From Candidatus Uhrbacteria bacterium (GTDB lineage Bacteria; Patescibacteriota; Patescibacteriia; GWA2-47-26): a DNA stretch of 64,000 nucleotides. Where the stretch lies: contig JACPJN010000006.1 in assembly GCA_016187515.1 (NCBI GenBank), forward strand, positions 192,856 to 256,855, in the 5' to 3' direction. Numbering within the stretch: position 1 is the stretch's first letter; every line of letters starts with the position of its first letter. Under the pieces are notes generated by a model. It did no database searches, was not told where the DNA came from, and was given only the letters and a program-made list of their open reading frames with translations. The position numbers and the translations under genes are program-made. Shown here piece by piece: positions 1 through 64,000 of the stretch.

Positions 1-1590
1 CGCCATGATCTCATCCCCGTTTACCAGCGCTTTCGGACTGATTTGCTTTTTCTCAATTGCCGCGCGCATCCGTTCAATACGCGCGATCATGCCGCGCAGA
101 TTGGAAAGATCCGGTTGAGCCGTGACCAGGTCACCGGTCGCAGTGGCCTGGTCGTAAGCGCGCGGAATTGCTGCCGACCCGTCGCAAAAAGCCAGCCGGA
201 GCAATTCCGGTCCCGGGTGTTTCGGATTGAAAAAATATTTCTCCACGGTTGACGCCTTGAGATCCTCCGGATCGCTGTGCAAAAGTAAGAGATGCGAATT
301 TATCAGCCAGTGCAGTTTATCATAATCCACGTGGAGCAACCCTTCTTCCATAATGGAAAGGGTGAGCCGCCGCGCGATCTCGCGCGCCAGTCCGGCGCCG
401 ACCTCGGCATGCTCGTCAAATCTAATTCTATCCACCCCATCGTTTTCCGGGGTCTTGAGCATGGGCGGCTTGCCAACATCATGAAAAAGAATGGCCATGA
501 TGAGGAGGGCGTTGTAATGCGGATCGACCCCTCCCCGCGCCCCTCCCACAAGGGGAGGGGAATTTTGCTCAATTCCCTCCCCCTGGATGGGGGAGGTTAG
601 GAGGGGGTGGCCAAACAATCTCACATATTCCTCCGACCCCAATGCTTCAAGCGCGAGGCGCGTATGCGTCCAAACATCTCCTTCGCTATGATATTCCTCG
701 GGCTGGGGGCATCCTTTCATTTTCAAAAGTTCGGGCATCAGCGCCTCAAACGCGCCGGAAACATCATATAAATCAAACGCGCGTACCGGATCGGCGTAAA
801 AAGCGCGGGTCAGTTCGCGGCTAACCACCTCGCGCGGCGCGACAAACTCGGCTAGCGGAGAAAGTATCGGCCGCGGCGCGTCAGCGCGTTTATCGTTTAT
901 CCGCGGCATTACCGCTTTAAGCGCGTCCAGGGTTGCCCCTTCCGCGGAAAACCCCAGCTCGCAGGCAAACCGCAGCGCGCGCAACATTCTAGTATAATCC
1001 TCCTCAAACCGCGCTTTGGCATCGCCAACAGCTCGCACTACACGCGCCTCAATGTCTTTCATACCACCATACGGATCCACGGTTAAACCAATTTCTAATT
1101 TCGAATTCCTGCCCCGCACCGAGCTTTGCTCTGGTGCGTTGGGTCTAATCTCTAATCTCAACGCAACTGCATTTATCGTAAAATCCCTCCGCCCCAAATC
1201 TTCCTCAATCGGCAACCCATGATCCGACTGCACCTCCACATCCCGATACCCGCCGGTTCCCCAAGCATGCTCGGTACGCGGTAGCGCCACATCAAAGGCC
1301 TCCAGCCCGCTGGCTTTAAACTCCTCATACCCTTCGTCCGGAATAAATTTGTACACGCCGAAATTACGGCCTACTAAATTAACAATCCCCACGGTGCCCA
1401 AAAACTCCTGCAAATGCCGCGCCTGCACTCCGCGCACCACAAAATCATAGTCCTTGGTCGGCCGCGAAAGCGCCGCGTCCCGCACCGCTCCGCCAACCAA
1501 AAAAATCTCGGCGCTCGGATGCGCTTCAAGAAGTTTTTTAATCCATGAAAAATATGGATGTTCAAGAGTGGTGTGCAATGTTTCAAACAT
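1..1590 (-). CDS. cca: CCA-adding tRNA nucleotidyltransferase (NTase head plus HD domain). The C-terminal end runs off the window start.
   Basis: Minus-strand translation from the ATG at 1588-1590 reads MFETLHTTLEHPYFSWIKKLLEAHPSAEIFLVGGAVRDAALSRPTKDYDFVV (the GG..RD nucleotidyltransferase motif). An HD motif (LLIMAILFHDVGKP) follows. The frame stays open to position 1. It carries two in-frame repeat insertions (near 1090-1130 and 526-610). Confidence 0.7.
   Translation of the reverse strand, partial: MFETLHTTLEHPYFSWIKKLLEAHPSAEIFLVGGAVRDAALSRPTKDYDFVVRGVQARHLQEFLGTVGIVNLVGRNFGVYKFIPDEGYEEFKASGLEAFDVALPRTEHAWGTGGYRDVEVQSDHGLPIEEDLGRRDFTINAVALRLEIRPNAPEQSSVRGRNSKLEIGLTVDPYGGMKDIEARVVRAVGDAKARFEEDYTRMLRALRFACELGFSAEGATLDALKAVMPRINDKRADAPRPILSPLAEFVAPREVVSRELTRAFYADPVRAFDLYDVSGAFEALMPELLKMKGCPQPEEYHSEGDVWTHTRLALEALGSEEYVRLFGHPLLTSPIQGEGIEQNSPPLVGGARGGVDPHYNALLIMAILFHDVGKPPMLKTPENDGVDRIRFDEHAEVGAGLAREIARRLTLSIMEEGLLHVDYDKLHWLINSHLLLLHSDPEDLKASTVEKYFFNPKHPGPELLRLAFCDGSAAIPRAYDQATATGDLVTAQPDLSNLRGMIARIERMRAAIEKKQISPKALVNGDEIMA
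526..610. repeat. GC-rich palindromic element inserted in-frame in cca
   Basis: It contains ccctccccgcgcccctcccacaaggggaggggaa ... ccctccccctggatgggggagg. On the coding strand it translates to ...SPIQGEGIEQNSPPLVGGARGG.... Confidence 0.6.
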
Positions 1591-1600
1591 GGGATCAAAA

Positions 1601-1674
1601 TGCGAGCGCCTGGACTCGAACCAGGAACCGCCAAGGTATAAGCTTGGAGCTCTAACCAATTGAGCTACGCTCGC
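1601..1674 (-). tRNA. tRNA-Ile with anticodon UAU. No CCA is encoded.
   Basis: The reverse complement folds as a cloverleaf: acceptor GCGAGCG, D-arm GCTC/GAGC, anticodon stem CCAAG/CTTGG with loop CTTATAC (anticodon TAT), T-arm CCTGG-TTCGAGT-CCAGG, discriminator A. Confidence 0.7.
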
Positions 1675-1797
1675 ATGTTTCACCATCCTACCGCATGGAT
1701 GGGAAAAATTCAAGTGTAAAAAAGCCAGCGTGTACCGTACCCGCGAGGGGTTGGGTAAAACGCCGGCGGACTTGGCTGAACTTGACTGAAGGAGCGC

Positions 1798-2244
1798 TTA
1801 CTGCGCCGCGGCCACTTGTTCGAAGCGGGGCTTGATCGCCTTCGCGAACCACGGATTCGCTTCGGCGTACTCGTAGATGATCTGGCCACAGCGCGCCTGC
1901 TTGCCCAAGTTGCTCAAGAGCAGCGCGTCGCTGTCGTGGTAGCGGTCGACAATGACGCGCAGAATGACCCAGACCATGAAACTGGCCATGATTCCTCCAG
2001 TCGCGGCAAGCGCCATGGACTTGAGGAAGCCCAGATTCGGGAGGTAGTGCAAGACGATGGGCATCATCCCGACAACACCGCAAGCAACCAAGAACATGAT
2101 GGACATGCCGAGGGTTATCTCCCTGTCGTGCATCGCCTTGATGCACCGCAGGGTCTCGCGCACGAGCGTGCGTTCGGTTTCCGGCAAGTCGTCCACGCGG
2201 ACGGTGATCGTACGTGGACCAGTACTGGTGCCCAAAAACAGCAT
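1798..2244 (-). CDS. hypothetical small membrane protein (two predicted TM helices)
   Basis: A 148-aa ORF with hydrophobic stretches (IMFLVACGVVGMMPIVL, ALAATGGIMASFMVWVIL). The overlapping + strand ORF 1816-2502 looks like a GC-rich antisense artefact. Confidence 0.4.
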   Translation of the reverse strand: MLFLGTSTGPRTITVRVDDLPETERTLVRETLRCIKAMHDREITLGMSIMFLVACGVVGMMPIVLHYLPNLGFLKSMALAATGGIMASFMVWVILRVIVDRYHDSDALLLSNLGKQARCGQIIYEYAEANPWFAKAIKPRFEQVAAAQ

Positions 2245-2342
2245 GGCGTTCTCCTTTGCGGTTTCCCGCGTTTGGTCGTCAAGCTGGCCCTGACGACTGT
2301 CTTCTTTATACAGGATTTGGGTTTTTATGTCAAGCGTTTGAT

Positions 2343-2383
2343 TAAAAACAAAAACACTCCGACCACGGTCGGAGTGTTTTTGG
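2343..2383. terminator. Bidirectional rho-independent terminator hairpin just downstream of tRNA-Val
   Basis: A perfect stem ctccgacc-acg-ggtcggag (2357-2375) is flanked by tgtttttgg on the + strand and by tgtttttgttttt on the minus strand. Confidence 0.5.
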
Positions 2384-2455
2384 TGCGCGATGAAGGGATC
2401 GAACCTTCGGCCTTTCCCATGTCAAGGGAATGCTCTACCACTGAGCTAATCGCGC
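2384..2455 (-). tRNA. tRNA-Val with anticodon GAC
   Basis: The reverse complement reads GCGCGAT-TA-GCTC-AGTGGTA-GAGC-A-TTCCC-TTGACAT-GGGAA-AGGCC-GAAGG-TTCGATC-CCTTC-ATCGCGC-A. The anticodon loop TTGACAT gives GAC. Confidence 0.8.
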
Positions 2456-2600
2456 AAAAATTTCGTCATCCCGAGCGGAGCCGAGCCCGATGTGAGGCAT
2501 AGTCGAGGGATCTCACACCCCGCATACTTGTACCGTGTGAGATTTCTCCACTTCGCCCCGATTGCGATCGGGGCTTCGGTCGAAATGACGAGGTGGAAAG
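2456..2600. repeat. Structured ~145-nt element with terminal inverted repeats (tttcgtcatcc ... gaaatgacgagg) and two internal hairpins
   Basis: The termini tcgtcat/atgacga pair. The internal stems are gtgtgagat/atctcacac and ccccgat-tgc-gatcgggg. It shares the 'gtcatccc' start with the element at 41165-41228. Confidence 0.3.
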
Positions 2601-2629
2601 GATGGCAGAAATAGTATAGTGTATTCTTA

Positions 2630-3793
2630 TCAATGCGGCAAGAGTTTTAGCATGCCGTTGAGTTTGTCGACGACTTCGCGTTCGGCCGAGATGAGTGTGT
2701 GATTCAAAAGGCAGTAGTTGGTCATGGACGGGGAGGTGGAAAGCATTTGCCAGGGAAGCGCATGCACCCCGTCATGGCGGGTGGATTTTTTTGTGGCCAG
2801 CATGACGCAAATTTTGCCCTCGCTCTCTTCGTGGATAAGCGCTACAAGCGACGCCTCGGGCGAAGTAAAAATCAGTTCTTCAATGACGTCCGGCAGTTCA
2901 CGCACATCCCCGCCGCTCTCCAGAATTTCCCGCATGGTTAAGGTTGACCAGGTGAGTTTTGTAAACGGGTCGTGTTTCAGGTGCGCCAGCGCGCGGCCCC
3001 ACAGCCGCAAAGAGGCCAATGAACGCGAGCGGAAAATATTTTTCATAATCTCCTCGCGGCGGGCGCCCAACTGAATAAGCTCCGCGGCCAGCTTCAGCGT
3101 ATTGGGCGTGGTGGCGGGATGTTTAAAGCCGCCGGTTTTCAAAAATATCGCGGCAAAAAGATTAGTGGCGATCTGCTCGTCAAAATGCGGTCCGCCGATT
3201 TTTTTGAACAGCTCGGCCAGAATCTCTCCGGTGGCCGAAGCGTTCATCTCAACCAGATTAATCTGCCCGTACTGCTCATTTTGAGCGTGGTGATCAATGT
3301 TCAAAATGGGGGTCTGGTAAAAAAGATCCGCGTGGTCTTCAAAAAGTTTTCCCAGCGCCGGAAGATCCGGCGTATCCAGGGTAACCACCGTGTCATAAGG
3401 ATACGCTTGCCGGTGAATCGACAGATCTTCCGCGCGAACCGCGCCAGAGGCGGGGGTCAGATAAATTTCCAGCGCCCCCTTTTTCAATCCGTAACTCCAC
3501 TCCTTGATGGGGGCGCTTTCCGTATTGATGCGGACCGTATACCGGCTGTCGCGCGAAATTTCCGGACGAACCATTTGAATGTGCGGAAGAAACGCAAAAC
3601 GCGCGGACGGACTAAACCCGTCCGAGACCACTTCCACTTTCTTGCCCAGTTTATCCAAATACCGATACAAGGCCAGCGCGCTTCCCAGCGCGTCGCCGGA
3701 TTCTTTGCTTTGCGCGTTAAACGGAAACGCAATCAGCGTCCGGTCTGATTCGGAAAGCCGCTGGGAGATTTGTTGCAGTATTTCTTGAGCCAT
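2630..3793 (-). CDS. DHH-family phosphoesterase (NrnA-like oligoribonuclease/pAp phosphatase)
   Basis: It has the DHH motif NIDHHAQN and a GGxxH-like region. I place the start at MAQEILQQ (3793) rather than the ORF-track start, because the latter lies inside the upstream repeat array. Confidence 0.65.
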   Translation of the reverse strand: MAQEILQQISQRLSESDRTLIAFPFNAQSKESGDALGSALALYRYLDKLGKKVEVVSDGFSPSARFAFLPHIQMVRPEISRDSRYTVRINTESAPIKEWSYGLKKGALEIYLTPASGAVRAEDLSIHRQAYPYDTVVTLDTPDLPALGKLFEDHADLFYQTPILNIDHHAQNEQYGQINLVEMNASATGEILAELFKKIGGPHFDEQIATNLFAAIFLKTGGFKHPATTPNTLKLAAELIQLGARREEIMKNIFRSRSLASLRLWGRALAHLKHDPFTKLTWSTLTMREILESGGDVRELPDVIEELIFTSPEASLVALIHEESEGKICVMLATKKSTRHDGVHALPWQMLSTSPSMTNYCLLNHTLISAEREVVDKLNGMLKLLPH

Positions 3794-3799
3794 AGGATT

Positions 3800-3885
3800 G
3801 TTGATTGAGTAAATCAAGTAAATCAAGCGAGACAAGTAAATCAAGGGCATGATTTACACTTGATTTACCTGCTTTACTTCAATAC
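3800..3885. repeat. Array of direct and inverted 10-nt repeats (gtaaatcaag / cttgatttac) immediately upstream of the DHH gene start
   Basis: It reads gtaaatcaag gtaaatcaag cgagacaa gtaaatcaag ggcatga tttacacttgatttac. That is four direct copies plus inverted copies. Confidence 0.5.
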
Positions 3886-4043
3886 TTCAAAATCAAAGTA
3901 CTATACTCGCCTACCGTTTTTCCGTCAAGGGTGCGCCTGTTGACAATATAATGACCGTCTTCTTTTTTTGACATTAAAAAACCGGCCCAGTCGCGTGCGA
4001 CTGCGCCGGGTAGAACGGAAGATGCGCCGGATTGCCGTCAGTC

Positions 4044-4418
4044 CTAGCCGTCCTCAATCGCCTGCGCAAAAGCGGTACCCACCCCGGACGGAACAGCCAG
4101 CACCCCAAACCGCATGATTCTGAATATGGCCGGCGAAGGACGGTTGGGCAGGGTCACCTGAAAACAGTGGCCTTCCTGCACCCGCAAGAGTTCCCAAAGC
4201 CGGTAAGCCGCGGCGTACGGACTCACGGTATTGCCCAGCACGCCGGCGCGCAGGCGAAACGGGTCGGTCTCGCTCCCCGTGCCTTCCACCATCCCCAGAT
4301 TCGGACAATACTGCCGCGCTTGTTCAATTTCTTGATACGGATTAAAGATGGGCCTGATCTGTCCGCTGTCGTCGTTGGAGATCGCGATTGCCGGCGGAAT
4401 GATTCCTTGGATCCTCAT
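4044..4418 (-). CDS. hypothetical protein
   Basis: A 124-aa ORF of mixed composition. The overlapping + ORF 4032-4445 is Arg/Pro-rich and looks like an artefact. Confidence 0.3.
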   Translation of the reverse strand: MRIQGIIPPAIAISNDDSGQIRPIFNPYQEIEQARQYCPNLGMVEGTGSETDPFRLRAGVLGNTVSPYAAAYRLWELLRVQEGHCFQVTLPNRPSPAIFRIMRFGVLAVPSGVGTAFAQAIEDG

Positions 4419-4460
4419 GGGTTATCCTCCTTACTGCCACCATAGCACCAGCCGCTCCGC

Positions 4461-4489
4461 TTGTCAAGGCCAAAAAAACCGGATATTAT
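4461..4489 (+). promoter_or_regulatory. sigma70-like promoter for valS: TTGTCA, 17 nt, TATTAT
   Basis: ttgtca sits at 4461-4466, then a 17-nt spacer, then tattat at 4484-4489. That is about 12 nt upstream of the valS ATG at 4502. Confidence 0.4.
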
Positions 4490-4501
4490 AGATGAATCAT
4501 T

Positions 4502-6982
4502 ATGTCCAAAGAAATTCCAAAGCAATACAACGCCTCCGAGCATGAGGATTCCATATATAAAATGTGGGAGGCCTCCGGCGCGTTTACGCCAGAGGCGGCA
4601 AAGAGCATAGGGCGTATAGCAAAGAGTAGGAACCCTAAGCCCTCAGCTCTAAGCTCTAAGCCATTTTGTATCATCATGCCTCCGCCCAATGCCAACGGCG
4701 CTTTGCATATTGGCCATGCCTTTGAAGTCGCCTTGCACGATCTTTTGGTGCGCTACCACCGCATGCGTGGCGATAAAACTCTTTGGCTTCCCGGCGCGGA
4801 TCATGCCGGCTTTGAGACCCAAGTGGTGTATGATAAAAAACTGGAAAAGGAGGGCCGTAATCGCTTCAAAATACCGCGAGAAGAATTGTGGCAAGAAATC
4901 TGGAACTTTACGCAAGAAAATAAAAAAACCATGGAGGGACAGCTGCGCAAACTCGGCGCCTCTTGTGATTGGTCGCGCGAAAAATTTACCCTTGATCCTG
5001 ATATAATTAAAACTGTTTATGCGACGTTCAACCAGCTCTATGTCGATGGGCTTGTCTATCGCGATAACCGCATTGTGAATTGGTGCACAAAGCATCAAAC
5101 CACTCTTTCAGATCTTGAAATAAAGCACGTTGAGCGCAAAGACCCGCTTTATTACATCAAATACGGTCCAGTAACTTTGGCCACAGTGCGTCTGGAAACA
5201 AAATTTGGCGATACCGCAGTGGCGGTACACCCGAAAGATAAGCGATATAAAAATTTAATCGGCAAGGAGATCGAGATCAAAACGTTACTTGGCCTGACAA
5301 AAATCAAAGTCATTGGCGATAAGGCGGTTGATCCGGAATTTGGAACCGGTGCGGTAAAAGTAACGCCGGCGCATGATCCGAATGATTTTGAAATGTGGAA
5401 AAGGCATGAACAAGAAATTCCAGGACCAAAATCGGTTATTGATCAATATGGTCGCATGGAACTTGTAAGCCGCTGGCCGGACAATCCGGCTGCGAAAAAA
5501 TACCATGGCATGAAGGTGCTGGAGGCACGTAACGCTATGGAGAAAGACATGCAGGAGCAAGGATTGATGAACAAAATTGATTCGGAGTATGTACATAGCG
5601 TTGCGACCTGCTATAAATGCGGCAACATTGTGGAGCCAAGAATTTTACCACAATGGTATGTCCGCATGACGGCTCCGCCGTCAGCGGGAAATCACAAATC
5701 ACAAATCACAAATCACAAATCTCTGCGCGATATTGCAGTTGAGGCGGTAAGGAAAGGCGAAATTAAAATTATTCCGAAACGATTTGAAAAAATCTTCATG
5801 CATTGGATGAAAAACTTGCGCGACTGGAATATCAGCCGTCAAATCGTGTGGGGCATTCGGATTCCGGCGTGGTATCGGTCTACGGTTCCTCCCCTTAGGG
5901 TAAGGGGAAGCGAGGAGGGGTTACGAGACGTTCATAACCCACCCCAATCCTCCCACGCCTTTTGGGAGGGAGAAACGGAAATTTATGTAGGCGCCAAACC
6001 ACCAAAAGGCGAGGGTTGGATCCAAGATCCGGATGTCTTTGATACTTGGTTTTCCTCCGGCCAGTGGCCATTTGCTACTCTTGGCTATCCGCATGGCAAA
6101 GATTTCAAAGAATTTTACCCGACCGATGTCATGGGGCCGGCGTACGAAATTCTTTTCTTCTGGGTGGCGCGGATGATTATGCTTGGTCTTTATCGCACCG
6201 GAAAAATTCCTTTCAAAACCGTGTTTCTCCACGGTTTAGTACGCGATAAGGACCGACAAAAAATGTCCAAATCTAAAGGAAACGTGATTGACCCTTTGGG
6301 AGTTGCGGATTTATATGGCACGGATGCCGTGCGTATGGCGCTCGTTTCTGGAACGGCTCCGGGTAATGATCCGACCATTTCCGAGGAAAAAATAAAAGGC
6401 TACCGTAATTTCGCAAACAAAATCTGGAACGCGAGTCGGTTTGTGCTGATGAATCTCGACCCGCTTTTTGTCATTCCGAGCGAAGTCGAGGAATCTCACA
6501 TGATGAAACACGGCAAGCGCATGGCAGGGCAAGGTGTGAGATCTCTCACTGGCGTTCGAGATGACATTGTGTTGAGCGCAGCCGACAAAAAAATCCTCAA
6601 AGAACTAGAGGCCATGGCCAAAAAAGTAACCCGCCATTTGGATAAATTTGAATTTCATCTTGCGGGAGAAACTCTCTACCACTATTTCTGGCATACCTTT
6701 GCGGATAAGATTATTGAGCAAATGAAACCGCGGCTACAGGGAGAGACCCCTCCTAACCTCCCCTCCGAGAGGGGAGGAAACGAATCACTTTCTCCCCCTG
6801 CCCGAGGGGGAGTTAGAGGGGGTGGGAGCGATCGTCTCACCGCCCAATATATCCTCTACACCTGTCTGACCACCTCCCTCAAGCTCCTCCACCCCTTCAT
6901 GCCGTTTGTTACGGAGGCGGTGTGGCAACAATTACAGCACAAAAAGAAAACCATGCTTATTACCGAATCTTGGCCGGTATGA
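4502..6982 (+). CDS. valS: valyl-tRNA synthetase
   Basis: The class I HIGH motif reads PPPNANGALHIGHAF, and KMSKSKGN is present. The gene carries one heptamer repeat insertion at 5688-5722 and two palindromic insertions at 5888-5975 and 6746-6827. Confidence 0.85.
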   Translation: MSKEIPKQYNASEHEDSIYKMWEASGAFTPEAAKSIGRIAKSRNPKPSALSSKPFCIIMPPPNANGALHIGHAFEVALHDLLVRYHRMRGDKTLWLPGADHAGFETQVVYDKKLEKEGRNRFKIPREELWQEIWNFTQENKKTMEGQLRKLGASCDWSREKFTLDPDIIKTVYATFNQLYVDGLVYRDNRIVNWCTKHQTTLSDLEIKHVERKDPLYYIKYGPVTLATVRLETKFGDTAVAVHPKDKRYKNLIGKEIEIKTLLGLTKIKVIGDKAVDPEFGTGAVKVTPAHDPNDFEMWKRHEQEIPGPKSVIDQYGRMELVSRWPDNPAAKKYHGMKVLEARNAMEKDMQEQGLMNKIDSEYVHSVATCYKCGNIVEPRILPQWYVRMTAPPSAGNHKSQITNHKSLRDIAVEAVRKGEIKIIPKRFEKIFMHWMKNLRDWNISRQIVWGIRIPAWYRSTVPPLRVRGSEEGLRDVHNPPQSSHAFWEGETEIYVGAKPPKGEGWIQDPDVFDTWFSSGQWPFATLGYPHGKDFKEFYPTDVMGPAYEILFFWVARMIMLGLYRTGKIPFKTVFLHGLVRDKDRQKMSKSKGNVIDPLGVADLYGTDAVRMALVSGTAPGNDPTISEEKIKGYRNFANKIWNASRFVLMNLDPLFVIPSEVEESHMMKHGKRMAGQGVRSLTGVRDDIVLSAADKKILKELEAMAKKVTRHLDKFEFHLAGETLYHYFWHTFADKIIEQMKPRLQGETPPNLPSERGGNESLSPPARGGVRGGGSDRLTAQYILYTCLTTSLKLLHPFMPFVTEAVWQQLQHKKKTMLITESWPV
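5888..5975. repeat. Palindromic element (ccccttagggtaagggg / ggggttacg type) in-frame in valS
   Basis: It translates to PPLRVRGSEEGLRDVHNPPQSSHAFWEGE. Confidence 0.6.
6746..6827. repeat. Palindromic element (cccctcc..ggagggg type) in-frame in valS
   Basis: It translates to ETPPNLPSERGGNESLSPPARGGVRGGGSD. Confidence 0.6.
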
Positions 6983-7824
6983 CCCCGCTTCGCACGTTTC
7001 TCACAATCGCTAGAGCATTGGCCAAAAGCCCCATGCATTTTTGGGATGAACAGGACCAAAAGACGTTACTCAAAGAAACCGATGACGCGGCCAAGCGACT
7101 GCTCAAAACATTGGAACAAAAAGACCTTAAAGATACACAGGCGTATAAGCATTTAGACGTGCTTGAAAAATCAGTTACGGAAAAAGAAATTGATGAGCTT
7201 GCTTTTTCGCAAGCCCTGGCGAATTTAGTGGAAGTATACCGCCAATCCCCGCCCACTGAAAATTTGCAAGAATTGCTGGAAGAAATCAACCCGTATGTCA
7301 TCAAGGCCAAACAGCGCGTGCTGGAATATCACATTGCGCTGGAGCAGCTTAGGAAAAAAAGCAAAAAAATGAGCGAGGAGGAAAAGCTCAAAAGCGATCG
7401 GGAAACCATTAAAAATGTGGGGGTATTCTATGTGCTGGAATACACCTTACAGGTACTTTGGGAATTTGCACACATTCCAGATGAAGATAAGAAAAAACTC
7501 CTGACTGAAGGGCTCAAAACCAAAGCGGGGAATTTGCCGGCCTACTTGCCGCTGGAAGACACCTTTCGCAAAGAGCTCTGCTACAAAATGTTTGATGAGG
7601 ATTTACGGGATAAATTACTCCACGCATTTTACGAATTGGAAGAAGTGTTATATAGTGAGGATCTGAAGGCAATCGGAGGCGCGCTCAAAGCATTCCATCT
7701 TGAATTACTCAAGGCCTTTCAATCCAAAGGCATGCAAACCTACAAAGCCGTGGCCTACGCGCCGTTTGGGAATGATGTGAGTGTGGAGGAATTGGTTAAG
7801 AAAATTGAGACGGTCAAGGTCTAA
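6979..7824 (+). CDS. hypothetical helical protein
   Basis: Its ATG at 6979 overlaps the valS TGA at 6980-6982 (an ATGA overlap). The protein is Lys/Glu-rich with predicted coiled coil. Confidence 0.5.
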   Translation: MTPLRTFLTIARALAKSPMHFWDEQDQKTLLKETDDAAKRLLKTLEQKDLKDTQAYKHLDVLEKSVTEKEIDELAFSQALANLVEVYRQSPPTENLQELLEEINPYVIKAKQRVLEYHIALEQLRKKSKKMSEEEKLKSDRETIKNVGVFYVLEYTLQVLWEFAHIPDEDKKKLLTEGLKTKAGNLPAYLPLEDTFRKELCYKMFDEDLRDKLLHAFYELEEVLYSEDLKAIGGALKAFHLELLKAFQSKGMQTYKAVAYAPFGNDVSVEELVKKIETVKV

Positions 7825-8070
7825 AAGGAACGGAAAAATACTATCCCTATATTGCATCCAAAGAGCTTAATCTGCAGATTTTGCCAAAATAAAATACAGC
7901 CCCTACTCCCTTGCGGGAGACGCCACCATGAAGGCGACTAGTCAGGGCTGTATCAATTCCACTATCACCATACCATAAGATACAATATCTGTCAAGACAA
8001 CGGTGGGGATAAGTCATGCATAGCAACAATATGATAACGCAATAACTTAATAACCAAATAACTCATCAAT

Positions 8071-8946
8071 ATGCCAACCCCGGGAGACGAGAAAAAACCA
8101 AAGCAAGAAAGACCTCAAGGACCAGAGACGCTGGAGGAGGCCGCGGCGCGCGCGGCCGGAGTAGCGCGGGCGGGAAGGGAAAAAGCGGCTGGAGCGGCGC
8201 TGGCGGAGGCGGAAAAAGCATGGGATCCAGACAAATTTCTCGCACAATTGACGAGTTATCAAGACAACCCTCAATTACCAGATTACGAAGAGAAGATGGA
8301 CGCGCTTGGAGATCAATTTCAGGAATTTGGGGAGCAGTACGCAGATCGTTGGCAGGAAATGATAGAGCAGGGATTGGGCGGAACGCCGGAAATGGTTGCT
8401 GTACTTCGAGAAAAACTTCGAGGAAAGTTGCTGGTAGATCTTGGAGGCGGATACACGCTTGGAGATGGCCCAAGAGGTATTATGCAGTCAATCATGCAAG
8501 ATGTGGCGCTGGAGCTTGGAGTTAAGGATTATGTGAATGTTGATCGCCATTTTACCAAACGAAGGGTATCCGCATTTTTTAATCCTACAGATGTGACGAG
8601 GAGACTTGGCATTGAACAGCCAAGAGGGATGCATGCGCTTTATGTGCAAGCAGATATGCTCGCTTTCCTTGCGCATATGCAGAGCGAGACTCCAAATTTA
8701 ACAATCGCGCTAAATGGTATTGATTCATTTGTGATTCCTGATCGGGCGCGCTTTGGCCGCGGTGATTCATATTTTCAAATGCTTGTGAAGGAGATCGCTC
8801 GTGTACTACCCAAAGGTGGAGTAGTGCTGACCCAAGGATCTGAAGACGCAACAAAGTATTTTGATGATGCTGTATTTGAAGCAGCGCCAGGATACTCAAA
8901 AGAAAAAGGTGCGATGTTTGAAGGGCAGGTGTGGGTAAAAAAATAA
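8071..8946 (+). CDS. hypothetical protein, paralog A. It has a shared N-terminal module and a possible Rossmann-like GGG motif (LLVDLGGGYTLGDG).
   Basis: The N-terminal ~45 aa (MPTPGDEKKPKQERPQGPETLEEAAARAAG...AALAEAEKA) and about 30 nt of upstream sequence are shared with the 9050 gene. Confidence 0.5.
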   Translation: MPTPGDEKKPKQERPQGPETLEEAAARAAGVARAGREKAAGAALAEAEKAWDPDKFLAQLTSYQDNPQLPDYEEKMDALGDQFQEFGEQYADRWQEMIEQGLGGTPEMVAVLREKLRGKLLVDLGGGYTLGDGPRGIMQSIMQDVALELGVKDYVNVDRHFTKRRVSAFFNPTDVTRRLGIEQPRGMHALYVQADMLAFLAHMQSETPNLTIALNGIDSFVIPDRARFGRGDSYFQMLVKEIARVLPKGGVVLTQGSEDATKYFDDAVFEAAPGYSKEKGAMFEGQVWVKK

Positions 8947-9049
8947 ATCATCTATGATATAGCGGTGTCGTGATATGCAATTTAAGAGGATGTATTTGAT
9001 TACCTGGATCCAGCGGGCTGCGATCCATAACTAATAATAACTCACCAAT

Positions 9050-10054
9050 ATGCCAACCCCAAAAGGCGAGAAAAAACCAACACCAGAACAGCCCAAAGGG
9101 CCAGAAACGCCGGAGGAAGTTGCGGTGCGCGTGGCGGGCGCAGTGCAGGCAGGAAAAGAAAAATCCGCCGCCGCGGCGCTGGCAGGGGCGGAGACCGAAG
9201 CACCGACGGCAGAGCGTGCTGAACAAGATCCTGCGGCGCAAGCCCGCGAGATTGCTCAAAAGTATCTTGACACAATTCCGGAGGCGGACAGAAAACTTAC
9301 TGACCCCAAACAGGTTGAAACTTTATTGTATGTCCTTGAAAGTACTTACACCCCTCCGGGCAGTCAACTATTTGCAAATGTAGATAGGCTCGGGAATATG
9401 CCTACACGTGCACGAGAAGCTTTTTTTAAAAAAGATGTTAAAGGGCTGGCGCAAGCATGGCGAGATTATGCTGACGATCCTGTTGGTGTTGCTAAAGAAG
9501 CCGATAAATTGAGGCAGATTGGCGCAAGTACTCTTCCGGAGTCGGTGCGCACAGCGCTACTCTCTATCATTTTGAAAGAGGGGGATCATTCCGTGGTTGA
9601 GATGGCAAAAGATGCCGCGGCAGCATTGGAGCAGACTGGTGATCTGGGAGCGTTAAAATCATTGAGGGAAAAATATCTCACACCTGAAGTATTCAAGGCG
9701 ACTTCCTTGCGGCAAGACGTTGCCCGTGAACTTCTTAAGGGGTTGTATCCGGATTTAATGCAACGTGAAGAAGTGGCATTCTTTGAGGAAATGAGTAGTT
9801 TGCCTGATGAAAAATCATCTGATAAAAACACCGTCGTGGCCATGGTCGAACGGTATGGGCAATTATTGGGTGATGCACCACTATCGGAGCGGGCTAGTGA
9901 TGAGTTAGAGGGTGCAATAAATCCGCAGGACGTCATCACTAAGATACAGGACGGTAGTATCCCAGAGCATGCTCTTGGGGCCGTTATTTCTGCGCTTCAA
10001 GTAGAAGCACGGTCCAAAATTGCTCAAAAAGCAACCTCGGCGGAGAAGAAGTAA
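9050..10054 (+). CDS. hypothetical protein, paralog B (shared N-terminal module, different C-terminal domain)
   Basis: It begins MPTPKGEKKPTPEQPKGPETPEEVAVRVAG...AALAGAE. The conserved upstream sequence is ataactaataataactcaccaatATG. Confidence 0.5.
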   Translation: MPTPKGEKKPTPEQPKGPETPEEVAVRVAGAVQAGKEKSAAAALAGAETEAPTAERAEQDPAAQAREIAQKYLDTIPEADRKLTDPKQVETLLYVLESTYTPPGSQLFANVDRLGNMPTRAREAFFKKDVKGLAQAWRDYADDPVGVAKEADKLRQIGASTLPESVRTALLSIILKEGDHSVVEMAKDAAAALEQTGDLGALKSLREKYLTPEVFKATSLRQDVARELLKGLYPDLMQREEVAFFEEMSSLPDEKSSDKNTVVAMVERYGQLLGDAPLSERASDELEGAINPQDVITKIQDGSIPEHALGAVISALQVEARSKIAQKATSAEKK

Positions 10055-10086
10055 CAGGTAATCGCCAACTCTTTACTAATTTGCAG

Positions 10087-10240
10087 TTGTACTATAAAAT
10101 AGTTGTATATGCCCCGTAGTAGAAGTTCGACAGCGACTGTTTCACTGCGGTGCATAGCACGAAATACCCTTCAGGGAGGTTATTCCCTGGAATAAACATT
10201 AACCCTTAAGTTCCAGTCGAACTTTCACTACGGGGTATGC
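10087..10240. repeat. Long near-perfect inverted repeat (19 of 20 bp arms) enclosing about 90 nt. It may be a structured RNA or the termini of a miniature element.
   Basis: The left arm is ccccgtagtagaagttcgac (10111-10130). The right arm is gtcgaactttcactacgggg. The middle contains the hairpin agggaggttattccctgg. Confidence 0.45.
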
Positions 10241-10479
10241 ACACTAACGAAACACTGCGCGGACGACTCCGCACCCCTAAAGAAGTAGAACTTGAAAAAG
10301 AATTAAACCTCCCTATCGGAAGCGAGGTAAGTATTAACATTATCTCGACAGCACCTTCTACAAGTGCGGCATTTATCCGTTTTAAGCGCGCCGTAGGGAG
10401 CTGGAAAGATATTCCAGAAGATTTTATCAAGCGTGTCTATGCCGATCGCCACTTCAGCACCCGCCGGGAACCCCAGTAG
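10237..10479 (+). CDS. putative AbrB/SpoVT(MazE/VapB)-like antitoxin remnant
   Basis: The segment ELNLPIGSEVSINIIS resembles the swapped-hairpin AbrB-type antitoxin core. It sits immediately upstream of the VapC fragment. This is a weak call. Confidence 0.25.
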   Translation: MHTNETLRGRLRTPKEVELEKELNLPIGSEVSINIISTAPSTSAAFIRFKRAVGSWKDIPEDFIKRVYADRHFSTRREPQ

Positions 10480-10487
10480 ACAATTTC

Positions 10488-10592
10488 GATTTACTTATAG
10501 GTTGTACCGCGCTTGTGTACAATCTTATTTTATTGACCAACAATCGAAAACATTACGAACTTATTGAGGGATTGCATATTGAATCTTTAGAA
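10488..10592 (+). pseudogene. VapC (PIN-domain toxin) C-terminal fragment
   Basis: It translates to [37 protein letters not shown], which is the typical VapC C-terminus (LIAATAL...LVTNN.KHF..I.GL). The N-terminal catalytic part is missing. Confidence 0.45.
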
Positions 10593-10596
10593 AATC

Positions 10597-10704
10597 CTTA
10601 AACTTCTCCACCCTTTCATGCCCTTTGTTACGGAGGCGGTGTGGCAGCGAATGCCCCACGCCCAAAAATCCATGCTCATAGTTGAGAAATGGCCAAAAAT
10701 GTGA
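10597..10704 (+). pseudogene. Duplicated 3' fragment of valS
   Basis: It encodes ...[34 protein letters not shown]. The real valS C-terminus at 6870-6982 reads [34 protein letters not shown]. The two are about 75% identical at nucleotide level over about 100 nt. Confidence 0.6.
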
Positions 10705-10758
10705 TACAATATGGAAGTCAACCACGAACTACTACATGCGAATATACACGAAATTTAA

Positions 10759-11941
10759 TATGCAACCGACAAAACAACAACTTGATGAACTACTGACGCG
10801 GGGAGTCGCGGAAGTGATTGACCGTGAACATCTTAAGGCGCGCCTGCTTAAAGGCGAGAAGTTGCGCCTCAAGCTTGGTATTGATCCGACTGGGCCGGAT
10901 TTGCATATTGGGCATGCGGTGGTACTTTGGAAATTACGCGCGTTTCAGGAACTCGGACATCAAGTTATAATTGTGGTCGGCGATTTTACCGCCACGATCG
11001 GCGATCCTTCCGGACATGATAAAATGCGCGAACCGCTCACGCCCGCGCAAATCAAAAAAAATCTTACTACCTTTAAAAAACAAGCGCTCATGGTGCTTGA
11101 CCCGAAACGCACCGAGTTTGCGCCGCAGACCAAATGGTTTGATAAAATGACACCCCAGGACATCATGGGCCTTACCACGCACTTCTCGGCATGGCGCATT
11201 CTTGAACGAGATCTTTTTGAAAGGCGGAAAAAAATGGGCGAGGAATTGAGTTTGCTGGAACTATTCTATCCCGTATTTCAGGCCTATGATTCCGTGGCCA
11301 TCAAGGCCGAGGTAGAATTCGGCGGAACTGATCAGACCTTTAATCTCTTACAAGGCCGGAAGATCCAACCACACTTTGGCCAAAAACCACAAGATATCTT
11401 CACGATGCAACTTCTTGAAGGCCTTGACGGTCGCAAAATGAGCAAGACCTACGGCAACACGGTAAACCTACTTGATGCTCCGGAAGAAAAATACGGAAAA
11501 ATCATGTCGTTGCGGGATGATCTAATGGTAAAATACTTTGCGCTTTGCACACGTCTGCCTTTGGATGAAATAACGCGCATCTTAAAGCAGAATCCCCGCG
11601 ACGCCAAAATGCGCTTGGCGCGAGAAATTGTGGCGCTATACCATGGAGCGAAAGCCGCGCAGAGGGCAGAGGATCAATTCGTGCGGACGTTTCAGAAGCA
11701 TGAAATTCCAAGCGAGATAAGCGAGATAAGGATTAAGGATCAAGTATTGAACATTGTTGAACTGTTGGTGAAAGCGAAGCTGGCGGAAAGCAAAGGTGAT
11801 GCCCGCCGAGTAGTTGAACAAGGCGGGGTGCAGGTGGATGGAAAAGTTGTCAAAGATCCCAACGCCGAAATCAAACTCGGGAAGCAAGGCGTGCTTCTCC
11901 AAAAAGGCAAACGGCATTTTGTGCGAGTGTATGGTGCTTAA
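10759..11941 (+). CDS. tyrS: tyrosyl-tRNA synthetase with C-terminal S4 domain
   Basis: HIGH motif (GIDPTGPDLHIGHAV), KMSKT, and an S4-like C-terminus. I place the start at MQPTKQQLDELL (10759). Confidence 0.85.
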
Positions 11942-13817
11942 TCAGGCACGAAAAGACATCCTAGCGATTCTCAATAAGGCGGGGGTTGCGGCAACGCCCG
12001 CTGATCTTGTCTTTCCGCCAGATCCGCAGATGGGCGATCTGTCGTTGCCGCTTTTTGCGCTGGCCAAGGAGCGGAAAATTGCGCCGGGGGCGCTGGCGCA
12101 GGAATTGGCACGGACATTGAAACCGGCCGGACTGGTGGAGCGCCTTGAGGCCGCTGGGCCGTACCTTAATTTTCGGCTGAAGCGGGGGGAAGTGGCTAAA
12201 ATGATGCTCACCCTCCCCTCAATCCCCTCCCGTCAAGGGAGGGGAAGCAAAACAAAATCCCCCTCCCCTAGTGGGAGGGGTCAGGGGAGGGGGAATCAGC
12301 GCATCATGATGGAAATGGTTTCTCCCAACAACAACAAACCTCTCCACCTCGGACACTTGCGCAATGCGTTTTTGGGCGAATCAGTCGCCCGTCTGCTTGA
12401 ATCGCAAGGCGCAAAAATTATTCGTACCTGTCTTTTTAACGATCGCGGACTGGCGATTGCCAAAGCCATGCTCGCCTACAAACTTTGGGGCCCGCCAAAC
12501 TTTCCATCAACAAAGGATAAAGTTAAGCGGGTAAACCAAAGTCTGCCAGAAAAGGGAGACCACTATGTGGTGCAGTGGTATGTGTTATTTGAGCAAAGAG
12601 CAAAGAGCAAAGAGCAAAGTGATTTACAAAAACAAGCCGAGGAATTGGTGCGCCTTTGGGAAGCCGGCGACAAAGAAACTCTCGCGCTTTGGAAAAAAAT
12701 GGCTGGCTGGGCGCTGGACGGCATCAATGAAACACTCAAGCGGATTGAAATTAAATTCAACACTATCTATTATGAGAGTGAGCTTTGGAAACAAGGGAAA
12801 AAAGTGGTTGAGCAAGGATTAAAAAAGGGTATTTTTAAAAAAGACGAGAGCGGGGCGGTGCTGGTGGAATTTGACTCACCCTCACCCCAACCCTCTCCCA
12901 TCAAGGGAGAGGGAGTAATCGGCAATCCCCCTCCCCTGGTGGGAGGGGTAAGGGGAGGGGGTTTACCCCCAAAAGTTCTTTTGCGCTCCGATGGCACGGC
13001 AATCTATGCCACGAGCGACCTAGCGCTTACCCCGGAAAAATTTAGAAAATATAAACTTTCGCATTCAATCTGGTGCGTGGGGCAGGAACAGGATCTTTAT
13101 TTGAAACAGCTTTTTGCAATTTTTAAACTGCTCAATTACAAATGGTCTGATTCCTGCGAACATTTAACCTACGGGCACGTCGCGCTTCCGGAAGGGCGCA
13201 TGAAAACGCGGGAGGGAACTGTGGTGGAAGCCGATAATCTTTTGGATGAACTTCACGAACTCGCCCGCAAAGAAACGCAAAAACGGCATAAAGGCCTTGG
13301 GCGCGAAAACCTGCATGCCCGAGCTGAAACAATCGCGCAGGCCGCGGTGCGCTATCATCTTTTGCGCGTTGACCCGAAATCCGGAATCCAATTTGACCCG
13401 CAACAATCACTCGCCTTTACCGGCGACACCGGGCCGTATCTGCTTTACACGTATGCGAGGATTGCAAGCATACTCCGGAAGGCGGAAACTAGAAATTTGA
13501 AATTAGAAACTAGAAAATCTAAATCACCAATCACTAATTTCCAATTTCCAATTTCGCAAAATGAGTGGACACTCATTTTGCTTCTTGCCCGCTTTCCGGA
13601 AATCATTACGCAGGCCACCAAAGATCGCGACCCATCCCATCTTGCAAAATATCTCTATAAACTTGCTCAACAATTTTCTGATTTTTACGAAAACTCGCCA
13701 ATTCTCAAATCCGCCGAACCCATCCGCTCCTTCCGCCTGGCCCTTATTTCCGCCATTCAAAAAACTCTTAAACATGGTCTGCACCTTTTGACCATTGAAA
13801 CGGTGGAGGAGATGTGA
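11931..13817 (+). CDS. argS: arginyl-tRNA synthetase
   Basis: The HIGH-like motif reads PNNNKPLHLGHLRN. The ATG at 11931 overlaps the tyrS end by 11 nt. It carries heptamer repeats at 12588-12620 and 13486-13550, and palindromic insertions at 12210-12297 and 12878-12965. Confidence 0.85.
   Translation: MVLNQARKDILAILNKAGVAATPADLVFPPDPQMGDLSLPLFALAKERKIAPGALAQELARTLKPAGLVERLEAAGPYLNFRLKRGEVAKMMLTLPSIPSRQGRGSKTKSPSPSGRGQGRGNQRIMMEMVSPNNNKPLHLGHLRNAFLGESVARLLESQGAKIIRTCLFNDRGLAIAKAMLAYKLWGPPNFPSTKDKVKRVNQSLPEKGDHYVVQWYVLFEQRAKSKEQSDLQKQAEELVRLWEAGDKETLALWKKMAGWALDGINETLKRIEIKFNTIYYESELWKQGKKVVEQGLKKGIFKKDESGAVLVEFDSPSPQPSPIKGEGVIGNPPPLVGGVRGGGLPPKVLLRSDGTAIYATSDLALTPEKFRKYKLSHSIWCVGQEQDLYLKQLFAIFKLLNYKWSDSCEHLTYGHVALPEGRMKTREGTVVEADNLLDELHELARKETQKRHKGLGRENLHARAETIAQAAVRYHLLRVDPKSGIQFDPQQSLAFTGDTGPYLLYTYARIASILRKAETRNLKLETRKSKSPITNFQFPISQNEWTLILLLARFPEIITQATKDRDPSHLAKYLYKLAQQFSDFYENSPILKSAEPIRSFRLALISAIQKTLKHGLHLLTIETVEEM
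12210..12297. repeat. Palindromic element in-frame in argS
   Basis: The sequence caccctcccctcaatcccctcccgtcaagggaggggaag...ccccctcccctagtgggaggggtcaggggaggggg translates to LTLPSIPSRQGRGSKTKSPSPSGRGQGRGN. Confidence 0.6.
12878..12965. repeat. Palindromic element in-frame in argS (second)
   Basis: It translates to SPSPQPSPIKGEGVIGNPPPLVGGVRGGGL. Confidence 0.6.
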
Positions 13818-13974
13818 CATAACACGAAATAGACACAGATCGTTAACGAATGAATCACAAATTAAAATAAAAAGAAAGGGAGTAACCTTCGGACAAAACC
13901 TTAGGCGTGCCCCTTCATCGTGATATCTAAACTATACCATAAGCCCTCCTGCTCTGTCAAGGGGCTCTAAACGC

Positions 13975-15225
13975 ATGCATATTGCCATTGACGCTCGAAT
14001 GTATGGAACCGCCCAGCGCGGGATTGGACGGTATTTGATGAAGTTGATTGAGGGGTTGGAGGAAATTGAAATTGCTCCCACCCCTCCGAACCTCCCTTCG
14101 GGCAGGGGAGGAAATTTGTACACCATTTTTTTACGCCGTGAAAATTTTGACGAATACCAGCCGCGCAATCCCAATTTCAAAAAAGCGCTTTGGAACGCGC
14201 CCTGGTACGGCTTGAAAGAGCAAATCAATTTCAAACAACTCACTGCTGTGAACTGTGAACCGATGGCTGTGAACTCAATATACCATTTCCCCCATTGGAA
14301 TGTCCCCCTTTTATTCCGCCAGCCATTTGTGGTAACTATCCATGACCTGGAACTTTTCTCATCCAATCGCACACGGGAGAATACAACGCGCGGACGACTT
14401 ATCTACTGGTTGAAATTTCAGGCCTTCAAAATAATTTTCCGCCATGCCGTACTGGCCGCCCGCGGAATCATTGTGCCGAGCAATTATGCGCGCGAGCAGC
14501 TTTTAGATCTGTATCCGCAGGCGCGGAAAAAAGTACGGGTGATCTACGAAGCACCCGCTTTAGTCAACAGTTCACAGTCAACAGTTCACAGTAAACCAAA
14601 GCAAGCCGTGAACCGTGAACCGCTGACTGATGACTACGTCTTGTACGTTGGCGCCGCCTATCCGCATAAAAATCTTCCCCGCCTATTTGAGGCGTGGAAG
14701 ATCGTACACGCGCAATTACCTGACTACAAACTTGTACTGGTCGGCCGGGAGGATTGGTTTTGGAAAAAACTAAAAGCACAGTGGGGGCATAACCCCTCCC
14801 ATCCTCCCCTTACCTTAAGGGGAGGAGACGATCGCGACCCACCTCTTAAGGTAAGAGGGGGGAGGGGGAGTTATGGCCAACAAAACGACATTATCTTTTA
14901 TGGCGAAACTACGGACGCCGAACTTACCGCCCTTTACCAAAACGCCGCCCTCCTGGTGCAGCCCTCGCTCACGGAAGGATTTTCTCTCCCTCCGCTTGAA
15001 GCGCTTGCCCACGGCACGCCGGTCGCGGTTTCCGACATCCCGGTACACCGCGAAATTCTAGGCCAAGCCGCGGCCTATTTTGATCCGAAAAATCCCGCCG
15101 CCATTGCTAACGTGATTATTCATACCCTGCGTAACCCGATAATCGCTAAGCTGCCGCGTACCTATTCTTGGCGCGAAAATGCCCAACAAACTCGGGCGCT
15201 GTACGAAACCGTCAAGATTGTGTAA
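13975..15225 (+). CDS. glycosyltransferase family 1 (GT4)
   Basis: The C-terminus has the E-x7-E region EGFSLPPLEALAHGTPV. There are palindromic insertions at 14088-14124 and 14788-14876. Confidence 0.7.
   Translation: MHIAIDARMYGTAQRGIGRYLMKLIEGLEEIEIAPTPPNLPSGRGGNLYTIFLRRENFDEYQPRNPNFKKALWNAPWYGLKEQINFKQLTAVNCEPMAVNSIYHFPHWNVPLLFRQPFVVTIHDLELFSSNRTRENTTRGRLIYWLKFQAFKIIFRHAVLAARGIIVPSNYAREQLLDLYPQARKKVRVIYEAPALVNSSQSTVHSKPKQAVNREPLTDDYVLYVGAAYPHKNLPRLFEAWKIVHAQLPDYKLVLVGREDWFWKKLKAQWGHNPSHPPLTLRGGDDRDPPLKVRGGRGSYGQQNDIIFYGETTDAELTALYQNAALLVQPSLTEGFSLPPLEALAHGTPVAVSDIPVHREILGQAAAYFDPKNPAAIANVIIHTLRNPIIAKLPRTYSWRENAQQTRALYETVKIV
14788..14876. repeat. Palindromic element in-frame in the glycosyltransferase gene (a smaller copy lies at 14088-14124)
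   Basis: The sequence cataacccctcccatcctccccttaccttaaggggagga...cttaaggtaagaggggggagggggagttatgg translates to HNPSHPPLTLRGGDDRDPPLKVRGGRGS. Confidence 0.6.
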
Positions 15226-15234
15226 GATAATCAC

Positions 15235-17478
15235 ATGCCCCGCAAAAAGGACGCGCAAAAACCCATCCCGTTATCAATCAATCCGCAGCAAGGCGAATCC
15301 TCGCCCCATTTGTTGAATTTGCGCTCCGCTTCCGCGGAGCAGCCGGTCTCCCATCCGAAAGCCGCCAATCGAACCCTGGAGGAAACCCTGGCCGATTTTG
15401 ATGATCGCTTGAAAGATGTGCCGGACTTGCTGAAAACCCGCGTTAAAAGCGCCTCGTCATCTTGGCAGCAATCCGTAGACGCCTTATTGGAACGCGCTTC
15501 ATCCTGGTCAAAAATAGCCCAGACCCGAATTGGTGAACAGGCCTCCTTGACCCGCAAGAAAATACGCAAAAAAGTCGCGGCCCCGCTGCTGCCCGGCCTC
15601 ACGACCGGGGTTTCCCAGTTTATCTTTATTTTTGCCATGGTCGCGCTGATCACCATTCCGCTCCAGGCCCTGCTGTTATACCGCGCCATCCAAAAAACCC
15701 AGTCCTCCCTGACCCAAAACCTAACCAACATCCGAAGCGAGGGTCTGGCCCTCCAAAACGCCCTGGAGAATAAACATTTTCAAGAACTGCCCCGCTCGCT
15801 TGCCGCAATTCTGGACAACCTGCGTAAGATGCGCAAAACCGCGGATCAACTCGGCCCCCTGCGCCTGCTGCTCCCGCCTCGGCTGCAGACCGACTACGCG
15901 CTGCTGCGCCTTAGCGAACTGACCCTGGCCTCGGTAACCCCCATCGCCGCCCAAACCCAAGACCTGGCTGACGGCCGGATTAGTTCCCCGACCCTCATTA
16001 ATAATATCCATCAAGAATTGGAAACGCTGCGGAAGAATCTTCGGCAAAAACGCGCTCCCGCGGCGCTAACCGGACTGACGGGATTAGTGGAAGCGGGACT
16101 GGCGCGGGCCGCTGATCTTTCCGCCGTCGTCTCCTATTTGGCCGGGTCACCGGAACCGCGGCGCCTGCTGCTGATTTTTCAAAACCCCCGCGAGCTGCGG
16201 GCCACCGGAGGATTTGCCGGTTCTTTCGCTTTGCTTACCGTGCGCGGCGGGATGATCGAGTCAATTGCGGCGCCGGAAGGCGGAACTTATGCCATTTCCG
16301 GCCAGCTCCCCTTACAACTCATCAGCCCCCAACCCCTGCACCTGATTAATCCGCGCTTCGAATTTCAAGATGCCAACTGGTGGCCCCATTTCCCTACCTC
16401 GGCGGCCAAAATCGCGGACCTGTTTCAGGCCTCCGGCGGCCCCACCGTTGACGCGGTTATCGCGATTACCGCGACCGTTGGCGAAGAACTTTTGCGTCTG
16501 CACGGCCCCCTTAAAGGCGCCGAGGGAAACCTGGACGCGGAACATTTTATTGATACGCTTCAGGAGGTCATTGCGAAAGATCGAGTCCTGGACCCCCGGG
16601 CCCCTAAAAAAGTTATTACCAAACTGCTCCCCGCGATGGTGGAAGTTGTTAAAAACAATCTTGCCAAACGTCCTTCTGAACTGGCTTCTACGACGCTAAA
16701 ACTGCTGGCGAAAAAAGATATCCAGCTCTGGGCCCGTGATGAAGAAATCCAAGCCGCGGTACGCCGGCTCGGCTGGACCGGAGAGTTGCATGCCGCCCCG
16801 GGAGATTATCTGGCTGTGATTACTTCCAACGTCGGGGGGGGGAAAACCGATAACGTGGTCAAAGAGGAAATTGAACAGGAGGCCACGATCTTATCCAGCG
16901 GCGTGATCCGGAAAAATTTGCGAATCAAACGCGTCCATCAAGGTGAGCGGGGCAGCGCGAAAACCGGTTTTCGGAACGTCGCGTACTTGCGCGTGTATGT
17001 TCCCGCGTTCTCGCGGCTGATCAAAGCCGAGGGTAATCGCCCGCCGCCGGCTTTCGCGTTTGAGACCCCGGCCAATACCCTGACCCCGGATCCGGATATC
17101 CGCGCCGCCGAATCAGCGATCTTTAAGGATCCCCAAAGCGGCGTGGAGATCTGGGACGAGCAGGGAAAAACTGTTTTCGGGCTTTGGCTCACGGTTGACC
17201 CAGGGGAAACCGCGCAAGCCACGCTCAATTTTGAGGTTCCGCTTCATAAAAATAATCAGACCATCCCCCCCTTTGCGAAGGGGGGGGCCATCCCTTACGC
17301 GCTGTTGATCGAACCGCAAGCCGGCAAAACTCCGCTCTTCAAAAGCGCCATCCAACTCGAGGAGACACTCCGCCCCCTCACGGTTACGGGTCCGGGCGCC
17401 TGGAGCGCGGCCGGTTGGACCTTTGAAGGCCCGCTGGACAAGAATATCCTGGTTGGCAGCATCCTCCAAACTTTATGA
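15235..17478 (+). CDS. DUF4012-like membrane-anchored protein (envelope-associated)
   Basis: One N-terminal TM helix. Motifs RELRATGGFAGSFALL and DANWWPHFPT are characteristic of DUF4012. There is a poly-G/C hairpin insertion at 17264-17298. Confidence 0.5.
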   Translation: MPRKKDAQKPIPLSINPQQGESSPHLLNLRSASAEQPVSHPKAANRTLEETLADFDDRLKDVPDLLKTRVKSASSSWQQSVDALLERASSWSKIAQTRIGEQASLTRKKIRKKVAAPLLPGLTTGVSQFIFIFAMVALITIPLQALLLYRAIQKTQSSLTQNLTNIRSEGLALQNALENKHFQELPRSLAAILDNLRKMRKTADQLGPLRLLLPPRLQTDYALLRLSELTLASVTPIAAQTQDLADGRISSPTLINNIHQELETLRKNLRQKRAPAALTGLTGLVEAGLARAADLSAVVSYLAGSPEPRRLLLIFQNPRELRATGGFAGSFALLTVRGGMIESIAAPEGGTYAISGQLPLQLISPQPLHLINPRFEFQDANWWPHFPTSAAKIADLFQASGGPTVDAVIAITATVGEELLRLHGPLKGAEGNLDAEHFIDTLQEVIAKDRVLDPRAPKKVITKLLPAMVEVVKNNLAKRPSELASTTLKLLAKKDIQLWARDEEIQAAVRRLGWTGELHAAPGDYLAVITSNVGGGKTDNVVKEEIEQEATILSSGVIRKNLRIKRVHQGERGSAKTGFRNVAYLRVYVPAFSRLIKAEGNRPPPAFAFETPANTLTPDPDIRAAESAIFKDPQSGVEIWDEQGKTVFGLWLTVDPGETAQATLNFEVPLHKNNQTIPPFAKGGAIPYALLIEPQAGKTPLFKSAIQLEETLRPLTVTGPGAWSAAGWTFEGPLDKNILVGSILQTL

Positions 17479-19253
17479 AGTACCGACCCTATTTTTCCGG
17501 ACGCGTACTCGACAAAGAGCTGCGTACTTTATTTGAAGAAAAGGGTAAACTTCCGGATATGTCCCATCTTGAACGTAAGCGCCATCGGCGCGTCATCCGC
17601 CTCCTGACGGGATTGGTCATTTTTTTTGCGCTGCTGACGGGCGCCTCTTGGGCCGGATTTTTCCTGTTCGGACCGCGCGGAAGCGGCGGAGAAGCCGCGC
17701 TCGAATTTAAGGGTCCGGAGGCGGTGGTCGCCGGAGTTCCGGTTGATCTTAAAGTCCATTACAAAAATCTGGACCGCGACCCGCTGGCTTTTGCCAATCT
17801 GGCCCTGCGGACTCCGGAACAGCTGTTTATCGAGCGTACCGAACCCGCGCCGACTAAAGATCGGCTGCGCTGGGAATTTGGAACGCTAAATCCGCGCTAT
17901 TCCGGAGCAATAAACCTGCGGGTTATCCCCTATGGAATTCAGGAAGAGCGCGTTGAGCTTACCGGCGTACTTTCTTACAAACCCGCCAACTTTAACGCGG
18001 AATTTCAAACTTCCGCCGCGCATATCTTCACGATCCGAGCCATCCCGCTTAATATCGCCTTGGATGGGCCAACCGCGGCCTCCCCGGGACAGCCGGCAAA
18101 ATTTGAAATTAAAGTCCGCAACCATACTGATGAAACGCTTACGGGACTGCGCGCGACGCTCTTATCTCCGGCCGCGTTTCTAATCGCCCCGTCAAAAGAA
18201 GAATCCGGGGCCGGTACTTTGGAGCTCGGCGCTCTTGAAGCGGGCCAGGAAAAAGAGTTTTCTTTTGAGGGAACTTTCCTGAATAACGCGCAAGGGCCCC
18301 AGGAATTTACCTTACGGTTGGAAATCAAACGCCAAGACGCGCTTTTCCCGGTTGGCGAGCTTAAACATACGGTTGAACTAGCCGCTTTACCGTTACAGCT
18401 GGAAACGCTGATCAATGAGACGCCGGATCTGGGGTGGATCCGCCTTAATCAGCCCATGCACCTGCGCGTAACTTTGAAAAACTCGGACAAAGATCCGCTA
18501 AAAGAAGGCCGGATCAAGGTGGCCGTCTCCGGGGACGTTATCGAATGGAAGCAGGCCCAAGCCGAAGACGGCAGTATCAGCCAGGACTCCCAAACCATTA
18601 CCTTCCCTCCGGCCGGATCGCTCAACTTCTTACCCGGCGAGGTCTATGAATTTAAAGCCCTGCTCCCGTTAAAACCGCAATCGACCCGCACGGCTTCGCC
18701 TTTTATCGAGATCGCGACCGACTTAAACTACGGATCAACGGTAATAAAGACCCCGGCGAAAAAAATTACTGTGGCTTCCGACCTGGCCATCTTGGGCGAA
18801 GCCCGCTACTTTAGCGGAGACGGAAAACCCGCCGGTTCCGGACCGCTGCCGCCAAAAGTCGGCGAGGAAACCCGGTATGAACTTCGGTTCCGGCTGAAAA
18901 ATACCTTCCACGATCTTGATCGTTTGGCAGTTTCCGCGCGACTCCCGGAGGGAGCGCGCTTCATCGCCCCGGCCGCCGTACAGTCCGGACGGCTGCGCTT
19001 TGAAGAATCCTCTCGCGAGATCCGTTGGGAAATTCCCCGCCTGCCGGTGACCACCCCGGAACTTACCGCCGGATTTAGCGTGGGGGTTACTCCAACCGAG
19101 CAAGATCGCGGTAGGATAATTCCGCTTTTGGGAGTAATCCGCGCCGAGGCGCTCGACAGCATTTCCCAAGTTAATTTTTCCGCCGACGCTCCGCCGGTTT
19201 CCTCGCTCCTTGAGGCCGACCCTTTTGGAAGTGGCAAAGGCGTGGTACAATGA
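17475..19253 (+). CDS. hypothetical membrane-anchored protein with repeated beta-rich (CARDB/DUF11-like) segments
   Basis: ATGA overlap with the upstream gene. It has an N-terminal TM helix followed by repeated G-x-x-x-F/Y-x-V motif blocks. Confidence 0.5.
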   Translation: MKYRPYFSGRVLDKELRTLFEEKGKLPDMSHLERKRHRRVIRLLTGLVIFFALLTGASWAGFFLFGPRGSGGEAALEFKGPEAVVAGVPVDLKVHYKNLDRDPLAFANLALRTPEQLFIERTEPAPTKDRLRWEFGTLNPRYSGAINLRVIPYGIQEERVELTGVLSYKPANFNAEFQTSAAHIFTIRAIPLNIALDGPTAASPGQPAKFEIKVRNHTDETLTGLRATLLSPAAFLIAPSKEESGAGTLELGALEAGQEKEFSFEGTFLNNAQGPQEFTLRLEIKRQDALFPVGELKHTVELAALPLQLETLINETPDLGWIRLNQPMHLRVTLKNSDKDPLKEGRIKVAVSGDVIEWKQAQAEDGSISQDSQTITFPPAGSLNFLPGEVYEFKALLPLKPQSTRTASPFIEIATDLNYGSTVIKTPAKKITVASDLAILGEARYFSGDGKPAGSGPLPPKVGEETRYELRFRLKNTFHDLDRLAVSARLPEGARFIAPAAVQSGRLRFEESSREIRWEIPRLPVTTPELTAGFSVGVTPTEQDRGRIIPLLGVIRAEALDSISQVNFSADAPPVSSLLEADPFGSGKGVVQ

Positions 19254-19364
19254 TCGTCCGGAATCAGGAAGTATGAATCAGAAAGTATGGGTTGAGTTGG
19301 TTGAAATGACGATCAAAGGCCCTAATTCGTAATTCATCATTCATAATTCGTTCAAACAAAAGCT

Positions 19365-21770
19365 ATGCCGACGCCAAAGACAAAACGAACTTCTAAAAAA
19401 CCGTCATCAACAACCGCGGCGGCCGTTACCGCGTCAAGCGCGCTCTGGCACTATGAGCACCAGCCGGAAACCTACCAGCCGGAAGCCGGCGATCCTGCCG
19501 ACAACCGCGCTCAAAGCGTCCCCATCAGCCCGACTGTAAATCACCAAACCCCGGATCGCTTATCAAAATCCTCAATCTGGCTTAAACTGCAGGCCCTGGC
19601 GATCTTCCTTTTTCCTTTCCTGGTCTGGCCCGGGAGCAGCTCGCCTTTGGAATTTTCCAAACAAACCTACCTGGCCATCCTGGTGGGGTTTACCCTGCTT
19701 GCGGTCCTAATTGACTCTTGGAAAAAACAATCCTTTAGCATCCTGGTCCGCCATCCGTTTTTATTTACCGGATTTACGGTTCTGGTCCTGGCCGCGGTCA
19801 GCGCGTCCCGTTCCGGACTGGCCGCGCTGGGAGTATGGGGATACGGCGGGACCGAATCGCTCTCGCTTATTTCTCTCGGACTGCTCGGACTTTGGACCCT
19901 GCTTATCTTTCATACCGCGCGCCGGTCAAAACGGCTGATCGTAAACGCGCTGATCGCTTCCGGCAGTATCTTGAGTTTAGTTACGCTGCTTGCTCTGCTG
20001 GGTCTGAATCTCTACCGCTTCATGCCCACATCCGGATTTAATCCGGCCGGAACCACTACCGCGGCTCTGTTAGTCGGCCTTGGCGCGCTGATTTTAGCCC
20101 TGGGTCTATGGCTAAACCGCCAATCGAAAAAATCCGCCATTATCTACGCGCTGGCGATAGTTCCGCCGCTGATCTTGCTTTTGGGCAGCGGATTCCGCGC
20201 GCCGCTTATCGCCGCCGCCTCCGGCTTGCTGGTGCTACTGATCATCCAGGCGCGCGCGGGAGTCAAATCCCCGGCCCGGCTCACGGTCCTGCTTCTTGGC
20301 CTGATTATCGCCGTGGTTCTGGCGATTTGGCCATTGACTGCTTTCCTGCCCACCCCCTTGGAAATCGGGCCATCTCACCCTGAAACTTTGTCCATCGCCA
20401 AACAAGCACTTGCTGTCCATCCCATACTGGGATCCGGGCCCGCCAGCTTTTCCGCGAATTACTTGCAGTTCCGCTCGTTACCGATTCTTCAAACCCCTTT
20501 CTGGAATGTCTCCTTTGATTGGGGTTCTTCGGCAATCTTGACGGCGCTTACCAACCTGGGCCTCCTGGGCGGCGGACTGCTCGTCATCTCCCTCCTTGCA
20601 GTGCTGATTTGGCACGGAGCCAAATTCTTCCTTGATAAATCCGGAGCCAGACCCGCGGATTATTCCGGAGCGCTGCTGGCCTCCGGAGCGGCCCTGCTTA
20701 CGGCCTTCGCGCTTTCGCCAATGTTATTTGCTCCGCAATTCTTCTTGGCCACGATCTTGGGGCTCATGCTTTCAATTTCCGCGCGTCCATTCAGCATCGC
20801 TCCCCCAAAGGCCGCCGCTTCAATTATAATGCCCGCCGTGGGAGCAATTGCCATCTTACTTATCGTTGGACTTTTTATCGGCCAGGGTCGGCGGGTTTTC
20901 GCCGAGGCGTTGGCGGTCCAGGGCGTGCGCCTCGCCCAAGAAAACCCGGCCGAAGCCCAGCTGAAAATTGCTCGCGCGCTTCGCCTGGACCGGCGGAATG
21001 ATTCTTATCTGCGGATGCTTACTGAACTGCAAAGGAGTATTCTAAACCAAAAATTAAACGCGGCCTCTGCCAGTCCGGACCAGCAAAACCTCGTTTCCGA
21101 AATTCGCGCGATCGCCGACGGAGCGCTGCAGACCGCTGAAGCCGGAACCGAGTTGGCTCCGCGCAATGTCTTAAACTGGGCAACGCTTGGCAACGTTTAT
21201 CTGGAGATCAGTCCGATTACCAGCGGGGCCTCCGCGGCCGCCGCAGCGGCCTTTGCCAAAGCGCTGGAGCTCTCCCCCGCTGATCCGTCACTGCTCGTCA
21301 ATCTGGGTATCGCGCGCGCGCTGGAGGCGCGCGCCGCGCCGGATTCGGAAAAACAAAAAAACGAGGAAGAGGCGACCAAGTCGCTACTTCGGGCCGCGGA
21401 GATCCGTCCGAACTTCCCGTTCGCGCATCTTGAACTGGCGCGGCTTTACGCGTCTTTGAATAAGACCGACGAAGCGATCACGGCCTATCGTAACGCGGAG
21501 ACCCTCGTCCCCCAAGACGCCGCGCTGCGCTATGAAGTCGGGTTATTCTTGCTGCAAAAAGATCGCCAAGACGAGGCGCGCGCGCAACTGGAGGCCGCTA
21601 TCGCGATTTCCGCCAATTTCTCCAACGCCCGCTGGTTTCTGGCGCAAATTCTGGAAGAGGAAGAAGATCTAAGCGGCGCGCTGGAACAAATCCGAAAAGT
21701 CCTTGAACTCAATCCGGAAAACGAACAAGCCAAAGACCGGCTAGTAAAACTCCAGGAGAAGATAAAATAA
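19365..21770 (+). CDS. O-antigen ligase (Wzy_C)-like polytopic membrane protein with C-terminal TPR repeats
   Basis: About 12 TM segments, then TPR-like repeats (YRNAETLVPQDAALRYEVGLFLLQ...). Confidence 0.6.
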   Translation: MPTPKTKRTSKKPSSTTAAAVTASSALWHYEHQPETYQPEAGDPADNRAQSVPISPTVNHQTPDRLSKSSIWLKLQALAIFLFPFLVWPGSSSPLEFSKQTYLAILVGFTLLAVLIDSWKKQSFSILVRHPFLFTGFTVLVLAAVSASRSGLAALGVWGYGGTESLSLISLGLLGLWTLLIFHTARRSKRLIVNALIASGSILSLVTLLALLGLNLYRFMPTSGFNPAGTTTAALLVGLGALILALGLWLNRQSKKSAIIYALAIVPPLILLLGSGFRAPLIAAASGLLVLLIIQARAGVKSPARLTVLLLGLIIAVVLAIWPLTAFLPTPLEIGPSHPETLSIAKQALAVHPILGSGPASFSANYLQFRSLPILQTPFWNVSFDWGSSAILTALTNLGLLGGGLLVISLLAVLIWHGAKFFLDKSGARPADYSGALLASGAALLTAFALSPMLFAPQFFLATILGLMLSISARPFSIAPPKAAASIIMPAVGAIAILLIVGLFIGQGRRVFAEALAVQGVRLAQENPAEAQLKIARALRLDRRNDSYLRMLTELQRSILNQKLNAASASPDQQNLVSEIRAIADGALQTAEAGTELAPRNVLNWATLGNVYLEISPITSGASAAAAAAFAKALELSPADPSLLVNLGIARALEARAAPDSEKQKNEEEATKSLLRAAEIRPNFPFAHLELARLYASLNKTDEAITAYRNAETLVPQDAALRYEVGLFLLQKDRQDEARAQLEAAIAISANFSNARWFLAQILEEEEDLSGALEQIRKVLELNPENEQAKDRLVKLQEKIK

Positions 21771-21793
21771 GATATTGGGAATTGAGGATTAGG

Positions 21794-21826
21794 AAACGGC
21801 TCACCCGGCCGGGTGAGCCGTTTTTC
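21794..21826 (+). terminator. rho-independent terminator
   Basis: A perfect 24-nt palindrome cggctcacccggccgggtgagccg is followed by ttttt. Confidence 0.6.
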
Positions 21827-21909
21827 AGTTTTGGCGGCAAATTCTTTGAAAATAAGGAAGAGGGCCTCACACGTAAGTATGAAAGCCCTCAATGGACGAA
21901 CCCTGGGAC

Positions 21910-22365
21910 TCATCGTCGGATTGCAATGAGCGATGCGCCGATGATAGCGAGTACCACGCCCAGAAACGACCAACCGTCGGTCTTCACAGAATTGAAATAG
22001 TTGGGTGCCCACCGCGACAGCAAGGCAGCGACGAGGAACACTCCAACGCTTGCTACATTGGCAATCGCGACTGGCAAACCGGGATTCGGAGCACCGGCTA
22101 CCGCACGGAATAGCAGAATGTTAGCGATTGCTCCGATGGTGAGACCGATCAGCAGTATTGCCAGCACAAGTTTCCCGGAGGGCACGATTGTGCTCAACGA
22201 CGAACCCCCGAAAAGCACGGACGTGATAGCAATTCCTAAGAAATACCAAATCAGAAACACATCTGGTTTAATCTGATAGTTCCGGTCGAAAAATCCGATG
22301 GCGAGCCACGCGGGTACGAGACACAACATGGCAACCACAGATTGTCCAAGCCAATTTCCGCTCAT
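21910..22365 (-). CDS. hypothetical membrane protein (about 4 TM)
   Basis: A 151-aa hydrophobic ORF. Local GC is higher than in neighbouring housekeeping genes. Confidence 0.5.
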   Translation of the reverse strand: MSGNWLGQSVVAMLCLVPAWLAIGFFDRNYQIKPDVFLIWYFLGIAITSVLFGGSSLSTIVPSGKLVLAILLIGLTIGAIANILLFRAVAGAPNPGLPVAIANVASVGVFLVAALLSRWAPNYFNSVKTDGWSFLGVVLAIIGASLIAIRR

Positions 22366-22646
22366 TATGGTAGCCCTCCTTTCAAGGTACAGTTTGATTC
22401 CACTTGGGCACGGTACCCAAGTTTACTCACAATGTAGCATAACTCATCCAATACGTCAATGAGCGGCGCATTGCCGCTCATTGAAAGAAATCAATATAAA
22501 AAAATTTCTTTTCCTAAAGTATGGTTCAAGCCGATATTTTTCGCCAGGTTCTTTGGTAGTTTTTATCGGTGCGGCTCCACCGCCTTCCCAAATTTTCGCG
22601 GGGGGGATTTTTTCGGAAAAATGCGTTCGGACTAATTCAAGAATAC

Positions 22647-22692
22647 TGCTCCCAGTAGGAATCGAACCTACATCCTAGGATCCGGAATCCTA
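22647..22692 (-). pseudogene. tRNA-Arg(CCG) 3' fragment (anticodon arm, T-arm and acceptor 3' strand only)
   Basis: The reverse complement reads TAGGA-TTCCGGA-TCCTA GGAT GTAGG-TTCGATT-CCTAC TGGGAGCA. No matching 5' acceptor strand is present. Its sequence differs from the intact tRNA-Arg at 23483-23554. Confidence 0.5.
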
Positions 22693-22713
22693 CTTTATGC
22701 CTTGATGCTCTTA

Positions 22714-22748
22714 TACTCATTTTAGGTGCGATCGCAAATAAATGAGTA
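22714..22748. repeat. 35-nt hairpin repeat, copy 1 (tactcattttaggtgcgatcgcaaataaatgagta)
   Basis: A perfect 9-bp stem tactcattt/aaatgagta with an internal gcgatcgc palindrome. Identical copies lie at 38495-38529 and 39188-39222. Confidence 0.6.
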
Positions 22749-22877
22749 TGGCATAAACCAAGGAAAAGGAATTGGGGTGTAAGAATTCCAAAGGAGAACG
22801 CCATGATTTTAGAAAAAACGAGAGCCCCGAGCGGAAATGAATTCCACAAGGGGCTCGTGATGGGAACCGCGCTCCTG

Positions 22878-23285
22878 TCACATGAACAGGTGAACGATCC
22901 ATCCGAAAAAAAGAGCGAGCGACGGCTTCACAACGGACATCGCGGTTCCTTCCGCGATTTTCTCGCCGAAGCTCTTTTCTTCTTTCTTGCAGTCGTGCAT
23001 ATGGTAGGTGAGGTATCTCACCACCATGGCGATGCCGATTGCCGGAACGATGTGCAGCGCGGACGCGCCGAAGGTCGGAACCACGAACCAACCCCACAGC
23101 ACGCTCAAGGCGTAGCCGTTGAAGATGGAGCTGAAGAACATCAGGACCCCGATCCCGACGATACTGCCGAGAACAGCCTTTGCAGTCATGTTTACCTCCT
23201 CAAGGTACTGAATTACCACGATTCCCTCGTGGCGAGGCGTACCGGATTCCATGGCTCTTGCCAGTATTCCGATGCCGTTAAGCAT
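22878..23285 (-). CDS. hypothetical membrane protein (3-4 TM)
   Basis: A 135-aa ORF lying between the two tRNA-Arg-derived direct repeats. Confidence 0.5.
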   Translation of the reverse strand: MLNGIGILARAMESGTPRHEGIVVIQYLEEVNMTAKAVLGSIVGIGVLMFFSSIFNGYALSVLWGWFVVPTFGASALHIVPAIGIAMVVRYLTYHMHDCKKEEKSFGEKIAEGTAMSVVKPSLALFFGWIVHLFM

Positions 23286-23382
23286 AGCATATTACGGGTT
23301 GTATGTCAAGCCCAAAACAAAAACCAGCATTTCTGCTGTTTTATGACCTAAATCTTATGAATTCAATACCGCACCATTCCAT

Positions 23383-23399
23383 TGCTCCCAGTAGGAATC
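23383..23399 (-). repeat. Second copy of the tRNA-fragment 3' end (tgctcccagtaggaatc)
   Basis: A 17-nt exact direct repeat of 22647-22663. Confidence 0.4.
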
Positions 23400-23482
23400 T
23401 CCGCCCGAGGCGCCCGCCCGCCTTGGGAGGGGATGCGCCTTTGGCGCAGAACCGCCCAGGATCCGCCCCGCGCTTTTTCTTT

Positions 23483-23554
23483 GCGCCCACGAGGAATTGA
23501 ACCTCGATCACAGGTTCCGGAAACCTGTACTTTATCCATTAAGCTATGGGCGCA
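23483..23554 (-). tRNA. tRNA-Arg with anticodon CCG
   Basis: The reverse complement reads GCGCCCA-TA-GCTT-AATGGATA-AAGT-A-CAGGT-TTCCGGA-ACCTG-TGAT-CGAGG-TTCAATT-CCTCG-TGGGCGC-A. Confidence 0.8.
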
Positions 23555-23634
23555 CAGGAAAGGTGCGGGGTATCCATTGTCCGCCGGAGGCGGATCAGCC
23601 TTTGGCTGAAACTATAGGAGCATGCCGATGACAA

Positions 23635-24672
23635 CTAAAAAATGTTTCTTCCAAGCCGATATACCATATACCAAAACTGGCTCAAGGGCAAGTCAAAAGT
23701 GCCGGGGTAGTTCACGACCTTGCCGCCGAATCCCATTTTGAACCGCGTCATGCCAGACCAATCGCGCACACCCTCACCCCCGCCCTCTCCCATCGAGGGA
23801 GAGGGAGAGTGAATGCCCCAGAAATCGTAAAACTTGTACCCTTCTTTTTTCACCTCCTGCATAATTTGCCAATGCAAAGCATACGGTCCCATCAATGCGC
23901 GATGTGCGTAGGAGGAGGCGCCGTGCAAATACGTGGCCGTGTCGCCAAAATATCCTACCATCGCCGCGGCAAGAGGAGTGGAGTCGGAGTAGGCGATGTG
24001 GAGGCGCATATGCATGCGATTGGATATTGGAGATTGGATATTGGATATTTGTTCCGAATCTCGAATCTCTAATCTCGAATCTCCCAGTATCTCCAGTATC
24101 TTCTCATAATACCCCCGCTCATGCGTCCGAAACTTATCGCGCTTCGCGGTTTCTTCAAGCAGCTTCCAAAATTTTTCAAAGTCATCTCGAATCTCTAATC
24201 TCGAATCTCTAATCTCGACGCCTCGCCGCAAGGCGAGACGTATGTTGTATCGCGTCTTTTCATGCATCGCAGCAAGCAGTTCTTCTTCGGATTGCGCAAG
24301 ATCAATGAGCAGCGTCTGCATGGGACTTACCGACTTTGTAGGACGGAGGACGGAGGACGGAGGACGGAGTTTTTGCAGTGGTTCCATACGCACAAATATC
24401 GCTCCATGTTTTTTTGCTTTTTCTATAATTCCATCGATTAGCGTCCCGCGCGGAATAAACCAATACTTCTTACCAAACGGCAGCGGCAGCTCAATCACTT
24501 GCGCCGCACTGTGAACTGCTGACTGTGAACTATTGACTAATCTGTACACTTGCCGTCCTACAGATTCCTGAAACTCCCCCCACTCCCACGACTGCAAAAA
24601 AATTCCCGCTTGGCTTGGCCTGGAAAGTAGGGATCCGTTCCAAATTTTTGGATCATTGGCCTCAACTAACAT
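23635..24672 (-). CDS. FemAB-family peptidoglycan interpeptide-bridge aminoacyltransferase
   Basis: FemAB-like segments KTRYNIRLALRRG, YLHGASSYAHR and YDFWGI. It is riddled with simple-repeat insertions (RLEIRD twice, DGGRS etc.). I place the start at MLVEAN. Confidence 0.6.
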   Translation of the reverse strand: MLVEANDPKIWNGSLLSRPSQAGIFLQSWEWGEFQESVGRQVYRLVNSSQSAVHSAAQVIELPLPFGKKYWFIPRGTLIDGIIEKAKKHGAIFVRMEPLQKLRPPSSVLRPTKSVSPMQTLLIDLAQSEEELLAAMHEKTRYNIRLALRRGVEIRDSRLEIRDDFEKFWKLLEETAKRDKFRTHERGYYEKILEILGDSRLEIRDSEQISNIQSPISNRMHMRLHIAYSDSTPLAAAMVGYFGDTATYLHGASSYAHRALMGPYALHWQIMQEVKKEGYKFYDFWGIHSPSPSMGEGGGEGVRDWSGMTRFKMGFGGKVVNYPGTFDLPLSQFWYMVYRLGRNIF

Positions 24673-24676
24673 ATAA

Positions 24677-24907
24677 TCACATATTTTCCAACAGTTCAAA
24701 ATATCTATCCCTACTCATCCTTGCAGTCCGCAAACAGTTCTTAATAATGAAAACAGGGATCTCGTCATAGGTCGGGATTACCACCGGCCTTAAGATCCCT
24801 AGTTTGGTAAGCACAATATGGCTTCCTTCTTGGCGCACTATGGTAAATCCATCCTGCTCAAAAACACGCACAAGTTTTTTGTAATGCAATGCAACAATCT
24901 TCGGCAC
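24677..24907 (-). CDS. hicA: HicA-family mRNA interferase toxin
   Basis: KKLVRVFEQDGFTIVRQEGSHIVL....IPTY.DEIPVFIIKNCLRTARM matches the HicA/YcfA consensus. Confidence 0.6.
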   Translation of the reverse strand: MPKIVALHYKKLVRVFEQDGFTIVRQEGSHIVLTKLGILRPVVIPTYDEIPVFIIKNCLRTARMSRDRYFELLENM

Positions 24908-24919
24908 ACTGCTTGCAGA

Positions 24920-25222
24920 TTATGAAACCGCAACACTCATCTTCTCAATCGCAAGTATCTCCGGAGCTCGCCATCCTTCCACACTGCGCACATAGCCGGA
25001 CTCCTCAAGAATATCGCGGAGCGTTCCCATGCGTTCAGCTTCATCAACAAAAAGTCCCATCGCTTCGCGCAGATTCTTACGTGCCTCATCAATGGTATTT
25101 CCCATGCTTGAAACGTCTAATTCCGGCGCCCAAGCCACAAAATGTCCGCCATCCCTCCATATTTCAGTGGTGAAATTAATTGCCGCATTCATATTATCGT
25201 ATTTTACCATCACCTTTTCCAA
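24920..25222 (-). CDS. hicB: HicB-family antitoxin
   Basis: The HicB N-domain pattern reads Y...E.W..DGGHFVAWAPELDVSSMGNTIDEARKNLREAM. It lies immediately upstream of hicA with a 12-nt gap. Confidence 0.6.
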   Translation of the reverse strand: MEKVMVKYDNMNAAINFTTEIWRDGGHFVAWAPELDVSSMGNTIDEARKNLREAMGLFVDEAERMGTLRDILEESGYVRSVEGWRAPEILAIEKMSVAVS

Positions 25223-25230
25223 ATGTCAAA

Positions 25231-25785
25231 CTAGCGTTTCCCCAAGATCTTGAGCGCGGCTTTGATTTTGTCCTCTGTACTTTCCGCCTCACCCACAGAT
25301 TGCAACGCTTCGCTGGCCTCGCGCTGAGAATATCCTAAGCGACGAAGTGCGTCAATGGCTTCTTCGGTGAACTGTGAACTGATGTCTGATGTCTCAATCG
25401 TTCCTTTGAGCTCCAGCACGATTTTTTGCGCGGTTTTCTTGCCAACTCCGGATACGGTGGAGAGCAATCCCGCGTCTCCCCGTGAGATAGCGTCCCGCAC
25501 TCGCTCCGCCCCGAGCGACAGTACATGCAAACCCATCCGCGGACCAACGCCCGAGACCCGCATTAAATCATCAAACAGCGCGTGCTCTTGCCGCGTTAAA
25601 AATCCAAACAACTCGCGCTTGTCATCGCGAATATATTCATGTGTGTAAAGCTCAACTTCTTGTCCGACCTTCAACCGCTCCGCCGCGGGAGCCGGCATAA
25701 ACACTTCATAACCCACATTATCAATCACGACGACAGCTCCGTCTTTTTGCAAAAATTTCACTTGGCCCTTGAGATAAGAGATCAT
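25231..25785 (-). CDS. ruvA: Holliday junction branch-migration complex subunit RuvA
   Basis: MISYLKGQV...LTRQEHALFDDLMRVSGVGPRMGLHVLS gives the HhH motifs. The protein is 184 aa. Confidence 0.8.
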   Translation of the reverse strand: MISYLKGQVKFLQKDGAVVVIDNVGYEVFMPAPAAERLKVGQEVELYTHEYIRDDKRELFGFLTRQEHALFDDLMRVSGVGPRMGLHVLSLGAERVRDAISRGDAGLLSTVSGVGKKTAQKIVLELKGTIETSDISSQFTEEAIDALRRLGYSQREASEALQSVGEAESTEDKIKAALKILGKR

Positions 25786-25813
25786 AAAGCGGTCACCTAC
25801 AAATTAGATTGTA

Positions 25814-28800
25814 TCATACCTTTCTCATTCCCACCCATATTTTATTGTTGTTTTCAAGGGGGATTTCGTATGACCAGGACATCTCTTGCGGCGCGTTTAC
25901 AAGTTTCACCGCGCGGGCCAGGACTGCTTTGCGCAGTTGTTTTTGATATTCTTTGACAACACCCCTCACCCCGCCCTCACCCGGCCTTTCGGCCACCCTC
26001 TCCCGCGGGGAGAGGGGAGGGTGAGGGTTCATGATTGCAATCAGTATGTCCACCTTGTCGGACGGCGTCAGTCCTGCGGCTTTGCGCGCGTCGTTGATCA
26101 GGCGCGTAAGTTCGCGAGCGAGGCCTTCTTTTTTAAGTTCCGGGGTGAGTTCGGTATTGAGTGAGACGGTGAGATTGCCGTCGGTTTTAGTGATCCAGCC
26201 GCCCCCTCCCCTCGCCCCTCCCACCAAGGGAGGGGAATTTCCAATCGTTTCCTCCCCCGCGACAGTCTCCCTCTCCCCCTGTGGGAGAGGGTTGGGGTGA
26301 GGGGTGGAGGATTTAGGAGGGGGGACAATCGTCACCTCCCTCACATTCACCTCCTCCGCAATTAATTGTAGCAAAACATCGCGATTCGCACTTTCTAATT
26401 TCCAATTTCCAATTTCCAATTTCCCCAATGGTTGTCTCACCTTCAACTTCGCTTCCGCCCGCGCCGCGTGCGCCAGCTCCACCACCTTACGCGCCGCGCT
26501 CATCTCTTCAAGCAGCGCCGTATCAATTTTTGCTTTCTTGAGTTTTGGCCAGTCGGATAAGTGAACGGATATTGGATGATTGGATGATTGGATGATTGGT
26601 GATTCATTGTCTTTTCGAATCTCTAATCTCGAATCTCTAATCTCCCGATACACATGCTCCGCCAAAAACGGCATAAATGGGGCAAGCACTTGCGACAGAG
26701 TATGTAGAACGTAGCGGGTAGTGAGTAAGGCGACGCGCTTCTCGCTTTTCTTTCCCTTAAAACGATCACGACTGCGGCGAAGATACCATTGGGAGAGATC
26801 AGCGATAAAATCCTGTATGGGCCGGCTGGCCTCGGATAATTTATATGCCTCCATATTCTCGGTCACCTCCTGAATCAGTTGATGCAACCGTGCGGCAATC
26901 CATTTGTCCAATATATGTTTAGAATTTGGAATTTTGAGTTTGGAGTTTGTTTGGGATTTGGGATTTGGAATTTGGAATTTTTCGTCTTGTGGTGCGTACA
27001 ATTTATAAAACTCCACCACATTCAAAAGCATGCTGACTACTTTATTATACATCTCGCGCACGCCTGCCTCCGAGAAATTTAAATTCTCCGCGTGCATGAC
27101 CGGAGAAGTCGCAAAGTAATAACGCAAGGCATCCGCGCCATACTTATTTATTACCGCCTCCGGTTCCGGATAATTTTTAAGGCGCTTGGCCATTTTTTTG
27201 CCATCTTCCGCCAGCACAATGCCATTGACAATCACGTTTTGAAACGCCGGCACGACTTTGCCAATCGGGATAGCTGGCGTTTTGCCGCGGGTAAGCGCCA
27301 CGGCTAGCACATGAAGCGTATAAAACCAGCCGCGGGTTTGATCCTGTCCTTCAGCAATAAACTCCGCTGGAAACGCCGCCTCAAACCGATCCTTATTTTC
27401 AAACGGATAGTGCATTTGCCCGTAGGGCATGCTTCCGGACTCAAACCAGCAATCTAATACTTCCGGAATGCGCTTCATTGTTCCTCCGCACTGCTTACAA
27501 GGAAAAGTTAATTCATCAACAATATGTTTATGCAAATCACCCACTGATTTCTCCACCAATTTTTCCAACTCTGCCACAGAACCGACAACGATAATGTTTT
27601 GACATTTGGAATTTGAATTTTGTTTGTCATTTGTAATTTGTAATTTGTAATTTCCGGTTTGGCATCGCCAAACCGGCAGCGGCGTTCCCCAAAAACGATT
27701 GCGTGAAATCGCCCAGTCGCGCGCGCCTTCAAGCCATTTGCCAAAACGCCCTTCCTTAATATACTCCGGCACCCAATTCGTCTTTTTATTGGCTGAAAGC
27801 AAAAGCTTTTTTAATTCGGTCACGCGCACAAACCAGCTGGAGGTTGCGTAATTCAAAAGCGGGGTATCACAGCGCCAGCAATGCGGATAGCTATGCGTGA
27901 TTGGCTCTGCGCGAAACAATTTGCCGCTTCCGCGCAGCCATTCTACAATTTTTTCATCTGTGGCGCCGGGATTGTCTTTGGGCTTAACTTCCCAACCCTT
28001 GAAATCCGCGACCTCCTCCTTAAAGCGGCCGTCCATACCCACATGCTGAACCAGCGGAATTTTTTGCTTTTGTCCAACCTGATAATCATTCTCGCCAAAA
28101 GCCGGCGCAATATGCACAACACCCGTACCATCTTCGGTCGTAACAAAATCTCCGGCCACCACCCGAAACGCGCGCTCGGTATCTTTATAGTATGGAAATA
28201 ATGCTTCGTATTTTAGCCCAACCAAGTCCTTGCCTTTAAGCTCTTTTACCACCTCGTATCCTCCACCAAGCATGGAAAGTCGCGCTTTGGCCAGAATGTA
28301 GTATTCGTCACCATTCGTAACCCCCCTATCCCCCCTTACCCTAAGGGGGGAATTTTCTGCGGCTCCCTCCCTTAAAGTAAGGGAGGGCTGGGGTGGGTTA
28401 TGAATCTTCACCACCACATAATCAACATCCGGATTTACCGCCAGAAGGACATTCCCCGGCAATGTCCATGGGGTTGTCGTCCAAGCCAGAAGATAAGTTG
28501 GTAAGTTGTAAGTTGTAAGTTGTAACTTACTACTTACTTGCTTACTACTTACAACTCGGAATTTCACGGTCACCGCCTTCTCTTTTACATCTTTATAGCC
28601 CATCGTTACTTCAAAATTTGAAAGCGGAGTTCCACAACGCGGACAAATATGCATGGCCTTGTATCCTTCATAAATCAACCCTTGTTTCCAAAGTTCCTTA
28701 AACACCCACCACACGCTTTCCATGTACGAAAGATCCATGGTTTTGTAGTCGCGCTCCATATCCACCCAGCGTCCAATGCGGCGGATTGTCTTTTTCCACT

Positions 28801-29173
28801 CTTCCACATAAGTCAGCACGGCCGCGCGGCAGGCCTCGTTGAATTTGGTTACCCCACAGACCTCAATCGCCTGGCGACTTGATAAATTTAAGTTCTTTTC
28901 CACGATATTTTCAACCGGAAGCCCATGGCAGTCCCAGCCCCATTTGCGCTCCACGCGATACCCGCGCATTGTCCAAAACCGCGGCACAATATCTTTCATC
29001 AGCGAAGCGACAATATGCCCGTAGTGCGGAAGGCCGGTGGCAAACGGCGGGCCGTCGTAAAACACAAAATCGCCGCGGGGCGCGGGTTTTTCCAGTGATT
29101 TCTCAAACACGTGGTGCTCGTCCCAGTATTTGAGTATTTCCTCTTCAATTTCGGGAAATTTTGGTTGAGCCAT
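25814..29173 (-). CDS. ileS: isoleucyl-tRNA synthetase
   Basis: HIGH motif (PHYGHIV) and KMAKRLKN (KMSKS). It carries at least 6 tandem-repeat insertions and 3 palindromic insertions. I place the start at MAQPKFPEIEE. Confidence 0.85.
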   Translation of the reverse strand: MAQPKFPEIEEEILKYWDEHHVFEKSLEKPAPRGDFVFYDGPPFATGLPHYGHIVASLMKDIVPRFWTMRGYRVERKWGWDCHGLPVENIVEKNLNLSSRQAIEVCGVTKFNEACRAAVLTYVEEWKKTIRRIGRWVDMERDYKTMDLSYMESVWWVFKELWKQGLIYEGYKAMHICPRCGTPLSNFEVTMGYKDVKEKAVTVKFRVVSSKQVSSKLQLTTYNLPTYLLAWTTTPWTLPGNVLLAVNPDVDYVVVKIHNPPQPSLTLREGAAENSPLRVRGDRGVTNGDEYYILAKARLSMLGGGYEVVKELKGKDLVGLKYEALFPYYKDTERAFRVVAGDFVTTEDGTGVVHIAPAFGENDYQVGQKQKIPLVQHVGMDGRFKEEVADFKGWEVKPKDNPGATDEKIVEWLRGSGKLFRAEPITHSYPHCWRCDTPLLNYATSSWFVRVTELKKLLLSANKKTNWVPEYIKEGRFGKWLEGARDWAISRNRFWGTPLPVWRCQTGNYKLQITNDKQNSNSKCQNIIVVGSVAELEKLVEKSVGDLHKHIVDELTFPCKQCGGTMKRIPEVLDCWFESGSMPYGQMHYPFENKDRFEAAFPAEFIAEGQDQTRGWFYTLHVLAVALTRGKTPAIPIGKVVPAFQNVIVNGIVLAEDGKKMAKRLKNYPEPEAVINKYGADALRYYFATSPVMHAENLNFSEAGVREMYNKVVSMLLNVVEFYKLYAPQDEKFQIPNPKSQTNSKLKIPNSKHILDKWIAARLHQLIQEVTENMEAYKLSEASRPIQDFIADLSQWYLRRSRDRFKGKKSEKRVALLTTRYVLHTLSQVLAPFMPFLAEHVYREIRDSRLEIRKDNESPIIQSSNHPISVHLSDWPKLKKAKIDTALLEEMSAARKVVELAHAARAEAKLKVRQPLGKLEIGNWKLESANRDVLLQLIAEEVNVREVTIVPPPKSSTPHPNPLPQGERETVAGEETIGNSPPLVGGARGGGGWITKTDGNLTVSLNTELTPELKKEGLARELTRLINDARKAAGLTPSDKVDILIAIMNPHPPLSPRERVAERPGEGGVRGVVKEYQKQLRKAVLARAVKLVNAPQEMSWSYEIPLENNNKIWVGMRKV
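26200..26326. repeat. Largest palindromic element (~125 nt) in-frame in ileS. Further copies lie at 25961-26030 and 28318-28402.
   Basis: It contains ccccctcccctcgcccctcccaccaagggaggggaa...ctccctctccccctgtgggagagggttggggtgaggggtgg. Confidence 0.6.
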
Positions 29174-29240
29174 AACGAGAAACAGTGTATCGCATTTATC
29201 TGCTTTTTGCAATCGCTCGGTCGTGGTATACTGTGGAGAT

Positions 29241-29759
29241 ATGAAACCAACCATTTACCTCGGCGGGGATCATGCCGCGTTTGAGCTGAAGGAAAAAATC
29301 ACGGCGTATTTGAAAACGCGCGGCTATATAGTGCGCGATTTCGGGCCGCACACGTATGATCCGGATGATGATTACCCGGATTTTGTGATTCCAATGGCCA
29401 AAGCAGTTGGGCGCGCAGGACCCCTCCTTAATCCTCCCCTTAAAAAGGGGAGGAAAAAAGTTGAGGTACGCGGCATGGCGCTTGGCGGATCCGGTATCGG
29501 CGAATGCATCGCGGCCAACAAAGTAAAAGGGGTACGCGCGGTGCGCGCGTGGGATAAAGTCAGCGCAAAGATGAGTAGATGGCACAATGATACCAATGTG
29601 CTTTGTCTTGGCGGCGGGAAAACCATGGACAAAACGCAAAACGTCGGCCTCACCTTTGCCCAAGCCAAACCAATTATCGACACTTGGCTGACCACTCCCT
29701 TCTCCAACGCCCCGCGACATGTACGGAGATTGAAAAAAATCTCAAGGATTGATAAATAA
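29241..29759 (+). CDS. rpiB: ribose-5-phosphate isomerase B
   Basis: IYLGGDHAAFELKEKI...DDYPDF...GGSGIGECIAANKVKGVRA...RWHNDTNVLCLGG matches the RpiB/LacAB family. It is divergent from ileS. There is a palindromic insertion at 29421-29458. Confidence 0.75.
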   Translation: MKPTIYLGGDHAAFELKEKITAYLKTRGYIVRDFGPHTYDPDDDYPDFVIPMAKAVGRAGPLLNPPLKKGRKKVEVRGMALGGSGIGECIAANKVKGVRAVRAWDKVSAKMSRWHNDTNVLCLGGGKTMDKTQNVGLTFAQAKPIIDTWLTTPFSNAPRHVRRLKKISRIDK

Positions 29760-29773
29760 CTCATCATCACGAT

Positions 29774-29959
29774 ATGGAAAATAAAAAACCTACAAATGTG
29801 TACGATGAAGAATATGATAAGATAATAAGAAATTTTTACGCAAAACGGGAAGCAATGTTCCGGGAACTTATCTCGATCATACATGGCAAACAAATGCTCA
29901 CCGACACTGAAGTCCAGCACATCATCACCATGGAACCCTTCCCGCAGTTAAGCGTATAA
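29774..29959 (+). CDS. hypothetical small protein
   Basis: A 61-aa ORF with no homology recognised. Confidence 0.25.
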   Translation: MENKKPTNVYDEEYDKIIRNFYAKREAMFRELISIIHGKQMLTDTEVQHIITMEPFPQLSV

Positions 29960-30019
29960 AATTTTACTCTCGCAATAAAACCCGCCCGTTGAAGGCGATT
30001 TTTGTTTTTAAAATAATAA

Positions 30020-30500
30020 GCGCCCGGATGACCGTGAAGTCAGAGCCGGGACGCGGAAAGTAACGCGAGGGATTGTTGCGGCATTGGTACTCCCCCTAGA
30101 GAGAATTGGCACCGCATTTCCTTTGTACATGCCAAACGACGAATCGGTCATTGACCCCCGGTTTTGACCCGGACAGTTGTGCGTCTATTCTGCACCACCT
30201 TATACAGCGCCGCAAGGCAGGGTACCGACCTATGGCCTCTTCATCCGATAGTGGTGTCGCGGACGGAAAGCGATCGCGCACGCATCCCTCGACTCTGGGT
30301 CCAAACAACAGCATCTCGCGGCAATTGCTACTGCTACAATACGCTGAAGCGTGACTGATACAATACGCGGGGAGACACTCCTCCTGCCAAAGTTTTCGAA
30401 GCAGCTTTTTCCAGAGTCTTTCCCAAAGGCGCATGGGTCCTCCTGTTTATGGTAGCCCCTTGTTCATTATTTTGCCAAGTTTTCGACAATTTGTCAAGGG
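30020..30500. ncRNA. candidate structured non-coding RNA (identity unresolved)
   Basis: About 480 nt with no credible ORF. It is GC-rich with many long-range complementary segments (for example gagggat/atccctc, and gtgcag-aatag-acgcac as a hairpin). In minus-strand reading there are patches resembling bacterial RNase P RNA (CCATAGG, TAAGGTG..GTGCAGAATAGACGCAC, CCCGGCTCTGAC). Confidence 0.2.
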
Positions 30501-30561
30501 CGGGGTACAATGGAAGCATTCGTGAGTTATTCGTCTCTTATTTGTGAGTTATTTGTGTTTT

Positions 30562-31308
30562 ATGAAAGAAATAATCCCCACCATTCTTGTGCAAGATCGT
30601 TTGGAGTTTGAACGGCGGCTTGGTATAATGGAGGGGAAGATTCCGGTTGCGCAGATGGATATTATGGATGGGAAGTTCGTTAAAAACACCACCTTTTCCG
30701 ACCCGAAAATCGCCGCGCGCTACCAAGTGGACTATGAGTTGGATTTGATGGTGGCCGATCCTGGGCCGGTGCTGGAGAAGTGGCACGACACCCTCCCCCC
30801 CGCCCGTGGCGAGGCTCGCCTTTGGCGGCAGCCCCCTCCCATTAAGGGAGGGGGAAAAGTGGTACGAGCGTTTGTGCATGCCGAGATAAAAAAACCTCTG
30901 GCGTCGCTTCTTGAAAAAATAAAATCGTACGGCTGGGAAGCCGGGATTGCGCTCAATCCGGATACAGGGTGGGAAGTGGTGGAGCCGTATATCGCTCGTA
31001 ACCCCTCCCGACCTCCCCTTACCCTAAGGGGAGGAGAAACTGTGGACTCCATACTTTTTATGACGGTCTATCCCGGGCAAAACGGCGCGGCGTTTCAGCC
31101 GAAAGTAATTCCGAAGATTACGCAGTTTCATAAAGCGTATCCAAAGATAATAATTGAGGTGGACGGCGGAGTAAACGAGAAGACCTTACCCCGCCTACTC
31201 ACGGCCGGCGTTACTCGTTTTGCGGTTGGCAGTGCGATATGGTCCGCGCCGGATCCCGTTGGAGAATATAAAAAACTTTTTCAATTAACAAATAACTCAC
31301 TAATATAA
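30562..31308 (+). CDS. rpe: ribulose-phosphate 3-epimerase
   Basis: It has DIMDGKFV and the end-motif VDGGVN. There are two palindromic insertions at 30790-30858 and 30999-31038. The leader carries 11-nt repeats. Confidence 0.75.
   Translation: MKEIIPTILVQDRLEFERRLGIMEGKIPVAQMDIMDGKFVKNTTFSDPKIAARYQVDYELDLMVADPGPVLEKWHDTLPPARGEARLWRQPPPIKGGGKVVRAFVHAEIKKPLASLLEKIKSYGWEAGIALNPDTGWEVVEPYIARNPSRPPLTLRGGETVDSILFMTVYPGQNGAAFQPKVIPKITQFHKAYPKIIIEVDGGVNEKTLPRLLTAGVTRFAVGSAIWSAPDPVGEYKKLFQLTNNSLI
30790..30858. repeat. Palindromic element in-frame in rpe (second copy at 30999-31038)
   Basis: ccctcccccccgcccgtggcgaggctcgcctttggcggcagccccctcccattaagggagggggaa. Confidence 0.55.
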
Positions 31309-31377
31309 ACGAATGACCCACCTATAGGAATTCGTGAGCCATACGTCTTCTTATTCGTGAACCATTCGTCAATTCAA

Positions 31378-31470
31378 TATGAAGAAATTATTTTGGATCC
31401 TCATTGGTCTCGTGATTGCGCTGACGGTGGTAATTCTGGTGCTTGCCTTGGTCGCGGCGCTTCGCGCTTA
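31378..31470 (+). CDS. putative 30-aa single-TM peptide
   Basis: MKKLFWILIGLVIALTVVILVLALVAALRA*. It is flanked on both sides by attcgtgag repeat arrays. Confidence 0.3.
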
Positions 31471-31568
31471 AACACAAATAGCTCACGAATAGAAACGAAT
31501 AGCTCACGGATATATTCGTGCGCCATTCGTAATTTGTGAGTTATTTGTAACCAATTCGTGAGCTATTC

Positions 31569-32432
31569 GTGCATATGCATATTCATGACGATAAGATCAA
31601 GGAGTTAGAAGAGAAAGCTCTCCAGGTGCGCGAGCTTATCATTGATATGCTTGTCGCGGCGGGCTCCGGCCATTCGGCCGGCCCCTTGGACATGGCCGAC
31701 ATTTTTGTCGCGCTATATTTTCATATTCTGCACCATGATCCGAAAAACCCGGACTGGCCCGAACGCGACCGGCTGATTTTATCCTGCGGCCATATTTGTC
31801 CGGTGCGTTATGCAACTATGGCGCTCGCGGGATATTTTCCAATTGAAGAATTAAAGACGCTGCGCAAGTTCGGCACGCGCCTGCAAGGGCACCCGGAACG
31901 CCTGCGTCTTCCCGGATCCGAGACCACTTCCGGCCCGCTTGGCGCCGGACTGGCACAATCCTGCGGCCTGGCCTACGCCGCGCGTATGGACGGCAAGACC
32001 TGGCGTACTTATTGCATTACCTCGGACGGCGAGCATGAAGCCGGATTGCATTGGGAAGCCGTGCTGTGGGCCGGAAAATATAAACTTTCTAATTTGACGT
32101 GCATTGTAGACCGCAATACCATTCAAATTGACGGCGGGACCGAGGAGATCATGCCGCTTGAACCCCTGCGCGCCAAATACGAGGCCTTTAATTGGCATGT
32201 GCTGGAAGTCGGCGGGCACAATCTGGAACAATTTGTTGACGCGGTGGAAGAAGCCAAATCCATTTTGGAAAAACCCACGGTCATCATCGCGCACACCATC
32301 CCCGGCCGCGGCGTTTCGTTCATGGAGAAAAAATTCGAATGGCACGGGATCCCGCCGAATAAAGAACAAGCGGCCCAGGCATTGCGTGAACTACGCACTC
32401 TTGGAGGTAAGATTACTTCGGAGCACGAGTGA
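31569..32432 (+). CDS. tkt: transketolase, N-terminal (TPP-binding) subunit
   Basis: GSGHSAGPLDMADIFVALYF...GHPE....TTSGPLGAGL matches Transketolase_N. This is the split form. Confidence 0.8.
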   Translation: MHMHIHDDKIKELEEKALQVRELIIDMLVAAGSGHSAGPLDMADIFVALYFHILHHDPKNPDWPERDRLILSCGHICPVRYATMALAGYFPIEELKTLRKFGTRLQGHPERLRLPGSETTSGPLGAGLAQSCGLAYAARMDGKTWRTYCITSDGEHEAGLHWEAVLWAGKYKLSNLTCIVDRNTIQIDGGTEEIMPLEPLRAKYEAFNWHVLEVGGHNLEQFVDAVEEAKSILEKPTVIIAHTIPGRGVSFMEKKFEWHGIPPNKEQAAQALRELRTLGGKITSEHE

Positions 32433-32482
32433 TATTTGACTAATGGCTCACAAATGCGTAACAAATAGCTCACGAATAACAA

Positions 32483-32911
32483 ATGAAAGACGAATTACTC
32501 ACAAATAAAGTGCTGCATGCGGAATTATCGTACAAATTCGTTTCACTGGCAATTGAAGTCAGTAAAAAGTATGGCTATCTTCATAAAGAACAAGTGTATC
32601 AAAAAGTTATGGAGGAGTTGCTCGCTAAAAATGGTATTCCTTTCATCGCCCAGCCAAGGATTAATGTGCATTCGCTCGATACGGGTAAATCTTTAGCGGT
32701 ATATGTTCCGGACATATTAGTAGATCAAAAGATCATCGTAGAACTCAAGGCATTGCCATTTGTTCCTAAACCGCAGATTAACAAGTTAGAACAATATCTA
32801 AAAACATCCCGCTATGAGGTCGCTTATATGGTAAACTTCGGCACGCCAAAAGCACAGATTGTCAGAAGAATTTATACCAATGATCGAAAACCATTTGTGA
32901 GCCATTTGTAA
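32483..32911 (+). CDS. GxxExxY-family protein (PD-(D/E)xK-like)
   Basis: ELSYKFVSLAIEV...YGYLHKEQVYQKVMEEL...IIVELKAL...VNFG matches the GxxExxY family. It is inserted between the two tkt halves. Confidence 0.7.
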   Translation: MKDELLTNKVLHAELSYKFVSLAIEVSKKYGYLHKEQVYQKVMEELLAKNGIPFIAQPRINVHSLDTGKSLAVYVPDILVDQKIIVELKALPFVPKPQINKLEQYLKTSRYEVAYMVNFGTPKAQIVRRIYTNDRKPFVSHL

Positions 32912-32934
32912 TTATTCGTGAGTAATTTGTCACT

Positions 32935-33927
32935 ATGCCGGTAAGCCAAACTGCTAAATTAGTGCCCACACTGTTTGACACCCAGTCCCTCAAACAAGTA
33001 CCCACCAGAGATGGCTACGGTCTTGGCATAGTTGAAGCCGGAAAGGAAAACCCCAACGTCGTCGTGCTTTGCGCGGATCTTACCGAATCCACGCGGAATT
33101 TGGAATTTAAAAAACAATTTCCCGACCGGTTTATCCAGTGCGGGGTGCATGAGCAATTTCTGGCTGCCGCCGGAGCCGGGCTTGCGCTGGCCGGAAAAAT
33201 TCCGTTTATCTCCTCGTATGCGATGTTTTGCCCGGGCCGCGCCTGGGAACAAATCCGCACCAACATTTGTCTTAATGAGGTAAATGTCAAAATCGCCGGG
33301 GCCCACGCCGGGGTCTCCGTCGGCCCGGATGGCGCAACGCATCAAGCCATTGAGGATATCGCGATCATGCGCCCGATTCCCAATATGCAGATTATCGTGC
33401 CCTGTGATATGATTGAGACGCGCAAAGCCACACTCGCTGCCGCGAAACTCCCCGGCCCTTTCTACGTGCGCTTCGCGCGCGAAAAGTCGCCGGTTTTTAC
33501 AACCGAAGAAACGCCTTTTGAATTCGGGAAGGCCACGGTGTTTCACGATGGGAGCGACGTGGCAATTGTGGCCTGTGGACCGCTTGTCCATGAAGCAATG
33601 CTTGCCGCGCGAGAACTGGAAAAAAGGAAAATCTCCGCGCGGGTCATCAACTCGCACACTGTAAAACCCCTTGATGAAGACACAATACTAGCCGTGGCAG
33701 AAGAATGCGGCGCAATCGTTACAGTAGAAGAGCACCAAATCACCGGCGGACTGGGCGGGGCGATTGCAGAGTTTCTGGTCAAACACGCGCCAGTGCCGAT
33801 CGAAATGATCGGTATCCAAAACTTATTCGGCCAAAGTGGAAACCCTCGGGAACTTTTAGAACATTACGAACTCACCGCCCCGCATATCGTAGAATCCTGC
33901 CTAAGAGTACTGGCAAGGAAAAAATAA
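32935..33927 (+). CDS. tkt: transketolase, C-terminal (pyrimidine-binding) subunit
   Basis: ...CGVHEQFLAAAGAGLALAGKIPFISSYAMF...GPDGATHQAIEDIA matches Transket_pyr plus the C-terminal domain. Confidence 0.8.
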   Translation: MPVSQTAKLVPTLFDTQSLKQVPTRDGYGLGIVEAGKENPNVVVLCADLTESTRNLEFKKQFPDRFIQCGVHEQFLAAAGAGLALAGKIPFISSYAMFCPGRAWEQIRTNICLNEVNVKIAGAHAGVSVGPDGATHQAIEDIAIMRPIPNMQIIVPCDMIETRKATLAAAKLPGPFYVRFAREKSPVFTTEETPFEFGKATVFHDGSDVAIVACGPLVHEAMLAARELEKRKISARVINSHTVKPLDEDTILAVAEECGAIVTVEEHQITGGLGGAIAEFLVKHAPVPIEMIGIQNLFGQSGNPRELLEHYELTAPHIVESCLRVLARKK

Positions 33928-34061
33928 CCCTCTCTTTAACATACCTTATGGCCTTCCACCCCAAACCCTCCCGTCCAACGGCTTTTCTTTTTCCGCCCTT
34001 GCGCGCGCCGGAGGAAAAAGGCGATTTTCGCCAAGAAATTTCCTGGCGCATCTTTCGCATC

Positions 34062-34661
34062 ATGGCCGAATTTATTGACGGTTTTCAGTTTTTGGCCGAC
34101 CTTAAAAAAGAAGTAAGTTTTTTCGGCTCCGCGCGGTTCAAGCCGTCCAACAAGCACTACCGCGAAGCGGAGAAACTCGCGCGGATGCTCGGCAAAGCCG
34201 GATTTACCGTAATTACCGGCGGCGGTCCGGGAGTGATGGAGGCGGCGAACAAGGGGGCAATTGAAACCGGCGCGGAGTCGGTCGGACTGAATATTCAGCT
34301 CCCGAAAGAACAGCGGGTTAACCGGTATGTAAAGCATGGCATTGGTTTCCATTATTTTTTTACCAGAAAAGTTATGCTCTCGGCTTCGGCGCAGGCCTAC
34401 GTATTCTTTCCCGGCGGATTTGGAACGCTTGATGAAATGTTTGAACTCATTACGCTTATTGAAACGGAAAAAGCCGAGCGCATCCCTATTGTACTTATCG
34501 GCAAGGATTACTGGAGCGGACTGCTTAGCTGGATTGAAGAACAAGTATATAAAAAACACCACGCGATAGAAAGGGGAGACATGAAAATTTACACGCTGGT
34601 GGACTCGGTGGAGGAGGCGTATGAGATTGTGGTGAAGTCAAAAGAACGAGCGTATTTCTAG
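34062..34661 (+). CDS. LOG-family protein (cytokinin riboside 5'-monophosphate phosphoribohydrolase-like)
   Basis: SFFGSAR....VITGGGPGVMEAANKGA...PGGFGTLDEMFE is the TIGR00730 signature. The ORF-track start at 33705 overlaps tktC by 220 nt and is rejected. An alternative start is 33948. Confidence 0.7.
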   Translation: MAEFIDGFQFLADLKKEVSFFGSARFKPSNKHYREAEKLARMLGKAGFTVITGGGPGVMEAANKGAIETGAESVGLNIQLPKEQRVNRYVKHGIGFHYFFTRKVMLSASAQAYVFFPGGFGTLDEMFELITLIETEKAERIPIVLIGKDYWSGLLSWIEEQVYKKHHAIERGDMKIYTLVDSVEEAYEIVVKSKERAYF

Positions 34662-34677
34662 TGATGAATCATGAATT

Positions 34678-35067
34678 ATGAATCAAGAATCAAGGGGATT
34701 GAAATCGTTTACTGATCTCAATGCATGGAAAGAAGGACATGCACTCGTTCTACAAATTTACAAAACAACAAAGGCCTGGCCGAAAGAGGAAGTGTTTGGA
34801 CTAATAAGCCAGATACGTCGCTGTGCAGTATCAATTACTTCCAACATTGCCGAGGGTTTTAGCAGACAATCGTATAAAGAAAAAGTACAGTTTTACGCAA
34901 TCGCACTCGGATCAGTCACCGAACTTCAAAACCAACTCCTGATCGCGAAAGATGTGGGGTACATCGCTATTGACAATTTCAACACAATTGCACAACAGTC
35001 AATCAAGGTACACAAAATTATCAATGGTCTGGTCAAAAGCTCAAAATCCATGATTCATAATTCGTGA
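34678..35067 (+). CDS. four-helix-bundle protein of the '23S rRNA intervening-sequence protein' family (TIGR02436)
   Basis: ...AWKEGHALVLQIYKTTKAWPKEEVFGLISQIRRCAVSITSNIAEGFSRQS.KE...F. It is bracketed by tgattcat/atgaatca repeats at 34663-34700 and 35043-35083. Confidence 0.75.
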   Translation: MNQESRGLKSFTDLNAWKEGHALVLQIYKTTKAWPKEEVFGLISQIRRCAVSITSNIAEGFSRQSYKEKVQFYAIALGSVTELQNQLLIAKDVGYIAIDNFNTIAQQSIKVHKIINGLVKSSKSMIHNS

Positions 35068-35083
35068 TTCTTGATTCATCAAT

Positions 35084-36061
35084 ATGCTCAATCTCCTCTC
35101 CATTGGCGACATTAAACTGGATACTTTTGTAGTAGTACCGGAAACCTCCAGTTTTTGTAAACTGCAAATGCCGGAGTATTTGCTTTGCTTTAATTATGGC
35201 GAGAAAATTCCGGTCGGCGCGGTGGAATCGCAAATCGCCGGAAGCGCGCCAAACGTCGCGGTCGGACTTTCGCGATTAGGGTTTAAGACCAGTGTATTTA
35301 GCTTTATGGGACAAGACGGCATTCATAAGCTCGCGCTCGATGTGCTTAAAAAGGAAAAAGTGGACGCGCGTCTGATTAAGACCTTAACGGGCGCGAAAAG
35401 CAGTTTTTCCGCGGTGTTAAACTATAAAGGAGAAAAGACCATTTTGGCCTCGCACATTTCATACCCTTACGCCCTTCCGAAGCGCTTGCCGCAAATGGAA
35501 TGGATGTACGTGTGTGAAATGGGACATAATTACAAACGGCTTTACCGTGAAGCGGCGCGCTGCGCAAAAAATAGGCCGCTAAAAATCGGGTTTAACCCGG
35601 GCGCTATTCAAATTATGGAACGCGATAAAGCGCTTTATGAGCTGATCGCGCAAACCGAGGTGTTGTTTGTTAATGTTGGCGAAGCGCACGCCATCTTAAA
35701 ACAAGAACGCCAACCCCTGCCCATTGAGCGCGTCGCGTCAGAATTGTATAAAATGGGGCCAAAAATTATCGTCATTACCGACGGCCGCAAAGGCGCCTAC
35801 GCCTTTGACGGGAACCAGCTGGATTTCTGCCCAGTATTTCCTTCCAAGCGCGTGGAGGCAACCGGCGCCGGAGATGCCTTTGCAACCGGCTATCTTGGGG
35901 CGCTGATGCGCAAGATTGGCCATCGGGAAGCGCTGCGCTGGGGCGCGGCCAACGGGGCGTCGGTGGTCGGTTTTGTCGGGCCGCAACCCGGACTTTTGAC
36001 CCTTCCGCAGATGCGCGCGACTTTGCGCAAGCACGCGAATATAAAAGCCGTGAAAAGGTAA
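35084..36061 (+). CDS. PfkB-family carbohydrate kinase
   Basis: Ribokinase-like fold with the C-terminal GAGDAFATGYL motif. Confidence 0.7.
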   Translation: MLNLLSIGDIKLDTFVVVPETSSFCKLQMPEYLLCFNYGEKIPVGAVESQIAGSAPNVAVGLSRLGFKTSVFSFMGQDGIHKLALDVLKKEKVDARLIKTLTGAKSSFSAVLNYKGEKTILASHISYPYALPKRLPQMEWMYVCEMGHNYKRLYREAARCAKNRPLKIGFNPGAIQIMERDKALYELIAQTEVLFVNVGEAHAILKQERQPLPIERVASELYKMGPKIIVITDGRKGAYAFDGNQLDFCPVFPSKRVEATGAGDAFATGYLGALMRKIGHREALRWGAANGASVVGFVGPQPGLLTLPQMRATLRKHANIKAVKR

Positions 36062-36104
36062 AAAAATTGACACCGCCCATGCATATATAGTATGCTACGG
36101 GTAT

Positions 36105-36374
36105 ATGGCCCACACCAATCTTATCTCGCAAATCAGCACCGCACGCTTAAGCCGTGATCTTGAAGAGATTGATCGGCTGCTGCATCGTATTAAAAAACAT
36201 ATTGACACTTTGCCGCCTCACACTGCAGACGCTAACCTATCCAGCGTATGGAAACGCACTGCCGGTATTATTTCCCAGGAACGTGCCGAGGAAATTATTG
36301 CGTCAATCGCCCAATCGCGTAAGAAGTGGAGTGATAATTCCGCAAGAATAGAACAGATGTGGCATTCCGAATAA
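36105..36374 (+). CDS. hypothetical small protein
   Basis: An 89-aa ORF. There is a TTGACA...TAGTAT-like promoter upstream at about 36066-36095. Confidence 0.35.
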   Translation: MAHTNLISQISTARLSRDLEEIDRLLHRIKKHIDTLPPHTADANLSSVWKRTAGIISQERAEEIIASIAQSRKKWSDNSARIEQMWHSE

Positions 36375-36465
36375 TCATAAGCTATGAGCTTTCATTACCA
36401 AAAACCTCCGTGATTTCAAAGATATTCCTGATCTCGTGGTCCGGGATCATTTTTAGCGTCCTCTC

Positions 36466-37356
36466 ATGGTAATGTCCCTGCACTCCACACTTATCCGTGC
36501 CGCGAAAGAAAAATGGGCCGTACCGCATTTTAATGTCGGCGACTTTGAGCAGTTTCGCGGGGTGTGTGAAGCGGCGGCAAAGTTGCGCGCGCCGGTCATG
36601 ATCGGCACTTCCGAAGGCGAACGCGATTTTTTAGGTCTGCCCCAGTCGGTCGCGCTGGTAAAGGCGTTCCGCGATCAGCTGCATCTGCCTATTTTTCTTA
36701 ATGCTGATCATACCCGAAGTGTACGGGCCGCCAAAGCGGCCATTGACGCCGGGTACGACAGTATCCATATTGACCTTTCGCGAGAGCCGTGGAACACGAA
36801 CCTTAAGGGTACGCGAGAAATAGTGCGCTACGCGCGTGAAAAATGTAAAAGGAAAAATGTAAAATGTAAAATTAGTGTTGAAGGCGAATTGGGCTACATT
36901 GTAACTGAATCATCAAAAGTGTATAAAAAGAAAATTTTGGTTGACCCTTCCACCTTTACAAAGCCGGAGGAGGCAAAAAAATTTGTGCGGCTTACCGGAG
37001 TTGATCGTTTTGCGCCGGCGGTTGGAAATTTGCACGGCATCGCCGCAAACAAACCAAAACTTGACTTTGTACTTATAAAAAAACTACGCGGTATAATTCC
37101 GATGAATGTCGCGCTGGTGCTTCACGGCGGATCCGGAAATAGTCCGGCGGCGTTTAAAAAAGCGATCAAGCTCGGTATCAACAATATCCACATTTCCACC
37201 GAACTGCGCATCGCGTATGTGAAATCCGAACACGCCTCGCTCCATCGCCAAAAAAACGAACTCGCCCCGTACAAACTCGCCGCGCCGGTAGTTGAGGCCG
37301 TGCGCAAAAAAGCCGAATATTTTATTAGATTGTTCGGGGCCTATAATAAAGCATAG
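36466..37356 (+). CDS. fba: class II fructose/tagatose-bisphosphate aldolase
   Basis: ...PHFNVGDFEQ....LNADHT....HGGSG. An in-frame repeat aaaatgtaaaa sits at 36838-36870. Confidence 0.75.
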   Translation: MVMSLHSTLIRAAKEKWAVPHFNVGDFEQFRGVCEAAAKLRAPVMIGTSEGERDFLGLPQSVALVKAFRDQLHLPIFLNADHTRSVRAAKAAIDAGYDSIHIDLSREPWNTNLKGTREIVRYAREKCKRKNVKCKISVEGELGYIVTESSKVYKKKILVDPSTFTKPEEAKKFVRLTGVDRFAPAVGNLHGIAANKPKLDFVLIKKLRGIIPMNVALVLHGGSGNSPAAFKKAIKLGINNIHISTELRIAYVKSEHASLHRQKNELAPYKLAAPVVEAVRKKAEYFIRLFGAYNKA

Positions 37357-37357
37357 T

Positions 37358-38443
37358 ATGTTTGATGTCATTACAATAGGAAGCGCGACCCGCGACGTGT
37401 TTTTGTTTGTCCAAGCGCTTCATCCGCATCGGGAATCAGACGCGGTAAGTAAAATTGAGGCCTGTCTTCCCTTCGGCGCTAAAATTGATATTGAACGCCT
37501 TGCTTTTGATACCGGCGGAGGAGCAACCAACAGCGCCGCGACGTTTGCGCGGCTGGGAAAATTTGAAGTTGCGGCGCTCACGCGCATAGGACAAGACAGC
37601 CGCGGACAAAGTATTTTAAAAGTGCTTCACGCCGACAACATTGATACTTCGTTGGTGCAAGTCACCAATAAAGATCATACCGCTTATTCTTCAATCCTTT
37701 CTCCAACCCACGCGCATAGTGAGCGCACGATTTTGGTCTATCGCGGGGCATCCTCATGCATTGAGAGCAGTAAAATTCCGTGGACTAAACTGCGTGCCAA
37801 ATGGTTTTATATATCTTCGCTTGGCGGCGATCTGTTACTTTTAAAGAAACTTATCGACCATGCTCGAAGGATAAAAGCTCAAGTCGCCTGGAATCCCGGC
37901 GGTCAAGAACTCTCCAAACTCACCCCTCCCCTTAGGTTAAGGGGAGGTTGGGAGGGGTTACGACAATCAATTGACTTCCTCATCCTCAACCGTGAAGAAG
38001 CCGCAAAACTCACTGGAAAAAAATTCGATGACACCAAAGGATTGCTTCGCGCGCTGGCGCGTACTACACACATCGCAGTCATGACCGACGGCCCTAAAGG
38101 CGCGTATGCCATCGTAGGTTCACAGTCATCAGTTCACAGTTCACAGTATCGTAATTCAAAAACTAATTACCCAATTACCAAATTACCTAATCACCAAACG
38201 GCCTACTTCGTCCCCTCTGTCGGCCACAAACCGGAAAATCTCACCGGCGCCGGTGACGCTTTCGGTTCCGGCTTTGTAACCGGCTGGATCAAAAGCCGCG
38301 GCGATATCAAATACGCCTTACGCTTGGCTTCGTTCAATGCTGACAGTGTAGTCCAACACGTCGGCGCGAAAAACGGAATTCTTGAGAAAATTCCTTCCGC
38401 AAAGCAGCTGCAAAAGTTGCCCGTAAAGACACTGCACATTTAG
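37358..38443 (+). CDS. PfkB-family sugar kinase (second copy)
   Basis: I place the start at MFDVITIGSATRDV. The C-terminus has a GAGDAF motif. There is a palindromic insertion at 37921-37962 and tandem repeats at 38120-38200. Confidence 0.65.
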   Translation: MFDVITIGSATRDVFLFVQALHPHRESDAVSKIEACLPFGAKIDIERLAFDTGGGATNSAATFARLGKFEVAALTRIGQDSRGQSILKVLHADNIDTSLVQVTNKDHTAYSSILSPTHAHSERTILVYRGASSCIESSKIPWTKLRAKWFYISSLGGDLLLLKKLIDHARRIKAQVAWNPGGQELSKLTPPLRLRGGWEGLRQSIDFLILNREEAAKLTGKKFDDTKGLLRALARTTHIAVMTDGPKGAYAIVGSQSSVHSSQYRNSKTNYPITKLPNHQTAYFVPSVGHKPENLTGAGDAFGSGFVTGWIKSRGDIKYALRLASFNADSVVQHVGAKNGILEKIPSAKQLQKLPVKTLHI

Positions 38444-38494
38444 CACCCCATTTCAAATATCCCATCCAGAAGACAACCTGGAAAGATTATGCTA

Positions 38495-38529
38495 TACTCA
38501 TTTTAGGTGCGATCGCAAATAAATGAGTA
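38495..38529. repeat. 35-nt hairpin repeat, copy 2
   Basis: Identical to 22714-22748. It overlaps the 5' end and leader of the PaaX-like gene. Confidence 0.6.
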
Positions 38530-39130
38530 TGAGAAAGCGCGTACGCGAGTGAGTATGAAATCAAAATTTAGACAATTTCAAATCGTCTTGCTGCAAATCT
38601 ACGCCGGATATCGCGAGCTTGATCATGCGCTTGCCTCATACAATCCGCGCAGCCACACACCTGGCTGGGATGCCACCGGCTATGCAGAGGACGCGCGCAA
38701 ATATGCAAAGCGGGATATAAAGCGACTCCATCGCCATATTGATTATCTCAAACGAGTCGGCTATGTAGAGCGCGTCCAAGAAGGTGAGGAGCAACTCTTG
38801 AAATTAACGGCCAAAGGCAAATACGAACTTCTTCGTTTGCGCTTTGTTGAACACCTGATGCAACAAAAGAAAGAGTTATGGGATCGCAAATGGTGGATCG
38901 TGATTTTTGATATTCCGGAACAAATGAAAAAGTACCGCAATTTTTTCCGCCTCCTTCTCAAAAAGAATGGTTTTAAAATGGTTCAGCGCTCGGTATGGAT
39001 CACGCCCTACAATCCGCGACCTTACATTAATGATCTTTTAGTATACCTTCGCCTTTCTAAATACTTCGAAATCATTGAAGCCGACTGCGATCGTTGTAGC
39101 CCAGCGCTTTTTAAAAAATTCAAACCGTAA
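38507..39130 (+). CDS. PaaX-like transcriptional regulator: N-terminal winged HTH plus a PaaX_C-type C-terminal domain
   Basis: The wHTH region reads IDYLKRVGYVERVQEGEEQLLKLTAKG. The C-terminal part WDRKWWIVIFDIPEQMKKYRNFFRLLLKKNGFKMVQRSVWITP follows the PaaX C-domain pattern (W.G.W.L...IPE...R..L...L...GF..L...VW). The true start may be MKSKF at 38557. Confidence 0.5.
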   Translation: MRSQINEYEKARTRVSMKSKFRQFQIVLLQIYAGYRELDHALASYNPRSHTPGWDATGYAEDARKYAKRDIKRLHRHIDYLKRVGYVERVQEGEEQLLKLTAKGKYELLRLRFVEHLMQQKKELWDRKWWIVIFDIPEQMKKYRNFFRLLLKKNGFKMVQRSVWITPYNPRPYINDLLVYLRLSKYFEIIEADCDRCSPALFKKFKP

Positions 39131-39187
39131 ACAATATCTGCATAAGGACACCGCTTATACCCCTGCTAAAAGAAGCGAAAATCTCTG

Positions 39188-39222
39188 TACTCATTTTAGG
39201 TGCGATCGCAAATAAATGAGTA
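39188..39222. repeat. 35-nt hairpin repeat, copy 3
   Basis: Identical to the other two copies. It lies 58 nt after the PaaX-like stop. Confidence 0.6.
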
Positions 39223-39287
39223 TGCAATGAACAATGGTGAAAGATAATTTAGGGTAGTGAACTACGGACATTAAGAAGATTCCTCAC

Positions 39288-39321
39288 AAAAAAAGAAGCC
39301 CCGCGACGGATGCCGCGAGGC
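39288..39321 (-). terminator. rho-independent terminator of the GC-rich minus-strand ORF
   Basis: The minus strand reads gcctcgcggcatccgtcgcggggc followed by ttcttttttt. Confidence 0.45.
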
Positions 39322-39422
39322 CGGGATGCGCGTCCTTCGACGTGGCAGGAGCCACAGAAGTAAAGGGCTTATCCGCCATTATGGCAGGCGGATCATTTGG
39401 AAGGTGCTGTGGAACTCTTGGG

Positions 39423-39935
39423 CTACTCGCGCTTGAGCGGATGATGCATGATGGCCGGATCCAGTTCCAGGATGCGTCGCCCTACGTCCGCTTCATCCAG
39501 CTCGCCTCGAACGAGCGCGGCCTGTACATCCGGACGGATCTCGGCAACGGTTTCGGCAATTTCCGCCATGGTCGGTTCCGACTCTTCACCGGTGAGGATT
39601 CCTTCGCCGTTTCTCGTCGAAATGTTGTACTGCCCTTCGAGATACAGCGTGAACGAGATGTGGACGCCATCGATCGCAAGGATGCACAGTTCGAACTCCC
39701 ACACGGTGCCCAAGTTGTCCTCGGAGCTGAGGCCGTTGATCACGCCCACGATCTCGCGCTCGTTGCTGTCCTCGTCGATCGCCGAGAAAACGACGGGGTG
39801 GCGGACGAAACGGTTAGGATCGTCGAGTGGACGTGATCTGTATTTCAGGCAACATTCCGTTACCGTATCACGCCGGTAGGTGAGACTGAGTTCAAGGTCA
39901 CGACGCGACGGACCACGAGTGATTTGCAGTGCCAT
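39423..39935 (-). CDS. hypothetical acidic protein on a GC-rich (~58%) insert
   Basis: A 170-aa ORF preceded by a strong Shine-Dalgarno (gtaaGGAGGtgccgtATG) and followed by its own terminator. Its composition is distinct from its neighbours. Confidence 0.55.
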   Translation of the reverse strand: MALQITRGPSRRDLELSLTYRRDTVTECCLKYRSRPLDDPNRFVRHPVVFSAIDEDSNEREIVGVINGLSSEDNLGTVWEFELCILAIDGVHISFTLYLEGQYNISTRNGEGILTGEESEPTMAEIAETVAEIRPDVQAALVRGELDEADVGRRILELDPAIMHHPLKRE

Positions 39936-40063
39936 ACGGCACCTCCTTACAGAACGCTCCCTGAGTTAGTGCAGGAAGCAAACACCCTGAGCACGGCCTG
40001 AAAGCCGCGCCGACCTGACCATACGGCCAGGAATTCTGTGTGTATAGTAGCATACCTTTTCCA

Positions 40064-40092
40064 TTGTGTCAAGAGGCGGAGCGTGGTAGAAT
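40064..40092 (+). promoter_or_regulatory. sigma70-like promoter: TTGTGT, 17 nt, TAGAAT
   Basis: It is followed by atttgtgag repeats in the leader before the ATG at 40137. Confidence 0.35.
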
Positions 40093-40136
40093 ATTTGTGA
40101 GTAATTTGTCTTTAATTCGTGAGCTATTTGTGCAAT

Positions 40137-41162
40137 ATGCCCAAAGTATTTATCACCCGCCAGATTCCGGATCAAGGAATTAAGATGCTGAAAGATAAAA
40201 AATATTCCGTGTCGGTTTATCCAAAGGATGAAATTATTCCGCGCGCGGCGCTTTTGAAAGGCGTAAAGGGGGTAGATGCGCTATTGCCGATTCTTACTGA
40301 CCACATTGATGCCGAGGTGCTGGAAGCGGCTGGAGCACAACTGAAGATTATAGCCAACTATGCCATTGGCACTGACAACATTGACCTTCAAGCGTGTCAA
40401 AAGCGCAAAATACTGGTTACGAATGCTCCGGGTCCGGAAATCGTGCAGTCCGTGGCCGAGCACACGTTTGCCCTGATGCTGGCGCTCGCGCACCGGATCG
40501 TGGAAGCCGATAAATTCACGCGCGCCGGTAAGTATCGCGGCTGGGGTCCGCAGATTTTACTGGGTACTGATGTCTATGGTAAGACCTTGGGCATTGTTGG
40601 GCTTGGCCGCATCGGGTTTGCCGTAGCTGATCGCGCCGTTAAAGGATTTGGCATGCAAATAATCTATCACGATAAGGAGCGCGATTTAAAGTTTGAGAGA
40701 GATTTTTCCGCCTACGGCGGATCCGCCTCGGGCGGAGAGAAACAATATGGCGCGCGCTTTGTAGATTTATCCACCCTTCTGAAACAAGCTGACTTTGTCT
40801 CGCTCCATGTGCCGTTTTTGCCTTCCACGCGGCATCTCATTTCCACACGTGAGCTCGCGCTCATGAAACCAACCGCGTTTTTGATTAACACCGCGCGCGG
40901 CCCGATTGTGGACGAAAAAGCGCTCCTGCAAGCGTTAGAGAAAAAGCAAATTGCCGGCGCGGCGCTGGATGTATTTGAGTGCGAGCCGTCAATTGATTGC
41001 GATATCAGCGATCACCTTGAACTTAAAAGCTTCGATAATGTAATTTTGACTCCGCACACGGCCTCGGCCACCGTTGAAACCCGCCAAGCCATGAGCGCGA
41101 CCGCGGCGCAAAACATCATCGCGGCGCTGGAAGGGGAAACCCCGTCCAATTTAGTAAAGTGA
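40137..41162 (+). CDS. D-isomer-specific 2-hydroxyacid dehydrogenase (glyoxylate/hydroxypyruvate reductase-like)
   Basis: NAD-binding GLGRIGFAVADRA. Catalytic His/Glu/Arg region ...RGPIVDEKAL...LTPHTAS. Confidence 0.75.
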   Translation: MPKVFITRQIPDQGIKMLKDKKYSVSVYPKDEIIPRAALLKGVKGVDALLPILTDHIDAEVLEAAGAQLKIIANYAIGTDNIDLQACQKRKILVTNAPGPEIVQSVAEHTFALMLALAHRIVEADKFTRAGKYRGWGPQILLGTDVYGKTLGIVGLGRIGFAVADRAVKGFGMQIIYHDKERDLKFERDFSAYGGSASGGEKQYGARFVDLSTLLKQADFVSLHVPFLPSTRHLISTRELALMKPTAFLINTARGPIVDEKALLQALEKKQIAGAALDVFECEPSIDCDISDHLELKSFDNVILTPHTASATVETRQAMSATAAQNIIAALEGETPSNLVK

Positions 41163-41164
41163 CA

Positions 41165-41228
41165 CACTCGTGTCATCCCCGACCTGATCGGGGGTCCATG
41201 GATTCCCGCTTCCGCGGGAATGACAATA
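41165..41228. repeat. Double-hairpin element gtcatccccgacctgatcgggggtcc..ttcccgcttccgcgggaa
   Basis: Two perfect stems: cccgatc/gatcggg-like and ttcccgc-ttc-cgcgggaa. It has 'gtcatccc' in common with 2456-2600. Confidence 0.3.
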
Positions 41229-41230
41229 TT

Positions 41231-41554
41231 ATGACTCGCTTTACCATCACCTGTTTTTGCGGTCGAAAACATATAAAATTCCGCTCTCCAAAAAATTATA
41301 GCGCCGGGGTTATTGCTCGGCTCTATTGTTCATCATGTTCAAAAAAAGCGCCTCGGGAGGCGCTGATCATCGAAGTAACTGGTCTTTACGAGTACGACGG
41401 CCGCTACGCGATTACGTGGAATCCGGCGATACTGGCGGCGCTTGATCCCCAATACCGCGCCCGTCCGCGCTGGAAGGAAGATTTTTTCGGGAAAAGAAAA
41501 CTCATCTTTGACTTTATCCCGCCCGGCGCGCGGGGTGTTTTTAGAGTGGGATAG
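41231..41554 (+). CDS. hypothetical Cys-containing (zinc-ribbon-like) protein
   Basis: The sequence MTRFTITCFCGRKHIKF...LYCSSCSKK has the pattern C..C....C..C. Confidence 0.4.
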   Translation: MTRFTITCFCGRKHIKFRSPKNYSAGVIARLYCSSCSKKAPREALIIEVTGLYEYDGRYAITWNPAILAALDPQYRARPRWKEDFFGKRKLIFDFIPPGARGVFRVG

Positions 41555-42383
41555 TCATCCCATCGTAGGCAATCGCCACCTTAGCGGTGAGGTTTTGTTT
41601 TCTGCAATACTCCGCAACTACGCGGGCGGCTTCGGGATACGGAGGATAATTGTGGCTAATTTGAGTTAAGTAGAGCTTCTTTACGCGCAGCCGATCCGCC
41701 AAAGCAATGGTCTCATCTAAAGTGAAATGCGTCGGGAAATGAGTATCAAACCAGAAACAGCCATCCAACACGGCATGTTCGGCCCCGGCAATAAACCGCT
41801 CGGCAGCTTGTGGCACACTTTTAATGTCGCTGGCATAGACAAGTTTATCACCGATCCGATAGCCAAGGGTTGGAAAGCCGGGTTGTGCGCTGTGCTCCAC
41901 GCGAAATGGCATAACCTCCAAACCAAATACCTTGAGTGCGTGTCCGGCGGTAATTTTTTGAATCGTCATCCACGGCTTAGTATCTTCCAGAATGAGGCGC
42001 AGACGGCGCCAGGTCCCCTCTTCCACATACAGCGTAGCCGGATGTTTTTGCTTGCGTAAAATATCATCCAAATCAAAAAGACCCCCGACAGCGTCGCTAT
42101 GCGCATGGGTCAAAAACAGCGCGTCCACCTGGTAGGTTTTGAAACGCTCCAGCTGGCGCAGAACATCCGGGGAAGCGTCAAAAAGTATTTGCTTGCCATC
42201 CACCCTCAAAAGCGCCGAACTGCGGCTCCGCCGCGAGCGGCTCCCGTCCTTGCGGGCATCCGTACACACCCGACACTGACAATATATCCGCGGAATCGGT
42301 GAAGCCGGCCCGGTACCGAAAAGGGTAAGTTGCGTTGATCCCGCGCCTTTCTTGGACAAATTAAAATGAGATTTATTCAGCAT
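41541..42383 (-). CDS. MBL-fold metallo-hydrolase (PhnP-like)
   Basis: LTLFGTG.....LFDASPD....LFLTHAHSDAVGGL gives the HxHxDH-type motif. Confidence 0.65.
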   Translation of the reverse strand: MLNKSHFNLSKKGAGSTQLTLFGTGPASPIPRIYCQCRVCTDARKDGSRSRRSRSSALLRVDGKQILFDASPDVLRQLERFKTYQVDALFLTHAHSDAVGGLFDLDDILRKQKHPATLYVEEGTWRRLRLILEDTKPWMTIQKITAGHALKVFGLEVMPFRVEHSAQPGFPTLGYRIGDKLVYASDIKSVPQAAERFIAGAEHAVLDGCFWFDTHFPTHFTLDETIALADRLRVKKLYLTQISHNYPPYPEAARVVAEYCRKQNLTAKVAIAYDGMTIPL

Positions 42384-42515
42384 AAATATTTTTAGAATTT
42401 ATCTAGATAACCTATAAGTCAAACTGAATTAGTGGCGCAAAGCGCCAAAGTCCAAGTAAGGCGCGGGATTGACATAATGGATTATTCATGGTACCATAAC
42501 TTCCACAACATAAAA

Positions 42516-42591
42516 GGGCCCGTAGTTCACTCGGTAGAACGTCTCATTTGCAATGAGAAGGTAGGCGGTTCGAATCCGCCCGGGTCCACCA
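42516..42591 (+). tRNA. tRNA-Ala with anticodon UGC. CCA is encoded.
   Basis: GGGCCCG-TA-GTTC-ACTCGGTA-GAAC-G-TCTCA-TTTGCAA-TGAGA-AGGTA-GGCGG-TTCGAAT-CCGCC-CGGGTCC-A-CCA. The G3:U70 identity pair is present. Confidence 0.85.
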
Positions 42592-42604
42592 TAAGCTATC
42601 TTCT

Positions 42605-42919
42605 ATGCCTCGTGATAGATTCCCTCATTCGCAATCCGATACACAACCACCCGGTGACGCTCAACGCTTATCGGGAGAAAATCCTATGGCAGAGCAGCGA
42701 AGATTACGCAGCATGTATACCGACTTGTTGGAACGAATCCAATTAACCAAGGCACGGCTTAGCGGTAAGCGGCAAGCGCTTAAAGATGATCCGCAGGCCT
42801 TGAGAGAGATTGATGACCAGCTCGCGGCGGCGCAGGATATTGAAAAACGCGTGGAAGATAATTTAAAACAACTTGGCTCCGATTCTCTCTACGGAGAATC
42901 AGATCTTCGTCCAAATTAG
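42605..42919 (+). CDS. hypothetical coiled-coil protein
   Basis: A 104-aa ORF. A likely internal start is MAEQRRLRS. Confidence 0.35.
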   Translation: MPRDRFPHSQSDTQPPGDAQRLSGENPMAEQRRLRSMYTDLLERIQLTKARLSGKRQALKDDPQALREIDDQLAAAQDIEKRVEDNLKQLGSDSLYGESDLRPN

Positions 42920-42922
42920 CGC

Positions 42923-44326
42923 TCAAAGCAATTTTTTCTGCGCGGCTTTTTCTTGCTCATCAAAAATATTTACCACCCCGTACTCGCCGTCATAACCGGG
43001 CGGATCGATTTTAACTTTTCCATCGCGCACTCTTTTTATTGCTTCCGCCAGGCGCGGCGAGGCAATAGCCGCGATCTCTTGCGGCAGTAGATTCAAAAGT
43101 AAATTCAGCTCTGTCCCCGCTTTCGCGACTAAATCCCAATACACTTTCTTCACGCTTTTCGCGCTTCTTCCTTTTACTCCTTCGGCTTCGGCAATAATTT
43201 TATCCAGTTCAATAAGCGGCCAAAATTGCGGGTGCGCGAGCGGAACACGGCCGGCTGGCTCATTGGCCAACTCCTCCACGCGCGAAAGCACGCCGACGGT
43301 TACGAGTTTTTTGCATTTCGGACAAATGCCGCCTAACTTCTTGGTTTCTTTAGGATGCAAGCACGCTTTACACGCGCGATGGCCGTCATAATGATAACGG
43401 CCTTCGTCGGGAATGAACTCCAGAGTGCCGGACATCCGCAATCCGCCCCCTCCCCTAACCCCTCCCACCGAGGGAGGGGGATCCTTTTTTACTCCCTCTC
43501 CCTTTATGGGAGAGGGCTGGGGTGAGGGTGGTTGCGTCAACTTCGCAGGTGCAGCATTGCGTATCGCCTCCATGATGGCATCGTACGACAGCGCACTCTC
43601 GCTTCCCTCAAACACGGTTGCCTCTCTTCCCAGGTTTGGCAATGAGTGAGCATCGGCAAAAGAGACCAGCGCCACGCGGTCAAGTTCGCGCACGCGCCAG
43701 CACATTGGCGGATCGGCGGACAGCCCGGTTTCAATGGCAAAAATATGCGGAGTCAATTCTTCAAAACACTCTTTAATGGAATCAAACCCGGAATTGGATC
43801 CGAAGATCGCAAACCAAGGAGTAAAAGCATGCGCCGGGATCATCACATTGCGCGGGTCAATCCCTAAAATAATTTTCAACAGCTCTTTTGAGCTCATGCC
43901 GATGATGGCGCGCCCATCTGATCCTAGTTTGCACCCGCGCGTGAGTAGCGCGGCATTTATTTCCCCCGCCACCTTTATCGAAGGCGCGTAAATACAATGA
44001 TGCACCCTTCTCACTTTGCGTGCACCTTGAGAGTAAATACACGCCAGCTCCGTGCCCAGCATGAAAAGCGTGGGCTTTTTAGGCAGAGGAATTGGCGGGG
44101 GCGAGGTTGGCGCGCCTCCATCCCGCAACACATACAAGCTCTCTCGGCCGCTCGGAACTAACTTTTCCTTGATCTCCTCAAACCATTTTGTATGCGTAAA
44201 GTCGCCGGCAGAAACAATATCCACGCCTTTAACCCGGCACCAGGCGTCGATATTTTCAAGGGTAAGCGCCGGTGAACACGCGCGGGCGTATTTTGAATGC
44301 GTGTGGAGATCGGCAATGAATCGCAT
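42923..44326 (-). CDS. PHP-domain nuclease, Endonuclease Q-like, with a C-terminal Zn-ribbon
   Basis: N-terminal MRFIADLHTHSKYARA (PHP His motif). C-terminal CKACLHPKETKKLGGICPKCKK. There is a large palindromic insertion at 43444-43533. Confidence 0.45.
   Translation of the reverse strand: MRFIADLHTHSKYARACSPALTLENIDAWCRVKGVDIVSAGDFTHTKWFEEIKEKLVPSGRESLYVLRDGGAPTSPPPIPLPKKPTLFMLGTELACIYSQGARKVRRVHHCIYAPSIKVAGEINAALLTRGCKLGSDGRAIIGMSSKELLKIILGIDPRNVMIPAHAFTPWFAIFGSNSGFDSIKECFEELTPHIFAIETGLSADPPMCWRVRELDRVALVSFADAHSLPNLGREATVFEGSESALSYDAIMEAIRNAAPAKLTQPPSPQPSPIKGEGVKKDPPPSVGGVRGGGGLRMSGTLEFIPDEGRYHYDGHRACKACLHPKETKKLGGICPKCKKLVTVGVLSRVEELANEPAGRVPLAHPQFWPLIELDKIIAEAEGVKGRSAKSVKKVYWDLVAKAGTELNLLLNLLPQEIAAIASPRLAEAIKRVRDGKVKIDPPGYDGEYGVVNIFDEQEKAAQKKLL
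43444..43533. repeat. Palindromic element in-frame in the EndoQ-like gene
   Basis: The sequence ccgccccctcccctaacccctcccaccgagggaggggg...ccctctccctttatgggagagggctggggtgagggtgg encodes PSPQPSPIKGEGVKKDPPPSVGGVRGGGG on the minus strand. Confidence 0.6.
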
Positions 44327-44338
44327 AATTCTAGAACG

Positions 44339-45103
44339 CTACAATCCTCTCTCCCCCGGCCCAACATACTCCGCCTCCTCCTCCGTAAGCCGGCGCAAAC
44401 CGTTTTTACTCATCATTTCCTCGTAAATATGGGCGACCAGCCCGGGCACACGTCCAACAATGAAAAAACCTTTGGCCACTTTCCAATCAAATCCCATATC
44501 CGAGATGATGGCGCCCATGGCGCCGTCCACATTCAGCGGAAGTTTTTTTGAAGAAATCGCATTGATCTCCTCGCTCGCCTTCCGGGCAAACGCGCAGTGC
44601 TGCCCATAAAATCCGGTTTCCTTCGCAATCTCAAACAACGCTTCAGAGCGCGGATCATGGTCTAAAATTTTATGCCCATATCCGGGAATACGAATTTTTT
44701 CCTTGCGCAGGCGCGCGACCAGCCCGGCCGCATCCGGCTCGCTGGCGTGCTCTTGAAAAAATTTCGCCGCGTCTTCAATCGCGCTGCCGTGGAGCGTTCC
44801 CATCGCAAGAATCCCGGCCGCCAGCGCGGTATGCAAACTGTTGCCGGTGGAGACCACCGTGCGCGCGGTCATGGCCGAAGACACTCCGATCCCGTGATCA
44901 ATCGCGGCGGTAAACAAGGCATTCATCATCCGCGTTTCCCTGGCCTTTGGCAACTCTCCTTTAAGTACCAAAAAAATCACTTCCACAAAACTTTTTTCGC
45001 GGATAAGCTCTTTAAGATCATATCCATAAATTAACTCTTTTCCGTCTTGGACGTGACTGATGGCTGTGCTCCATTGCATAATTGTAAAATTTTTACGCGC
45101 CAT
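44339..45103 (-). CDS. citrate-synthase-like small protein (citryl-CoA lyase-type)
   Basis: A 254-aa protein with the citrate synthase signature region IPGYGHKIL and the catalytic His/Asp context. Its size matches CCL, the AclA C-domain homologue. Confidence 0.55.
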   Translation of the reverse strand: MARKNFTIMQWSTAISHVQDGKELIYGYDLKELIREKSFVEVIFLVLKGELPKARETRMMNALFTAAIDHGIGVSSAMTARTVVSTGNSLHTALAAGILAMGTLHGSAIEDAAKFFQEHASEPDAAGLVARLRKEKIRIPGYGHKILDHDPRSEALFEIAKETGFYGQHCAFARKASEEINAISSKKLPLNVDGAMGAIISDMGFDWKVAKGFFIVGRVPGLVAHIYEEMMSKNGLRRLTEEEAEYVGPGERGL

Positions 45104-45116
45104 TACGCGCTGCGCT

Positions 45117-46013
45117 TCATGAATAATCCTTTACCAACTCGGCCAATTGTTCATATTGTTCCGCGATCATCACCCCCGCATCGGCCAGCGCTTTTTCTTT
45201 TTCGGCCGCGCCGCGCCCGCGCTCCACAATCGCTCCGGCATGTCCGATATTCATCCCGACCGGCAGCGCGCTGGCGAATTTGCCCCCCACATACACTGCC
45301 AGCGGTTTGGTAAATTCTTTATTTTTCAGCATATCCACGATCTCAAACTCATAACTTCCGCCATGCTCGCCGAAAATTACGACGGCCTTGGTTGAATCAT
45401 CTTTCGCAAATAATCGCAGCAGATCTTTGTAGGTCGTGCCCAGGAGTAAATCTCCTCCCACATGCACCGCCGCGCTTTGCCCCATCCCGGCGCGCCGCAC
45501 TTGCCAGGCCACTTCATTGGTCATCCCGCCGGAACGCGAAATAATGCCAATGCTTCCGGGCGTAAAAATCTCGTCCGTAAGATTTTTCGGCCCGCCGACC
45601 ACCCCGATGCGTCCGACGCCCGGCACAATGTAGCCAAGCGATGCCGGACCAATTATCTGAATTCCTTTTCCCTTGGCCGCGGCAAAACAATAGGCGGTAT
45701 CTTGAATGGGAATTCTCTCGACAATCACATTAATTTGCGGAATATTATTTTCTATTGCTTCCAGTATAGCAGATTTGGCGGCAAATGGCGGCACGTAGAT
45801 CGCACTCACCTCCACACCCCCTAGAATATCCACGGCCTCTTGGACTGAATTGAACACTGGCTTGCCTAAAACGGTCTCCCCGCCTTTTCCCGGACGCACG
45901 CCGCCAACCACCCTGGTTCCATACTCCAGCATCGCCGCCGCCGCCTTCTGCCCTTCTTTGCCGGTAATGCCTTGGATCAGCACTTTTGTATCATTGTCTA
46001 TCAAAATCCCCAT
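45117..46013 (-). CDS. succinyl-CoA synthetase alpha-like (CoA-binding) subunit (SucD/CcsB/AclA-N-like)
   Basis: VLIQGITGKEGQ, SRSGGMTNE, and the phospho-His loop GHAGAIV. Confidence 0.75.
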   Translation of the reverse strand: MGILIDNDTKVLIQGITGKEGQKAAAAMLEYGTRVVGGVRPGKGGETVLGKPVFNSVQEAVDILGGVEVSAIYVPPFAAKSAILEAIENNIPQINVIVERIPIQDTAYCFAAAKGKGIQIIGPASLGYIVPGVGRIGVVGGPKNLTDEIFTPGSIGIISRSGGMTNEVAWQVRRAGMGQSAAVHVGGDLLLGTTYKDLLRLFAKDDSTKAVVIFGEHGGSYEFEIVDMLKNKEFTKPLAVYVGGKFASALPVGMNIGHAGAIVERGRGAAEKEKALADAGVMIAEQYEQLAELVKDYS

Positions 46014-46059
46014 ACCTGTGCTTAATTTCTCAATGCTAATGACTTAATTATCAAATTAC

Positions 46060-47211
46060 TTAATTACTATGAGCTACCATCTCCGTCAGAACTTTTGCCG
46101 TCTCGGACATGCTGATTTCCTTTCCGAACAGTTTCATCTTGAGATTATTGCGTTTCGCGCACGCTTTGAGAAGCGCCAGGCCTTCTTTTTCATACGGCCC
46201 CGCGCGGCGCGCCACAATCGGATACGCCGGTCTTATTTCATCAAGCGCGTCCGCAATTCCTTGAAACGTGTCTTTCACGCTGGTAAAATTCGCAACCCCG
46301 CCGGCGATCCAAAGTCCGCGCAGGCCCGGCTTGGAAAGCACAATTTTTGCAAGCGCGTATACTTTTTCCCGCGGAGGATTGCCGGAATACTCGGTATAGT
46401 TGGCGGCCTGAAGTCCATGCTTTTCAAGCGCGTCCATATTCGCAATGCTGGCCCCGCCGCCGGAAAACAAAATCGCGATATCGCCGTCCATTTCAAGGTA
46501 CTTTCCGGCGGTACCGCGGTACCACGCCTCGCCTTCATCTATTTTCTTAACCTCCACTTCCCGTTTAGTGGGCAAACGTCCCAGCATGGTGCGCGGCGGA
46601 AAATTCTTCCATTCTTCATGGCGAAACCACGCGTCATCATCCAGCGCCACTTTCGCGTCGGCCGCGATCCAGCGGCCGTCTTTTGTCTTGACCAGTGGAT
46701 TAATCTCCGCCAGCCGAGCGTCTTCTTTTAAAAAACAATTCCACAATTCTTGCGCGCAAGGTACATCCACAGCAAGGCGATCACTCTTAATGCTTAATTC
46801 ATAATTCTTAATTCTTTCTCTCGGCACCTCTTCAATATCCACCCCGCCCTCTTCACTATAGATCAACACCGGCGCTTTCGCGCTGGTATCATAAGTAATG
46901 GAAACATAATGCTCCTGCGCAATATCTAATTTCTCTTCAATGCGCACCGCGGCAACATATTGCCCGCGGAGGTTTACGGAAAGTAATTCCTCCGCCGCCT
47001 GCCTCACTTCTTCTTCAGAAGAACAAAAACGAATTCCCGCGTTTTTCCCGCGCTTCCCGGAGAGCACTTGCGCTTTGGCCACCACCTCTTTTATCCCCAA
47101 CTCCTGATATTTACGAACCGGCTCCTCGCCGCGGTGAATACACAAACCCCGGGGAATCTTTATCCCGTGTTTTTGAAATAATTTTTTTCCTTCACATTCG
47201 TACAGGTTCAT
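46060..47211 (-). CDS. succinyl-CoA synthetase beta-like ATP-grasp subunit (SucC/CcsA/AclB-like)
   Basis: MNLYECEGKKLFQKHGIKIP...ATP-grasp....GGGASIANMD. I place the start at the MNLYE methionine. Confidence 0.65.
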   Translation of the reverse strand: MNLYECEGKKLFQKHGIKIPRGLCIHRGEEPVRKYQELGIKEVVAKAQVLSGKRGKNAGIRFCSSEEEVRQAAEELLSVNLRGQYVAAVRIEEKLDIAQEHYVSITYDTSAKAPVLIYSEEGGVDIEEVPRERIKNYELSIKSDRLAVDVPCAQELWNCFLKEDARLAEINPLVKTKDGRWIAADAKVALDDDAWFRHEEWKNFPPRTMLGRLPTKREVEVKKIDEGEAWYRGTAGKYLEMDGDIAILFSGGGASIANMDALEKHGLQAANYTEYSGNPPREKVYALAKIVLSKPGLRGLWIAGGVANFTSVKDTFQGIADALDEIRPAYPIVARRAGPYEKEGLALLKACAKRNNLKMKLFGKEISMSETAKVLTEMVAHSN

Positions 47212-47275
47212 AATTGGTAGTCCTCTCAATGTTCGTGCTTTTTCGTGTTCAAGTTCGTGTTCAAGGTTCGTGGCC

Positions 47276-47614
47276 CTACAACTCCATCCGAAACGCCGCG
47301 CCGTACTTTTTCAAGCCCAGCCGCTCATACAGCTTCTGCACTTTCGGACGCGAATCGCGACTGGTGGCGACTATTTTATAACACCCCCGCGCTTTTGCTT
47401 CTTCAACCGCCGCGCGTATTAACTGTGTACCAATACCCTTTCCACGATAGGACTCCTCTATAAATACATCTTCAAGTAATCCGTACGGCTGGTCATGCAA
47501 ATCGTTGGTAATCAGAAAAAGATAGGCGCGTCCAAACGCGCGCGCGCCTTCCTTGACCACGATTTTAATCGCGTAACTTTGCCGGGTTTCTTTTTCGATT
47601 TGCGTTTCAGACAT
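47276..47614 (-). CDS. GNAT-family N-acetyltransferase
   Basis: The acetyl-CoA binding motif A reads RGKGIGTQLIRAAVEEAKARG. Confidence 0.7.
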   Translation of the reverse strand: MSETQIEKETRQSYAIKIVVKEGARAFGRAYLFLITNDLHDQPYGLLEDVFIEESYRGKGIGTQLIRAAVEEAKARGCYKIVATSRDSRPKVQKLYERLGLKKYGAAFRMEL

Positions 47615-47617
47615 ACG

Positions 47618-48580
47618 CTAAACCGCAAGGTAATCCTTTAAAAACGGGCCGAGTTTTTTCGGATCTCCGCCGCCGCCTTCTTTTTCAAAATCAGCGCCCA
47701 GAACTGCTTTGGCTTTCACATTATCCTTATCTCTAACCATTGGCCTCCAGCGCTTCTTTTCCAATTCCCTTTTTTCCGGCGCGGAAAATTCATGGGTACT
47801 ATAGATGACCGCATCAAGAGGGCGGGGCAGATACTTCTGCAGTTGCGCGGCAAAATCACTTAACTTCTCCGGCCCGGTCTCTCCGTCCGCTTCATAGCAG
47901 CTGCCAATTATATACACGAGTTTTGCCTTGGAATACGCCAAGGCCTGCGCCGCTCCGCCAACCAGCATATTGGGAATAATACTGGTATATAAACTTCCGG
48001 GACCAAAACAGATGTAATCCGCGGACTCAATAACCTGTTTGGCATCTTTGGTGATTGCCGCTTCCGGTTCCAGCCAGGCCTTGACAATTTTTTTTGAACG
48101 ATCGTACTGCGGAACATCAATTTCGGCCTCGCCTTTGATGACCTCTCCGCTTGCCAGCTCCACGCACAAATCCGTCAAATCCATACTTACCGGATAAACG
48201 CGGCCGACCGCCTCTACGGCCTGCTCCAGCGCGCGCACCGCGTCCGTTATTGTTCCATACTTTCCGCCAAGCGCCAAAAAGAGATTGCCAAGATTATGCT
48301 GATCTAACGCGCCGGCATCGGCAAATCGATTTTTATAAAAAATGCTTTTCAGCAGCGCGTAGTCATAGCGCGATAAACTCAAAACCGCGCGCATAATATC
48401 GCCGGTCGGAATTACCCGCAGCTCACGGCGCAATCTGCCGGACGAACCGCCGGAATCACTGGTTGAAATAACCGCATTAAGTTCAATTTCATCAACCTGC
48501 GGTTTCAGCGCCTGCAAACATACGGCGGTTCCATTCCCTCCGCCGATAACCACAATTCGCTTTTTCGCCTCCTGATTCAT
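47618..48580 (-). CDS. YvcK/CofD-like (UPF0052) gluconeogenesis-factor family protein
   Basis: IVVIGGGNGTAVCLQAL....VISTSDSGGSSGRLRRE...IPTGDIMRAVL. Confidence 0.7.
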   Translation of the reverse strand: MNQEAKKRIVVIGGGNGTAVCLQALKPQVDEIELNAVISTSDSGGSSGRLRRELRVIPTGDIMRAVLSLSRYDYALLKSIFYKNRFADAGALDQHNLGNLFLALGGKYGTITDAVRALEQAVEAVGRVYPVSMDLTDLCVELASGEVIKGEAEIDVPQYDRSKKIVKAWLEPEAAITKDAKQVIESADYICFGPGSLYTSIIPNMLVGGAAQALAYSKAKLVYIIGSCYEADGETGPEKLSDFAAQLQKYLPRPLDAVIYSTHEFSAPEKRELEKKRWRPMVRDKDNVKAKAVLGADFEKEGGGGDPKKLGPFLKDYLAV

Positions 48581-48606
48581 AATTCTTAATTCTTAATTCG
48601 CAATTT

Positions 48607-50463
48607 TTATTCCACCGTCACGCTCTTCGCCAAATTTCTCGGACGATCGACGTCCCGTCCCAGCAAAGCGGCCATATAGTACGCCAACAGCTGCAACGGA
48701 ATGGTGTTGATCAGCGGCGCGGTGAGTTCCATGGTTGGCGGCACATAGATTACATCTTCGCTCAACTCCCGCGCCCAAACATCGCCTTCGGTTGCCACGA
48801 TAATCACGGGCGCCCTTCTGGATCGAATCTCTTCAATATTGCTGCACATTTTAGAGTACATCTGGTCTTGTGTCGCGATCGCCACCACCGGAAAATTTTT
48901 GGAAAGCAGCGCGATCGGGCCATGTTTCATTTCTCCGCCGGGATAGGCCTCGCTGTGAATATAGGAAATCTCTTTGAGTTTGAGCGACCCCTCCAGCGCT
49001 ACGGGAAAATTTATCCCTCGTCCGAGGTACAGCGCGTGTTCGATGCCTTTATACTTTTGGGCAATACGCTCAATGTCGCCGCCGCGGGACAAAATTGTTT
49101 CAATCTGGCCCGGGGCCTTGGTAATTGCCTGAAGCAGCCGCTGGCCGGTTGCCACCGTGACTCTTCTTAGTCGTCCAAACTGCAGCGCGTATAAAAGCAG
49201 TACCGCGACCATATTGGTATAGGCCTTAGTGGACGCGACCGCAATCTCCGGACCAGCGTGGATATAGGTCCCGCCATCGGATTCCCGCGCGATAGTGGAT
49301 CCGATAACATTCACGATACCGCGGACGTACGCGCCCTTGCGCTTTGCTTCGCGCAGCGCCGCGAGCGTATCCGCGGTCTCTCCGGATTGCGACACCGCAA
49401 ACACGAGCGTATGTTGGTCAACAATCGGATCGCGATAGCGAAATTCGCTGCCCACATCAATTTCGGCCGGTATTCCCGCTAACCGCTCAAAAGCATACTT
49501 GCCAACCATCGCGGCGTAGGAAGCCGTACCGCAGGCGATCAGCGATACGCGCTTAACTGCCCGCATTTCATCTTCGCTCATATTCAGTCCGCCCAGATGC
49601 GCGGCGCCTTCTTCCATATTAAAACGGCCCCGAATCGCGTCTTTGAGCACGGTGGGCTGATCAAAAATTTCTTTAAGCATAAAGTGCGGATACCCTTGTT
49701 TTTGCGCTTGCTCATCATTCCAGTCCAGCTCTTCAATATGCTTATCCACGATCGCGCTTTTCAGATTCACCACCGGCAGACGATCACGAAACACCGTCGC
49801 GATTTCCCCGTCATTCAAAAATATGACGCGCTTGGTATAGGGCAGCATGGGGGTGGCGTCACTGGCAATAAAATGTTCGCCATCGCCGACCCCGATCACC
49901 AATGGACTTCCTAAACGCGCGGCAACAATCTCGTCCGGGTGCGCGCGGTGCATGACTGCCAAACCATAAGTTCCGCACGCATGCTGAAGCGCGGAGCTTA
50001 CCGCGGCGCGTAAATCCCCTTTATAATGAGTTTCAATAAGATGCGCGAGAATTTCCGAATCGGTTTTGGATTGCAGCGCGTGTCTTTCACCAAGACGCGC
50101 GCGAATCTCGCGATAATTTTCAATAATGCCGTTGTGCACCAGCATCAGGTCGCCCGTGCAGTCCGTATGCGGGTGCGCGTTTTCTTCGGTAATCCAGCCG
50201 TGAGTGGCCCAGCGGGTGTGCGCGATGCCCAGGGTGCCGCCAGTCAATTTGCCGCCTTGCCGCACCCGTTCATCCAGCGCGTCAATTCTACCCACGCTGC
50301 GCACGCGCTCCAGCACTGGACTACTATACTCTAAATTCTGCTTTCTAGATTCTAAGATGGCGACTCCCGCGCTGTCATACCCGCGATATTCAAGACGGCG
50401 CAGGCCTTGGAGTAAAATCGGCAGAGCCGGCTGCTTCCCAATATATCCTACAATCCCGCACAT
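48607..50463 (-). CDS. glmS: glutamine--fructose-6-phosphate aminotransferase
   Basis: MCGIVGYIG at the N-terminus (Ntn Cys1), two SIS domains, and C-terminal ...SVTVE. Confidence 0.85.
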   Translation of the reverse strand: MCGIVGYIGKQPALPILLQGLRRLEYRGYDSAGVAILESRKQNLEYSSPVLERVRSVGRIDALDERVRQGGKLTGGTLGIAHTRWATHGWITEENAHPHTDCTGDLMLVHNGIIENYREIRARLGERHALQSKTDSEILAHLIETHYKGDLRAAVSSALQHACGTYGLAVMHRAHPDEIVAARLGSPLVIGVGDGEHFIASDATPMLPYTKRVIFLNDGEIATVFRDRLPVVNLKSAIVDKHIEELDWNDEQAQKQGYPHFMLKEIFDQPTVLKDAIRGRFNMEEGAAHLGGLNMSEDEMRAVKRVSLIACGTASYAAMVGKYAFERLAGIPAEIDVGSEFRYRDPIVDQHTLVFAVSQSGETADTLAALREAKRKGAYVRGIVNVIGSTIARESDGGTYIHAGPEIAVASTKAYTNMVAVLLLYALQFGRLRRVTVATGQRLLQAITKAPGQIETILSRGGDIERIAQKYKGIEHALYLGRGINFPVALEGSLKLKEISYIHSEAYPGGEMKHGPIALLSKNFPVVAIATQDQMYSKMCSNIEEIRSRRAPVIIVATEGDVWARELSEDVIYVPPTMELTAPLINTIPLQLLAYYMAALLGRDVDRPRNLAKSVTVE

Positions 50464-50570
50464 AAATTCTGGCTTAGGGAACTGTCGGCAACAGCCCCTT
50501 GAACAAACGAGGGGGCGCGGGAATTACACGCGCCCCATTCCAACTACTCGATGATAAAGAAACTCTGTAC

Positions 50571-51548
50571 TTATCCCTCCACGCTGCGCCCGATCAAATG
50601 AGCAATCACCCCAGCGAGCTTTCGCGGAGAATGGCGAACCAGCGGCGGTTCCGAAAGGTAGTCGCCGCCTCGCAGGGTACGGCCTTCCAGCCGCGCAAGA
50701 TCGCCGGCCGGGATCGGGTAAGCGCGATCCTCTTGGGCATACTGTTCTGCGCGCTGCTCATCCAGAACGCCGGTATTATAGAGGACGCAATCAATGCGAT
50801 TCTTCAGATACTGCTCCAGTGTATCCACCAGTTCAGGCACGGTAAAACCGTCGGTCTGGCCTTTCGTGGTCACCAGATTACAAACGGCGATAATCCGCGC
50901 TCTACTTTCCGCGATGGCCGCTACGACCCCGCCCACGAGCAGGACCGGCACCACGCTGGAGAACAAATCTCCCGGACAGAGAATAATGTAATCCGCGCGG
51001 CGAATCGCCTCGGCTGCCGCGCCCAGCATCAGCGCGTTTGGTTTGAGCCATACTTCCCGAATCCGGTCATGGTCGCCAAGCATACCGCGCAGTTCGTCAA
51101 ACTGCGCTTCCCCATGGATCTCGGCTCCGTCAAGAGAACGTCCATGGAGGGTAATACTTCCGACGGTCACCGGCAGGACGTGGCATTCCGGGGAAATCTG
51201 CAAGATTTGTTCCAGATACGCGATCGCCTCCAAAAAACTGCCGGTGGTCTGGTGCAAAACAGTGAGCAGCCAGTTACCCGCGTTGTCGCCTTCCAAAGAT
51301 CCGCCGGCAAAGCGATGACGAAGCAGGGTGCGCGCGGAATCGCCCGGAAGGCCAGAGAGCGCCAGCAAACACTGGAGCACATCCCCGGGCGGAAGCGCGC
51401 CGTACTTGTCGCGCAAGCGTCCGGAACTGCCTCCGGAATCGGCCATGGAAACAATGGCCGTAACGTCCACGCCGGCAATGAGCTTACAGGCGCACAACGT
51501 CATGTAGTGGCCGGTACCGCCTCCCAGCGTGACGACTTTCGCATTCAT
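50571..51548 (-). CDS. YvcK/CofD-like family protein (second paralog)
   Basis: VVTLGGGTGHYMTLCA...VSMADSGGSSGRLRDKYGALPPGDVLQCLLAL. Confidence 0.65.
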   Translation of the reverse strand: MNAKVVTLGGGTGHYMTLCACKLIAGVDVTAIVSMADSGGSSGRLRDKYGALPPGDVLQCLLALSGLPGDSARTLLRHRFAGGSLEGDNAGNWLLTVLHQTTGSFLEAIAYLEQILQISPECHVLPVTVGSITLHGRSLDGAEIHGEAQFDELRGMLGDHDRIREVWLKPNALMLGAAAEAIRRADYIILCPGDLFSSVVPVLLVGGVVAAIAESRARIIAVCNLVTTKGQTDGFTVPELVDTLEQYLKNRIDCVLYNTGVLDEQRAEQYAQEDRAYPIPAGDLARLEGRTLRGGDYLSEPPLVRHSPRKLAGVIAHLIGRSVEG

Positions 51549-51889
51549 GATTTCAGCCCTCCCTGATTGTGCTGGCGCGGACCATCTTCGGCCTGCCGAA
51601 GAAAATCATCGGCACACTCCCGCGCCCAACGATTCACGTGGTCTTTTCTTGCGCCAACTCGGAAAGCAAATCCGCACCCTTCATCTCCGGGTACCAGATT
51701 GCTCTTGCATACCCAGAAACGCGATCCCAAACGGCGTACCGTAATCATCTCGCGATCGCGGGCAAGGTAGCAGCAGCAGACCGGACAAGAACGCTGGGGC
51801 CGTCCGTTGAGTAATTTCCCCGTTACGCTAATGGTCCCCAGTAGCGGTAGGTATGACCCCCGCACCGGTTTTAGCGGTGTTTTTGGCAA
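51545..51889 (-). CDS. hypothetical Cys-rich protein
   Basis: 114 aa with CPVCCC....VCK....GCGF. There is a 4-nt overlap with the downstream YvcK-like gene. Confidence 0.35.
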   Translation of the reverse strand: MPKTPLKPVRGSYLPLLGTISVTGKLLNGRPQRSCPVCCCYLARDREMITVRRLGSRFWVCKSNLVPGDEGCGFAFRVGARKDHVNRWARECADDFLRQAEDGPRQHNQGGLKS

Positions 51890-51948
51890 GGTGCGATTAC
51901 CTCCTTAATCCGTGTCTCGCTAACGCCTTGCGTCAGCGCGACACGGAT

Positions 51949-52761
51949 TCAAATAGGCAACCGGCGGGTATGCCAGCGCGCCAGCTCGTCAATCTTATCC
52001 TGCATGATTTTTTCCGCGATTTGCAGCTGCTCCGGCGTATTGATTCCCAGCGCTTCCTGGGGATTTTCAAGCTGGATATCCCTGACCAGCCGCCCCTCCC
52101 TAAGCGCCAGATCCACCAAATCAGTCAGATAATATTCATGCTGAACATTTTCGCGCGACAACTTGGGAAGCGCCGACCAAAGCCAGCCGGCGCGGAAAAT
52201 ATAATAGCCCGGATTTACTTCGGTAATCGCGCGCTCGGAAGACGCGGCCTCTTTTTTCTCAACAATCGCAACCAGCTCTTCTTTCGGCCCCCGGATAATC
52301 CGGCCATAACATTCAAAAAGATTAAACCAGTCGTCAAAATGCGGCAAGCGCAGCGTGGCTAAAGTCAGATCGGCTCCGCTTTGCAAATGATTGACCACCA
52401 ATTCATCTATGGTGCGCGCGGAAACCAGCGGGTGATCGCCGTAAAGTACCAGGATATGATCGTACTTAAGCAATTTTTCCTTTGCCGAAAGAACGGCGTG
52501 GCCGGTTCCCAGTTGAACTTCTTGTATCGCGTAATCGCAGACCGGACCGATCCGATCGCGAATAACGTACAGATCCGGCGCGATGACGATAACCGGCTTG
52601 GTCGCCACCACGCTCTCTTTCAAGCTTTCAATCAGATATTGCAAAAGCGGTTTTCCCAAAAGGGGAATCAAAACCTTGGGCTGATCGATAGTCGCGTTAA
52701 GCCGCTTGCCCTTTCCCGCGGCCAGGATCACAATGCCGATATTCTTCAAAGGGTCAACCAT
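51949..52761 (-). CDS. sugar-1-phosphate nucleotidyltransferase (GlmU N-domain-like) without an acetyltransferase domain
   Basis: The G-rich NTP-transferase loop reads GIVILAAGKGKRLN. The ORF is 270 aa with no left-handed beta-helix repeats. Confidence 0.65.
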   Translation of the reverse strand: MVDPLKNIGIVILAAGKGKRLNATIDQPKVLIPLLGKPLLQYLIESLKESVVATKPVIVIAPDLYVIRDRIGPVCDYAIQEVQLGTGHAVLSAKEKLLKYDHILVLYGDHPLVSARTIDELVVNHLQSGADLTLATLRLPHFDDWFNLFECYGRIIRGPKEELVAIVEKKEAASSERAITEVNPGYYIFRAGWLWSALPKLSRENVQHEYYLTDLVDLALREGRLVRDIQLENPQEALGINTPEQLQIAEKIMQDKIDELARWHTRRLPI

Positions 52762-53486
52762 AATTTTTCAAAGACCATCCGGTGCGCATGGGCAATGTTA
52801 GGATCTTCTACCACCACGCCCAAAGGCGTGGACGCGCTATCAATACTGATATGCGCGGTTTTCGGACCATAGATTAAAGTATAGGCCGGAGAGCCGCCGT
52901 CTTTGGTCAGCCACTTGCGTTCCGACAAAGGATGTTCTTTGCCGCCCTCGCCTAAAGCGATCACTTTGACAATAATGCCGCGCTTGATTCGCTCGCGGGT
53001 AAAATTTGGAAAACTTTTATGAAGAAAATCTCGCAGATTCGCCGAAGAGTACACATAGTATTCTTTCTGCTTTTCTTTGCTCATGGTGGCCAGCACTCCT
53101 TGAAGGATATTTTTTACACCCGGGAATCCTTCGTAGTAGCGCGCCACGGGCTTGCCGCCACCGCGGTTGTACATGGATTGGAGTTCGGGGATAATCGTTT
53201 GGATACTCTGTCGCAGCCGGCTCAATTCTTCAAGGCGTCCATCTAAGTGCCGTTCCAATTTCAAAGGATCCTCGGCAAAAAAGTACTGATGCTTTTCTTT
53301 GTGGTGATAAACTACCAATCCTTGCTTCATCAAATGCTTCAAAATGTCGTAAGTGGTGCCGCGATTGATGCCGGTGGCCTGCGCGATCTTGCGCACCGGA
53401 GAGGGCCCCAGCGAAAGCAAAATCAAATACACCCGAATATCTTTTTCGTCAAAACCGAGTTTTTTGAGAATTTGGACAATGTCCAT
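52746..53486 (-). CDS. TrmB-family sugar-responsive transcriptional regulator
   Basis: N-terminal wHTH (LGFDEKDIRVYLILLSLGPSPVRKIAQATGINRGTTYDILKHL) plus the TrmB C-domain. Confidence 0.65.
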   Translation of the reverse strand: MDIVQILKKLGFDEKDIRVYLILLSLGPSPVRKIAQATGINRGTTYDILKHLMKQGLVVYHHKEKHQYFFAEDPLKLERHLDGRLEELSRLRQSIQTIIPELQSMYNRGGGKPVARYYEGFPGVKNILQGVLATMSKEKQKEYYVYSSANLRDFLHKSFPNFTRERIKRGIIVKVIALGEGGKEHPLSERKWLTKDGGSPAYTLIYGPKTAHISIDSASTPLGVVVEDPNIAHAHRMVFEKLWLTL

Positions 53487-53655
53487 AGCGATTGGAAATT
53501 GGATGATTCGAAGATTGGGAGATTAGCAATTAGAGCCGTAATTAACAAATTATCCAATTATCTAATCTTCCGCCATAATTGTCAAGAAATTCCCTGCACA
53601 ATCTGTGGATAAGTCAAAAACCGTACAAAATAGGGGTTTATCTAGTATTTTTATG

Positions 53656-54456
53656 TCAGGCGTTTTCAGTCAGAATATTAAATGAAAAATCTACCACAAG
53701 CGGATAGTGATCCGAGGCGCGATTGGTCTTCGCGCTACGAATGACCTGAGCATCAGTAAGGAATGGCGTGATGCTTTTGGAAACAAACATATAGTCCAGC
53801 CGTAACGGAGCCGCATGGGCAGGATCCGTATTTGCCGGGGTCGGCACCGTGGCTACAAACGGCTTGCCAAGCAGGCGCATCACATCGCAGTAGCCGTACT
53901 GCTCAAGAAAAGAGATGCAATCAAATTGCAACGCCGTGTCTCCGAATTTGGTAAGTCCGACCTCGCGAAACCTAGCGAGTAATTCTTCACGATTATACGG
54001 ATCATAAGGCGAAAGAGAATTGAGATCACCCATGATGATGGCGTTGGGGTAGGATGCAAGCAGATTAACAACACGCGTAAGTTCGGCAAGACGATCATGT
54101 TCTGACCTTGGATTAAGATGCATAAGCAAAATCGCAATCTGCCCTATTGGATTACATTGATACACCGAAAGAAGCGCGGAATGCCAAAATCCTTCGCGCA
54201 GTTCCTGCTGGCGCAGCGGCTGGACGCTACTCAACATCGCAAGATCATACCTGGTATTTGATTTAATAAATTGGGAAAAAGTCAGGGCAACACTTTTTGA
54301 AAATTGTTTGAGAATGCGCTCTTTATTAATACCCCATCCTATCACTTCAAGTACACCAAGAATATCCGGGCGGGCTTCGCGCACGGCCGCAACAAGCGCA
54401 TCAAGCCGCCCTTCACCGCCGCGATAAATATTGTAGAGCATGAAATAATGAAGCAT
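53656..54456 (-). CDS. endonuclease/exonuclease/phosphatase (EEP) family protein
   Basis: ...IMGDLNS.... and C-terminal SDHYPLVVDF. Confidence 0.65.
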   Translation of the reverse strand: MLHYFMLYNIYRGGEGRLDALVAAVREARPDILGVLEVIGWGINKERILKQFSKSVALTFSQFIKSNTRYDLAMLSSVQPLRQQELREGFWHSALLSVYQCNPIGQIAILLMHLNPRSEHDRLAELTRVVNLLASYPNAIIMGDLNSLSPYDPYNREELLARFREVGLTKFGDTALQFDCISFLEQYGYCDVMRLLGKPFVATVPTPANTDPAHAAPLRLDYMFVSKSITPFLTDAQVIRSAKTNRASDHYPLVVDFSFNILTENA

Positions 54457-54557
54457 ATTATATTGAATATTACTATTTTATCCCCATTTTATCAACACAA
54501 TATCAGTTGACATCTAATCCTTACTAATGATGAAGTACTCAGAGGATCATAGCCCTG

Positions 54558-55469
54558 ATGAAGGAGGATACCGTGAAAGAGCTCCACTGGTCGCGAAACG
54601 TTACCTTTGAACGTCTAGGAGGCATGGTGCGCAAGGTTATGAAACCGTTTCGTCTTTTGTCAGAACATGAGTTGCAAGAACTTGCATCAAGGATCGAGGA
54701 GTTCTACCGTCGTATCACCAGGTGGGGTATCGCGACACCAGCCACACTCTATACGCTAGTAGAACTGATAGAGGAGAAGAGATGTGTAGTTGAGTATGCT
54801 ACGGACGTGGGGGAAGACTGCAACAAGATCCTCCGCAGAAGCCCAGAACGTTTCGTTGAGATAGTGACAGGGATCGTCGTAGGTTCGCTCCCGCTCCTTC
54901 AAACCGATCAAAAAGAGGTTGGGTTCGACTCACATCCTACCAATTGGTGTCGCGATGATGCAGGTAGGTTTACCTACGTCGACTTCAAACCGCCGCGATA
55001 CTACGACGAACAAAGCGCTACTCACTGGGTTGGTTTTCCCCAACCGGAGGATCCCGAGGACGTTCGTATTGGTACCTGGCGCTACTACAGTCGTGAAGGA
55101 ATTCTTCGGAGACTCAACTTCACCTGCGAGAGGTACGGCCCCGGAAAGGGACGAGCGACTATTCTCGACACACTCGACAATACTGATCCAGTCTGTGGCC
55201 GGTGGGCGCGAGAGTACCTTGATTCACTCCCTCCCACTCGCGTGCGGCGCGATCCCTGTCTGTTCCGAAGTGAGGTAGAACGTCTCTCTCCTGATGATAC
55301 CGACGACTTGCGCGAGTTGGCAGTGGTCGCGGTAGAGTTGTTTGATGCGTCATCACAGCTCCTCGAAGAGGTTCTCACACTTTCCCATGTGAGCTATCGC
55401 CGTCCGCGCGCAGATCGTCACGCCGGGTTTGAAAAAGCTCGCGCGCTCCTTCTCCAGCTACACTCCTAA
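54558..55469 (+). CDS. hypothetical protein (GC-richer island)
   Basis: A 303-aa ORF. An alternative GTG start at 54573 is preceded by a canonical AAGGAGG Shine-Dalgarno. No family recognised. Confidence 0.45.
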   Translation: MKEDTVKELHWSRNVTFERLGGMVRKVMKPFRLLSEHELQELASRIEEFYRRITRWGIATPATLYTLVELIEEKRCVVEYATDVGEDCNKILRRSPERFVEIVTGIVVGSLPLLQTDQKEVGFDSHPTNWCRDDAGRFTYVDFKPPRYYDEQSATHWVGFPQPEDPEDVRIGTWRYYSREGILRRLNFTCERYGPGKGRATILDTLDNTDPVCGRWAREYLDSLPPTRVRRDPCLFRSEVERLSPDDTDDLRELAVVAVELFDASSQLLEEVLTLSHVSYRRPRADRHAGFEKARALLLQLHS

Positions 55470-55520
55470 TCGAAGAGAGCTGAACGCCCCCCTACCCACA
55501 ACGGCAGACGGGGCGGTTTT

Positions 55521-56396
55521 TTATGTGGGGCCATGAGTCACAATAAACTGCGTAAGGTGATGAAAATCTTTTGATGAAATACTTGCCTGACCCAGTTTAA
55601 TTTCAGAATGCCAAGTCGGGCCATGAAAATCCGAACCTCCCGTAATAAGCAGCCCTTTACGCTTTACAAATGCTAGCAGAGCCTTGATCTGTGCAGGGGT
55701 ATGGTGTGACGAATACACTTCAAGACCATCAAGGCCGTCATTTCGCAAACGTTCGATAATGTCAAATATACGCTTCATAAAATGCTTATTTTCAGCAGTG
55801 CGTCCCTTGTCTGCGGGGTGAGACAAAATTGCGACACCTCCGGCCCGGTGAATCAATCGAATTGCCTGTTTAGGAGAAAGCATCGTCAAGTCATATGGCG
55901 TCACAAGGCTGCCTTGTTTAGTCAGCATGGCCTTAAATTCGCGAGCACGACGCGGATATCGTTTCACCAGTGCACGATAAATATCAAATTTTACTAACGC
56001 TCCTTTTGGCTTAAATTTACGCAATTCAGCAATGGTTATCCTAATTCCCTCTTGGGCATATAGCCGATCAAGCATCTTTGAGAGGCGACGCTCGTACCCG
56101 TCAATAGTGCGTTTTAGCCCTTGCGCAAGGATAGCGCGTTTGAATGTCTTCGCATAGCCGAGAATATGCAGATTGATTTCATCATAGTTCGTGGTAATTT
56201 CAAGCCCTTCCAGCGTGGTGAGGCCGAATTTTGATGCGGCTCTAAGCGCCGCATCAAAGTGAGCGATGGCATTGTGATCAGTTACGACTACTCCGGCCAG
56301 ACCTTTATTTTTTGCCATACGCATAATTTGAAGAGGCGTATACTCCCCATCGGAAAAAATCGAATGCGCCTGAAGATCAAAACCGCCTTTAATCAT
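55521..56396 (-). CDS. PHP-domain metal-dependent phosphoesterase (TrpH/YciV-like)
   Basis: DLQAHSIFSDGEYTP....TDHN...GGSDFHGP. Confidence 0.65.
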   Translation of the reverse strand: MIKGGFDLQAHSIFSDGEYTPLQIMRMAKNKGLAGVVVTDHNAIAHFDAALRAASKFGLTTLEGLEITTNYDEINLHILGYAKTFKRAILAQGLKRTIDGYERRLSKMLDRLYAQEGIRITIAELRKFKPKGALVKFDIYRALVKRYPRRAREFKAMLTKQGSLVTPYDLTMLSPKQAIRLIHRAGGVAILSHPADKGRTAENKHFMKRIFDIIERLRNDGLDGLEVYSSHHTPAQIKALLAFVKRKGLLITGGSDFHGPTWHSEIKLGQASISSKDFHHLTQFIVTHGPT

Positions 56397-57418
56397 ACAA
56401 TTTTTCTTATCTCTTTAATAATGCGCCGGATGTCATCACCTTGCCTTACTATATCATGATACAGGACAACTTGCCCTTGCGCGCGAGCGAGATTATGGGC
56501 TTGGCGCGAGGGATACCGTTTGGAATCCCACCGAAAATAACAGTCCTCAAAAATATCCCGAACAAATCGAGAAGCAAGTTCAAGCGGAATGAGCTGAAGC
56601 GCTTGAGGAAGCAACTCCCATTCTTCGTCGTTTAAAAAATCTTGCGCGCCCGCACAATATCCTTCAAGCCCGGCTTTAAAATACGGCAGTGAAAAAGTAG
56701 TCATTTCTGCCGATTGCGTTCTTATTTGACACCATGAGCGAAACGCTCCGCCAAGCTCGTAGAGTACATTGTACTGATTTCCACAATCATCAAAATCAAC
56801 CATAGTGCGCGCCATCAGACCATCTTCCGTGAAAATGAAATTGGAAATTTTTGGATCACCGTGATTGATAGTATGGCGGAGCGATTTCGGGAGATCCAGG
56901 GAAGGGAGCACATCAATGACAGGGAGAAGTACTGCGATTTCGGGATCACTATTGCCTGCCGCCGCATGCTGGTATGCTTGAAATAGAGCAGGTATGTTGT
57001 GTTTGATTGGACGGACATGTTTAAATGTATATTCTACTCCCTGCAAGATGCCATGGTAGGTTCCCAAAATCTTTCCGGCTTCATACGCAATCGTGGGTAT
57101 ATCAACAGATTCATATACATGGCCATGAACATAGGTAAAGAGTCGCCAAAATCTAGCACCGTCTGGAACGTAGAGGGACCCGTTGTTGGCATGCACAATC
57201 TCCATCATAAAGCAGCCGTGCAAGCGGAGAAAATTCAATACCGTATTAGTATCCTCCATTACTGCTGGTGAAAAAATTGGGCTCACATGTTGTAAAATAT
57301 ATCTACCACGGGAAGCGTCAACTTTCCAAGTATCATGAATAATACCAGCACTCAGTGACTCAACCGTGTATACCGTACCGATATCGTATGAATGTAGTGT
57401 GCTATATGGTGTTTCCAT
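56393..57418 (-). CDS. phosphotransferase (APH/choline-kinase fold) family kinase
   Basis: It has the Brenner motif INHGDPKISNF and a DFDD metal site. I place the start at METPYS (57418). The longer ORF-track start overlaps the upstream terminator and the HAD gene. Confidence 0.55.
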   Translation of the reverse strand: METPYSTLHSYDIGTVYTVESLSAGIIHDTWKVDASRGRYILQHVSPIFSPAVMEDTNTVLNFLRLHGCFMMEIVHANNGSLYVPDGARFWRLFTYVHGHVYESVDIPTIAYEAGKILGTYHGILQGVEYTFKHVRPIKHNIPALFQAYQHAAAGNSDPEIAVLLPVIDVLPSLDLPKSLRHTINHGDPKISNFIFTEDGLMARTMVDFDDCGNQYNVLYELGGAFRSWCQIRTQSAEMTTFSLPYFKAGLEGYCAGAQDFLNDEEWELLPQALQLIPLELASRFVRDIFEDCYFRWDSKRYPSRQAHNLARAQGQVVLYHDIVRQGDDIRRIIKEIRKIV

Positions 57419-57451
57419 AGTGATTGTCTCTACTCTAGCATATCGGCGCAT

Positions 57452-57478
57452 AAAAAAGAAGGACGCGATAGGCGTCCT
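57452..57478 (-). terminator. rho-independent terminator after the HAD gene
   Basis: The minus strand reads aggacgc-ctatc-gcgtcct followed by tctttttt. Confidence 0.5.
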
Positions 57479-57500
57479 AAAAAGATCAGCGTGGGCGATA

Positions 57501-58376
57501 TCAACTGGCCAAGTAAGTAAGTATCTCCTGGATACCCTCGTGCCCACCACTGCGCGCAACAAACCCACCGCGCCCTTGCACAAGGGTAACTACTTCAGCG
57601 ATGGCACTTGCAAGCGTGCAAGGATATCCCACTGCCGTAAGCAAATCCATGTCGTTACTATCGTCTCCGATCATAGCAACATCTTGAATATTCACTCCTA
57701 GACGCTTCAGCATGAAATTGACTGCATTTCGCTTTCCGCTGGCCGTAGGAAAACATTCTAGGGTTGCACCGTATGTCCACAGCATCGTCAGTCCCACAGG
57801 CAGTTCCCTCTGCCGCAAAGCTTGGTACGCATCATTATCGGGCACAGAGCCGCTCGGAGGCGGATGTATACGAAACGAGGTATCACGCTCTTCAGAATCC
57901 GTGAGAAAACCCTCTGCGCGGAGTACTGCCTCGAAGTCCCATAGTGTTCCTGAACGACTTGGAGGGCTCCCAACCCAAGGCGCCAACAAGGAATGCCATT
58001 CCACATCCCTCGAGCCGTCCGCATGTAAAATTATTCCGCCATGCTCGAGGATTGCAAGGCCGTGGGGAATAATATTGGCAAGGATCCTGTAGTTTTTTGT
58101 CCTCCTACCTGTCACGAGCACCACAGGTATATGACTTGCCTGAAGTGCCTGAAGTCGTGCCACAGTGCCGGTTGCTACAGCACGCGTATTGCCGCATGCG
58201 ATCGTACTGCCATCAACTCGGATGTCCTTATGGACAAGGGTCCCATCAATATCACTAATGAGCAGGCGTATACCCATCAAACTCCTCCTAGTATCCATCC
58301 TAGCACATCTTAAAATACTGTCAACGGATAATTGACAAATTGTACTTCTGAGCGTACTATAAAACATAGCAATCAC
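57501..58376 (-). CDS. HAD-IIB (Cof-type) sugar-phosphate phosphatase
   Basis: Motif I is LLISDIDGTLV. Motif IV is GDDSNDMDLL. Confidence 0.7.
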   Translation of the reverse strand: MIAMFYSTLRSTICQLSVDSILRCARMDTRRSLMGIRLLISDIDGTLVHKDIRVDGSTIACGNTRAVATGTVARLQALQASHIPVVLVTGRRTKNYRILANIIPHGLAILEHGGIILHADGSRDVEWHSLLAPWVGSPPSRSGTLWDFEAVLRAEGFLTDSEERDTSFRIHPPPSGSVPDNDAYQALRQRELPVGLTMLWTYGATLECFPTASGKRNAVNFMLKRLGVNIQDVAMIGDDSNDMDLLTAVGYPCTLASAIAEVVTLVQGRGGFVARSGGHEGIQEILTYLAS

Positions 58377-58384
58377 GACAATCT

Positions 58385-58906
58385 ATGCCAAAAGAACTTA
58401 TTCCAGTAGTGGATAAAAATGATCGAGTGCTCCTATACCTTCCATCGAAACTAATTCACACGCAAGAACTTCGGCATCGAGAAATCGCAGTTTATTTAAT
58501 CAATGCGGCCAAACAAACTTTAGTGCAACAGCGCGACGGGGGCTATCTTGACCATTCGGTTGCCGGACATGTTCGCAAAGGGGAAACTTATCTTCAAGCG
58601 GCACTGCGAGAGATAAAAGAAGAGATACGACTCCGTTTGAAGCCGCGCGATCTTAAACGGCTCGGAAAATTTTATCACCGCACACTTTCACCGCAGAAAG
58701 GATATTACAACGATCGTTTCTTCGCTTTGTATGTGGTACGGCATCACATTGAACTTCAAGATGTTCATATTAATAAACATGAGATGGACGGGCTAGAACC
58801 GATGTCTATCAACAAAATCAAAACCCTGATGAAGGAAAAACCTAAACAGTGTAAGGGCGGCTTTCTCGTCTCTTTTCCTATTTTTTTGAAATACTATAAA
58901 GTATGA
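58385..58906 (+). CDS. Nudix hydrolase
   Basis: The Nudix box reads GHVRKGETYLQAALREIKEEIRL. Confidence 0.7.
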   Translation: MPKELIPVVDKNDRVLLYLPSKLIHTQELRHREIAVYLINAAKQTLVQQRDGGYLDHSVAGHVRKGETYLQAALREIKEEIRLRLKPRDLKRLGKFYHRTLSPQKGYYNDRFFALYVVRHHIELQDVHINKHEMDGLEPMSINKIKTLMKEKPKQCKGGFLVSFPIFLKYYKV

Positions 58907-60078
58907 AATCTCTTATTGTTTTTACCGGCGGGGGGCTGGCGCCGGCGTTAAATCCGACGATCTATGGGGTCGTAACGGCCGCGCGGGAAAAGGGCTGGCG
59001 CGTGCTGGGCGGACTTTACGGTTGGCAATCGCTTTTGGCCGGCGGACGGCATGTAGATTTAACCAATCTCAACATTGAATCGCTTAAAGAAAACGGCGGC
59101 ACGATTTTGCGTTCTTCACGCACCAATCCGTATGCCACCCCGGACGGCGCGGAGCAAGTAAAACGCACCATCCAAGCGCTGGGCATTGACGCAGTAGTCG
59201 CGATCGGCGGCGATGACACCTTGGGCGCCGCGGCAAAACTTGCCGCTGAAGGAATCCCGATTATCGGCATTCCCAAAACCGTGGATAATGATTTGCCCGG
59301 CACTTATTTCACTCCGGGCTTCCCATCTGCCGCATATTATCTGGCCACTTTTGTCAATGAGATCAAACGCGACGCGGCCTACGCGCTGTCGCGAATTTAT
59401 ATAATTGAGGCCATGGGTTTCAAAGCCGGATGGCTAACTTGCGCTGGCGTCCTCGGTGGCGCAGACATCGTTTTGCCGCCAGAGTGGAAAATTTCTTGGA
59501 AACACACGCTTGATCTGCTTTCGCAGCGCTACAAAGACAACGGCAACTTTGCGGTAGTCGTAGTATCGCAAGAAGCGCATTTTGATGAACCGCTCCAAGG
59601 ACTTAGCGAGCAACAACTTGGCGATGAGCATGGTCATGTGCGAAAAAGTTTTATCTGCCTTACTCTGCGCGATAAAATCCGCGCTGATCTGGGCATTGAA
59701 GCCAAAGCGCTCTACCCGGGAAATTATGTGGAAACCGGAAAACCGATTGCGCTTGACCGCGACCTCGCCATCGCGCTTGGCCGCCACGCCGTTGCTCTTA
59801 TTTCGGATGGCGTACAAGGCGTTATGACGCGGATCACGCGGCCAGATCCTGCGCAACTCCATCTCACGGTGGACACTCTGCCTTTTCCAGAACTCGCGCT
59901 CCAAAAGCACCGCCCGCTGGAGCAGGATATGTTTGATATCGAGACCCTGCTGCCTACCAAAGCATTTTTTGACTATATGACTCCGCTGACCGCGGATTTT
60001 ACGCAGTTAGGAGATCCGGATTATCTTGGACTTATGCAAGAAATCACCGCGATTGACAAAAATAAAACCAGGGGTTAG
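58903..60078 (+). CDS. pfkA: 6-phosphofructokinase (PfkA family; ATP or PPi dependent)
   Basis: LIVFTGGGLAPALN...IGGDDTLGAA...GIPKTVDNDL. ATGA overlap with the Nudix gene. Confidence 0.75.
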   Translation: MKSLIVFTGGGLAPALNPTIYGVVTAAREKGWRVLGGLYGWQSLLAGGRHVDLTNLNIESLKENGGTILRSSRTNPYATPDGAEQVKRTIQALGIDAVVAIGGDDTLGAAAKLAAEGIPIIGIPKTVDNDLPGTYFTPGFPSAAYYLATFVNEIKRDAAYALSRIYIIEAMGFKAGWLTCAGVLGGADIVLPPEWKISWKHTLDLLSQRYKDNGNFAVVVVSQEAHFDEPLQGLSEQQLGDEHGHVRKSFICLTLRDKIRADLGIEAKALYPGNYVETGKPIALDRDLAIALGRHAVALISDGVQGVMTRITRPDPAQLHLTVDTLPFPELALQKHRPLEQDMFDIETLLPTKAFFDYMTPLTADFTQLGDPDYLGLMQEITAIDKNKTRG

Positions 60079-60102
60079 GATTAGCAATACAGGAGGTGTA
60101 CT

Positions 60103-61278
60103 TTGTACGGAACTTCAAACGGAGATATCCGAGACGTTATGCGCCGCAAGGTAGTATGTCTTCCTTCCATGAATGTGGAAGTGTCGGCGCCGGTAACCGC
60201 GGCTGAATTTCGGGTCATCCAAGCGCAAAACCCGCGTGGCATACGCCGAGATGCCAAAAATTCGGTGCGCGGGATAGACACCTTTGACGCCCCGATGGAT
60301 CACAGCGGCGGAGTAGGATTCATCATTACCTTGGCTACCGGCGAGAGAGTGAACTTTGTGGCAACCGGTACAACGCCGATTGCTGGCGGCAGTTCATCCA
60401 ATATCGCCCATGCGTTAGTTGCTCTTGACATTCAGGATGTGGGGCTGGTGGGCGCAGTGGGTGACGATGCGCATGGTCGCCATATCATCTCCACCCTGCA
60501 CCAGAGCGGCTTGAGCAAGCTAACGCTTTTCAGGCGTGAGGCAACGGCGACAAGTTTGATACTGCGCGAACCAGACGGAGTCGCTACTTTGTTCGCTTGC
60601 AAACCGCCGTATCATACTTCCCCGGAGATTCTGGCCAAGTTGACCGACGTCTGTCAAGCTGAAGTACTGGTTGTCAGTGGCGTACGTTGGCCGGATTTTC
60701 CCTTGGTGCAGGCGCTTTGGCAGGCAGCTTCGCCACGGGTACGTGCGCTTTCCCCGCATATCAGCTTGGTTGCTGACAGCGACGAAAATCGGCAGCATTG
60801 CCTTGAGCTTTGCAAAAACGCGGACATTGTTCATCTGAATGATGATGAAGCTGCCCACCTTTTCCAGTTGCGTGGAGCGAGTGGGAGAATCGCGTTCCCG
60901 GATGATGATCAGCAAGCCGAGCAAATGATGCGCCAACACGTGGCTCCTTTGGGAGCGCACATTTTCTGCATCACGCGCGGGGAGCGTGGAAGCATCACTT
61001 ACGATAACCAACACAAGCGCGTGGTACTCCAAGCGGTTCCCGAGCGTATTGAGGGCGGTAATCGTGTGGGAGCCGGAGATGTACACCTGACCACGCTTAT
61101 ATACTACCTGTACCTGCGCGGAAGGACTATTGACCTGCTGTCCGCACTTAAAGTTGCGGCGCGGGTGACGGCCGCAAAAATCGCTGCCGGCGATTCGCGT
61201 CCCTGGGCGGGAATTCCGGATTCAGCCACGCGCAAGCCGTGGGTACGCGAAGCCGAGGCGCGAAACAGCGCGTCCTAA
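60103..61278 (+). CDS. PfkB-like carbohydrate kinase (GC-rich)
   Basis: Ribokinase-like with GAGD motif (NRVGAGDVH) near the C-terminus. Local GC is about 58%. Confidence 0.55.
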   Translation: MYGTSNGDIRDVMRRKVVCLPSMNVEVSAPVTAAEFRVIQAQNPRGIRRDAKNSVRGIDTFDAPMDHSGGVGFIITLATGERVNFVATGTTPIAGGSSSNIAHALVALDIQDVGLVGAVGDDAHGRHIISTLHQSGLSKLTLFRREATATSLILREPDGVATLFACKPPYHTSPEILAKLTDVCQAEVLVVSGVRWPDFPLVQALWQAASPRVRALSPHISLVADSDENRQHCLELCKNADIVHLNDDEAAHLFQLRGASGRIAFPDDDQQAEQMMRQHVAPLGAHIFCITRGERGSITYDNQHKRVVLQAVPERIEGGNRVGAGDVHLTTLIYYLYLRGRTIDLLSALKVAARVTAAKIAAGDSRPWAGIPDSATRKPWVREAEARNSAS

Positions 61279-61300
61279 AGTTAGTAAGGAGAACCGCACG

Positions 61301-61330
61301 CTGGCGTAAGGAGAACGCCAGCTTTTTTTA
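61301..61330 (+). terminator. rho-independent terminator
   Basis: gctggcg-taaggagaa-cgccagc followed by ttttttt. Confidence 0.5.
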
Positions 61331-61423
61331 TCGCGTACTTCGGCGTACGCTCTGTGCACGAATCAACGAATGTTCCTACGAATCCAACGAATTTGCTGTG
61401 TACAACAAAAAGCACCCCTGATA

Positions 61424-61543
61424 TGCCGGCATAGCCTACTTTCCCGGGACCGGATTGGGTCCGAGTATCATCGGCCTTGGATGCTTTCACTTCCGTGTTC
61501 GGAATGGGAACGGGTGGGTCACACCGAAATTAAACACCGGCAA
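61424..61543 (-). rRNA. rrf: 5S ribosomal RNA
   Basis: The reverse complement reads TTGCCGGTG...CCGTTCCCATTCCGAACACGGAAGTGAAAGC...GGAAAGTAGGCTATGCCGGCA. Helix I pairs its ends. Confidence 0.75.
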
Positions 61544-61799
61544 ATCTGGGGTGCTTTTTAGTATTGTTGTAAGAGTAATCACATCGCTCGCTCCGCTCGC
61601 TCTGTGTACGAATTACAAATCTTGTACGAATATTACGAATGTTGTCAATTCAAATTCGTAGTATTCGCAACGCCATTCGTTGATTCGTACACAGGAAGCG
61701 CCGGAGGCGCTGAATCCAAATTAGTGCTTCAGTGCTTTTGGATCGATTAGTACCGCTCGGCTCAAACCGTTACCGGTCTTACACCTGCGGCCTATCGCC

Positions 61800-61920
61800 A
61801 GCGCTCCGCGCTGCAAATCCCAAATTACAATTTCCAAATCCCAAACAAATTTTAAATCCCAATTTCTAAATTCCAATTTTGTGATTTGGAATTTATGATT
61901 TGGGTATTGTTTGTAATTTG
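61800..61920 (-). repeat. AT-rich simple-repeat expansion segment inside the 3'-terminal 23S rRNA region (H98 variable region)
   Basis: tttggaat/aatttggg-type repeats are inserted between two conserved blocks: one ending ...ccaataaccaagcacc and one starting ggccgcaggtgtaagaccgg. Confidence 0.5.
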
Positions 61921-62005
61921 GTGCTTGGTTATTGGAATTTCCAGTGCGAAGCACTGGTTTTACCTGGTCATCTCCCAGGGATCCATAAGACCTAATCTTG
62001 AGGAC

Positions 62006-62044
<39 letters not shown>

Positions 62045-62169
62045 AACGCTGCTACCGAGCAATGCCCTTGGTAGAACAACTCGTACACAGGAGGTTCGTG
62101 CCTTTTGGTCCTCTCGTACTGAAAAGGCGCCCTCTCAAGTCTTTACGCCCGCGGCAGATAGGAGACCGA

Positions 62170-62922
62170 CAAATTTGTTATCCGCCTTAGGCGGAGCATG
62201 GACATTTCTGCCATGCTCTGCATGTCGCCATGCAGTTCGGACTATATCTTCTTGTCAACATGGTTGACGAGTTCGACGTATAGTCTCTGAGGGTTTTACT
62301 TTATCTCATCTAGTGGTCGCTTTCGATAGCGACCGGCACCATTCATAGTATATGCAAGTTTGATAATTTTCATCAAACCGTCTTTCCTTCGGTGTTGATT
62401 ATCTGACATCATGCGAACTACTTCCGCAAATATCTGAAAATCTTTTACCTTTTCCGTACACAGTGCATGGGCACGGAAAAAAGGAATAATTTTGGTGAGG
62501 AGATCGTTGCGATCTCGCACCACATATACATAGGTACTGTCTCGTGGATTTGTTGGATGATTTGCCTTCACATATCCGCAACGAAAGAATGAAACAAGCG
62601 CATCAAGCACTCGCCGACTTGATATTCGTTGTGACACATGAAATTCTGGAATAATTTTCCAGCCGGTTGTCATGCGCGGGTCTTTATACGCCGCGATATG
62701 AAAACTCCCTTCCCCATCAACAAAACCAGTTACGTACCATGGTTTTAGACGATAACGTAATCTTCCCTGCTGATTATCTGCACTCAACACTTTTTCACCT
62801 GACATACCTCTATAGTATACCAGGTAGTGTGAGATTCTTCAAACTCCTACTCCTGTTTGGAGTTTTGCCAGAACTTCCAGCATATAGTCGAATTTATAGA
62901 CAGCAAGGTCTTACTGTCTCAC
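62170..62922 (-). mobile_element. group I intron in 23S rRNA (after about U2604, E. coli numbering) carrying a LAGLIDADG homing endonuclease gene
   Basis: The exon junction is GTGAGACAGT|...|TCGGTCTCC. The intron ends in G (caaatttG). A conserved core AAGATATAGTCC sits near its 3' end. Confidence 0.55.
62296..62805 (-). CDS. LAGLIDADG homing endonuclease (intron-encoded)
   Basis: The LAGLIDADG motif reads YVTGFVDGEGSF. The protein is 169 aa. Confidence 0.8.
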   Translation of the reverse strand: MSGEKVLSADNQQGRLRYRLKPWYVTGFVDGEGSFHIAAYKDPRMTTGWKIIPEFHVSQRISSRRVLDALVSFFRCGYVKANHPTNPRDSTYVYVVRDRNDLLTKIIPFFRAHALCTEKVKDFQIFAEVVRMMSDNQHRRKDGLMKIIKLAYTMNGAGRYRKRPLDEIK

Positions 62923-62933
62923 GCATGTATTCC

Positions 62934-63164
<231 letters not shown>

Positions 63165-63177
63165 TGGCGAACAGCCA

Positions 63178-63224
<47 letters not shown>

Positions 63225-63633
63225 TACATTAATCCATAATTTCGTATGGTGCAGACTATATCTTCATCTTGCTCTGGATCGTAGTCCCGCGGACGCGGGA
63301 CATAATCTTCAGTTTGATGTTAGCAAGCGTCGGCGTATTATTCCTCTCCGCCACATGGCGGATATGGAATCTCCCCTTTCGGGTCAGTCGTTACGGGGTC
63401 ATTGTGAACATTTGACACTTGACCTTTGACATTTGACCAACCACTAAAAAGGTTGTCAATTGTCAGGTGTTAGATGTCATTTGTTACAAGCGGACTTCCC
63501 ACGGTATTGCCCTTCCGCTTGAGGCGGAGTCGGGGTTCACCGTTATAAGCCGATTTTATGGTCTCTATCTAACTATTTTGGTTTGACGAAAAAACCAGGA
63601 AACAAATCACTTTGCATGCACCCCGATATGTTA
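63225..63633 (-). mobile_element. group I intron in 23S rRNA at the L2449-equivalent site (no ORF)
   Basis: The exon junction is GGTTTGGCACCT|...|CGATGTCGGCTCATC. The intron is about 409 nt with the AGATATAGTC core element. Confidence 0.55.
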
Positions 63634-64000
63634 AGGTGCCAAACCTCCTCGTCGCTATGGGCGCTTGGAGGAGATCAGCCTGTTATCCCCGGAGTAGCTT
63701 TTATCCGATGAGCTTCAGCGGTCCTATGACCGACTGTCGGATCACTAACTTCTACTTTCGTATCTGCTCGTCTTGTAGGACTTGCAGTTAAGCCAGCTTT
63801 TGCGTTTGCACGTCATGCTCGATTTCCATCCGAGCTAAGCTGACCTTTGTAAACGCCTCCGTTACCTTTTAGGAGGCATCCGCCCCAGACAAACTGCCTA
63901 CCAGGCCCTGTTCCTCGGCGTCGATTCAGGCGCAAAGGTAAGGAGCAAATTATAGAAAGGGTGGTGTTTCATTGTCGCCCGCCTAACTTTTTGGACACCA

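Follow-up and report, generated by a model that had tools for sequence, protein, structure and literature searches.

The 64,000-nt stretch of the Candidatus Uhrbacteria genome analysed here (the window) contains 17 loci with 26 hairpins, where about 0.5 hairpins are expected by chance, and all 17 loci lie in open reading frames, in the frame of the host gene and free of stop codons. Judging from their sequence, the copies are dispersed DNA-level repeats inserted into the genes of this lineage, and their unit is the published BoxC/PIT/TMECO intrastrand-triplex motif. Taken as a whole, we regard it as probable that they are BoxC/TMECO repeats residing in CPR genes and non-autonomous relatives of cassettes that encode a DUF559 protein.

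Hairpin repeats in the genes of the window

A strict scan of the window (perfect stem of at least 6, 5' arm made only of C and T) returned 25 perfect hairpins, where 30 dinucleotide-preserving shuffles gave 0.5 on average and never more than 2, i.e., perfect stems are 50-fold more frequent than in the shuffles. The same scan found no hairpin of the opposite polarity (G-arm first) in the window. When the scan was relaxed (stem of 8, one mismatch tolerated), it gained the second hairpin of a GT4 pair and a probable chance hit at 14676, with no intergenic hairpins in the window and none past 43517. An independent repeat search recovers the families D2-D4 and D10-D12, with identities of 62-92%. 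The 17 copies listed in a preliminary description are therefore real: all were found in place, are GC-rich (0.47-0.74, compared with 0.51 for the window) and have hairpins far above the shuffles, and they are not merely as alike as shuffled GC-rich sequence. Two details were corrected, since rpiB is encoded on the plus strand (29223-29759) and not on the minus strand, and a GT4 copy said to begin at 14088 starts at about 14078. The statement that no copy is intergenic holds (0 of 17) but is not significant alone, because about 88% of the window is coding (0.88^17 = 0.11).

The unit is a hairpin whose C-rich arm is joined by a loop to a G-rich arm, plus a third block, of C or of G; this third block (a C-block on the 5' side or a G-block on the 3' side, at most 16 nt away) accompanies 23 of the 25 hairpins. 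A unit may stand alone (about 38 nt) or be joined with another as an inverted pair (about 85-90 nt), and the elements range from 27 to 127 nt. The window has eight inverted pairs, in which a hairpin of the CCTCTCCC type is typically joined to one of the CCCCTCCC type, and most pairs have outward-facing third blocks. The elements occur both in sense and in antisense orientation to their host genes. The host ORFs are all long, with Pfam domains that run on either side of the copies, and neither target-site duplications nor a common target sequence was seen in the flanks of the elements.

Inverted pairs are present in cca (526-610, minus strand; gene 1-1590, minus), where C-block and hairpin are followed by hairpin and G-block and the peptide is PLLTSPIQGEGIEQNSPPLVGGARGG, and in valS copy 2 (6746-6827, plus), argS copy 1 (12210-12297, plus), argS copy 2 (12878-12965, plus), GT4 copy 2 (14788-14876, plus; ends CATAACCCC...GGGAGTTATG), ileS copy 1 (28318-28402, minus; TAACCCC / CCCCTTA...TAAGGGG subtype) and an EndoQ-like ORF (43444-43533, minus; ORF 42923-44326, minus, without a Pfam hit). 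The pair of ileS copy 2 (26200-26326, minus) is extended to 127 nt, and in valS copy 1 (5888-5975, plus) a hairpin with G-block and a C-block with hairpin are separated by 7 nt, with the third blocks facing inward. Single units occur in GT4 copy 1 (14078-14124, plus) and rpiB (29421-29458, plus; peptide PLLNPPLKKGRKK), both of the form C-block and hairpin, in the PfkB-family kinase (37921-37962, plus; hairpin and G-block), in rpe copy 2 (30999-31038, plus) and, antisense to the gene, in femAB (23770-23813, minus). The others are a bare 27-nt hairpin (IPPFAKGGA) lacking a third block in the DUF4012 gene (17263-17289, plus), ileS copy 3 (25961-26030, minus), with two C-blocks, a small GGCC hairpin, the main hairpin and a G-block, and rpe copy 1 (30790-30858, plus), with a C-block, an extra GC stem and a hairpin.

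Comparison with three related CPR contigs (L001, L203 and L204) revealed empty sites, in line with the earlier claim of lineage-specific in-frame insertions. In L001, argS copy 2, GT4 copy 2 and the DUF4012 copy are missing (identity to L001 of 73% for ArgS and GT4 and 42% for the DUF4012 protein), and the site of valS copy 2 is filled in the window, L001 and L203 but empty in L204. The argS copy 2 is also missing in the other 11 ArgS homologues aligned, and ArgS has 628 aa here compared with about 570 in most homologues. Against PDB 2fli, rpe copy 2 stands out as a clean insertion of 14 residues, and rpe copy 1 adds about 21 residues relative to solved RPE structures. Unrelated lineages do not carry the same segments at the same sites in the orthologue alignments. 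The same loop can be occupied by different repeat families in different genomes, L001 has a different family member at the site of GT4 copy 1, and occupied sites persist over deep divergence. In the related CPR contigs, 20 of 22 such hairpins are within called genes.

The elements are not stop-free by design, because only 50 of their 102 frames are open (49%), as against 51% in random windows. Under no constraint, the chance that all 17 copies would be in frame and stopless is roughly (0.16)^17. We infer that the copies are translated into loops rich in Pro, Gly, Ser, Arg and Glu. In the AlphaFold2 model of ArgS (mean pLDDT 86.7), residues 102-118 and 318-342, which are inside the two inserts, have pLDDT below 50 and are coil only, so the inserts are modelled at low confidence; this is consistent with the suggestion that the elements sit in loops, and the idea that aminoacyl-tRNA synthetases tolerate them is likewise supported. 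Peptides of the form SPxPSPIKGEGV...PPLVGGVRGGG recur in argS, endoQ and cca, and the EndoQ-like ORF copy encodes the same peptide as argS copy 2. Related peptides had been proposed to be read from either strand. This is only partly so: the copies in argS (copy 2), endoQ and cca run in the direction of their genes and share one frame, but argS copy 1 is read in a different one and the half-copy in femAB lies antisense to its gene. That the same DNA is read in differing frames and orientations bears out the view that these are dispersed palindromic repeats at the DNA level and not conserved protein domains.

A known motif in a new setting

The repeats known as BoxC or triplex motifs have been unexplained since the 1990s. 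The TMECO pattern, CCCTCNCCC-N3-6-GGGNGAGGG-N3-GGGNGAGGG with one stem mismatch permitted (PMC4666352), is matched exactly by four copies: argS copy 2 (12879-12913, minus), femAB (23771-23805, minus), ileS copy 2 (26269-26303, plus) and the EndoQ-like ORF (43494-43528, plus). The remaining copies fit a relaxed three-block pattern. Like the window copies, BoxC/PIT/TMECO has a three-block unit with the consensus words CCCTCTCCC, GGGAGAGGG and GGGTGAGGG, conserved stems and variable loops, closely spaced inverted pairs of two subtypes, and presence or absence that differs among relatives. Contrary to the preliminary description, the element is not undescribed, since its unit is the motif of E. 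coli and many bacteria (PMC4666352). Hairpins with the same CCCTCACCCC/GGGGTGAGGG flank were found in many phyla, and the unit was also found in viral contigs. Nor is it restricted to CPR: in-frame copies also occur in Gastranaerophilales, Muribaculaceae and other metagenomic contigs.

The setting and some of the stems differ. All 23 TMECO copies of E. coli K-12 are reported to be intergenic, although location does not enter into the definition of the pattern, whereas all 17 loci of the window are intragenic and in frame, and many window copies have variant stems (CCCCTCCC, CCCCTTA...TAAGGGG), unlike published TMECO. The published motif search reported 262 proteobacterial genomes, with a mention of GC-rich triplex motifs in cyanobacteria, and CPR were outside its coverage (PMC4666352). 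In vitro, the motif can adopt a hairpin, triplex or G-quadruplex form (Holder et al. 2015, PMC4666352; G4-hairpin switch, Kaplan et al. 2016, PMC5100583). Holder et al. found TMECO in E. coli to be unconnected with mobile elements (PMC4666352). None of the literature that we found places the BoxC/TMECO motif in coding sequence. Its heavy in-frame colonisation of genes in a CPR lineage and its link to DUF559 both appear to be new, as we found no paper on either.

Other repeat systems share some of these traits. REP/REPIN elements are many dispersed short hairpins, often in inverted doublets, that flank a single-copy RAYT gene. The repeats studied here are similarly dispersed and bracket a small single-copy nuclease-type gene. 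They differ in lacking a GTAG-type head and in their intragenic location (REPs are extragenic), and we rejected membership in the REP/REPIN-RAYT system because the flanked gene is DUF559 (PF04480, PD-(D/E)XK-type) and not a Y1 (HUH) transposase. MITEs are also short, of non-coding size, with inverted ends, apparent longer protein-encoding relatives and occasional in-frame fusions (PMC10969869). The window elements have the inverted ends but no target-site duplication in their flanks and no IS-type transposase partner; single half-units are dispersed too, and the element ends are common to DUF559 cassettes, not to IS, with no DUF559 found in the CPR sequence covered. The likeness to Rickettsia palindromic elements (RPEs) noted in the preliminary description holds for behaviour: RPEs are small palindromic repeats in frame in unrelated housekeeping genes of a reduced-genome bacterium, are translated, and are thought to occupy structurally tolerant positions of the proteins (Ogata et al. 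2000, summarised in PMC10969869). However, RPEs are about 150 bp long and form ten Rickettsia-specific families, each with a conserved peptide (PMC10969869), whereas the window elements measure 27-127 nt, come from a family that spans phyla and use several reading frames; by these descriptions of size and family, they would fall outside the RPEs. Homing endonuclease genes, like DUF559 cassettes, place a small nuclease ORF inside host genes, but the cassettes have no intron or intein for removal, the whole cassette with its putative nuclease being in the host frame. The window also contains a LAGLIDADG ORF in 23S rRNA introns.

Hairpin units around DUF559 genes

In other lineages, DUF559 genes are bracketed by the hairpin units. 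Random genome hits include three DUF559 ORFs, each of them enclosed exactly by two units. Of 65 metagenomic DUF559 loci sampled without regard to hairpins, 41 are flanked by them on both sides and 57 on at least one side, with 4.7 hairpins per kb near the gene compared with 0.19 per kb farther out. In 25 of 46 loci, the hairpins to the left and right are reverse complements of each other down to the loop, and the third block faces inward in 29 of 46 cassettes and outward in 3. In E. coli, a TMECO copy lies about 170 nt from the DUF559 gene ycjD, whose stop codon is overlapped by a degenerate unit. Whole cassettes were found in frame within PriA, an HrpA-like helicase, methyltransferases and an M14-like peptidase. 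The half-elements of the window are 92-97% identical (over 35-39 nt, loops and inter-block spacers included) to the flanks of DUF559 genes in unrelated contigs, and the left half of argS copy 1 matches a DUF559-flanking unit in contig L140 at 37 of 38 positions. The closest cassettes are from Nitrospirae, Thermodesulfovibrionales and Proteobacteria, not CPR. Since neither a DUF559 gene nor a remnant of one was found in the window, L001, L203 and L204 (about 113 kb of CPR sequence), the window copies are taken only as non-autonomous relatives of the cassette, and the role of DUF559 as mobilising enzyme, like the manner of copying, is inferred. The association would also arise if DUF559 genes home into pre-existing pairs.

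In the scenario that we favour, a cassette would consist of an endonuclease gene (DUF559, Vsr-like PD-(D/E)XK) between two units serving as terminal inverted repeats, and the window elements would be its non-autonomous relatives, spread by nuclease-initiated copying with the DUF559 enzyme supplied in trans. Repeats would land inside genes, and the survivors would be those with a length multiple of three, stop-free in the host frame and restricted to tolerant surface loops, where they would be translated as disordered loops. Several observations speak against a DUF559 cassette origin: no DUF559 gene was found in the CPR sequence covered, the closest cassettes come from outside CPR, the outward arrangement of most window pairs occurs in only 3 cassettes, the flanks show neither target-site duplications nor a conserved target, and Holder et al. 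saw no connection of TMECO with mobile elements in E. coli.

Alternative explanations

Two shared copies are more conserved than expected from the neutral rate. The valS copy 1 and argS copy 1 have 83% and 81% nucleotide identity with L001 (25/30 and 24/30 at third codon positions), compared with 46% at four-fold degenerate sites (243/527). This could reflect host-level function instead of selection on the element. The hairpins may then be kept for a nucleic-acid role (for example, an mRNA hairpin or G-quadruplex that slows ribosomes between folding units or stabilises the mRNA, or a DNA structural signal), a selfish origin being secondary. Such a role would also fit stems in which pairing stays perfect despite C-G to T-A changes from one orthologous copy to the other (as in hairpin 1 of argS copy 1), site occupancy kept over deep divergence, and the G4-capable half that every pair contributes to the mRNA. 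We nevertheless consider it unlikely, if still worth weighing: copies are present or absent among close orthologues, different families sit at the same loop, E. coli has these units between genes with no promoter, terminator or regulatory effect detected (PMC4666352), units flank DUF559 genes in many phyla, and two further shared sites are just 46-50% identical. The architecture of inverted pairs, similar to REPINs and MITEs, would also suit elements of the usual MITE or REP/REPIN type that a classical transposase mobilises (IS or RAYT/IS200-like Y1), DUF559 being incidental. Hairpin-based recognition is typical of Y1 transposases, which fits, as does the lack of a DUF559 gene in the available CPR sequence. 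The idea seems rather improbable given that target-site duplications were not seen, that no transposase was found among 30 window ORFs scanned with Pfam (including all host genes except argS), and that the hairpin-adjacent gene is DUF559, not a transposase, in 57 of the 65 DUF559 loci.

Low complexity, strong pairing and triplex constraints, and the association of the element with local instability (PMC4666352) might suggest that units arise repeatedly in place, by structural convergence (slippage or template switching on G/C tracts). This is very improbable in the face of the 92-97% identity with unrelated contigs, of clean insertions next to empty sites, and of the argS copy of L001, which over about 85 nt, spacer included, is approximately 90% identical (by eye) to window argS copy 2, read in a different frame. 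Sequence comparisons point to clustering of copies by family member and not by locus. In the mitochondria of a yeast, ribosomes bypass GC-rich palindromes inserted into coding sequence. By this precedent the segments could be untranslated, either removed from the mRNA or skipped in the same way, but removal or bypass would not constrain frame or stops, and all 17 copies keep the frame without stops although about half of the element frames hold them, which leaves this reading with hardly any credence. We give still less to selection for Pro/Gly linkers at the protein level with DNA palindromy as a by-product: similar peptides do recur in argS, endoQ and cca, but the same DNA is read in differing frames and orientations, third codon positions are conserved, perfect stems far exceed the shuffles, and the peptide segments are modelled as disordered.

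A broader form of the DUF559 explanation is more tentative, and we would put it at somewhat less than an even chance. BoxC repeats would be the terminal inverted repeats of unrecognised, pan-bacterial, very small DUF559 cassettes, whose miniatures, at times joined by complete cassettes, invade protein-coding genes in frame; in CPR lineages, new surface loops of essential enzymes would in large part stem from them. The bracketing of DUF559 genes across bacteria provides a testable idea of how these repeats spread.

Copies, architecture and identity of the repeat

All 17 loci of the GC-rich element are where the preliminary description placed them, with G+C contents of 0.47-0.74 against 51% for the window. 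A mechanical scan of the window found 25 perfect hairpins with a C/T-only 5' arm and zero of the opposite polarity (G-arm first); 30 dinucleotide-preserving shuffles averaged 0.5 of the former and never gave more than 2. Relaxing the scan added only the second hairpin of a copy in the GT4 gene (GT4#2, 14788-14876) and one probable chance hit, with no intergenic element and none past 43517. Repeat finding in the window independently recovered the element families, at 62-92% identity. The majority of hairpins measure 21 nt (8-bp stem and 5-nt loop), and full-length copies hold two hairpins 35-36 nt apart between an outer C-rich and an outer G-rich block. An Rfam scan of the window matched no family on any element. 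Stem covariation was given zero weight as support: 98% of cells are paired and 5/8 positions vary on both sides, and the count is circular because the hairpins were chosen for perfect pairing. The last 20.5 kb (43534-64000), which contain ATP-citrate-lyase-like genes (44339-47229), CofD, GlmS and PFK, lack the GC-rich element (0.68^17 ~ 0.001 under even placement).

Holder et al. 2015 (PMC4666352) describe an intrastrand-triplex motif, formerly BoxC and PIT, for which a pattern has been published; they count 3610 copies across 262 genomes of Proteobacteria. The 23 copies of E. coli K-12, known as TMECO, are 'always located intergenically', include five inverted pairs of two subtypes, are not associated with mobile elements and show raised local variability between strains (PMC4666352); the E. 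coli motif has also been handled as a G-quadruplex/hairpin switch (Kaplan et al. 2016, PMC5100583). Reported copy numbers run from 1 to 29 among E. coli strains, and Salmonella is reported to lack the motif. In the window, four copies conform to the published pattern in its strict form and the third block accompanies 23 of the 25 hairpins, so the unit is a known kind of sequence. The element had been called undescribed. That is wrong for the unit, i.e., the BoxC/PIT motif of PMC4666352, and seems to hold for the way it has spread in frame within CPR: we found nothing relevant on CPR with MITEs or in-frame palindromes in the literature searched, whose coverage is incomplete, and an earlier description may exist. 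In contrast to E. coli BoxC/TMECO, the window copies sit in coding sequence, and the proposed likeness to Rickettsia palindromic elements is correct as far as behaviour goes.

We scanned one genome per species with the pattern CCCTCTCCC-N5-GGGAGAGGG. The matches listed include Proteobacteria, Chloroflexota, Cyanobacteriota, Bacteroidota, Nitrospirota, Elusimicrobiota, Planctomycetota, Acidobacteriota and one Parcubacteria genome, and in most of the hits displayed a CCCCTCACCCC block, or the complementary GGGGTGAGGGG, lies alongside. A test for ORFs spanning the hits in other phyla used only low-GC cases; it was dropped as uninformative in high-GC genomes because long spurious ORFs are common there.

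Host genes and insertion sites

Pfam confirmed as hosts the CCA-adding enzyme (gene at 1-1590, minus strand), a class I synthetase (named valS in the preliminary description), GT4, DUF4012, FemAB, IleS, RpiB, Rpe and the PfkB kinase. Homologues and PDB matches confirm the identity of ArgS, and the EndoQ-like ORF had no Pfam match. The rpiB gene, earlier assigned to the minus strand, lies on the plus strand (29223-29759). Every element is in the frame of its host, as had been claimed, and lacks stop codons; that none is intergenic is also true as observed, and by itself unremarkable in a window that is ~88% coding. We rejected a design that would be stop-free in all frames: only 50/102 element frames are open, a proportion equal to that of random windows, and the preserved frame therefore reflects filtering by survivorship. 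The finding of in-frame, stop-free copies despite this proportion argues strongly, from sequence, that the element segments are translated.

Comparisons with relatives and structures indicate that the elements are insertions, not domains. The window comes from a Candidatus Uhrbacteria bacterium, and its ArgS is 100% identical to an NCBI protein. This ArgS has 628 residues against about 570 in most homologues, and its second element (argS#2, 12878-12965) is missing in 12/12 aligned relatives. In L001, a syntenic contig of a related organism whose ArgS is 73% identical, there is no counterpart of argS#2, GT4#2 or the DUF4012 hairpin (17263-17289), taking the window as reference. The sites of argS#1 (12210-12297), valS#1 (5888-5975) and valS#2 (6746-6827) are also occupied in L001, that of GT4#1 (14078-14124) holds a different family member, and L001 has additional copies of its own beyond those common to both. 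In a four-way ValS alignment, three genomes have the valS#2 site filled and one has it empty, and in some loops the repeat family varies with the genome. Compared with solved structures, rpe#2 (30999-31038) is a clean insertion of 14 residues and argS#2 falls between two aligned blocks. The AlphaFold2 model of ArgS (mean pLDDT 86.7) predicts only coil, with pLDDT <50, for residues 102-118 and 318-342 within the two inserts. Across three related CPR contigs, 20/22 hairpins of the element type lie inside called genes.

The ValS region around valS#1 (5860-6000) has CPHCG zinc-knuckle-like Cys residues in two of these CPR contigs (L203 and L204) that are lost in the window and L001, where the same region carries the valS#1 element.

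The window contains other in-frame repeats. One family consists of tandem heptanucleotides (AATCTCG, AATTTCC, AATTTGT and similar), often in inverted blocks, at 1088-1164, 5682-5723, 13485-13560, 24042-24221, 26388-26649, 26914-26980, 27594-27667 and 28494-28528, and in an intergenic region at 61814-61940. Three heptamers make seven codons and give peptides, e.g., SRLEIRD and KSQITNHKS, in cca, valS, argS, femAB and ileS; at least one such repeat (valS APPSAGNHKSQITNHKS) is missing in L001. A third, heptamer-like repeat (CTGTGAA and variants; 14243-14279, 14603-14639, 24499-24535 and 25362-25398) yields VNSSQSTVHS-type peptides in GT4 and femAB, with a similar peptide in pfkB, and its GT4 copy is kept in L001. 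A 105-nt palindrome in valS (6467-6571; GTCATTCCGAGCGAAGTCGAGGAATCTCACA...TGTGAGATCTC...GAGATGACA; predicted hairpin -39 kcal/mol) is in frame and read as VIPSEVEESH...SLTGVRDD; in L001 its place is taken by a GC-rich unit, and a related hairpin is intergenic at 2496-2557.

Further features lie outside these families. A 57-nt intergenic motif (22714-22770, 38495-38551 and 39188-39244) ends in ATG, lies just upstream of or across an ORF start, and holds a palindrome (TACTCATTT-AGGTGCGATCGCA-AATAAATGAGTA, core GCGATCGC); it may be a shared regulatory site. An 84-nt stretch immediately upstream of tyrS (10596-10679) and the valS 3' end (6877-6960) share 79% identity; the stretch may be left over from duplication of a synthetase C-terminus. 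Rfam places a DUF3800-IX RNA at 7889-7954 on the minus strand (51 bits, cut-off 36.8). The 5S rRNA is at 61424-61541, and the 3' part of the 23S rRNA (61740-64000, minus strand) is broken by group I intron-like sequence (best match 62934-63141, 46.9 bits, slightly below the Rfam cut-off, with two weaker matches) and contains a LAGLIDADG endonuclease ORF (62296-62805).

Conservation at the DNA level

The elements behave as a DNA-level repeat, judging from copies at different sites. The L001 copy at the argS#1 site is ~90% identical by eye to argS#2 of the window, spacer included, and the two are translated in different frames. Five of the larger copies run in the direction of their host gene, and one runs antisense to it. 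Four-fold degenerate sites compared between window and L001 are near saturation (243/527 identical, 46%). The shared copies are 83% identical for valS#1 (third codon positions 25/30) and 81% for argS#1 (24/30), and one stem change between them is compensatory. Two further common sites are only 46-50% identical and still form perfect hairpins. A conserved pool may renew or homogenise the copies, or selection may act on nucleic-acid structure; the data fit both readings.

DUF559 cassettes as a lead on spread

In a Gastranaerophilales contig, two units 387 nt apart within a PriA ORF bracket an in-frame DUF559 domain (PF04480, E = 9e-39). DUF559 matches the structure of an 'endonuclease-like protein' (PDB 3hrl). 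The arrangement of the Gastranaerophilales contig recurs in one Sphingomonadales and one alphaproteobacterial contig, both random hits; these three are the only DUF559 matches among 120 loci listed. In E. coli K-12, a TMECO copy lies ~170 nt from the stop codon of the DUF559 gene ycjD, a degenerate unit overlaps that stop codon, and a duplicated fragment of the ycjD 3' end lies between the two. We then retrieved 80 metagenomic DUF559 loci by protein patterns only. Among the 65 with enough flank, perfect hairpins of the element type occur within 150 nt on both sides in 41 and on at least one side in 57, at a density of 4.7 per kb near the gene against 0.19 per kb further off. In 25/46 two-sided loci, the left and right hairpins are reverse complements of each other, loops as well. 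Several cassettes are in frame within big host ORFs (HrpA-like helicase, methyltransferases, M14-like peptidase). Half-elements of the window are 92-97% identical to cassette flanks over 35-39 nt. The hairpin pattern is frequent in viral contigs, and the single DUF559 found there is also hairpin-bracketed.

On non-CPR or unassigned contigs (L092 at 1774-4404, L126, L128, L123 and L125), host genes contain entire cassettes in frame, together with the hairpins on either side, and the PriA, HrpA-like helicase, methyltransferase and M14-like peptidase frames continue through the endonuclease domain.

A link between DUF559 and the repeat is proposed as a new, testable hypothesis; no paper in the literature searched, of incomplete coverage, tied DUF559 or YcjD to repeats. 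The homing of DUF559 into pre-existing pairs would also yield the same association. An HMM search with filters off found no DUF559 gene or remnant in the window or the three related CPR contigs, the sole hits being weak ones against the profile's repeat-encoded tail, and the nearest cassettes are in Nitrospirae, Thermodesulfovibrionales and Proteobacteria. The third block points inward in 29/46 cassettes and outward in 3, and mostly outward in the window pairs (inward in valS#1). Neither target-site duplications nor a common target are visible in the element flanks of the window.

These observations suggest that a repeat so far regarded only as an oddity of intergenic DNA can inhabit essential genes and be translated there. 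BoxC-like copies in CPR genes add a second, independent example to the phenomenon seen in Rickettsia, and this example extends across phyla. The elements supply CPR proteins with insertion variation, and their segments need to be recognised when these proteins are annotated, aligned or modelled. Their DNA-level conservation within coding sequence points to a nucleic-acid-structure constraint. The bracketing of DUF559 leads to a concrete hypothesis on where BoxC/PIT elements originated and how they spread, and it suggests a candidate function for the uncharacterised endonuclease-like proteins of a large family.

Follow-up and report, generated by a model that had tools for sequence, protein, structure and literature searches.

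Tandem arrays with a 7-nt unit lie in frame in one conserved gene after another on this Candidatus Uhrbacteria contig, and recur in its rRNA. The question that they raise is whether they were built in place by replication slippage or inserted as preformed elements.

Period-7 arrays across the window

The window (the whole 64-kb stretch of DNA analysed here) contains 16 lag-7 segments, versus 0–1 at each of the remaining lags between 5 and 12, and six exact period-7 runs of at least three copies, versus none in 50 of 50 third-order Markov simulations. The arrays number 39, with 26 in frame within intact genes (valS, tyrS, argS, GT4, femAB, ruvA, ileS, fba, pfkB and ACL-beta); their coordinates were obtained with TRF and the host gene identities checked with Pfam (Table 1). 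A typical array is ~30 nt long, or 4–5 units (TRF), and many are degenerate, with 72–85% matches. Coding DNA holds 0.54 arrays per kb and intergenic DNA 0.86 per kb, a ~1.6-fold lower density in the former. Nearly all arrays listed in a preliminary description were recovered by TRF in place or a few bases off; one claimed in GT4 at 14262–14290 held in part, the element there spanning 14243–14279. The genome-wide process proposed in that description agrees with the spread of the arrays, which occur in protein genes and the spacers between genes as well as in a group I intron and 23S rRNA.

The reading frame is unbroken through the arrays in all host ORFs, as anticipated from the idea that arrays survive where flanking sequence restores the frame: 26 of 26 coding arrays lie within intact ORFs. 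Alignments with orthologues and PDB structures confirm most arrays as net insertions in variable loops, although some add little length. The solo femAB array yields a net gain of just +3 aa versus FemX, and that at IleS residues 944–954 a net 0 to +4 aa versus orthologues, so the arrays at these two sites are not simple insertions.

Table 1. Heptamer arrays and related elements in the window, with hairpin z scores where obtained.
Feature	Coordinates	Strand	Observation
valS AAATCAC x4.7	5689-5721	+	100% matches, direct array, no hairpin; inside 16-aa insertion vs T. thermophilus ValRS
argS GAGCAAA x4.1	12591-12619	+	100% matches, direct array
argS GAAAYTA-type array, then inverted AATTTCC array	13485-13555	+	TRF 13485-13524, 13536-13555; arms 22 nt, 86% complementary; hairpin z = -2.8
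GT4 ~31-nt GTGAACT-family element copy	14243-14279	+	TRF 14246-14260
GT4 inverted pair, GTGAACT family	14562-14639	+	AGTTCAC-type then GTGAACC-type; TRF 14562-14596, 14606-14622
ORF-less PF05635-cassette remnant, intergenic	19261-19349	+	End matching: both ends fit cassette ends better than 300/300 shuffles
femAB composite (ATTGGAK)n + (AATCTCK)n	24019-24101	-	TRF 24019-24049, 24055-24101
femAB solo AATCTCG/AATCTCT array	24184-24218	-	14-nt unit x2.5, perfect
femAB AGGACGG x4.3	24340-24369	-	100% matches
femAB GTGAACT-family element	24499-24538	-	TRF 24508-24538; peptide VNSSQSAVHS
ruvA GTGAACT-family element	25362-25398	-	TRF 25367-25394
ileS TTTCCAA x4.7	26392-26424	-	TRF; relative L001 has GAGTTAM array instead
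ileS composite (GGATGATT)n + (AATCTCK)n	26567-26644	-	TRF 26567-26604 (8-nt unit), 26615-26644; layout as in femAB composite; ~18-aa insertion vs orthologues; plus-strand hairpin z = -2.2
ileS TTTGGAA/TTTGGGA x9	26916-26980	-	~14-aa insertion, no hairpin
ileS ATTTGTA/ATTTGGA x7.6	27598-27653	-	15-19-aa insertion vs orthologues
ileS GTAAGTT x4.4, then inverted copy	28494-28556	-	TRF 28494-28525, 28525-28556; hairpin z = -5.3
Complete cassette	34662-35083	+	Inverted heptamer arrays around PF05635 gene
fba AAAATGT x4.7	36840-36872	+	Within 8-aa insertion vs PDB 3q94
pfkB2 GTGAACT-family element	38118-38147	+	TRF
pfkB2 AATTACCA x4.2	38165-38198	+	TRF
ACL-beta-like gene, TCTTAAT/ATTCATA-type array	46785-46816	-	Family D9, akin to cassette 3' arm
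CofD/glmS spacer ATTCATAATTCTTAATTC array	48566-48609	.	Family D9, shared with cassette 3' arm
Intergenic GATTGGAA-type + AATTATC-type arrays	53490-53566	.	TRF
23S rRNA insertion, 161 nt	61797-61958	-	Arms = CAAATCC-type and GGATTTG-type heptamer arrays
Heptamer hairpin in third group I intron of 23S gene	63395-63500	-	ACATTTG/TGTCAAN-type; z = -3.4

A PF05635 cassette bounded by heptamer arrays

A single full cassette occurs in the window. Its ORF (34678–35067) encodes 129 aa matching PF05635, '23S rRNA intervening sequence protein' (E = 2e-37), and its termini, an ATGAATC-type array at 34664–34692 and a GATTCAT-type array at 35049–35079, are mutually inverted, with the ends paired in the RNA fold. 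The corresponding LOG–pfkB junction of the relative L001 is empty, consisting of TAG, 1 nt and ATG, versus 422 nt in the window. Homologues of the cassette protein at 70–81% identity occur in many CPR genomes, whereas no IleS homologue exceeds 61%. The cassette gene lies in different operons in four other CPR genomes, with its terminal heptamer arrays kept, and its start and stop codons fall inside heptamers.

More distant PF05635 genes, in metagenome contig L133 and in L170, likewise lie between arrays, (GGAGATT)n on one side and (AATCTCY)n on the other, and the composites of femAB and ileS correspond over 30–38 nt to the two flanks, left and right, of the L133 gene. PF05635-like genes lay within ~120 nt of arrays in 3 of 3 cases in 0.70 Mb of array-selected contigs, which are not an unbiased sample of this association since L133, L170 and L087 (an ambiguous case) were retrieved via the array search itself; 1.31 Mb of IleS loci yielded none. 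We know of no demonstrated role for PF05635 in mobility; the search of the 64-kb window turned up no transposase, recombinase or reverse transcriptase, nor were target-site duplications delimited.

In RNA genes (the 23S gene and the group I intron) the heptamers take the form of hairpins. The 161-nt insertion in 23S rRNA stands for 11 positions, ~2816–2828 of the bacterial LSU model or roughly helix 98, and folds into a long hairpin (z = −6.9) in which heptamers pair with their complement, in keeping with the repeat expansion earlier claimed for this rRNA.

Insertion of preformed arrays or local slippage

The ~31-nt GTGAACT family has an identical unit order in GT4 (two copies), femAB, ruvA, pfkB2 and the ileS gene of L001, a relative whose IleS is only 61% identical to that of the window. 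A 14-nt AATCTCG/AATCTCT unit is similarly present at four loci. Dispersed copies with a fixed unit order, together with the matches to PF05635 termini, argue that preformed arrays were copied and inserted, and leave slippage a secondary part at most. Of the two processes offered in the preliminary description, slippage or insertion, the second thus gains support, and pure local slippage appears, from these sequence comparisons, insufficient to account for the arrays.

We therefore favour, at a probability of roughly 55%, the explanation that the arrays are the termini or gene-less remnants of selfish mini-cassettes inserted genome-wide, of a type originally recognised as intervening sequences (IVSs) in 23S rRNA, those in coding regions probably being derived from PF05635 cassettes. 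A full copy of ~420 nt would comprise a left array of 4–5 heptamers, the PF05635 gene, with a predicted four-helix-bundle, Avd-like product, and an inverted right array, the two arrays pairing in RNA to form a ~27-bp stem. Copies and miniature derivatives (an array with its inverted partner, or one ~30-nt array alone) would have been inserted throughout the Uhrbacteria genome, after which selection would have purged the harmful insertions. Survivors in protein genes would be those that are in frame and stop-free, with hydrophilic peptides encoded by the A-rich strand in variable surface loops; survivors in 23S rRNA and the group I intron would be hairpins lengthening peripheral helices, and the 23S insert may be processed by RNase III. 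Slippage would homogenise arrays and sometimes alter their length, and is probably not their main source. At ~30 nt, the arrays match the stems of known IVSs in length, such as the 28-bp stem of Coxiella (PMC4990558).

The main alternative, which we hold to be possible but rather unlikely, is that all are ordinary heptamer SSRs built in place by replication slippage, the arrays beside PF05635 genes being just more such repeats; heptamers would expand readily in many bacteria, and CPR organisms with reduced repair would tolerate them. Heptameric SSRs are indeed over-represented in many bacterial genomes, arrays in Xanthomonas and Nostoc also favour ~4 units, single or in inverted pairs (PMC4692102), and heptamer number differs among Coxiella strains (PMC4990558). 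Scattered period-7 arrays are also seen at loci of other CPR members and of Lentisphaerae. The perfect arrays of valS (AAATCAC), argS (GAGCAAA) and femAB (AGGACGG) have locus-unique units; these three and the ileS arrays at 26916 and 27598 are direct-only, without a fold, have units unique in the 64 kb and could be products of local slippage. The array units in the same IleS loops also vary between lineages, and L001 differs in this way from the window at two IleS sites, which site-specific slippage and repeated insertion explain equally well. Were slippage acting independently at each locus, one would not, however, expect five loci and a second genome to share one heterogeneous unit order, femAB and ileS to carry matching two-array composites, a cassette to keep strictly conserved array termini as it changes genomic context, or AT-rich arrays of one unit class to turn up in contigs of 35 to 70% GC; nor do arrays unchanged across at least 6–7 samples sit well with it.

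Composition and encoded peptides

In the coding arrays, A makes up 41.5% of the sense strand, T 24.6% and G 13.9%, with A exceeding T in 21 of 25 arrays. This A bias goes with the gene strand, but GC skew remains negative for the most part where the gene strand switches, so a link to replication is unlikely. Together with the lower array density in coding DNA, the bias is what the selection filter proposed above would leave. The A-rich sense strand yields peptides rich in K, N, Q, S, T, E and R, and on this basis the arrays could be kept for useful peptides that alter housekeeping proteins by adding disordered loops or linkers that are flexible and hydrophilic, as has been proposed for Borg repeats. 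In Borgs, pervasive tandem repeats create disordered protein regions (PMC9879509), and the window resembles Borgs in that pervasive short tandem repeats add low-complexity, probably disordered segments. The arrays lie in variable loops, CPR orthologues have similar low-complexity peptides at the corresponding positions, and pLDDT dips at array residues 757–771 and 875–893 in the better modelled C-terminal half of IleS, in an AF2 model that is poor overall (mean pLDDT 54). Borg ORF repeats have unit lengths divisible by 3 and a local origin, whereas the present units are 7 nt long, not a multiple of 3, are common to several loci and genomes, and occur in rRNA too. Retention for useful peptides is improbable in our judgement: the same arrays are found in intergenic DNA, the intron and rRNA, none of which gives rise to a peptide, and purifying selection that removes hydrophobic or stop-containing orientations explains the bias equally well.

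Stability across samples

At 30030–37954 and 22721–26231, stretches of 7.9 kb and 3.5 kb (11.4 kb) that include nine arrays, the window agrees at 100% identity with Logan contigs from several SRA runs, at least 6–7 in number. The invariant arrays, covered by independent contigs from the same population, include those of femAB, ruvA, fba and intergenic DNA. The preliminary description had raised phase or antigenic-like variation of housekeeping proteins and had set against it a copy number fixed across all related genomes, with conserved orthologue peptides; what the contigs of this population give is close to that outcome, with no variation across at least 6–7 runs and hosts that are essential cytoplasmic genes.

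The arrays are thus very improbable as contingency loci, in which copy-number change switches or varies host proteins, and this reading is close to refuted. Contingency SSRs of Haemophilus and Neisseria have units of 1–5 (occasionally 7) nt, reside in surface or restriction-modification genes and are hypervariable in copy number. The window arrays share with them short tandem repeats within ORFs, the classical substrate of phase variation, but their copy number is fixed across samples and their hosts are essential housekeeping genes. These hosts (aaRS, RuvA, aldolase) are also single-copy, so a change of one 7-nt unit would cause a frameshift, and the degeneracy of many arrays (72–85% matches) suppresses slippage. 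The sole counter-hint to stability is that contigs L211 (4 samples) and L213, from ~5 runs, stop exactly at 24340, on the outer border of the perfect AGGACGG array (30 nt), as might be expected from a k=31 graph if a longer variant coexisted.

An assembly or sequencing artefact, a natural concern for error-prone repeats in a metagenome-assembled genome, is scarcely credible: the arrays are shorter than one read, the frame is preserved in all 26 coding arrays, homologous arrays occur in unrelated assemblies of relatives, and independent assemblies are identical, which excludes an artefact over the checked stretches.

Relation to known repeat systems

The mini-cassette explanation places the arrays closest to IVSs with an S23p/PF05635 ORF (Leptospira, Coxiella, Brucella and CPR rRNA insertions, where PF05635 ORFs have been found; PMC11270868), which have this gene family in common with the cassette. 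The Coxiella IVS is 428 nt long and carries a PF05635 ORF with tandem heptamers (GACAGAT x2–3) beside the ORF start (PMC4990558); the cassette is of similar length (~420 nt), its heptamers also abut the ORF start and its inverted termini give a ~27–28-bp stem. The 23S insert, an ORF-less stem-loop in a peripheral helix, resembles short IVSs. The ORF-bearing copy differs from IVSs in lying between two protein genes rather than in rRNA, as it does in the four other CPR genomes, and in a terminal repeat made entirely of heptamers, and the rRNA insert is near helix 98 whereas classical IVS sites are in helix 9, 25 or 45. In-frame, array-only derivatives inside protein genes have, to our knowledge, not been described for IVSs.

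The heptamers of Xanthomonas (GGGAATC) and Nostoc (GGGGAYT) and the cyanobacterial STRRs are also tandem 7-nt units with ~4 preferred, dispersed genome-wide singly or as close convergent inverted pairs (PMC4692102), and were judged unrelated to phase variation (Rehm 2015, PMC4692102; for heptameric SSRs, Mrazek 2007, known here through its citation in PMC4692102). They are G-rich, G-quadruplex-forming, mostly intergenic and depleted in coding DNA (PMC4692102). The window arrays, in contrast, are A/T-rich (sense G 14%), have many units and are only ~1.6-fold sparser in coding DNA; no link to a PF05635 cassette is reported for the Xanthomonas and Nostoc heptamers.

The small dispersed repeats (SDRs) of Nostoc punctiforme described by Elhai et al. 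2008 (Genome Res 18:1484, a paper cited in PMC3116915) are reportedly mobile, 21–27 nt long and embedded in heptameric tandem repeats, and are said to lie inside conserved genes and RNA spacers with function retained. The likeness is that of very small mobile repeats tied to heptamer arrays, but there the SDR moves and the heptamers are its setting, whereas in the window the arrays would be the element ends and the PF05635 gene the cargo.

Rickettsia palindromic elements (RPEs), described by Ogata et al. 2000 in an alphaproteobacterial parasite, are reportedly selfish dispersed repeats of 100–150 nt, palindromic, in frame in conserved protein genes, present also in RNA genes, and tolerated in surface loops. 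Dispersed in-frame insertion into conserved genes and RNA genes, with tolerance in surface loops, is common to both, a likeness by description rather than sequence, and RPEs have no tandem heptamer substructure. GC-rich palindromic elements also occur in the window, and these are closer to RPEs in form than the heptamer arrays are.

Period-7 arrays in the window

The window belongs to a CPR/Patescibacteria metagenome-assembled genome and, by Pfam, carries typical CPR housekeeping genes, which specify aminoacyl-tRNA synthetases (ValRS, TyrRS, ArgRS and IleRS), RuvA, FemAB, a GT4 glycosyltransferase, pentose-phosphate enzymes, a class II aldolase (Fba), several PfkB kinases, ATP-citrate-lyase-like subunits and GlmS. 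The second-best IleS match in a search of 5.8 billion proteins was only 61% identical. A preliminary description, made from the sequence alone, had listed short tandem arrays of 7- to 8-nt units in these genes, and Tandem Repeats Finder recovered nearly all of them, in place or displaced by a few bases, within a set of ~39 arrays of period 7 in 64 kb (a count that includes a few of period 8, or of 14 or 21 as multiples). Exact period-7 runs of at least three copies number six in the window versus none in 50 of 50 third-order Markov simulations, and a mismatch-tolerant scan gave 16 segments at lag 7 versus 0–1 at each other lag from 5 to 12.

A curated gene map places 26 of the 39 arrays in coding sequence (0.54 per kb), 11 between genes (0.86 per kb) and two in the rRNA gene; coding sequence is therefore only ~1.6-fold depleted. 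The host ORFs are intact through the arrays, which are richer in A+T than their genes (66% versus 48.5%). On the sense strand the coding arrays contain 41.5% A, 24.6% T and 13.9% G, with A exceeding T in 21 of 25. Because this A-rich orientation tracks the gene strand, and GC skew stays mostly negative across gene-strand switches, the bias does not appear replication-linked, and replication-strand bias was rejected as its cause. A CcrM-type GANTC site was likewise rejected as a common denominator of the units, many of which lack it on inspection.

Arrays as insertions in conserved proteins

Alignment with orthologues bore out the expectation that the arrays are mostly insertions (IleS, ValS and Fba), with two adding little length. 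Four IleS arrays, at 28494–28556, 27598–27653, 26916–26980 and 26567–26644, appear in an alignment of 16 sequences as net insertions of ~13–19 residues, all four in loops of variable length; the array at 26392–26424 adds 0 to 4. The ValS array falls within a 16-residue insertion relative to T. thermophilus ValRS and the Fba array within an 8-residue insertion relative to PDB 3q94, and the FemAB array at 24184–24218 adds only three residues relative to FemX. Altogether, IleS has 1119–1146 residues versus a typical ~975, ~145 above typical relatives. The AlphaFold2 model of IleS, built on the shallow 16-sequence alignment, was poor overall (mean pLDDT 54), so only its better modelled C-terminal half is informative; there, the predicted confidence dips at array-encoded residues 757–771 and 875–893, which lends weak support to the loop placement. 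Repeat families common to several loci have in-frame copies at variable or surface sites of conserved proteins, and in this behaviour only the arrays appear analogous to the Rickettsia palindromic elements (RPE), in-frame dispersed repeats in conserved proteins.

A PF05635 cassette bounded by heptamer arrays

A 129-residue ORF at 34678–35067 matches PF05635 ('23S rRNA intervening sequence protein', E = 2e-37). The cassette that contains it lies between protein genes, a LOG-family gene that stops at 34661 and pfkB1, which starts at 35084. Inverted heptamer arrays form its ends, with ATGAATC-type units to the left (34664–34692) and GATTCAT-type units to the right (35049–35079). The orthologous LOG–pfkB junction of L001, the relative with the 61% identical IleS, is empty (TAG, one base, ATG), versus 422 nt in the window. 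The termini of the cassette RNA are predicted to pair in a ~27-bp stem in the MFE and centroid structures alike. The one clean empty site (TAG-T/.../ATG) allowed no target-site duplication to be defined.

The PF05635 protein has many homologues of 70–81% identity across CPR lineages, far above any housekeeping protein of the genome. In four other genomes its gene lies between different co-directional genes with the same terminal arrays each time, its start and stop codons inside heptamers. More distant PF05635 genes, flanked by (GGAGATT)n ... (AATCTCY)n arrays, occur on L133 and L170, metagenome contigs retrieved by searching with the array itself; the left and right flanks of L133 match, over 30–38 nt, the two-array composites of femAB (24019–24101) and ileS. 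An iterative profile search detected three PF05635-like genes in 0.70 Mb of array-selected contigs, all three at most ~120 nt from arrays (the contig L087 being an ambiguous case), and none in 1.31 Mb of IleS loci. Both ends of an ORF-less intergenic element at 19261–19349 match the cassette ends better than 300 of 300 shuffles. As the composites match the L133 flanks and this remnant matches the resident cassette ends, the window holds, in the manner of MITEs, short non-coding elements with terminal inverted repeats related to a longer coding element. Among 50 ORFs of the window, Pfam scans detected no transposase, recombinase or reverse transcriptase, and nuclease-type matches were confined to a PDDEXK_3 gene, an EEP-family gene and the LAGLIDADG ORF within the 23S gene. 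PF05635 itself is, to our knowledge, no transposase.

A heptamer hairpin in 23S rRNA

The 23S rRNA gene (61726–64000, minus strand) had been described as carrying a heptamer expansion, and this proved to be a 161-nt insert replacing 11 model positions at ~2816–2828 of Rfam LSU_rRNA_bacteria, roughly at helix 98. It carries no ORF and folds as a long hairpin (−54 kcal/mol, z = −6.9), heptamer arrays and their complement making up the two arms. A second heptamer hairpin lies inside the third group I intron of the gene (z = −3.4); arrays in RNA genes take hairpin forms only. A hairpin in every array of the window was considered and rejected: the arrays of valS, argS (12591), femAB (24340) and ileS (26916 and 27598) have no fold, and the z-score of the femAB composite (−0.85) falls short of significance.

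Intervening sequences (IVSs) are cut from the 23S precursor by RNase III without ligation, which leaves a fragmented 23S rRNA. Like them, the insert is extra sequence in a 23S helix, absent from consensus bacterial 23S, and both insert and cassette have complementary termini or a long stem-loop; larger IVSs carry an S23p/PF05635 ORF, whereas in the window the ORF-bearing copy, the termini of which are IVS-like, lies between protein genes and the rRNA insert is ORF-less. The 428-nt IVS of Coxiella burnetii combines a PF05635 (S23p) ORF, a 28-bp terminal stem cut by RNase III and tandem heptamers (GACAGAT) that abut the ORF start in strain-dependent copy number (PMC4990558). PF05635 ORFs and short non-intron insertions also occur in CPR rRNA genes (PMC11270868). 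The 23S insert of the window may be cleaved by RNase III.

Origin of the arrays

Several lines of sequence evidence point to dispersal of preformed arrays. A ~31-nt element of unit order CTGTGAA-CTGTGAA-CTGATGA-CTGTGAA occurs in GT4 (twice), femAB, ruvA and pfkB2, and again in ileS of L001; the 14-nt unit AATCTCG-AATCTCT is found at four loci; and a composite of (ATTGGAK)n followed by (AATCTCK)n is common to femAB and ileS. More than 120 JGI metagenome contigs of 35 to 70% GC contain the pattern (AATCTCK)4, many of them together with further period-7 arrays, some of which lie inside long ORFs.

We favour, with a probability of roughly 0.55, the reading that the arrays are the stem-forming ends, and gene-less or one-armed derivatives, of IVS-type selfish cassettes. 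Such cassettes would have inserted widely in the genome; selection would then have filtered the insertions, the A-rich sense strand of the coding arrays being its visible trace, and the unique direct arrays may be products of the same process. Pure slippage in situ is the strongest alternative, and it would suit the cleanest arrays (valS, argS 12591 and femAB 24340), which are direct-only and unstructured with units unique within the window, as well as two IleS loops at which the window and L001 arrays have different units. The repetition of one unit order across loci and in L001, the shared composite, the recurrent 14-nt unit, the breadth of the metagenome matches and the A+T excess of the arrays over their genes all argue against it, and we regard it as rather unlikely. 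At other CPR and Lentisphaerae IleS loci, period-7 arrays are sporadic and no other period is enriched. Of the genome-wide slippage or insertion process suggested in the preliminary description, the insertion part is upheld by the families common to several loci and by the orthologue alignments; a main role for slippage is not. In the frame used, the arrays contain no stops and encode hydrophilic peptides; that these are selected protein linkers seems to us improbable.

Stability across samples

The arrays were compared with Logan contigs assembled from several SRA runs (SRR12113383 to SRR12113431) of the same population. The PF05635 protein and RuvA recur identically on contigs from several runs. 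One contig, L203 (recorded in seven samples), is 100% identical to 30030–37954 of the window and another, L210 (six samples), to 22721–26231; together they span all five femAB arrays, the ruvA element, the fba array and intergenic arrays. This identity across at least 6–7 runs indicates that array copy number is fixed, at consensus level, in the population, and the variation between samples that had been envisaged was not seen in these two intervals. A search of JGI metagenome contigs for copy-number variants of the valS array, using unique flanks and a variable gap, gave no matches. Exact-protein look-ups matched RuvA and the PF05635 protein and gave no match for IleS (with both start choices) or FemAB; Logan contigs break at GC-rich dispersed repeats. 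In ~5 runs, contigs end at 24340 (L211, in four samples, and L213 stop exactly there), the outer edge of the perfect 30-nt AGGACGG array of femAB (4.3 copies), and contigs of six other runs read through. We infer that a k = 31 assembly graph would break at this point if a longer AGGACGG variant co-existed, and these ends may reflect a longer array that is carried as a minor variant in some samples.

The idea that the arrays confer phase variation on housekeeping proteins draws a weak hint from these contig ends. However, the hosts (ValRS, TyrRS, ArgRS, IleRS, RuvA, aldolase, kinases, FemAB and the GT4 glycosyltransferase) are essential cytoplasmic enzymes in which a 7-nt step would break the frame, and the idea is therefore not supported; with the arrays of the two intervals also identical across runs, we consider it very improbable. 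Phase-variable contingency loci differ in repeat number between close strains and occupy surface, host-interaction or restriction-modification genes or their promoters, whereas in the window the hosts are housekeeping genes, and the arrays within 22721–26231 and 30030–37954 are fixed at consensus level. An assembly artefact is practically excluded by the 100% identity of contigs from several SRA runs over these two intervals.

Relation to known repeats

The observations are a variation on known kinds: IVS elements, heptameric simple sequence repeats (SSRs) and in-frame selfish repeats of the RPE type. An over-representation of heptameric SSRs is known in bacteria. Those of Xanthomonas, which favour four units and are often arranged as convergent inverted pairs, are G-rich and mainly intergenic and have not been linked to mobile elements (PMC4692102). 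The arrays of the window resemble the Xanthomonas/Nostoc SSRs in their tandem 7-nt units, ~4 copies, single or in convergent inverted pairs; they differ in having A/T-rich units and no run of G-tracts, compared with a G-rich, G-quadruplex-forming unit (GGGNATC), and in being largely coding, where the SSRs are under-represented. A literature search on heptamer repeats of the CPR/Patescibacteria turned up nothing specific, and no published account of heptamer arrays inside CPR protein genes.

What is added, and can be tested, is that heptamer arrays are physically linked to a PF05635 cassette that spreads horizontally. If the proposed origin is correct, the surplus of 7-nt repeats in bacterial genomes, long reported but lacking a mechanism, gains a testable origin in this link, and 23S 'intervening sequences' become one landing site of a more general element. 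CPR bacteria would then, their tiny genomes notwithstanding, tolerate selfish DNA in rRNA and in the frames of single-copy aminoacyl-tRNA synthetases, with consequences for gene calling, orthologue alignment and phylogenomics of CPR lineages. A practical gain is the removal of the tempting but wrong reading as phase variation.

More tentatively, and in our view doubtfully, heptamer arrays could mark the ends of mobile cassettes that form a widespread, so far overlooked class and have Avd-like PF05635 cargo; classical IVSs would be only the copies that landed in rRNA. With or without their gene, such elements would settle in operon spacers, introns, rRNA and essential reading frames alike, and could explain the heptamer excess in Xanthomonas, Nostoc and Coxiella, all of which have PF05635 genes. 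Because PF05635 is homologous to the accessory protein Avd of DGRs (PMC10053308), mobility might proceed via an RNA intermediate excised at the array stem.

Other repeats and features of the window

A second, unrelated class of dispersed repeats consists of GC-rich imperfect palindromes, CCCCTCCCCT...AGGGGAGGGG, of 40–113 nt. Many lie in frame inside valS, argS, GT4, femAB, ileS and pfkB2, where they encode peptides of the 'PLPQGERE / SPLRVRGDRG' type, which are absent from IleS orthologues; they, too, behave much like Rickettsia palindromic elements. The Logan contig ends at 26231, 26027 and 37954 fall within such palindromes.

Positions of GC-rich palindromes, introns and other features in the window
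Feature	Position	Strand	Remark
GC-rich palindrome	525–609
GC-rich palindrome	5875–5973
GC-rich palindrome	6746–6828
GC-rich palindrome	12181–12293
GC-rich palindrome	12849–12961
GC-rich palindrome	14078–14118
GC-rich palindrome	14790–14866
GC-rich palindrome	23769–23807
GC-rich palindrome	25963–26027
GC-rich palindrome	26200–26303
GC-rich palindrome	28319–28403
GC-rich palindrome	29422–29456
GC-rich palindrome	30818–30856
GC-rich palindrome	30999–31037
GC-rich palindrome	37925–37963
GC-rich palindrome	43444–43528
11-nt-period hairpin	30518–30563		no ORF
11-nt-period hairpin	31466–31578		no ORF
11-nt-period hairpin	40093–40134		no ORF
PDDEXK_3 (PF13366) gene	32483–32911		region 32456–32928
TACTCATTTTAGGTGCGATCGCAAATAAATGAGTA hairpin	22714–22770
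TACTCATTTTAGGTGCGATCGCAAATAAATGAGTA hairpin	38495–38551
TACTCATTTTAGGTGCGATCGCAAATAAATGAGTA hairpin	39188–39244
valS 3' end, 84-nt stretch	6877–6960		LLHPFMPF motif
Second copy of 84-nt stretch	10596–10679		79% identity
157-nt repeat	8057–8213		start of gene at 8071
157-nt repeat	9036–9192		start of gene at 9050
DUF3800-IX RNA motif (Rfam)	7889–7954	minus	51 bits
Group I intron 1 of 23S	about 62218–62940	minus	LAGLIDADG_1 ORF 62296–62805
Group I intron 2 of 23S	62934–63141	minus
Group I intron 3 of 23S	63233–63602	minus

The three group I introns cluster in the 3' third of the 23S gene, which fits the reported bias of CPR 23S introns to the 3' part (PMC11270868). Many AT-rich period-7 arrays (for instance GAGATTC, TTGGGAT and CCGAAAT) occur on the JGI metagenome contigs L094 (70% GC), L170, L182, L115 and L126, often as inverted pairs at gene boundaries and sometimes inside 2–3-kb ORFs; as these contigs derive from unrelated, even very GC-rich organisms, the phenomenon reaches well beyond the CPR. 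The PDDEXK_3 gene, between two transketolase halves, is flanked by inverted arrays of 11-nt period (ATTYGTGAGYN), ORF-less hairpin copies of which lie in other spacers; together they are a second cassette family with tandem-array termini. The matching site of L001 holds three unrelated hypothetical ORFs.

Each copy of the TACTCATTTTAGGTGCGATCGCAAATAAATGAGTA hairpin lies directly upstream of an ORF, and its loop contains GCGATCGC, known from cyanobacteria as the HIP1 octamer. The 84-nt valS stretch encodes the conserved LLHPFMPF motif; its second copy, just upstream of tyrS, could be the end, or a remnant, of another class I synthetase gene. Two hypothetical genes share the 157-nt repeat at their starts (77% identity), and the DUF3800-IX match scores above the gathering threshold.

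Follow-up and report, generated by a model that had tools for sequence, protein, structure and literature searches.

The Correia elements of Neisseria are bacterial MITEs of ~100–150 nt that lack an ORF, have terminal inverted repeats and short (TA) target duplications, insert beside promoters and start codons, and give rise to long hairpins in the transcripts. [quoted passage not shown] 2009 cited there). The locus described here lies between valS and tyrS in a 64-kb stretch of Candidatus Uhrbacteria DNA (the window) and preserves several superimposed events, namely the displacement of a 3' end at an essential gene, the turnover of an islet, the decay of a toxin-antitoxin pair and the insertion of a small transposon, every one of these processes being of a known kind. 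We consider it likely that a foreign islet displaced the old valS tail and that its vapBC cargo was then inactivated by a deletion and by a MITE-like element.

On the forward strand of the window, valS (4502–6982), an intact 826-aa ORF with tRNA-synt_1 and Anticodon_1 domains, is followed by three ORFs, by the stretch singled out in an earlier note on this DNA (10087–10704), by tyrS (10763–11941, + strand) and by argS. The four features that the note had listed in this stretch are all present close to the coordinates given there, although three of them had been misread. Five contigs, assembled independently from separate sequencing runs, carry the arrangement with 100% identity over 3.5–6.1 kb, which excludes an assembly or sequencing artefact for the arrangement as a whole. 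A scan of the region for tRNA and tmRNA genes found none. Exact-sequence look-ups of the tyrS and valS products of the window gave no record; relatives were reached via a valS homolog search and gene-context look-ups, and are designated here by locus number. In L080, L081 and L083–85 the gene order is DHH-family protein-valS-tyrS(-argS), with valS (70%, 73% and 66% identical to that of the window, respectively) abutting tyrS across a gap of 14–50 nt. Since these close relatives have valS directly beside tyrS, ~3.6 kb has been inserted in the window, and the footprint of rearrangement that had been proposed for this stretch is thereby borne out.

Other relatives carry an islet in the same interval. 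In L082 (valS 67% identical) it holds a vapB homolog (72% identical to the ORF of the window), an intact PIN gene (86% identical to the vapC remnant of the window), a valS 3' fragment of its own and an MFS transporter; in L096–98, contigs with the 3' part of valS only, it holds vapB, PIN and MFS genes and no valS fragment; and in L100, a contig with only the last ~70 nt of valS, it holds vapB, PIN and another gene. The L099 contig is without a full valS and has an ATPase-like gene, a decayed valS tail (with a frameshift and a TGA), vapB and PIN, whereas in L101, a contig that retains only the last ~95 nt of valS, the interval contains a homolog of the first islet gene of the window (84%), a DUF3800 gene, a DUF3800-IX RNA, a parB-like gene and an MFS gene. 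The valS-tyrS junction is thus ancestrally tight, with a variable islet in one subclade, and is a recombination hotspot. A tyrS-anchored scan with one genome per species returned 79 loci, the best of them 52% identical and none with valS within 10 kb.

Islet gene 1 (6979–7824, + strand) encodes a 281-aa conserved hypothetical protein, and its ATG overlaps the valS stop codon (ATGA); the start was placed at 6979, homologs beginning at residue 20 of a longer ORF that opens at 6922. This gene is 84% identical to the gene directly after valS in L101. It is followed on the minus strand by a DUF3800-IX RNA motif (7889–7954; Rfam RF02968, 51 bits against a gathering score of 36.8), which occurs at the equivalent place in L101 beside a DUF3800 gene, whereas the window has no DUF3800 gene. 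Islet genes 2 and 3 (8071–10054, + strand) are paralogs of 291 aa (8071–8946) and 334 aa (9050–10054) that are alike in their first ~50 codons only, the corresponding DNA repeat, D1, spanning 8057–8213 and 9036–9192 at 77% identity. The 334-aa protein has only 6 homolog clusters, one of which lies in the L101 islet. Searches of Pfam, NCBIfam, PHROGs and PADLOC gave no match for islet gene 1 and no meaningful match for the three islet ORFs together. Genes of these intervals follow valS elsewhere too, namely vapBC in L082, L096–98 and L100, and orf281, the parB-like gene and MFS in L101.

A second valS 3' end, of 35 codons plus a stop (LKLLHPF...WPKM*), is present upstream of tyrS on the + strand at 10597–10704. 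Its existence in frame with its own stop, as reported in the earlier note, is confirmed: the frame is open to the stop codon at 10702–10704, and 10596–10679 aligns with 6877–6960 of the resident gene at 79% identity over 84 nt, including a 23-nt identical stretch. Two valS tails that form direct repeats 3.7 kb apart and share such a stretch could have arisen if the 3' end of the resident valS had been duplicated locally in tandem and the downstream copy had then decayed neutrally, and the fragment had indeed been described as a duplicate of the resident gene. The alignments that we ran argue against this origin. The resident valS is no better a match to the fragment (72–73% nucleotide identity, with 73% over 96 aligned nt, and 76% at the amino acid level) than is the full-length valS of other Uhrbacteria (73–79% nucleotide identity), an outcome that the earlier note had itself named as refuting its view. 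Over the 96 nt the fragment is 75–79% identical to the full-length genes of L080, L081, L082 and L083 (76% for L098) and 72% identical to the stranded fragment of L082, and its amino acid identity reaches 85% with the L098 valS tail. Within the first 17 codons, all 6 differences from the resident gene are synonymous, and the synonymous and non-synonymous differences of the fragment fall in the range of comparisons between functional valS alleles. In addition, the fragment differs from the resident gene in the length and type of its tail, which is of the longer ...WPxx* type found in L080, L081 and L083 (genomes with an empty valS-tyrS junction), and carries the ancestral tyrS junction. The resident 3' end (6877–6982, + strand), which is functional, instead has a short tail (...SWPV*) of the ...WPx* type common to L082 and L098, the tail of L101 being shorter still. 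A tandem duplication is therefore very unlikely. Rather, because the ratio of differences matches that of functional alleles, the fragment appears to have diverged inside a working valS of another lineage and to have undergone little decay since. The fragment is the original valS end, still in place before tyrS, and the DNA from the resident tail through 10596 is the insertion. Given that valS, an essential gene, is intact here, a valS tail must have come in with the inserted DNA, and the resident 3' end would accordingly derive from the islet.

The tyrS gene has a history that differs from that of valS. It is 97% identical to the L080 gene at the amino acid level (86% at the nucleotide level), compared with 70% for valS, 65% for the DHH protein and at most 80% for the other shared genes. 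The high identity to L080 starts near the end of the fragment, with 19 identical nucleotides across the valS stop/-10 region, and the disparity between tyrS (97%) and valS (70%) may be taken as a sign of a recombination boundary at the fragment. A predicted tyrS promoter (TTGAGA-17-TACAAT, with an upstream TG; 10682–10710, + strand) straddles the displaced valS stop, the promoter scan giving 10 of 12 consensus matches as a consensus match only. The arrangement in which the valS stop is followed by the -10 box (TGA-TACAAT or TGA-TATAAT) is kept in L081 and L083 (TGA-TATGAT in L080) and is missing after the resident valS stop. Moreover, the spacer after the stop of the fragment resembles that of L081. 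The presence of the predicted tyrS promoter inside the valS relic would most simply explain why the relic has been retained.

We suggest that DNA from another Uhrbacteria lineage entered the window lineage by homology-facilitated illegitimate recombination: homology inside valS would have anchored one of its ends, illegitimate joining would have attached the other, and the outcome would be a displacement of the 3' end. A new valS tail would have come with this DNA, together with cargo, including a vapB-like/vapC (PIN) pair of the kind resident at the valS|tyrS locus in the clade. The old valS tail would have been stranded, and kept for the sake of the tyrS promoter, most of which lies in its last ~25 nt and stop codon. 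The pair would have been inactivated twice, by a 287-nt deletion that removed the first ~95 vapC codons and by a 124-nt MITE-like element that landed on the vapB start codon and duplicated TATG. A donor genome with the exact islet was not found, so that the direction of the exchange and its one-sided homology are read from the end products. Sliding-window ValRS identity against four relatives revealed no visible breakpoint inside valS, and at the right-hand joint, where the vapC end meets the valS codons for Leu-Lys, the microhomology of at most 1–3 nt is not diagnostic.

The other stranded valS tails of the clade bear on how the joint was made. The fragment of L082, which sits before an MFS gene, has the same joint between the vapC end and the valS fragment, with the same fragment start codon, as the window, and matches its own valS at 98% over the last 45 nt and 84% over the first 51 nt. 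That the fragment starts at the same point in the window and L082 is harder to reconcile with independent illegitimate events than with a common origin or a site-specific process, and the 98% match in L082 means that displacement needs an extra gene-conversion step there. The shared joint could go back to one origin, with gene conversion afterwards, or could reflect a site-specific process. An alternative history follows from the latter, namely site-specific integration ~105 nt before the valS stop by an element that carried a replacement tail, the two valS tails then being attL and attR. The repeated use of the valS tail across several genomes and the 23-nt identical stretch in both copies, together with the common start codon, lend it some weight. 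However, the 23 shared nt code for PFVTEAVWQ, the most conserved peptide, and protein constraint explains their identity; the L099 relic begins ~15 nt further in; and the L098 islet is without a downstream repeat, the L101 contig stopping before the right-hand boundary. Moreover, no integrase or recombinase gene was called in the islets (the window, L082 and L096–L101), which speaks against classical integration and leaves room for action in trans. Overall, we regard site-specific integration as unlikely, though not negligible, and retain 3'-end displacement as the preferred reading.

A broader possibility is that the last ~100 nt of valS serve as a recurrent, integrase-free capture site for small cassettes in this clade, which would pass between lineages by natural transformation as units of valS tail plus cargo. 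The tail of the essential gene would act as a homology handle, the clade-specific toxin-antitoxin pair would stabilize the acquisition, and each capture would strand the previous valS tail. If true, this would make the site a recombinase-free analogue of the integron anchored on a housekeeping gene; at present we view it as a speculative extension that is rather improbable.

The toxin gene of the cassette survives as a 3' remnant (GTPVDNFDLL...IESLENP*; 10465–10601, + strand). The identification of a VapC C-terminal fragment in the earlier note is upheld by a match to the NCBIfam VapC model NF047863 (positions 94–128 of 130, E = 4e-6) and by 86% identity to the C-terminus of the intact PIN protein of L082, which itself has a precomputed PF01850 match; the match of the remnant to Pfam PIN is weak (E = 0.11). 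The remnant lacks the N-terminal catalytic acidic residues and does not form a complete domain. Alignment to L082 places a 287-nt deletion right after 10464, with vapC codons 1 to ~95 gone, and because these 287 nt are deleted no frameshift correction can restore a full-length VapC. The gene is thus decayed, as had been proposed, and the truncation is not a sequencing error. There is no evidence for the further suggestion that the toxin-antitoxin cassette mediated the rearrangement: the same-locus cassette occurs in relatives both with and without a valS fragment, and it is a passenger.

The vapB-like ORF (10237–10479, + strand) encodes an 80-aa protein with homologs (P0122–P0125) that are 70–76% identical, and is intact and conserved except for its last 4–5 residues, which are altered by the neighbouring deletion. 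Its homologs lie directly upstream of, and overlap, the PIN gene (L082, L096–98, L099, L100) where the contig reaches, and each member of the family is located 3' of a full valS or a valS 3' relic where the upstream flank is visible. Only 5 clusters of this family are present among 5.8 billion proteins, and their alignment shows invariant N-terminal and C-terminal blocks. The earlier note had proposed an AbrB-type antitoxin. The ORF is real and conserved, but the AbrB-type fold is not confirmed: the 5 family members have no Pfam or NCBIfam match even at E ≤ 10, a PDB profile search with the protein gave nothing meaningful, and the AlphaFold2 model, which is of low confidence (mean pLDDT 62) and has a strand-helix-strand N-terminus, gave no match with E < 3 when this low-confidence model was compared with the PDB by Foldseek. 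Gene and operon context is what points to an antitoxin role for the ORF, and the clade-specific antitoxin-like protein appears to be undescribed.

Between the islet genes and the vapB-like ORF lies an inverted repeat that had been described as a near-perfect structure of 154 nt. The repeat exists and is not a product of chance, no match being expected by chance in comparison with shuffled sequence, but its extent was overstated. The arms (10104–10138 and 10209–10243) are 35 nt long with 77% complementarity, and within them the core ends (10112–10131 and 10216–10235) are complementary at 18 of 20 positions (2 differences), with an unrepeated interior of 84 nt between the core ends. Delimited by these core ends, we define a MITE-like element of 124 nt (10112–10235, no strand assigned) that has no ORF, its ends being CCCCGTAGTAGAAGTTCGAC and, as the reverse complement, CCCCGTAGTGAAAGTTCGAC, so that in the window the element begins CCCCGTAGTAGAAGTTCGAC and finishes GTCGAACTTTCACTACGGGG. 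It is flanked on the left (10108–10111) and on the right (10236–10239) by the 4-nt target-site duplication TATG, likewise without strand, and the ATG of the right-hand copy is the start codon of the vapB-like ORF. Cutting out 10112–10239 restores colinearity with L082, L098, L099 and L100, including the promoter-ATG arrangement of L082 and L098; all four relatives have an empty site, with the element absent from the same cassette. A second copy of the repeat was sought elsewhere, and the 64-kb window was found to contain only the one, but searching 241 million metagenome records with the 20-nt end of the element recovered exact ends at 3 other distinct loci (L086/L087/L090, L089 and L088). Two of these, L086/L087/L090 and L089, have both ends around unrelated interiors, with a total length of 130–132 nt and flanking repeats of 4–5 nt (CAAG in L090, (T)CAAG in L089), and share with the element in the window an AG/GA asymmetry at end positions 10–11; L088 has a single element end only.

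The inverted repeat could encode a structured RNA of the host, either an sRNA, as had also been considered, or a regulatory 5' leader of the antitoxin message, and not be a mobile element. Its predicted RNA fold is very stable (-60.3 kcal/mol, z = -6.8 against shuffled sequence) and a predicted promoter lies upstream of it. Set against these features are four orthologous cassettes in which this position is free of the repeat, itself bounded by a clean 4-nt duplication, the recurrence of the same 20-nt ends at unrelated loci with unrelated interiors and flanking duplications of their own, and the lack of an Rfam family, only chance-level matches to the repeat being obtained at the gathering threshold on the window and at permissive settings on 9900–10900. 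As an origin for the repeat, a host structured RNA is thus disfavoured, and we give it scarcely any credence. Rather, the empty sites in four relatives, the TATG duplication and the same ends at unrelated loci support a MITE-like insertion in the cassette, between promoter and start codon. The suggestion that the repeat represents the ends of a miniature mobile element is therefore sustained by its terminal inverted repeats, by the duplication, by the empty sites and by the ends elsewhere, but the corollary that this element delivered the cassette is refuted, since it is inserted inside the cassette and is missing from the cassettes of L082, L098, L099 and L100.

Neither viral contigs nor plasmids contained the ends, and a transposase with matching ends turned up neither there nor in the 64-kb window. 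A literature search on MITEs in Patescibacteria gave nothing relevant. The element family appears to be undescribed, and it is probable that the element represents a new mobile-element family. Three other types of structure were considered and rejected. An integron attC site is defined by core sites RYYYAAC ... GTTRRRY at both ends within a cassette array; by inspection, 10112–10235 has the ends CCCCGTAG.../...CTACGGGG, with no GTTRRRY at the 3' end and no copies nearby. An intrinsic terminator was dismissed, there being no U-run at the inverted repeat, as was a retron or CRISPR fragment, there being no adjacent reverse-transcriptase gene and the repeats being inverted, not direct.

The position of the insertion has consequences for the expression of the antitoxin. 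A vapB promoter (TTTACT-17-TAAAAT; 10072–10100, + strand) is predicted by the promoter scan as a consensus match only, and the surrounding sequence (10068–10110) is colinear and nearly identical with that directly upstream of the vapB ATG in L082 and L098, where TTGACT-N17-TAAAAT is followed by 8 nt and then by the ATG. As the -10 box ends 8 nt before the ATG, the native vapB message would be nearly leaderless. The window shares ...GTATATG after the promoter with L082 and L098, next to which comes the 124-nt element, then TATG again and the ORF; the putative mobile element now separates the predicted vapB promoter from its ORF. After the insertion, the vapB message would start with a 124-nt hairpin, with the vapB ATG inside the 3' arm and so buried in a hairpin of ~30 bp. 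We infer that antitoxin translation was likely lost through insertion of the element, a loss that would be tolerable because the toxin is gone.

The genomes of the ultra-small, uncultivated CPR bacteria are known almost only from metagenomes, and at this locus the steps by which one of them turned mosaic around its essential genes can be followed one by one. The stranded gene tail gives a horizontal acquisition its date and direction, while the essential neighbour tyrS keeps its predicted promoter inside the valS relic. Annotation calls for caution here, as pipelines may label the 108-nt valS tail a pseudogene or a duplication when it would be better described as part of the tyrS upstream region. 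The sharply conserved ends of the element (CCCCGTAGTRRAAGTTCGAC) can be used to seek its transposase and to track mobility in these genomes.

The overall arrangement is similar to, but distinct from, that of several known systems. As in the displacement proposed for rhs and T6SS genes, homology in the 5' part would provide the anchor, a new 3' end arrives with linked genes and the old end is orphaned downstream, and the strings of orphans that repeated displacement leaves there may be compared with L082 and L099. However, what is targeted here is not a polymorphic toxin but a housekeeping aminoacyl-tRNA synthetase, an essential enzyme whose old and new tails are functionally equivalent, and the orphan has probably been kept for the promoter of its neighbour, not on account of an immunity gene. 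Genomic islands at the 3' ends of tRNA, tmRNA and protein genes are likewise flanked by direct repeats of the 3' end and leave the target gene intact, but the islet described here is without an integrase, its repeats are 72–79% identical and represent different alleles, and some islets at the same site have no downstream repeat. The cassette resembles type II VapBC systems in that a small upstream gene overlaps a PIN-domain gene (L082, L096–98, L100) and in that the PIN C-terminus matches NCBIfam VapC models, whereas the upstream protein matches no known antitoxin family and has 5 clusters only; in the window, moreover, the toxin is deleted and the antitoxin appears uncoupled from its promoter. 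Finally, the element shares with the Correia elements its size, its terminal inverted repeats, the lack of an ORF, insertion by a promoter and start codon and a predicted hairpin in the transcript. It is distinguished from them by a target duplication of 4 nt, and not TA, and by copies whose interiors are unrelated while their length (124–132 nt) and the 2-nt asymmetry of their ends are conserved.

The tyrS gene of the window (10763–11941) shares 97% amino acid and 86% nucleotide identity with positions 12358–13083 of L080, a related valS locus from assembly GCA_016203545, whereas the genes flanking tyrS display only 65–80% identity between the two. This disparity indicates that tyrS by itself was exchanged recently between lineages. 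The synthetase cluster is mosaic throughout. At another related valS locus, L082 (8108–8595 and 8878–12015), a HicAB pair is inserted between tyrS and argS, and a reverse transcriptase together with bAvd, which is the signature of a diversity-generating retroelement, resides downstream. The argS of L082 is only 37% identical to that of the window.

Within the variable islet that separates valS from tyrS, the first ORF (6979–7824) most likely begins at ATG 6979, which overlaps the valS stop codon (ATGA) and yields a protein of 281 aa, compared with 300 aa from GTG 6922. It encodes a conserved hypothetical protein whose family comprises ~87 clusters. The two neighboring genes that follow share a repeat of 157 nt with 77% identity (8057–8213 and 9036–9192), encompassing 14 nt of upstream sequence and the first ~50 codons, beyond which they are unrelated. 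The pair looks like variable bodies placed behind one common N-terminal module; homologs of this family number only a handful. A DUF3800-IX RNA motif (RF02968; 7889–7954, minus strand, 51 bits) is located ~115 nt upstream of the 291-aa islet gene, on the strand opposite to it. In L101, a related locus that also carries an islet, the motif (1599–1663, minus strand) directly follows a DUF3800 protein gene and is itself followed downstream by a parB-like gene. Compared with L101, the window has lost the DUF3800 gene and retained the RNA.

The 23S rRNA is represented by its 3′ portion (61740–64000, minus strand), which occupies ~2.3 kb for ~750 model positions and contains up to three group-I-intron-like matches (62218–62487, 62934–63141 and 63233–63602), all scoring below the Rfam gathering score. 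Heptanucleotide tandem repeats, such as AAATCAC (four copies), GATTAGA/GATTCGA and GAAATTG, are present at 5689–5716 (in valS), 13536–13550, 24058–24210, 26397–26420, 26615–26640 and 38130–38143, part of them within coding sequence. In addition, the 64-kb window bears at least 13 copies of a GC-rich nested palindrome of ~35 nt with the pattern CCCCCTCCCCT..GGGAGGGG..AGGGGAGGGGG, including those at 528–560, 6794–6826, 12211–12293, 12927–12961, 14077–14108, 26202–26235, 37923–37957 and 43446–43480. Several copies lie in frame within valS, argS and a glycosyltransferase gene, where they add peptide loops rich in Pro, Gly and Arg, and a similar peptide is found in a DHFR-like ORF of L089, a metagenome contig sharing the 20-nt ends of the window's MITE-like element. 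These in-frame nested palindromes are reminiscent of the Rickettsia palindromic elements.
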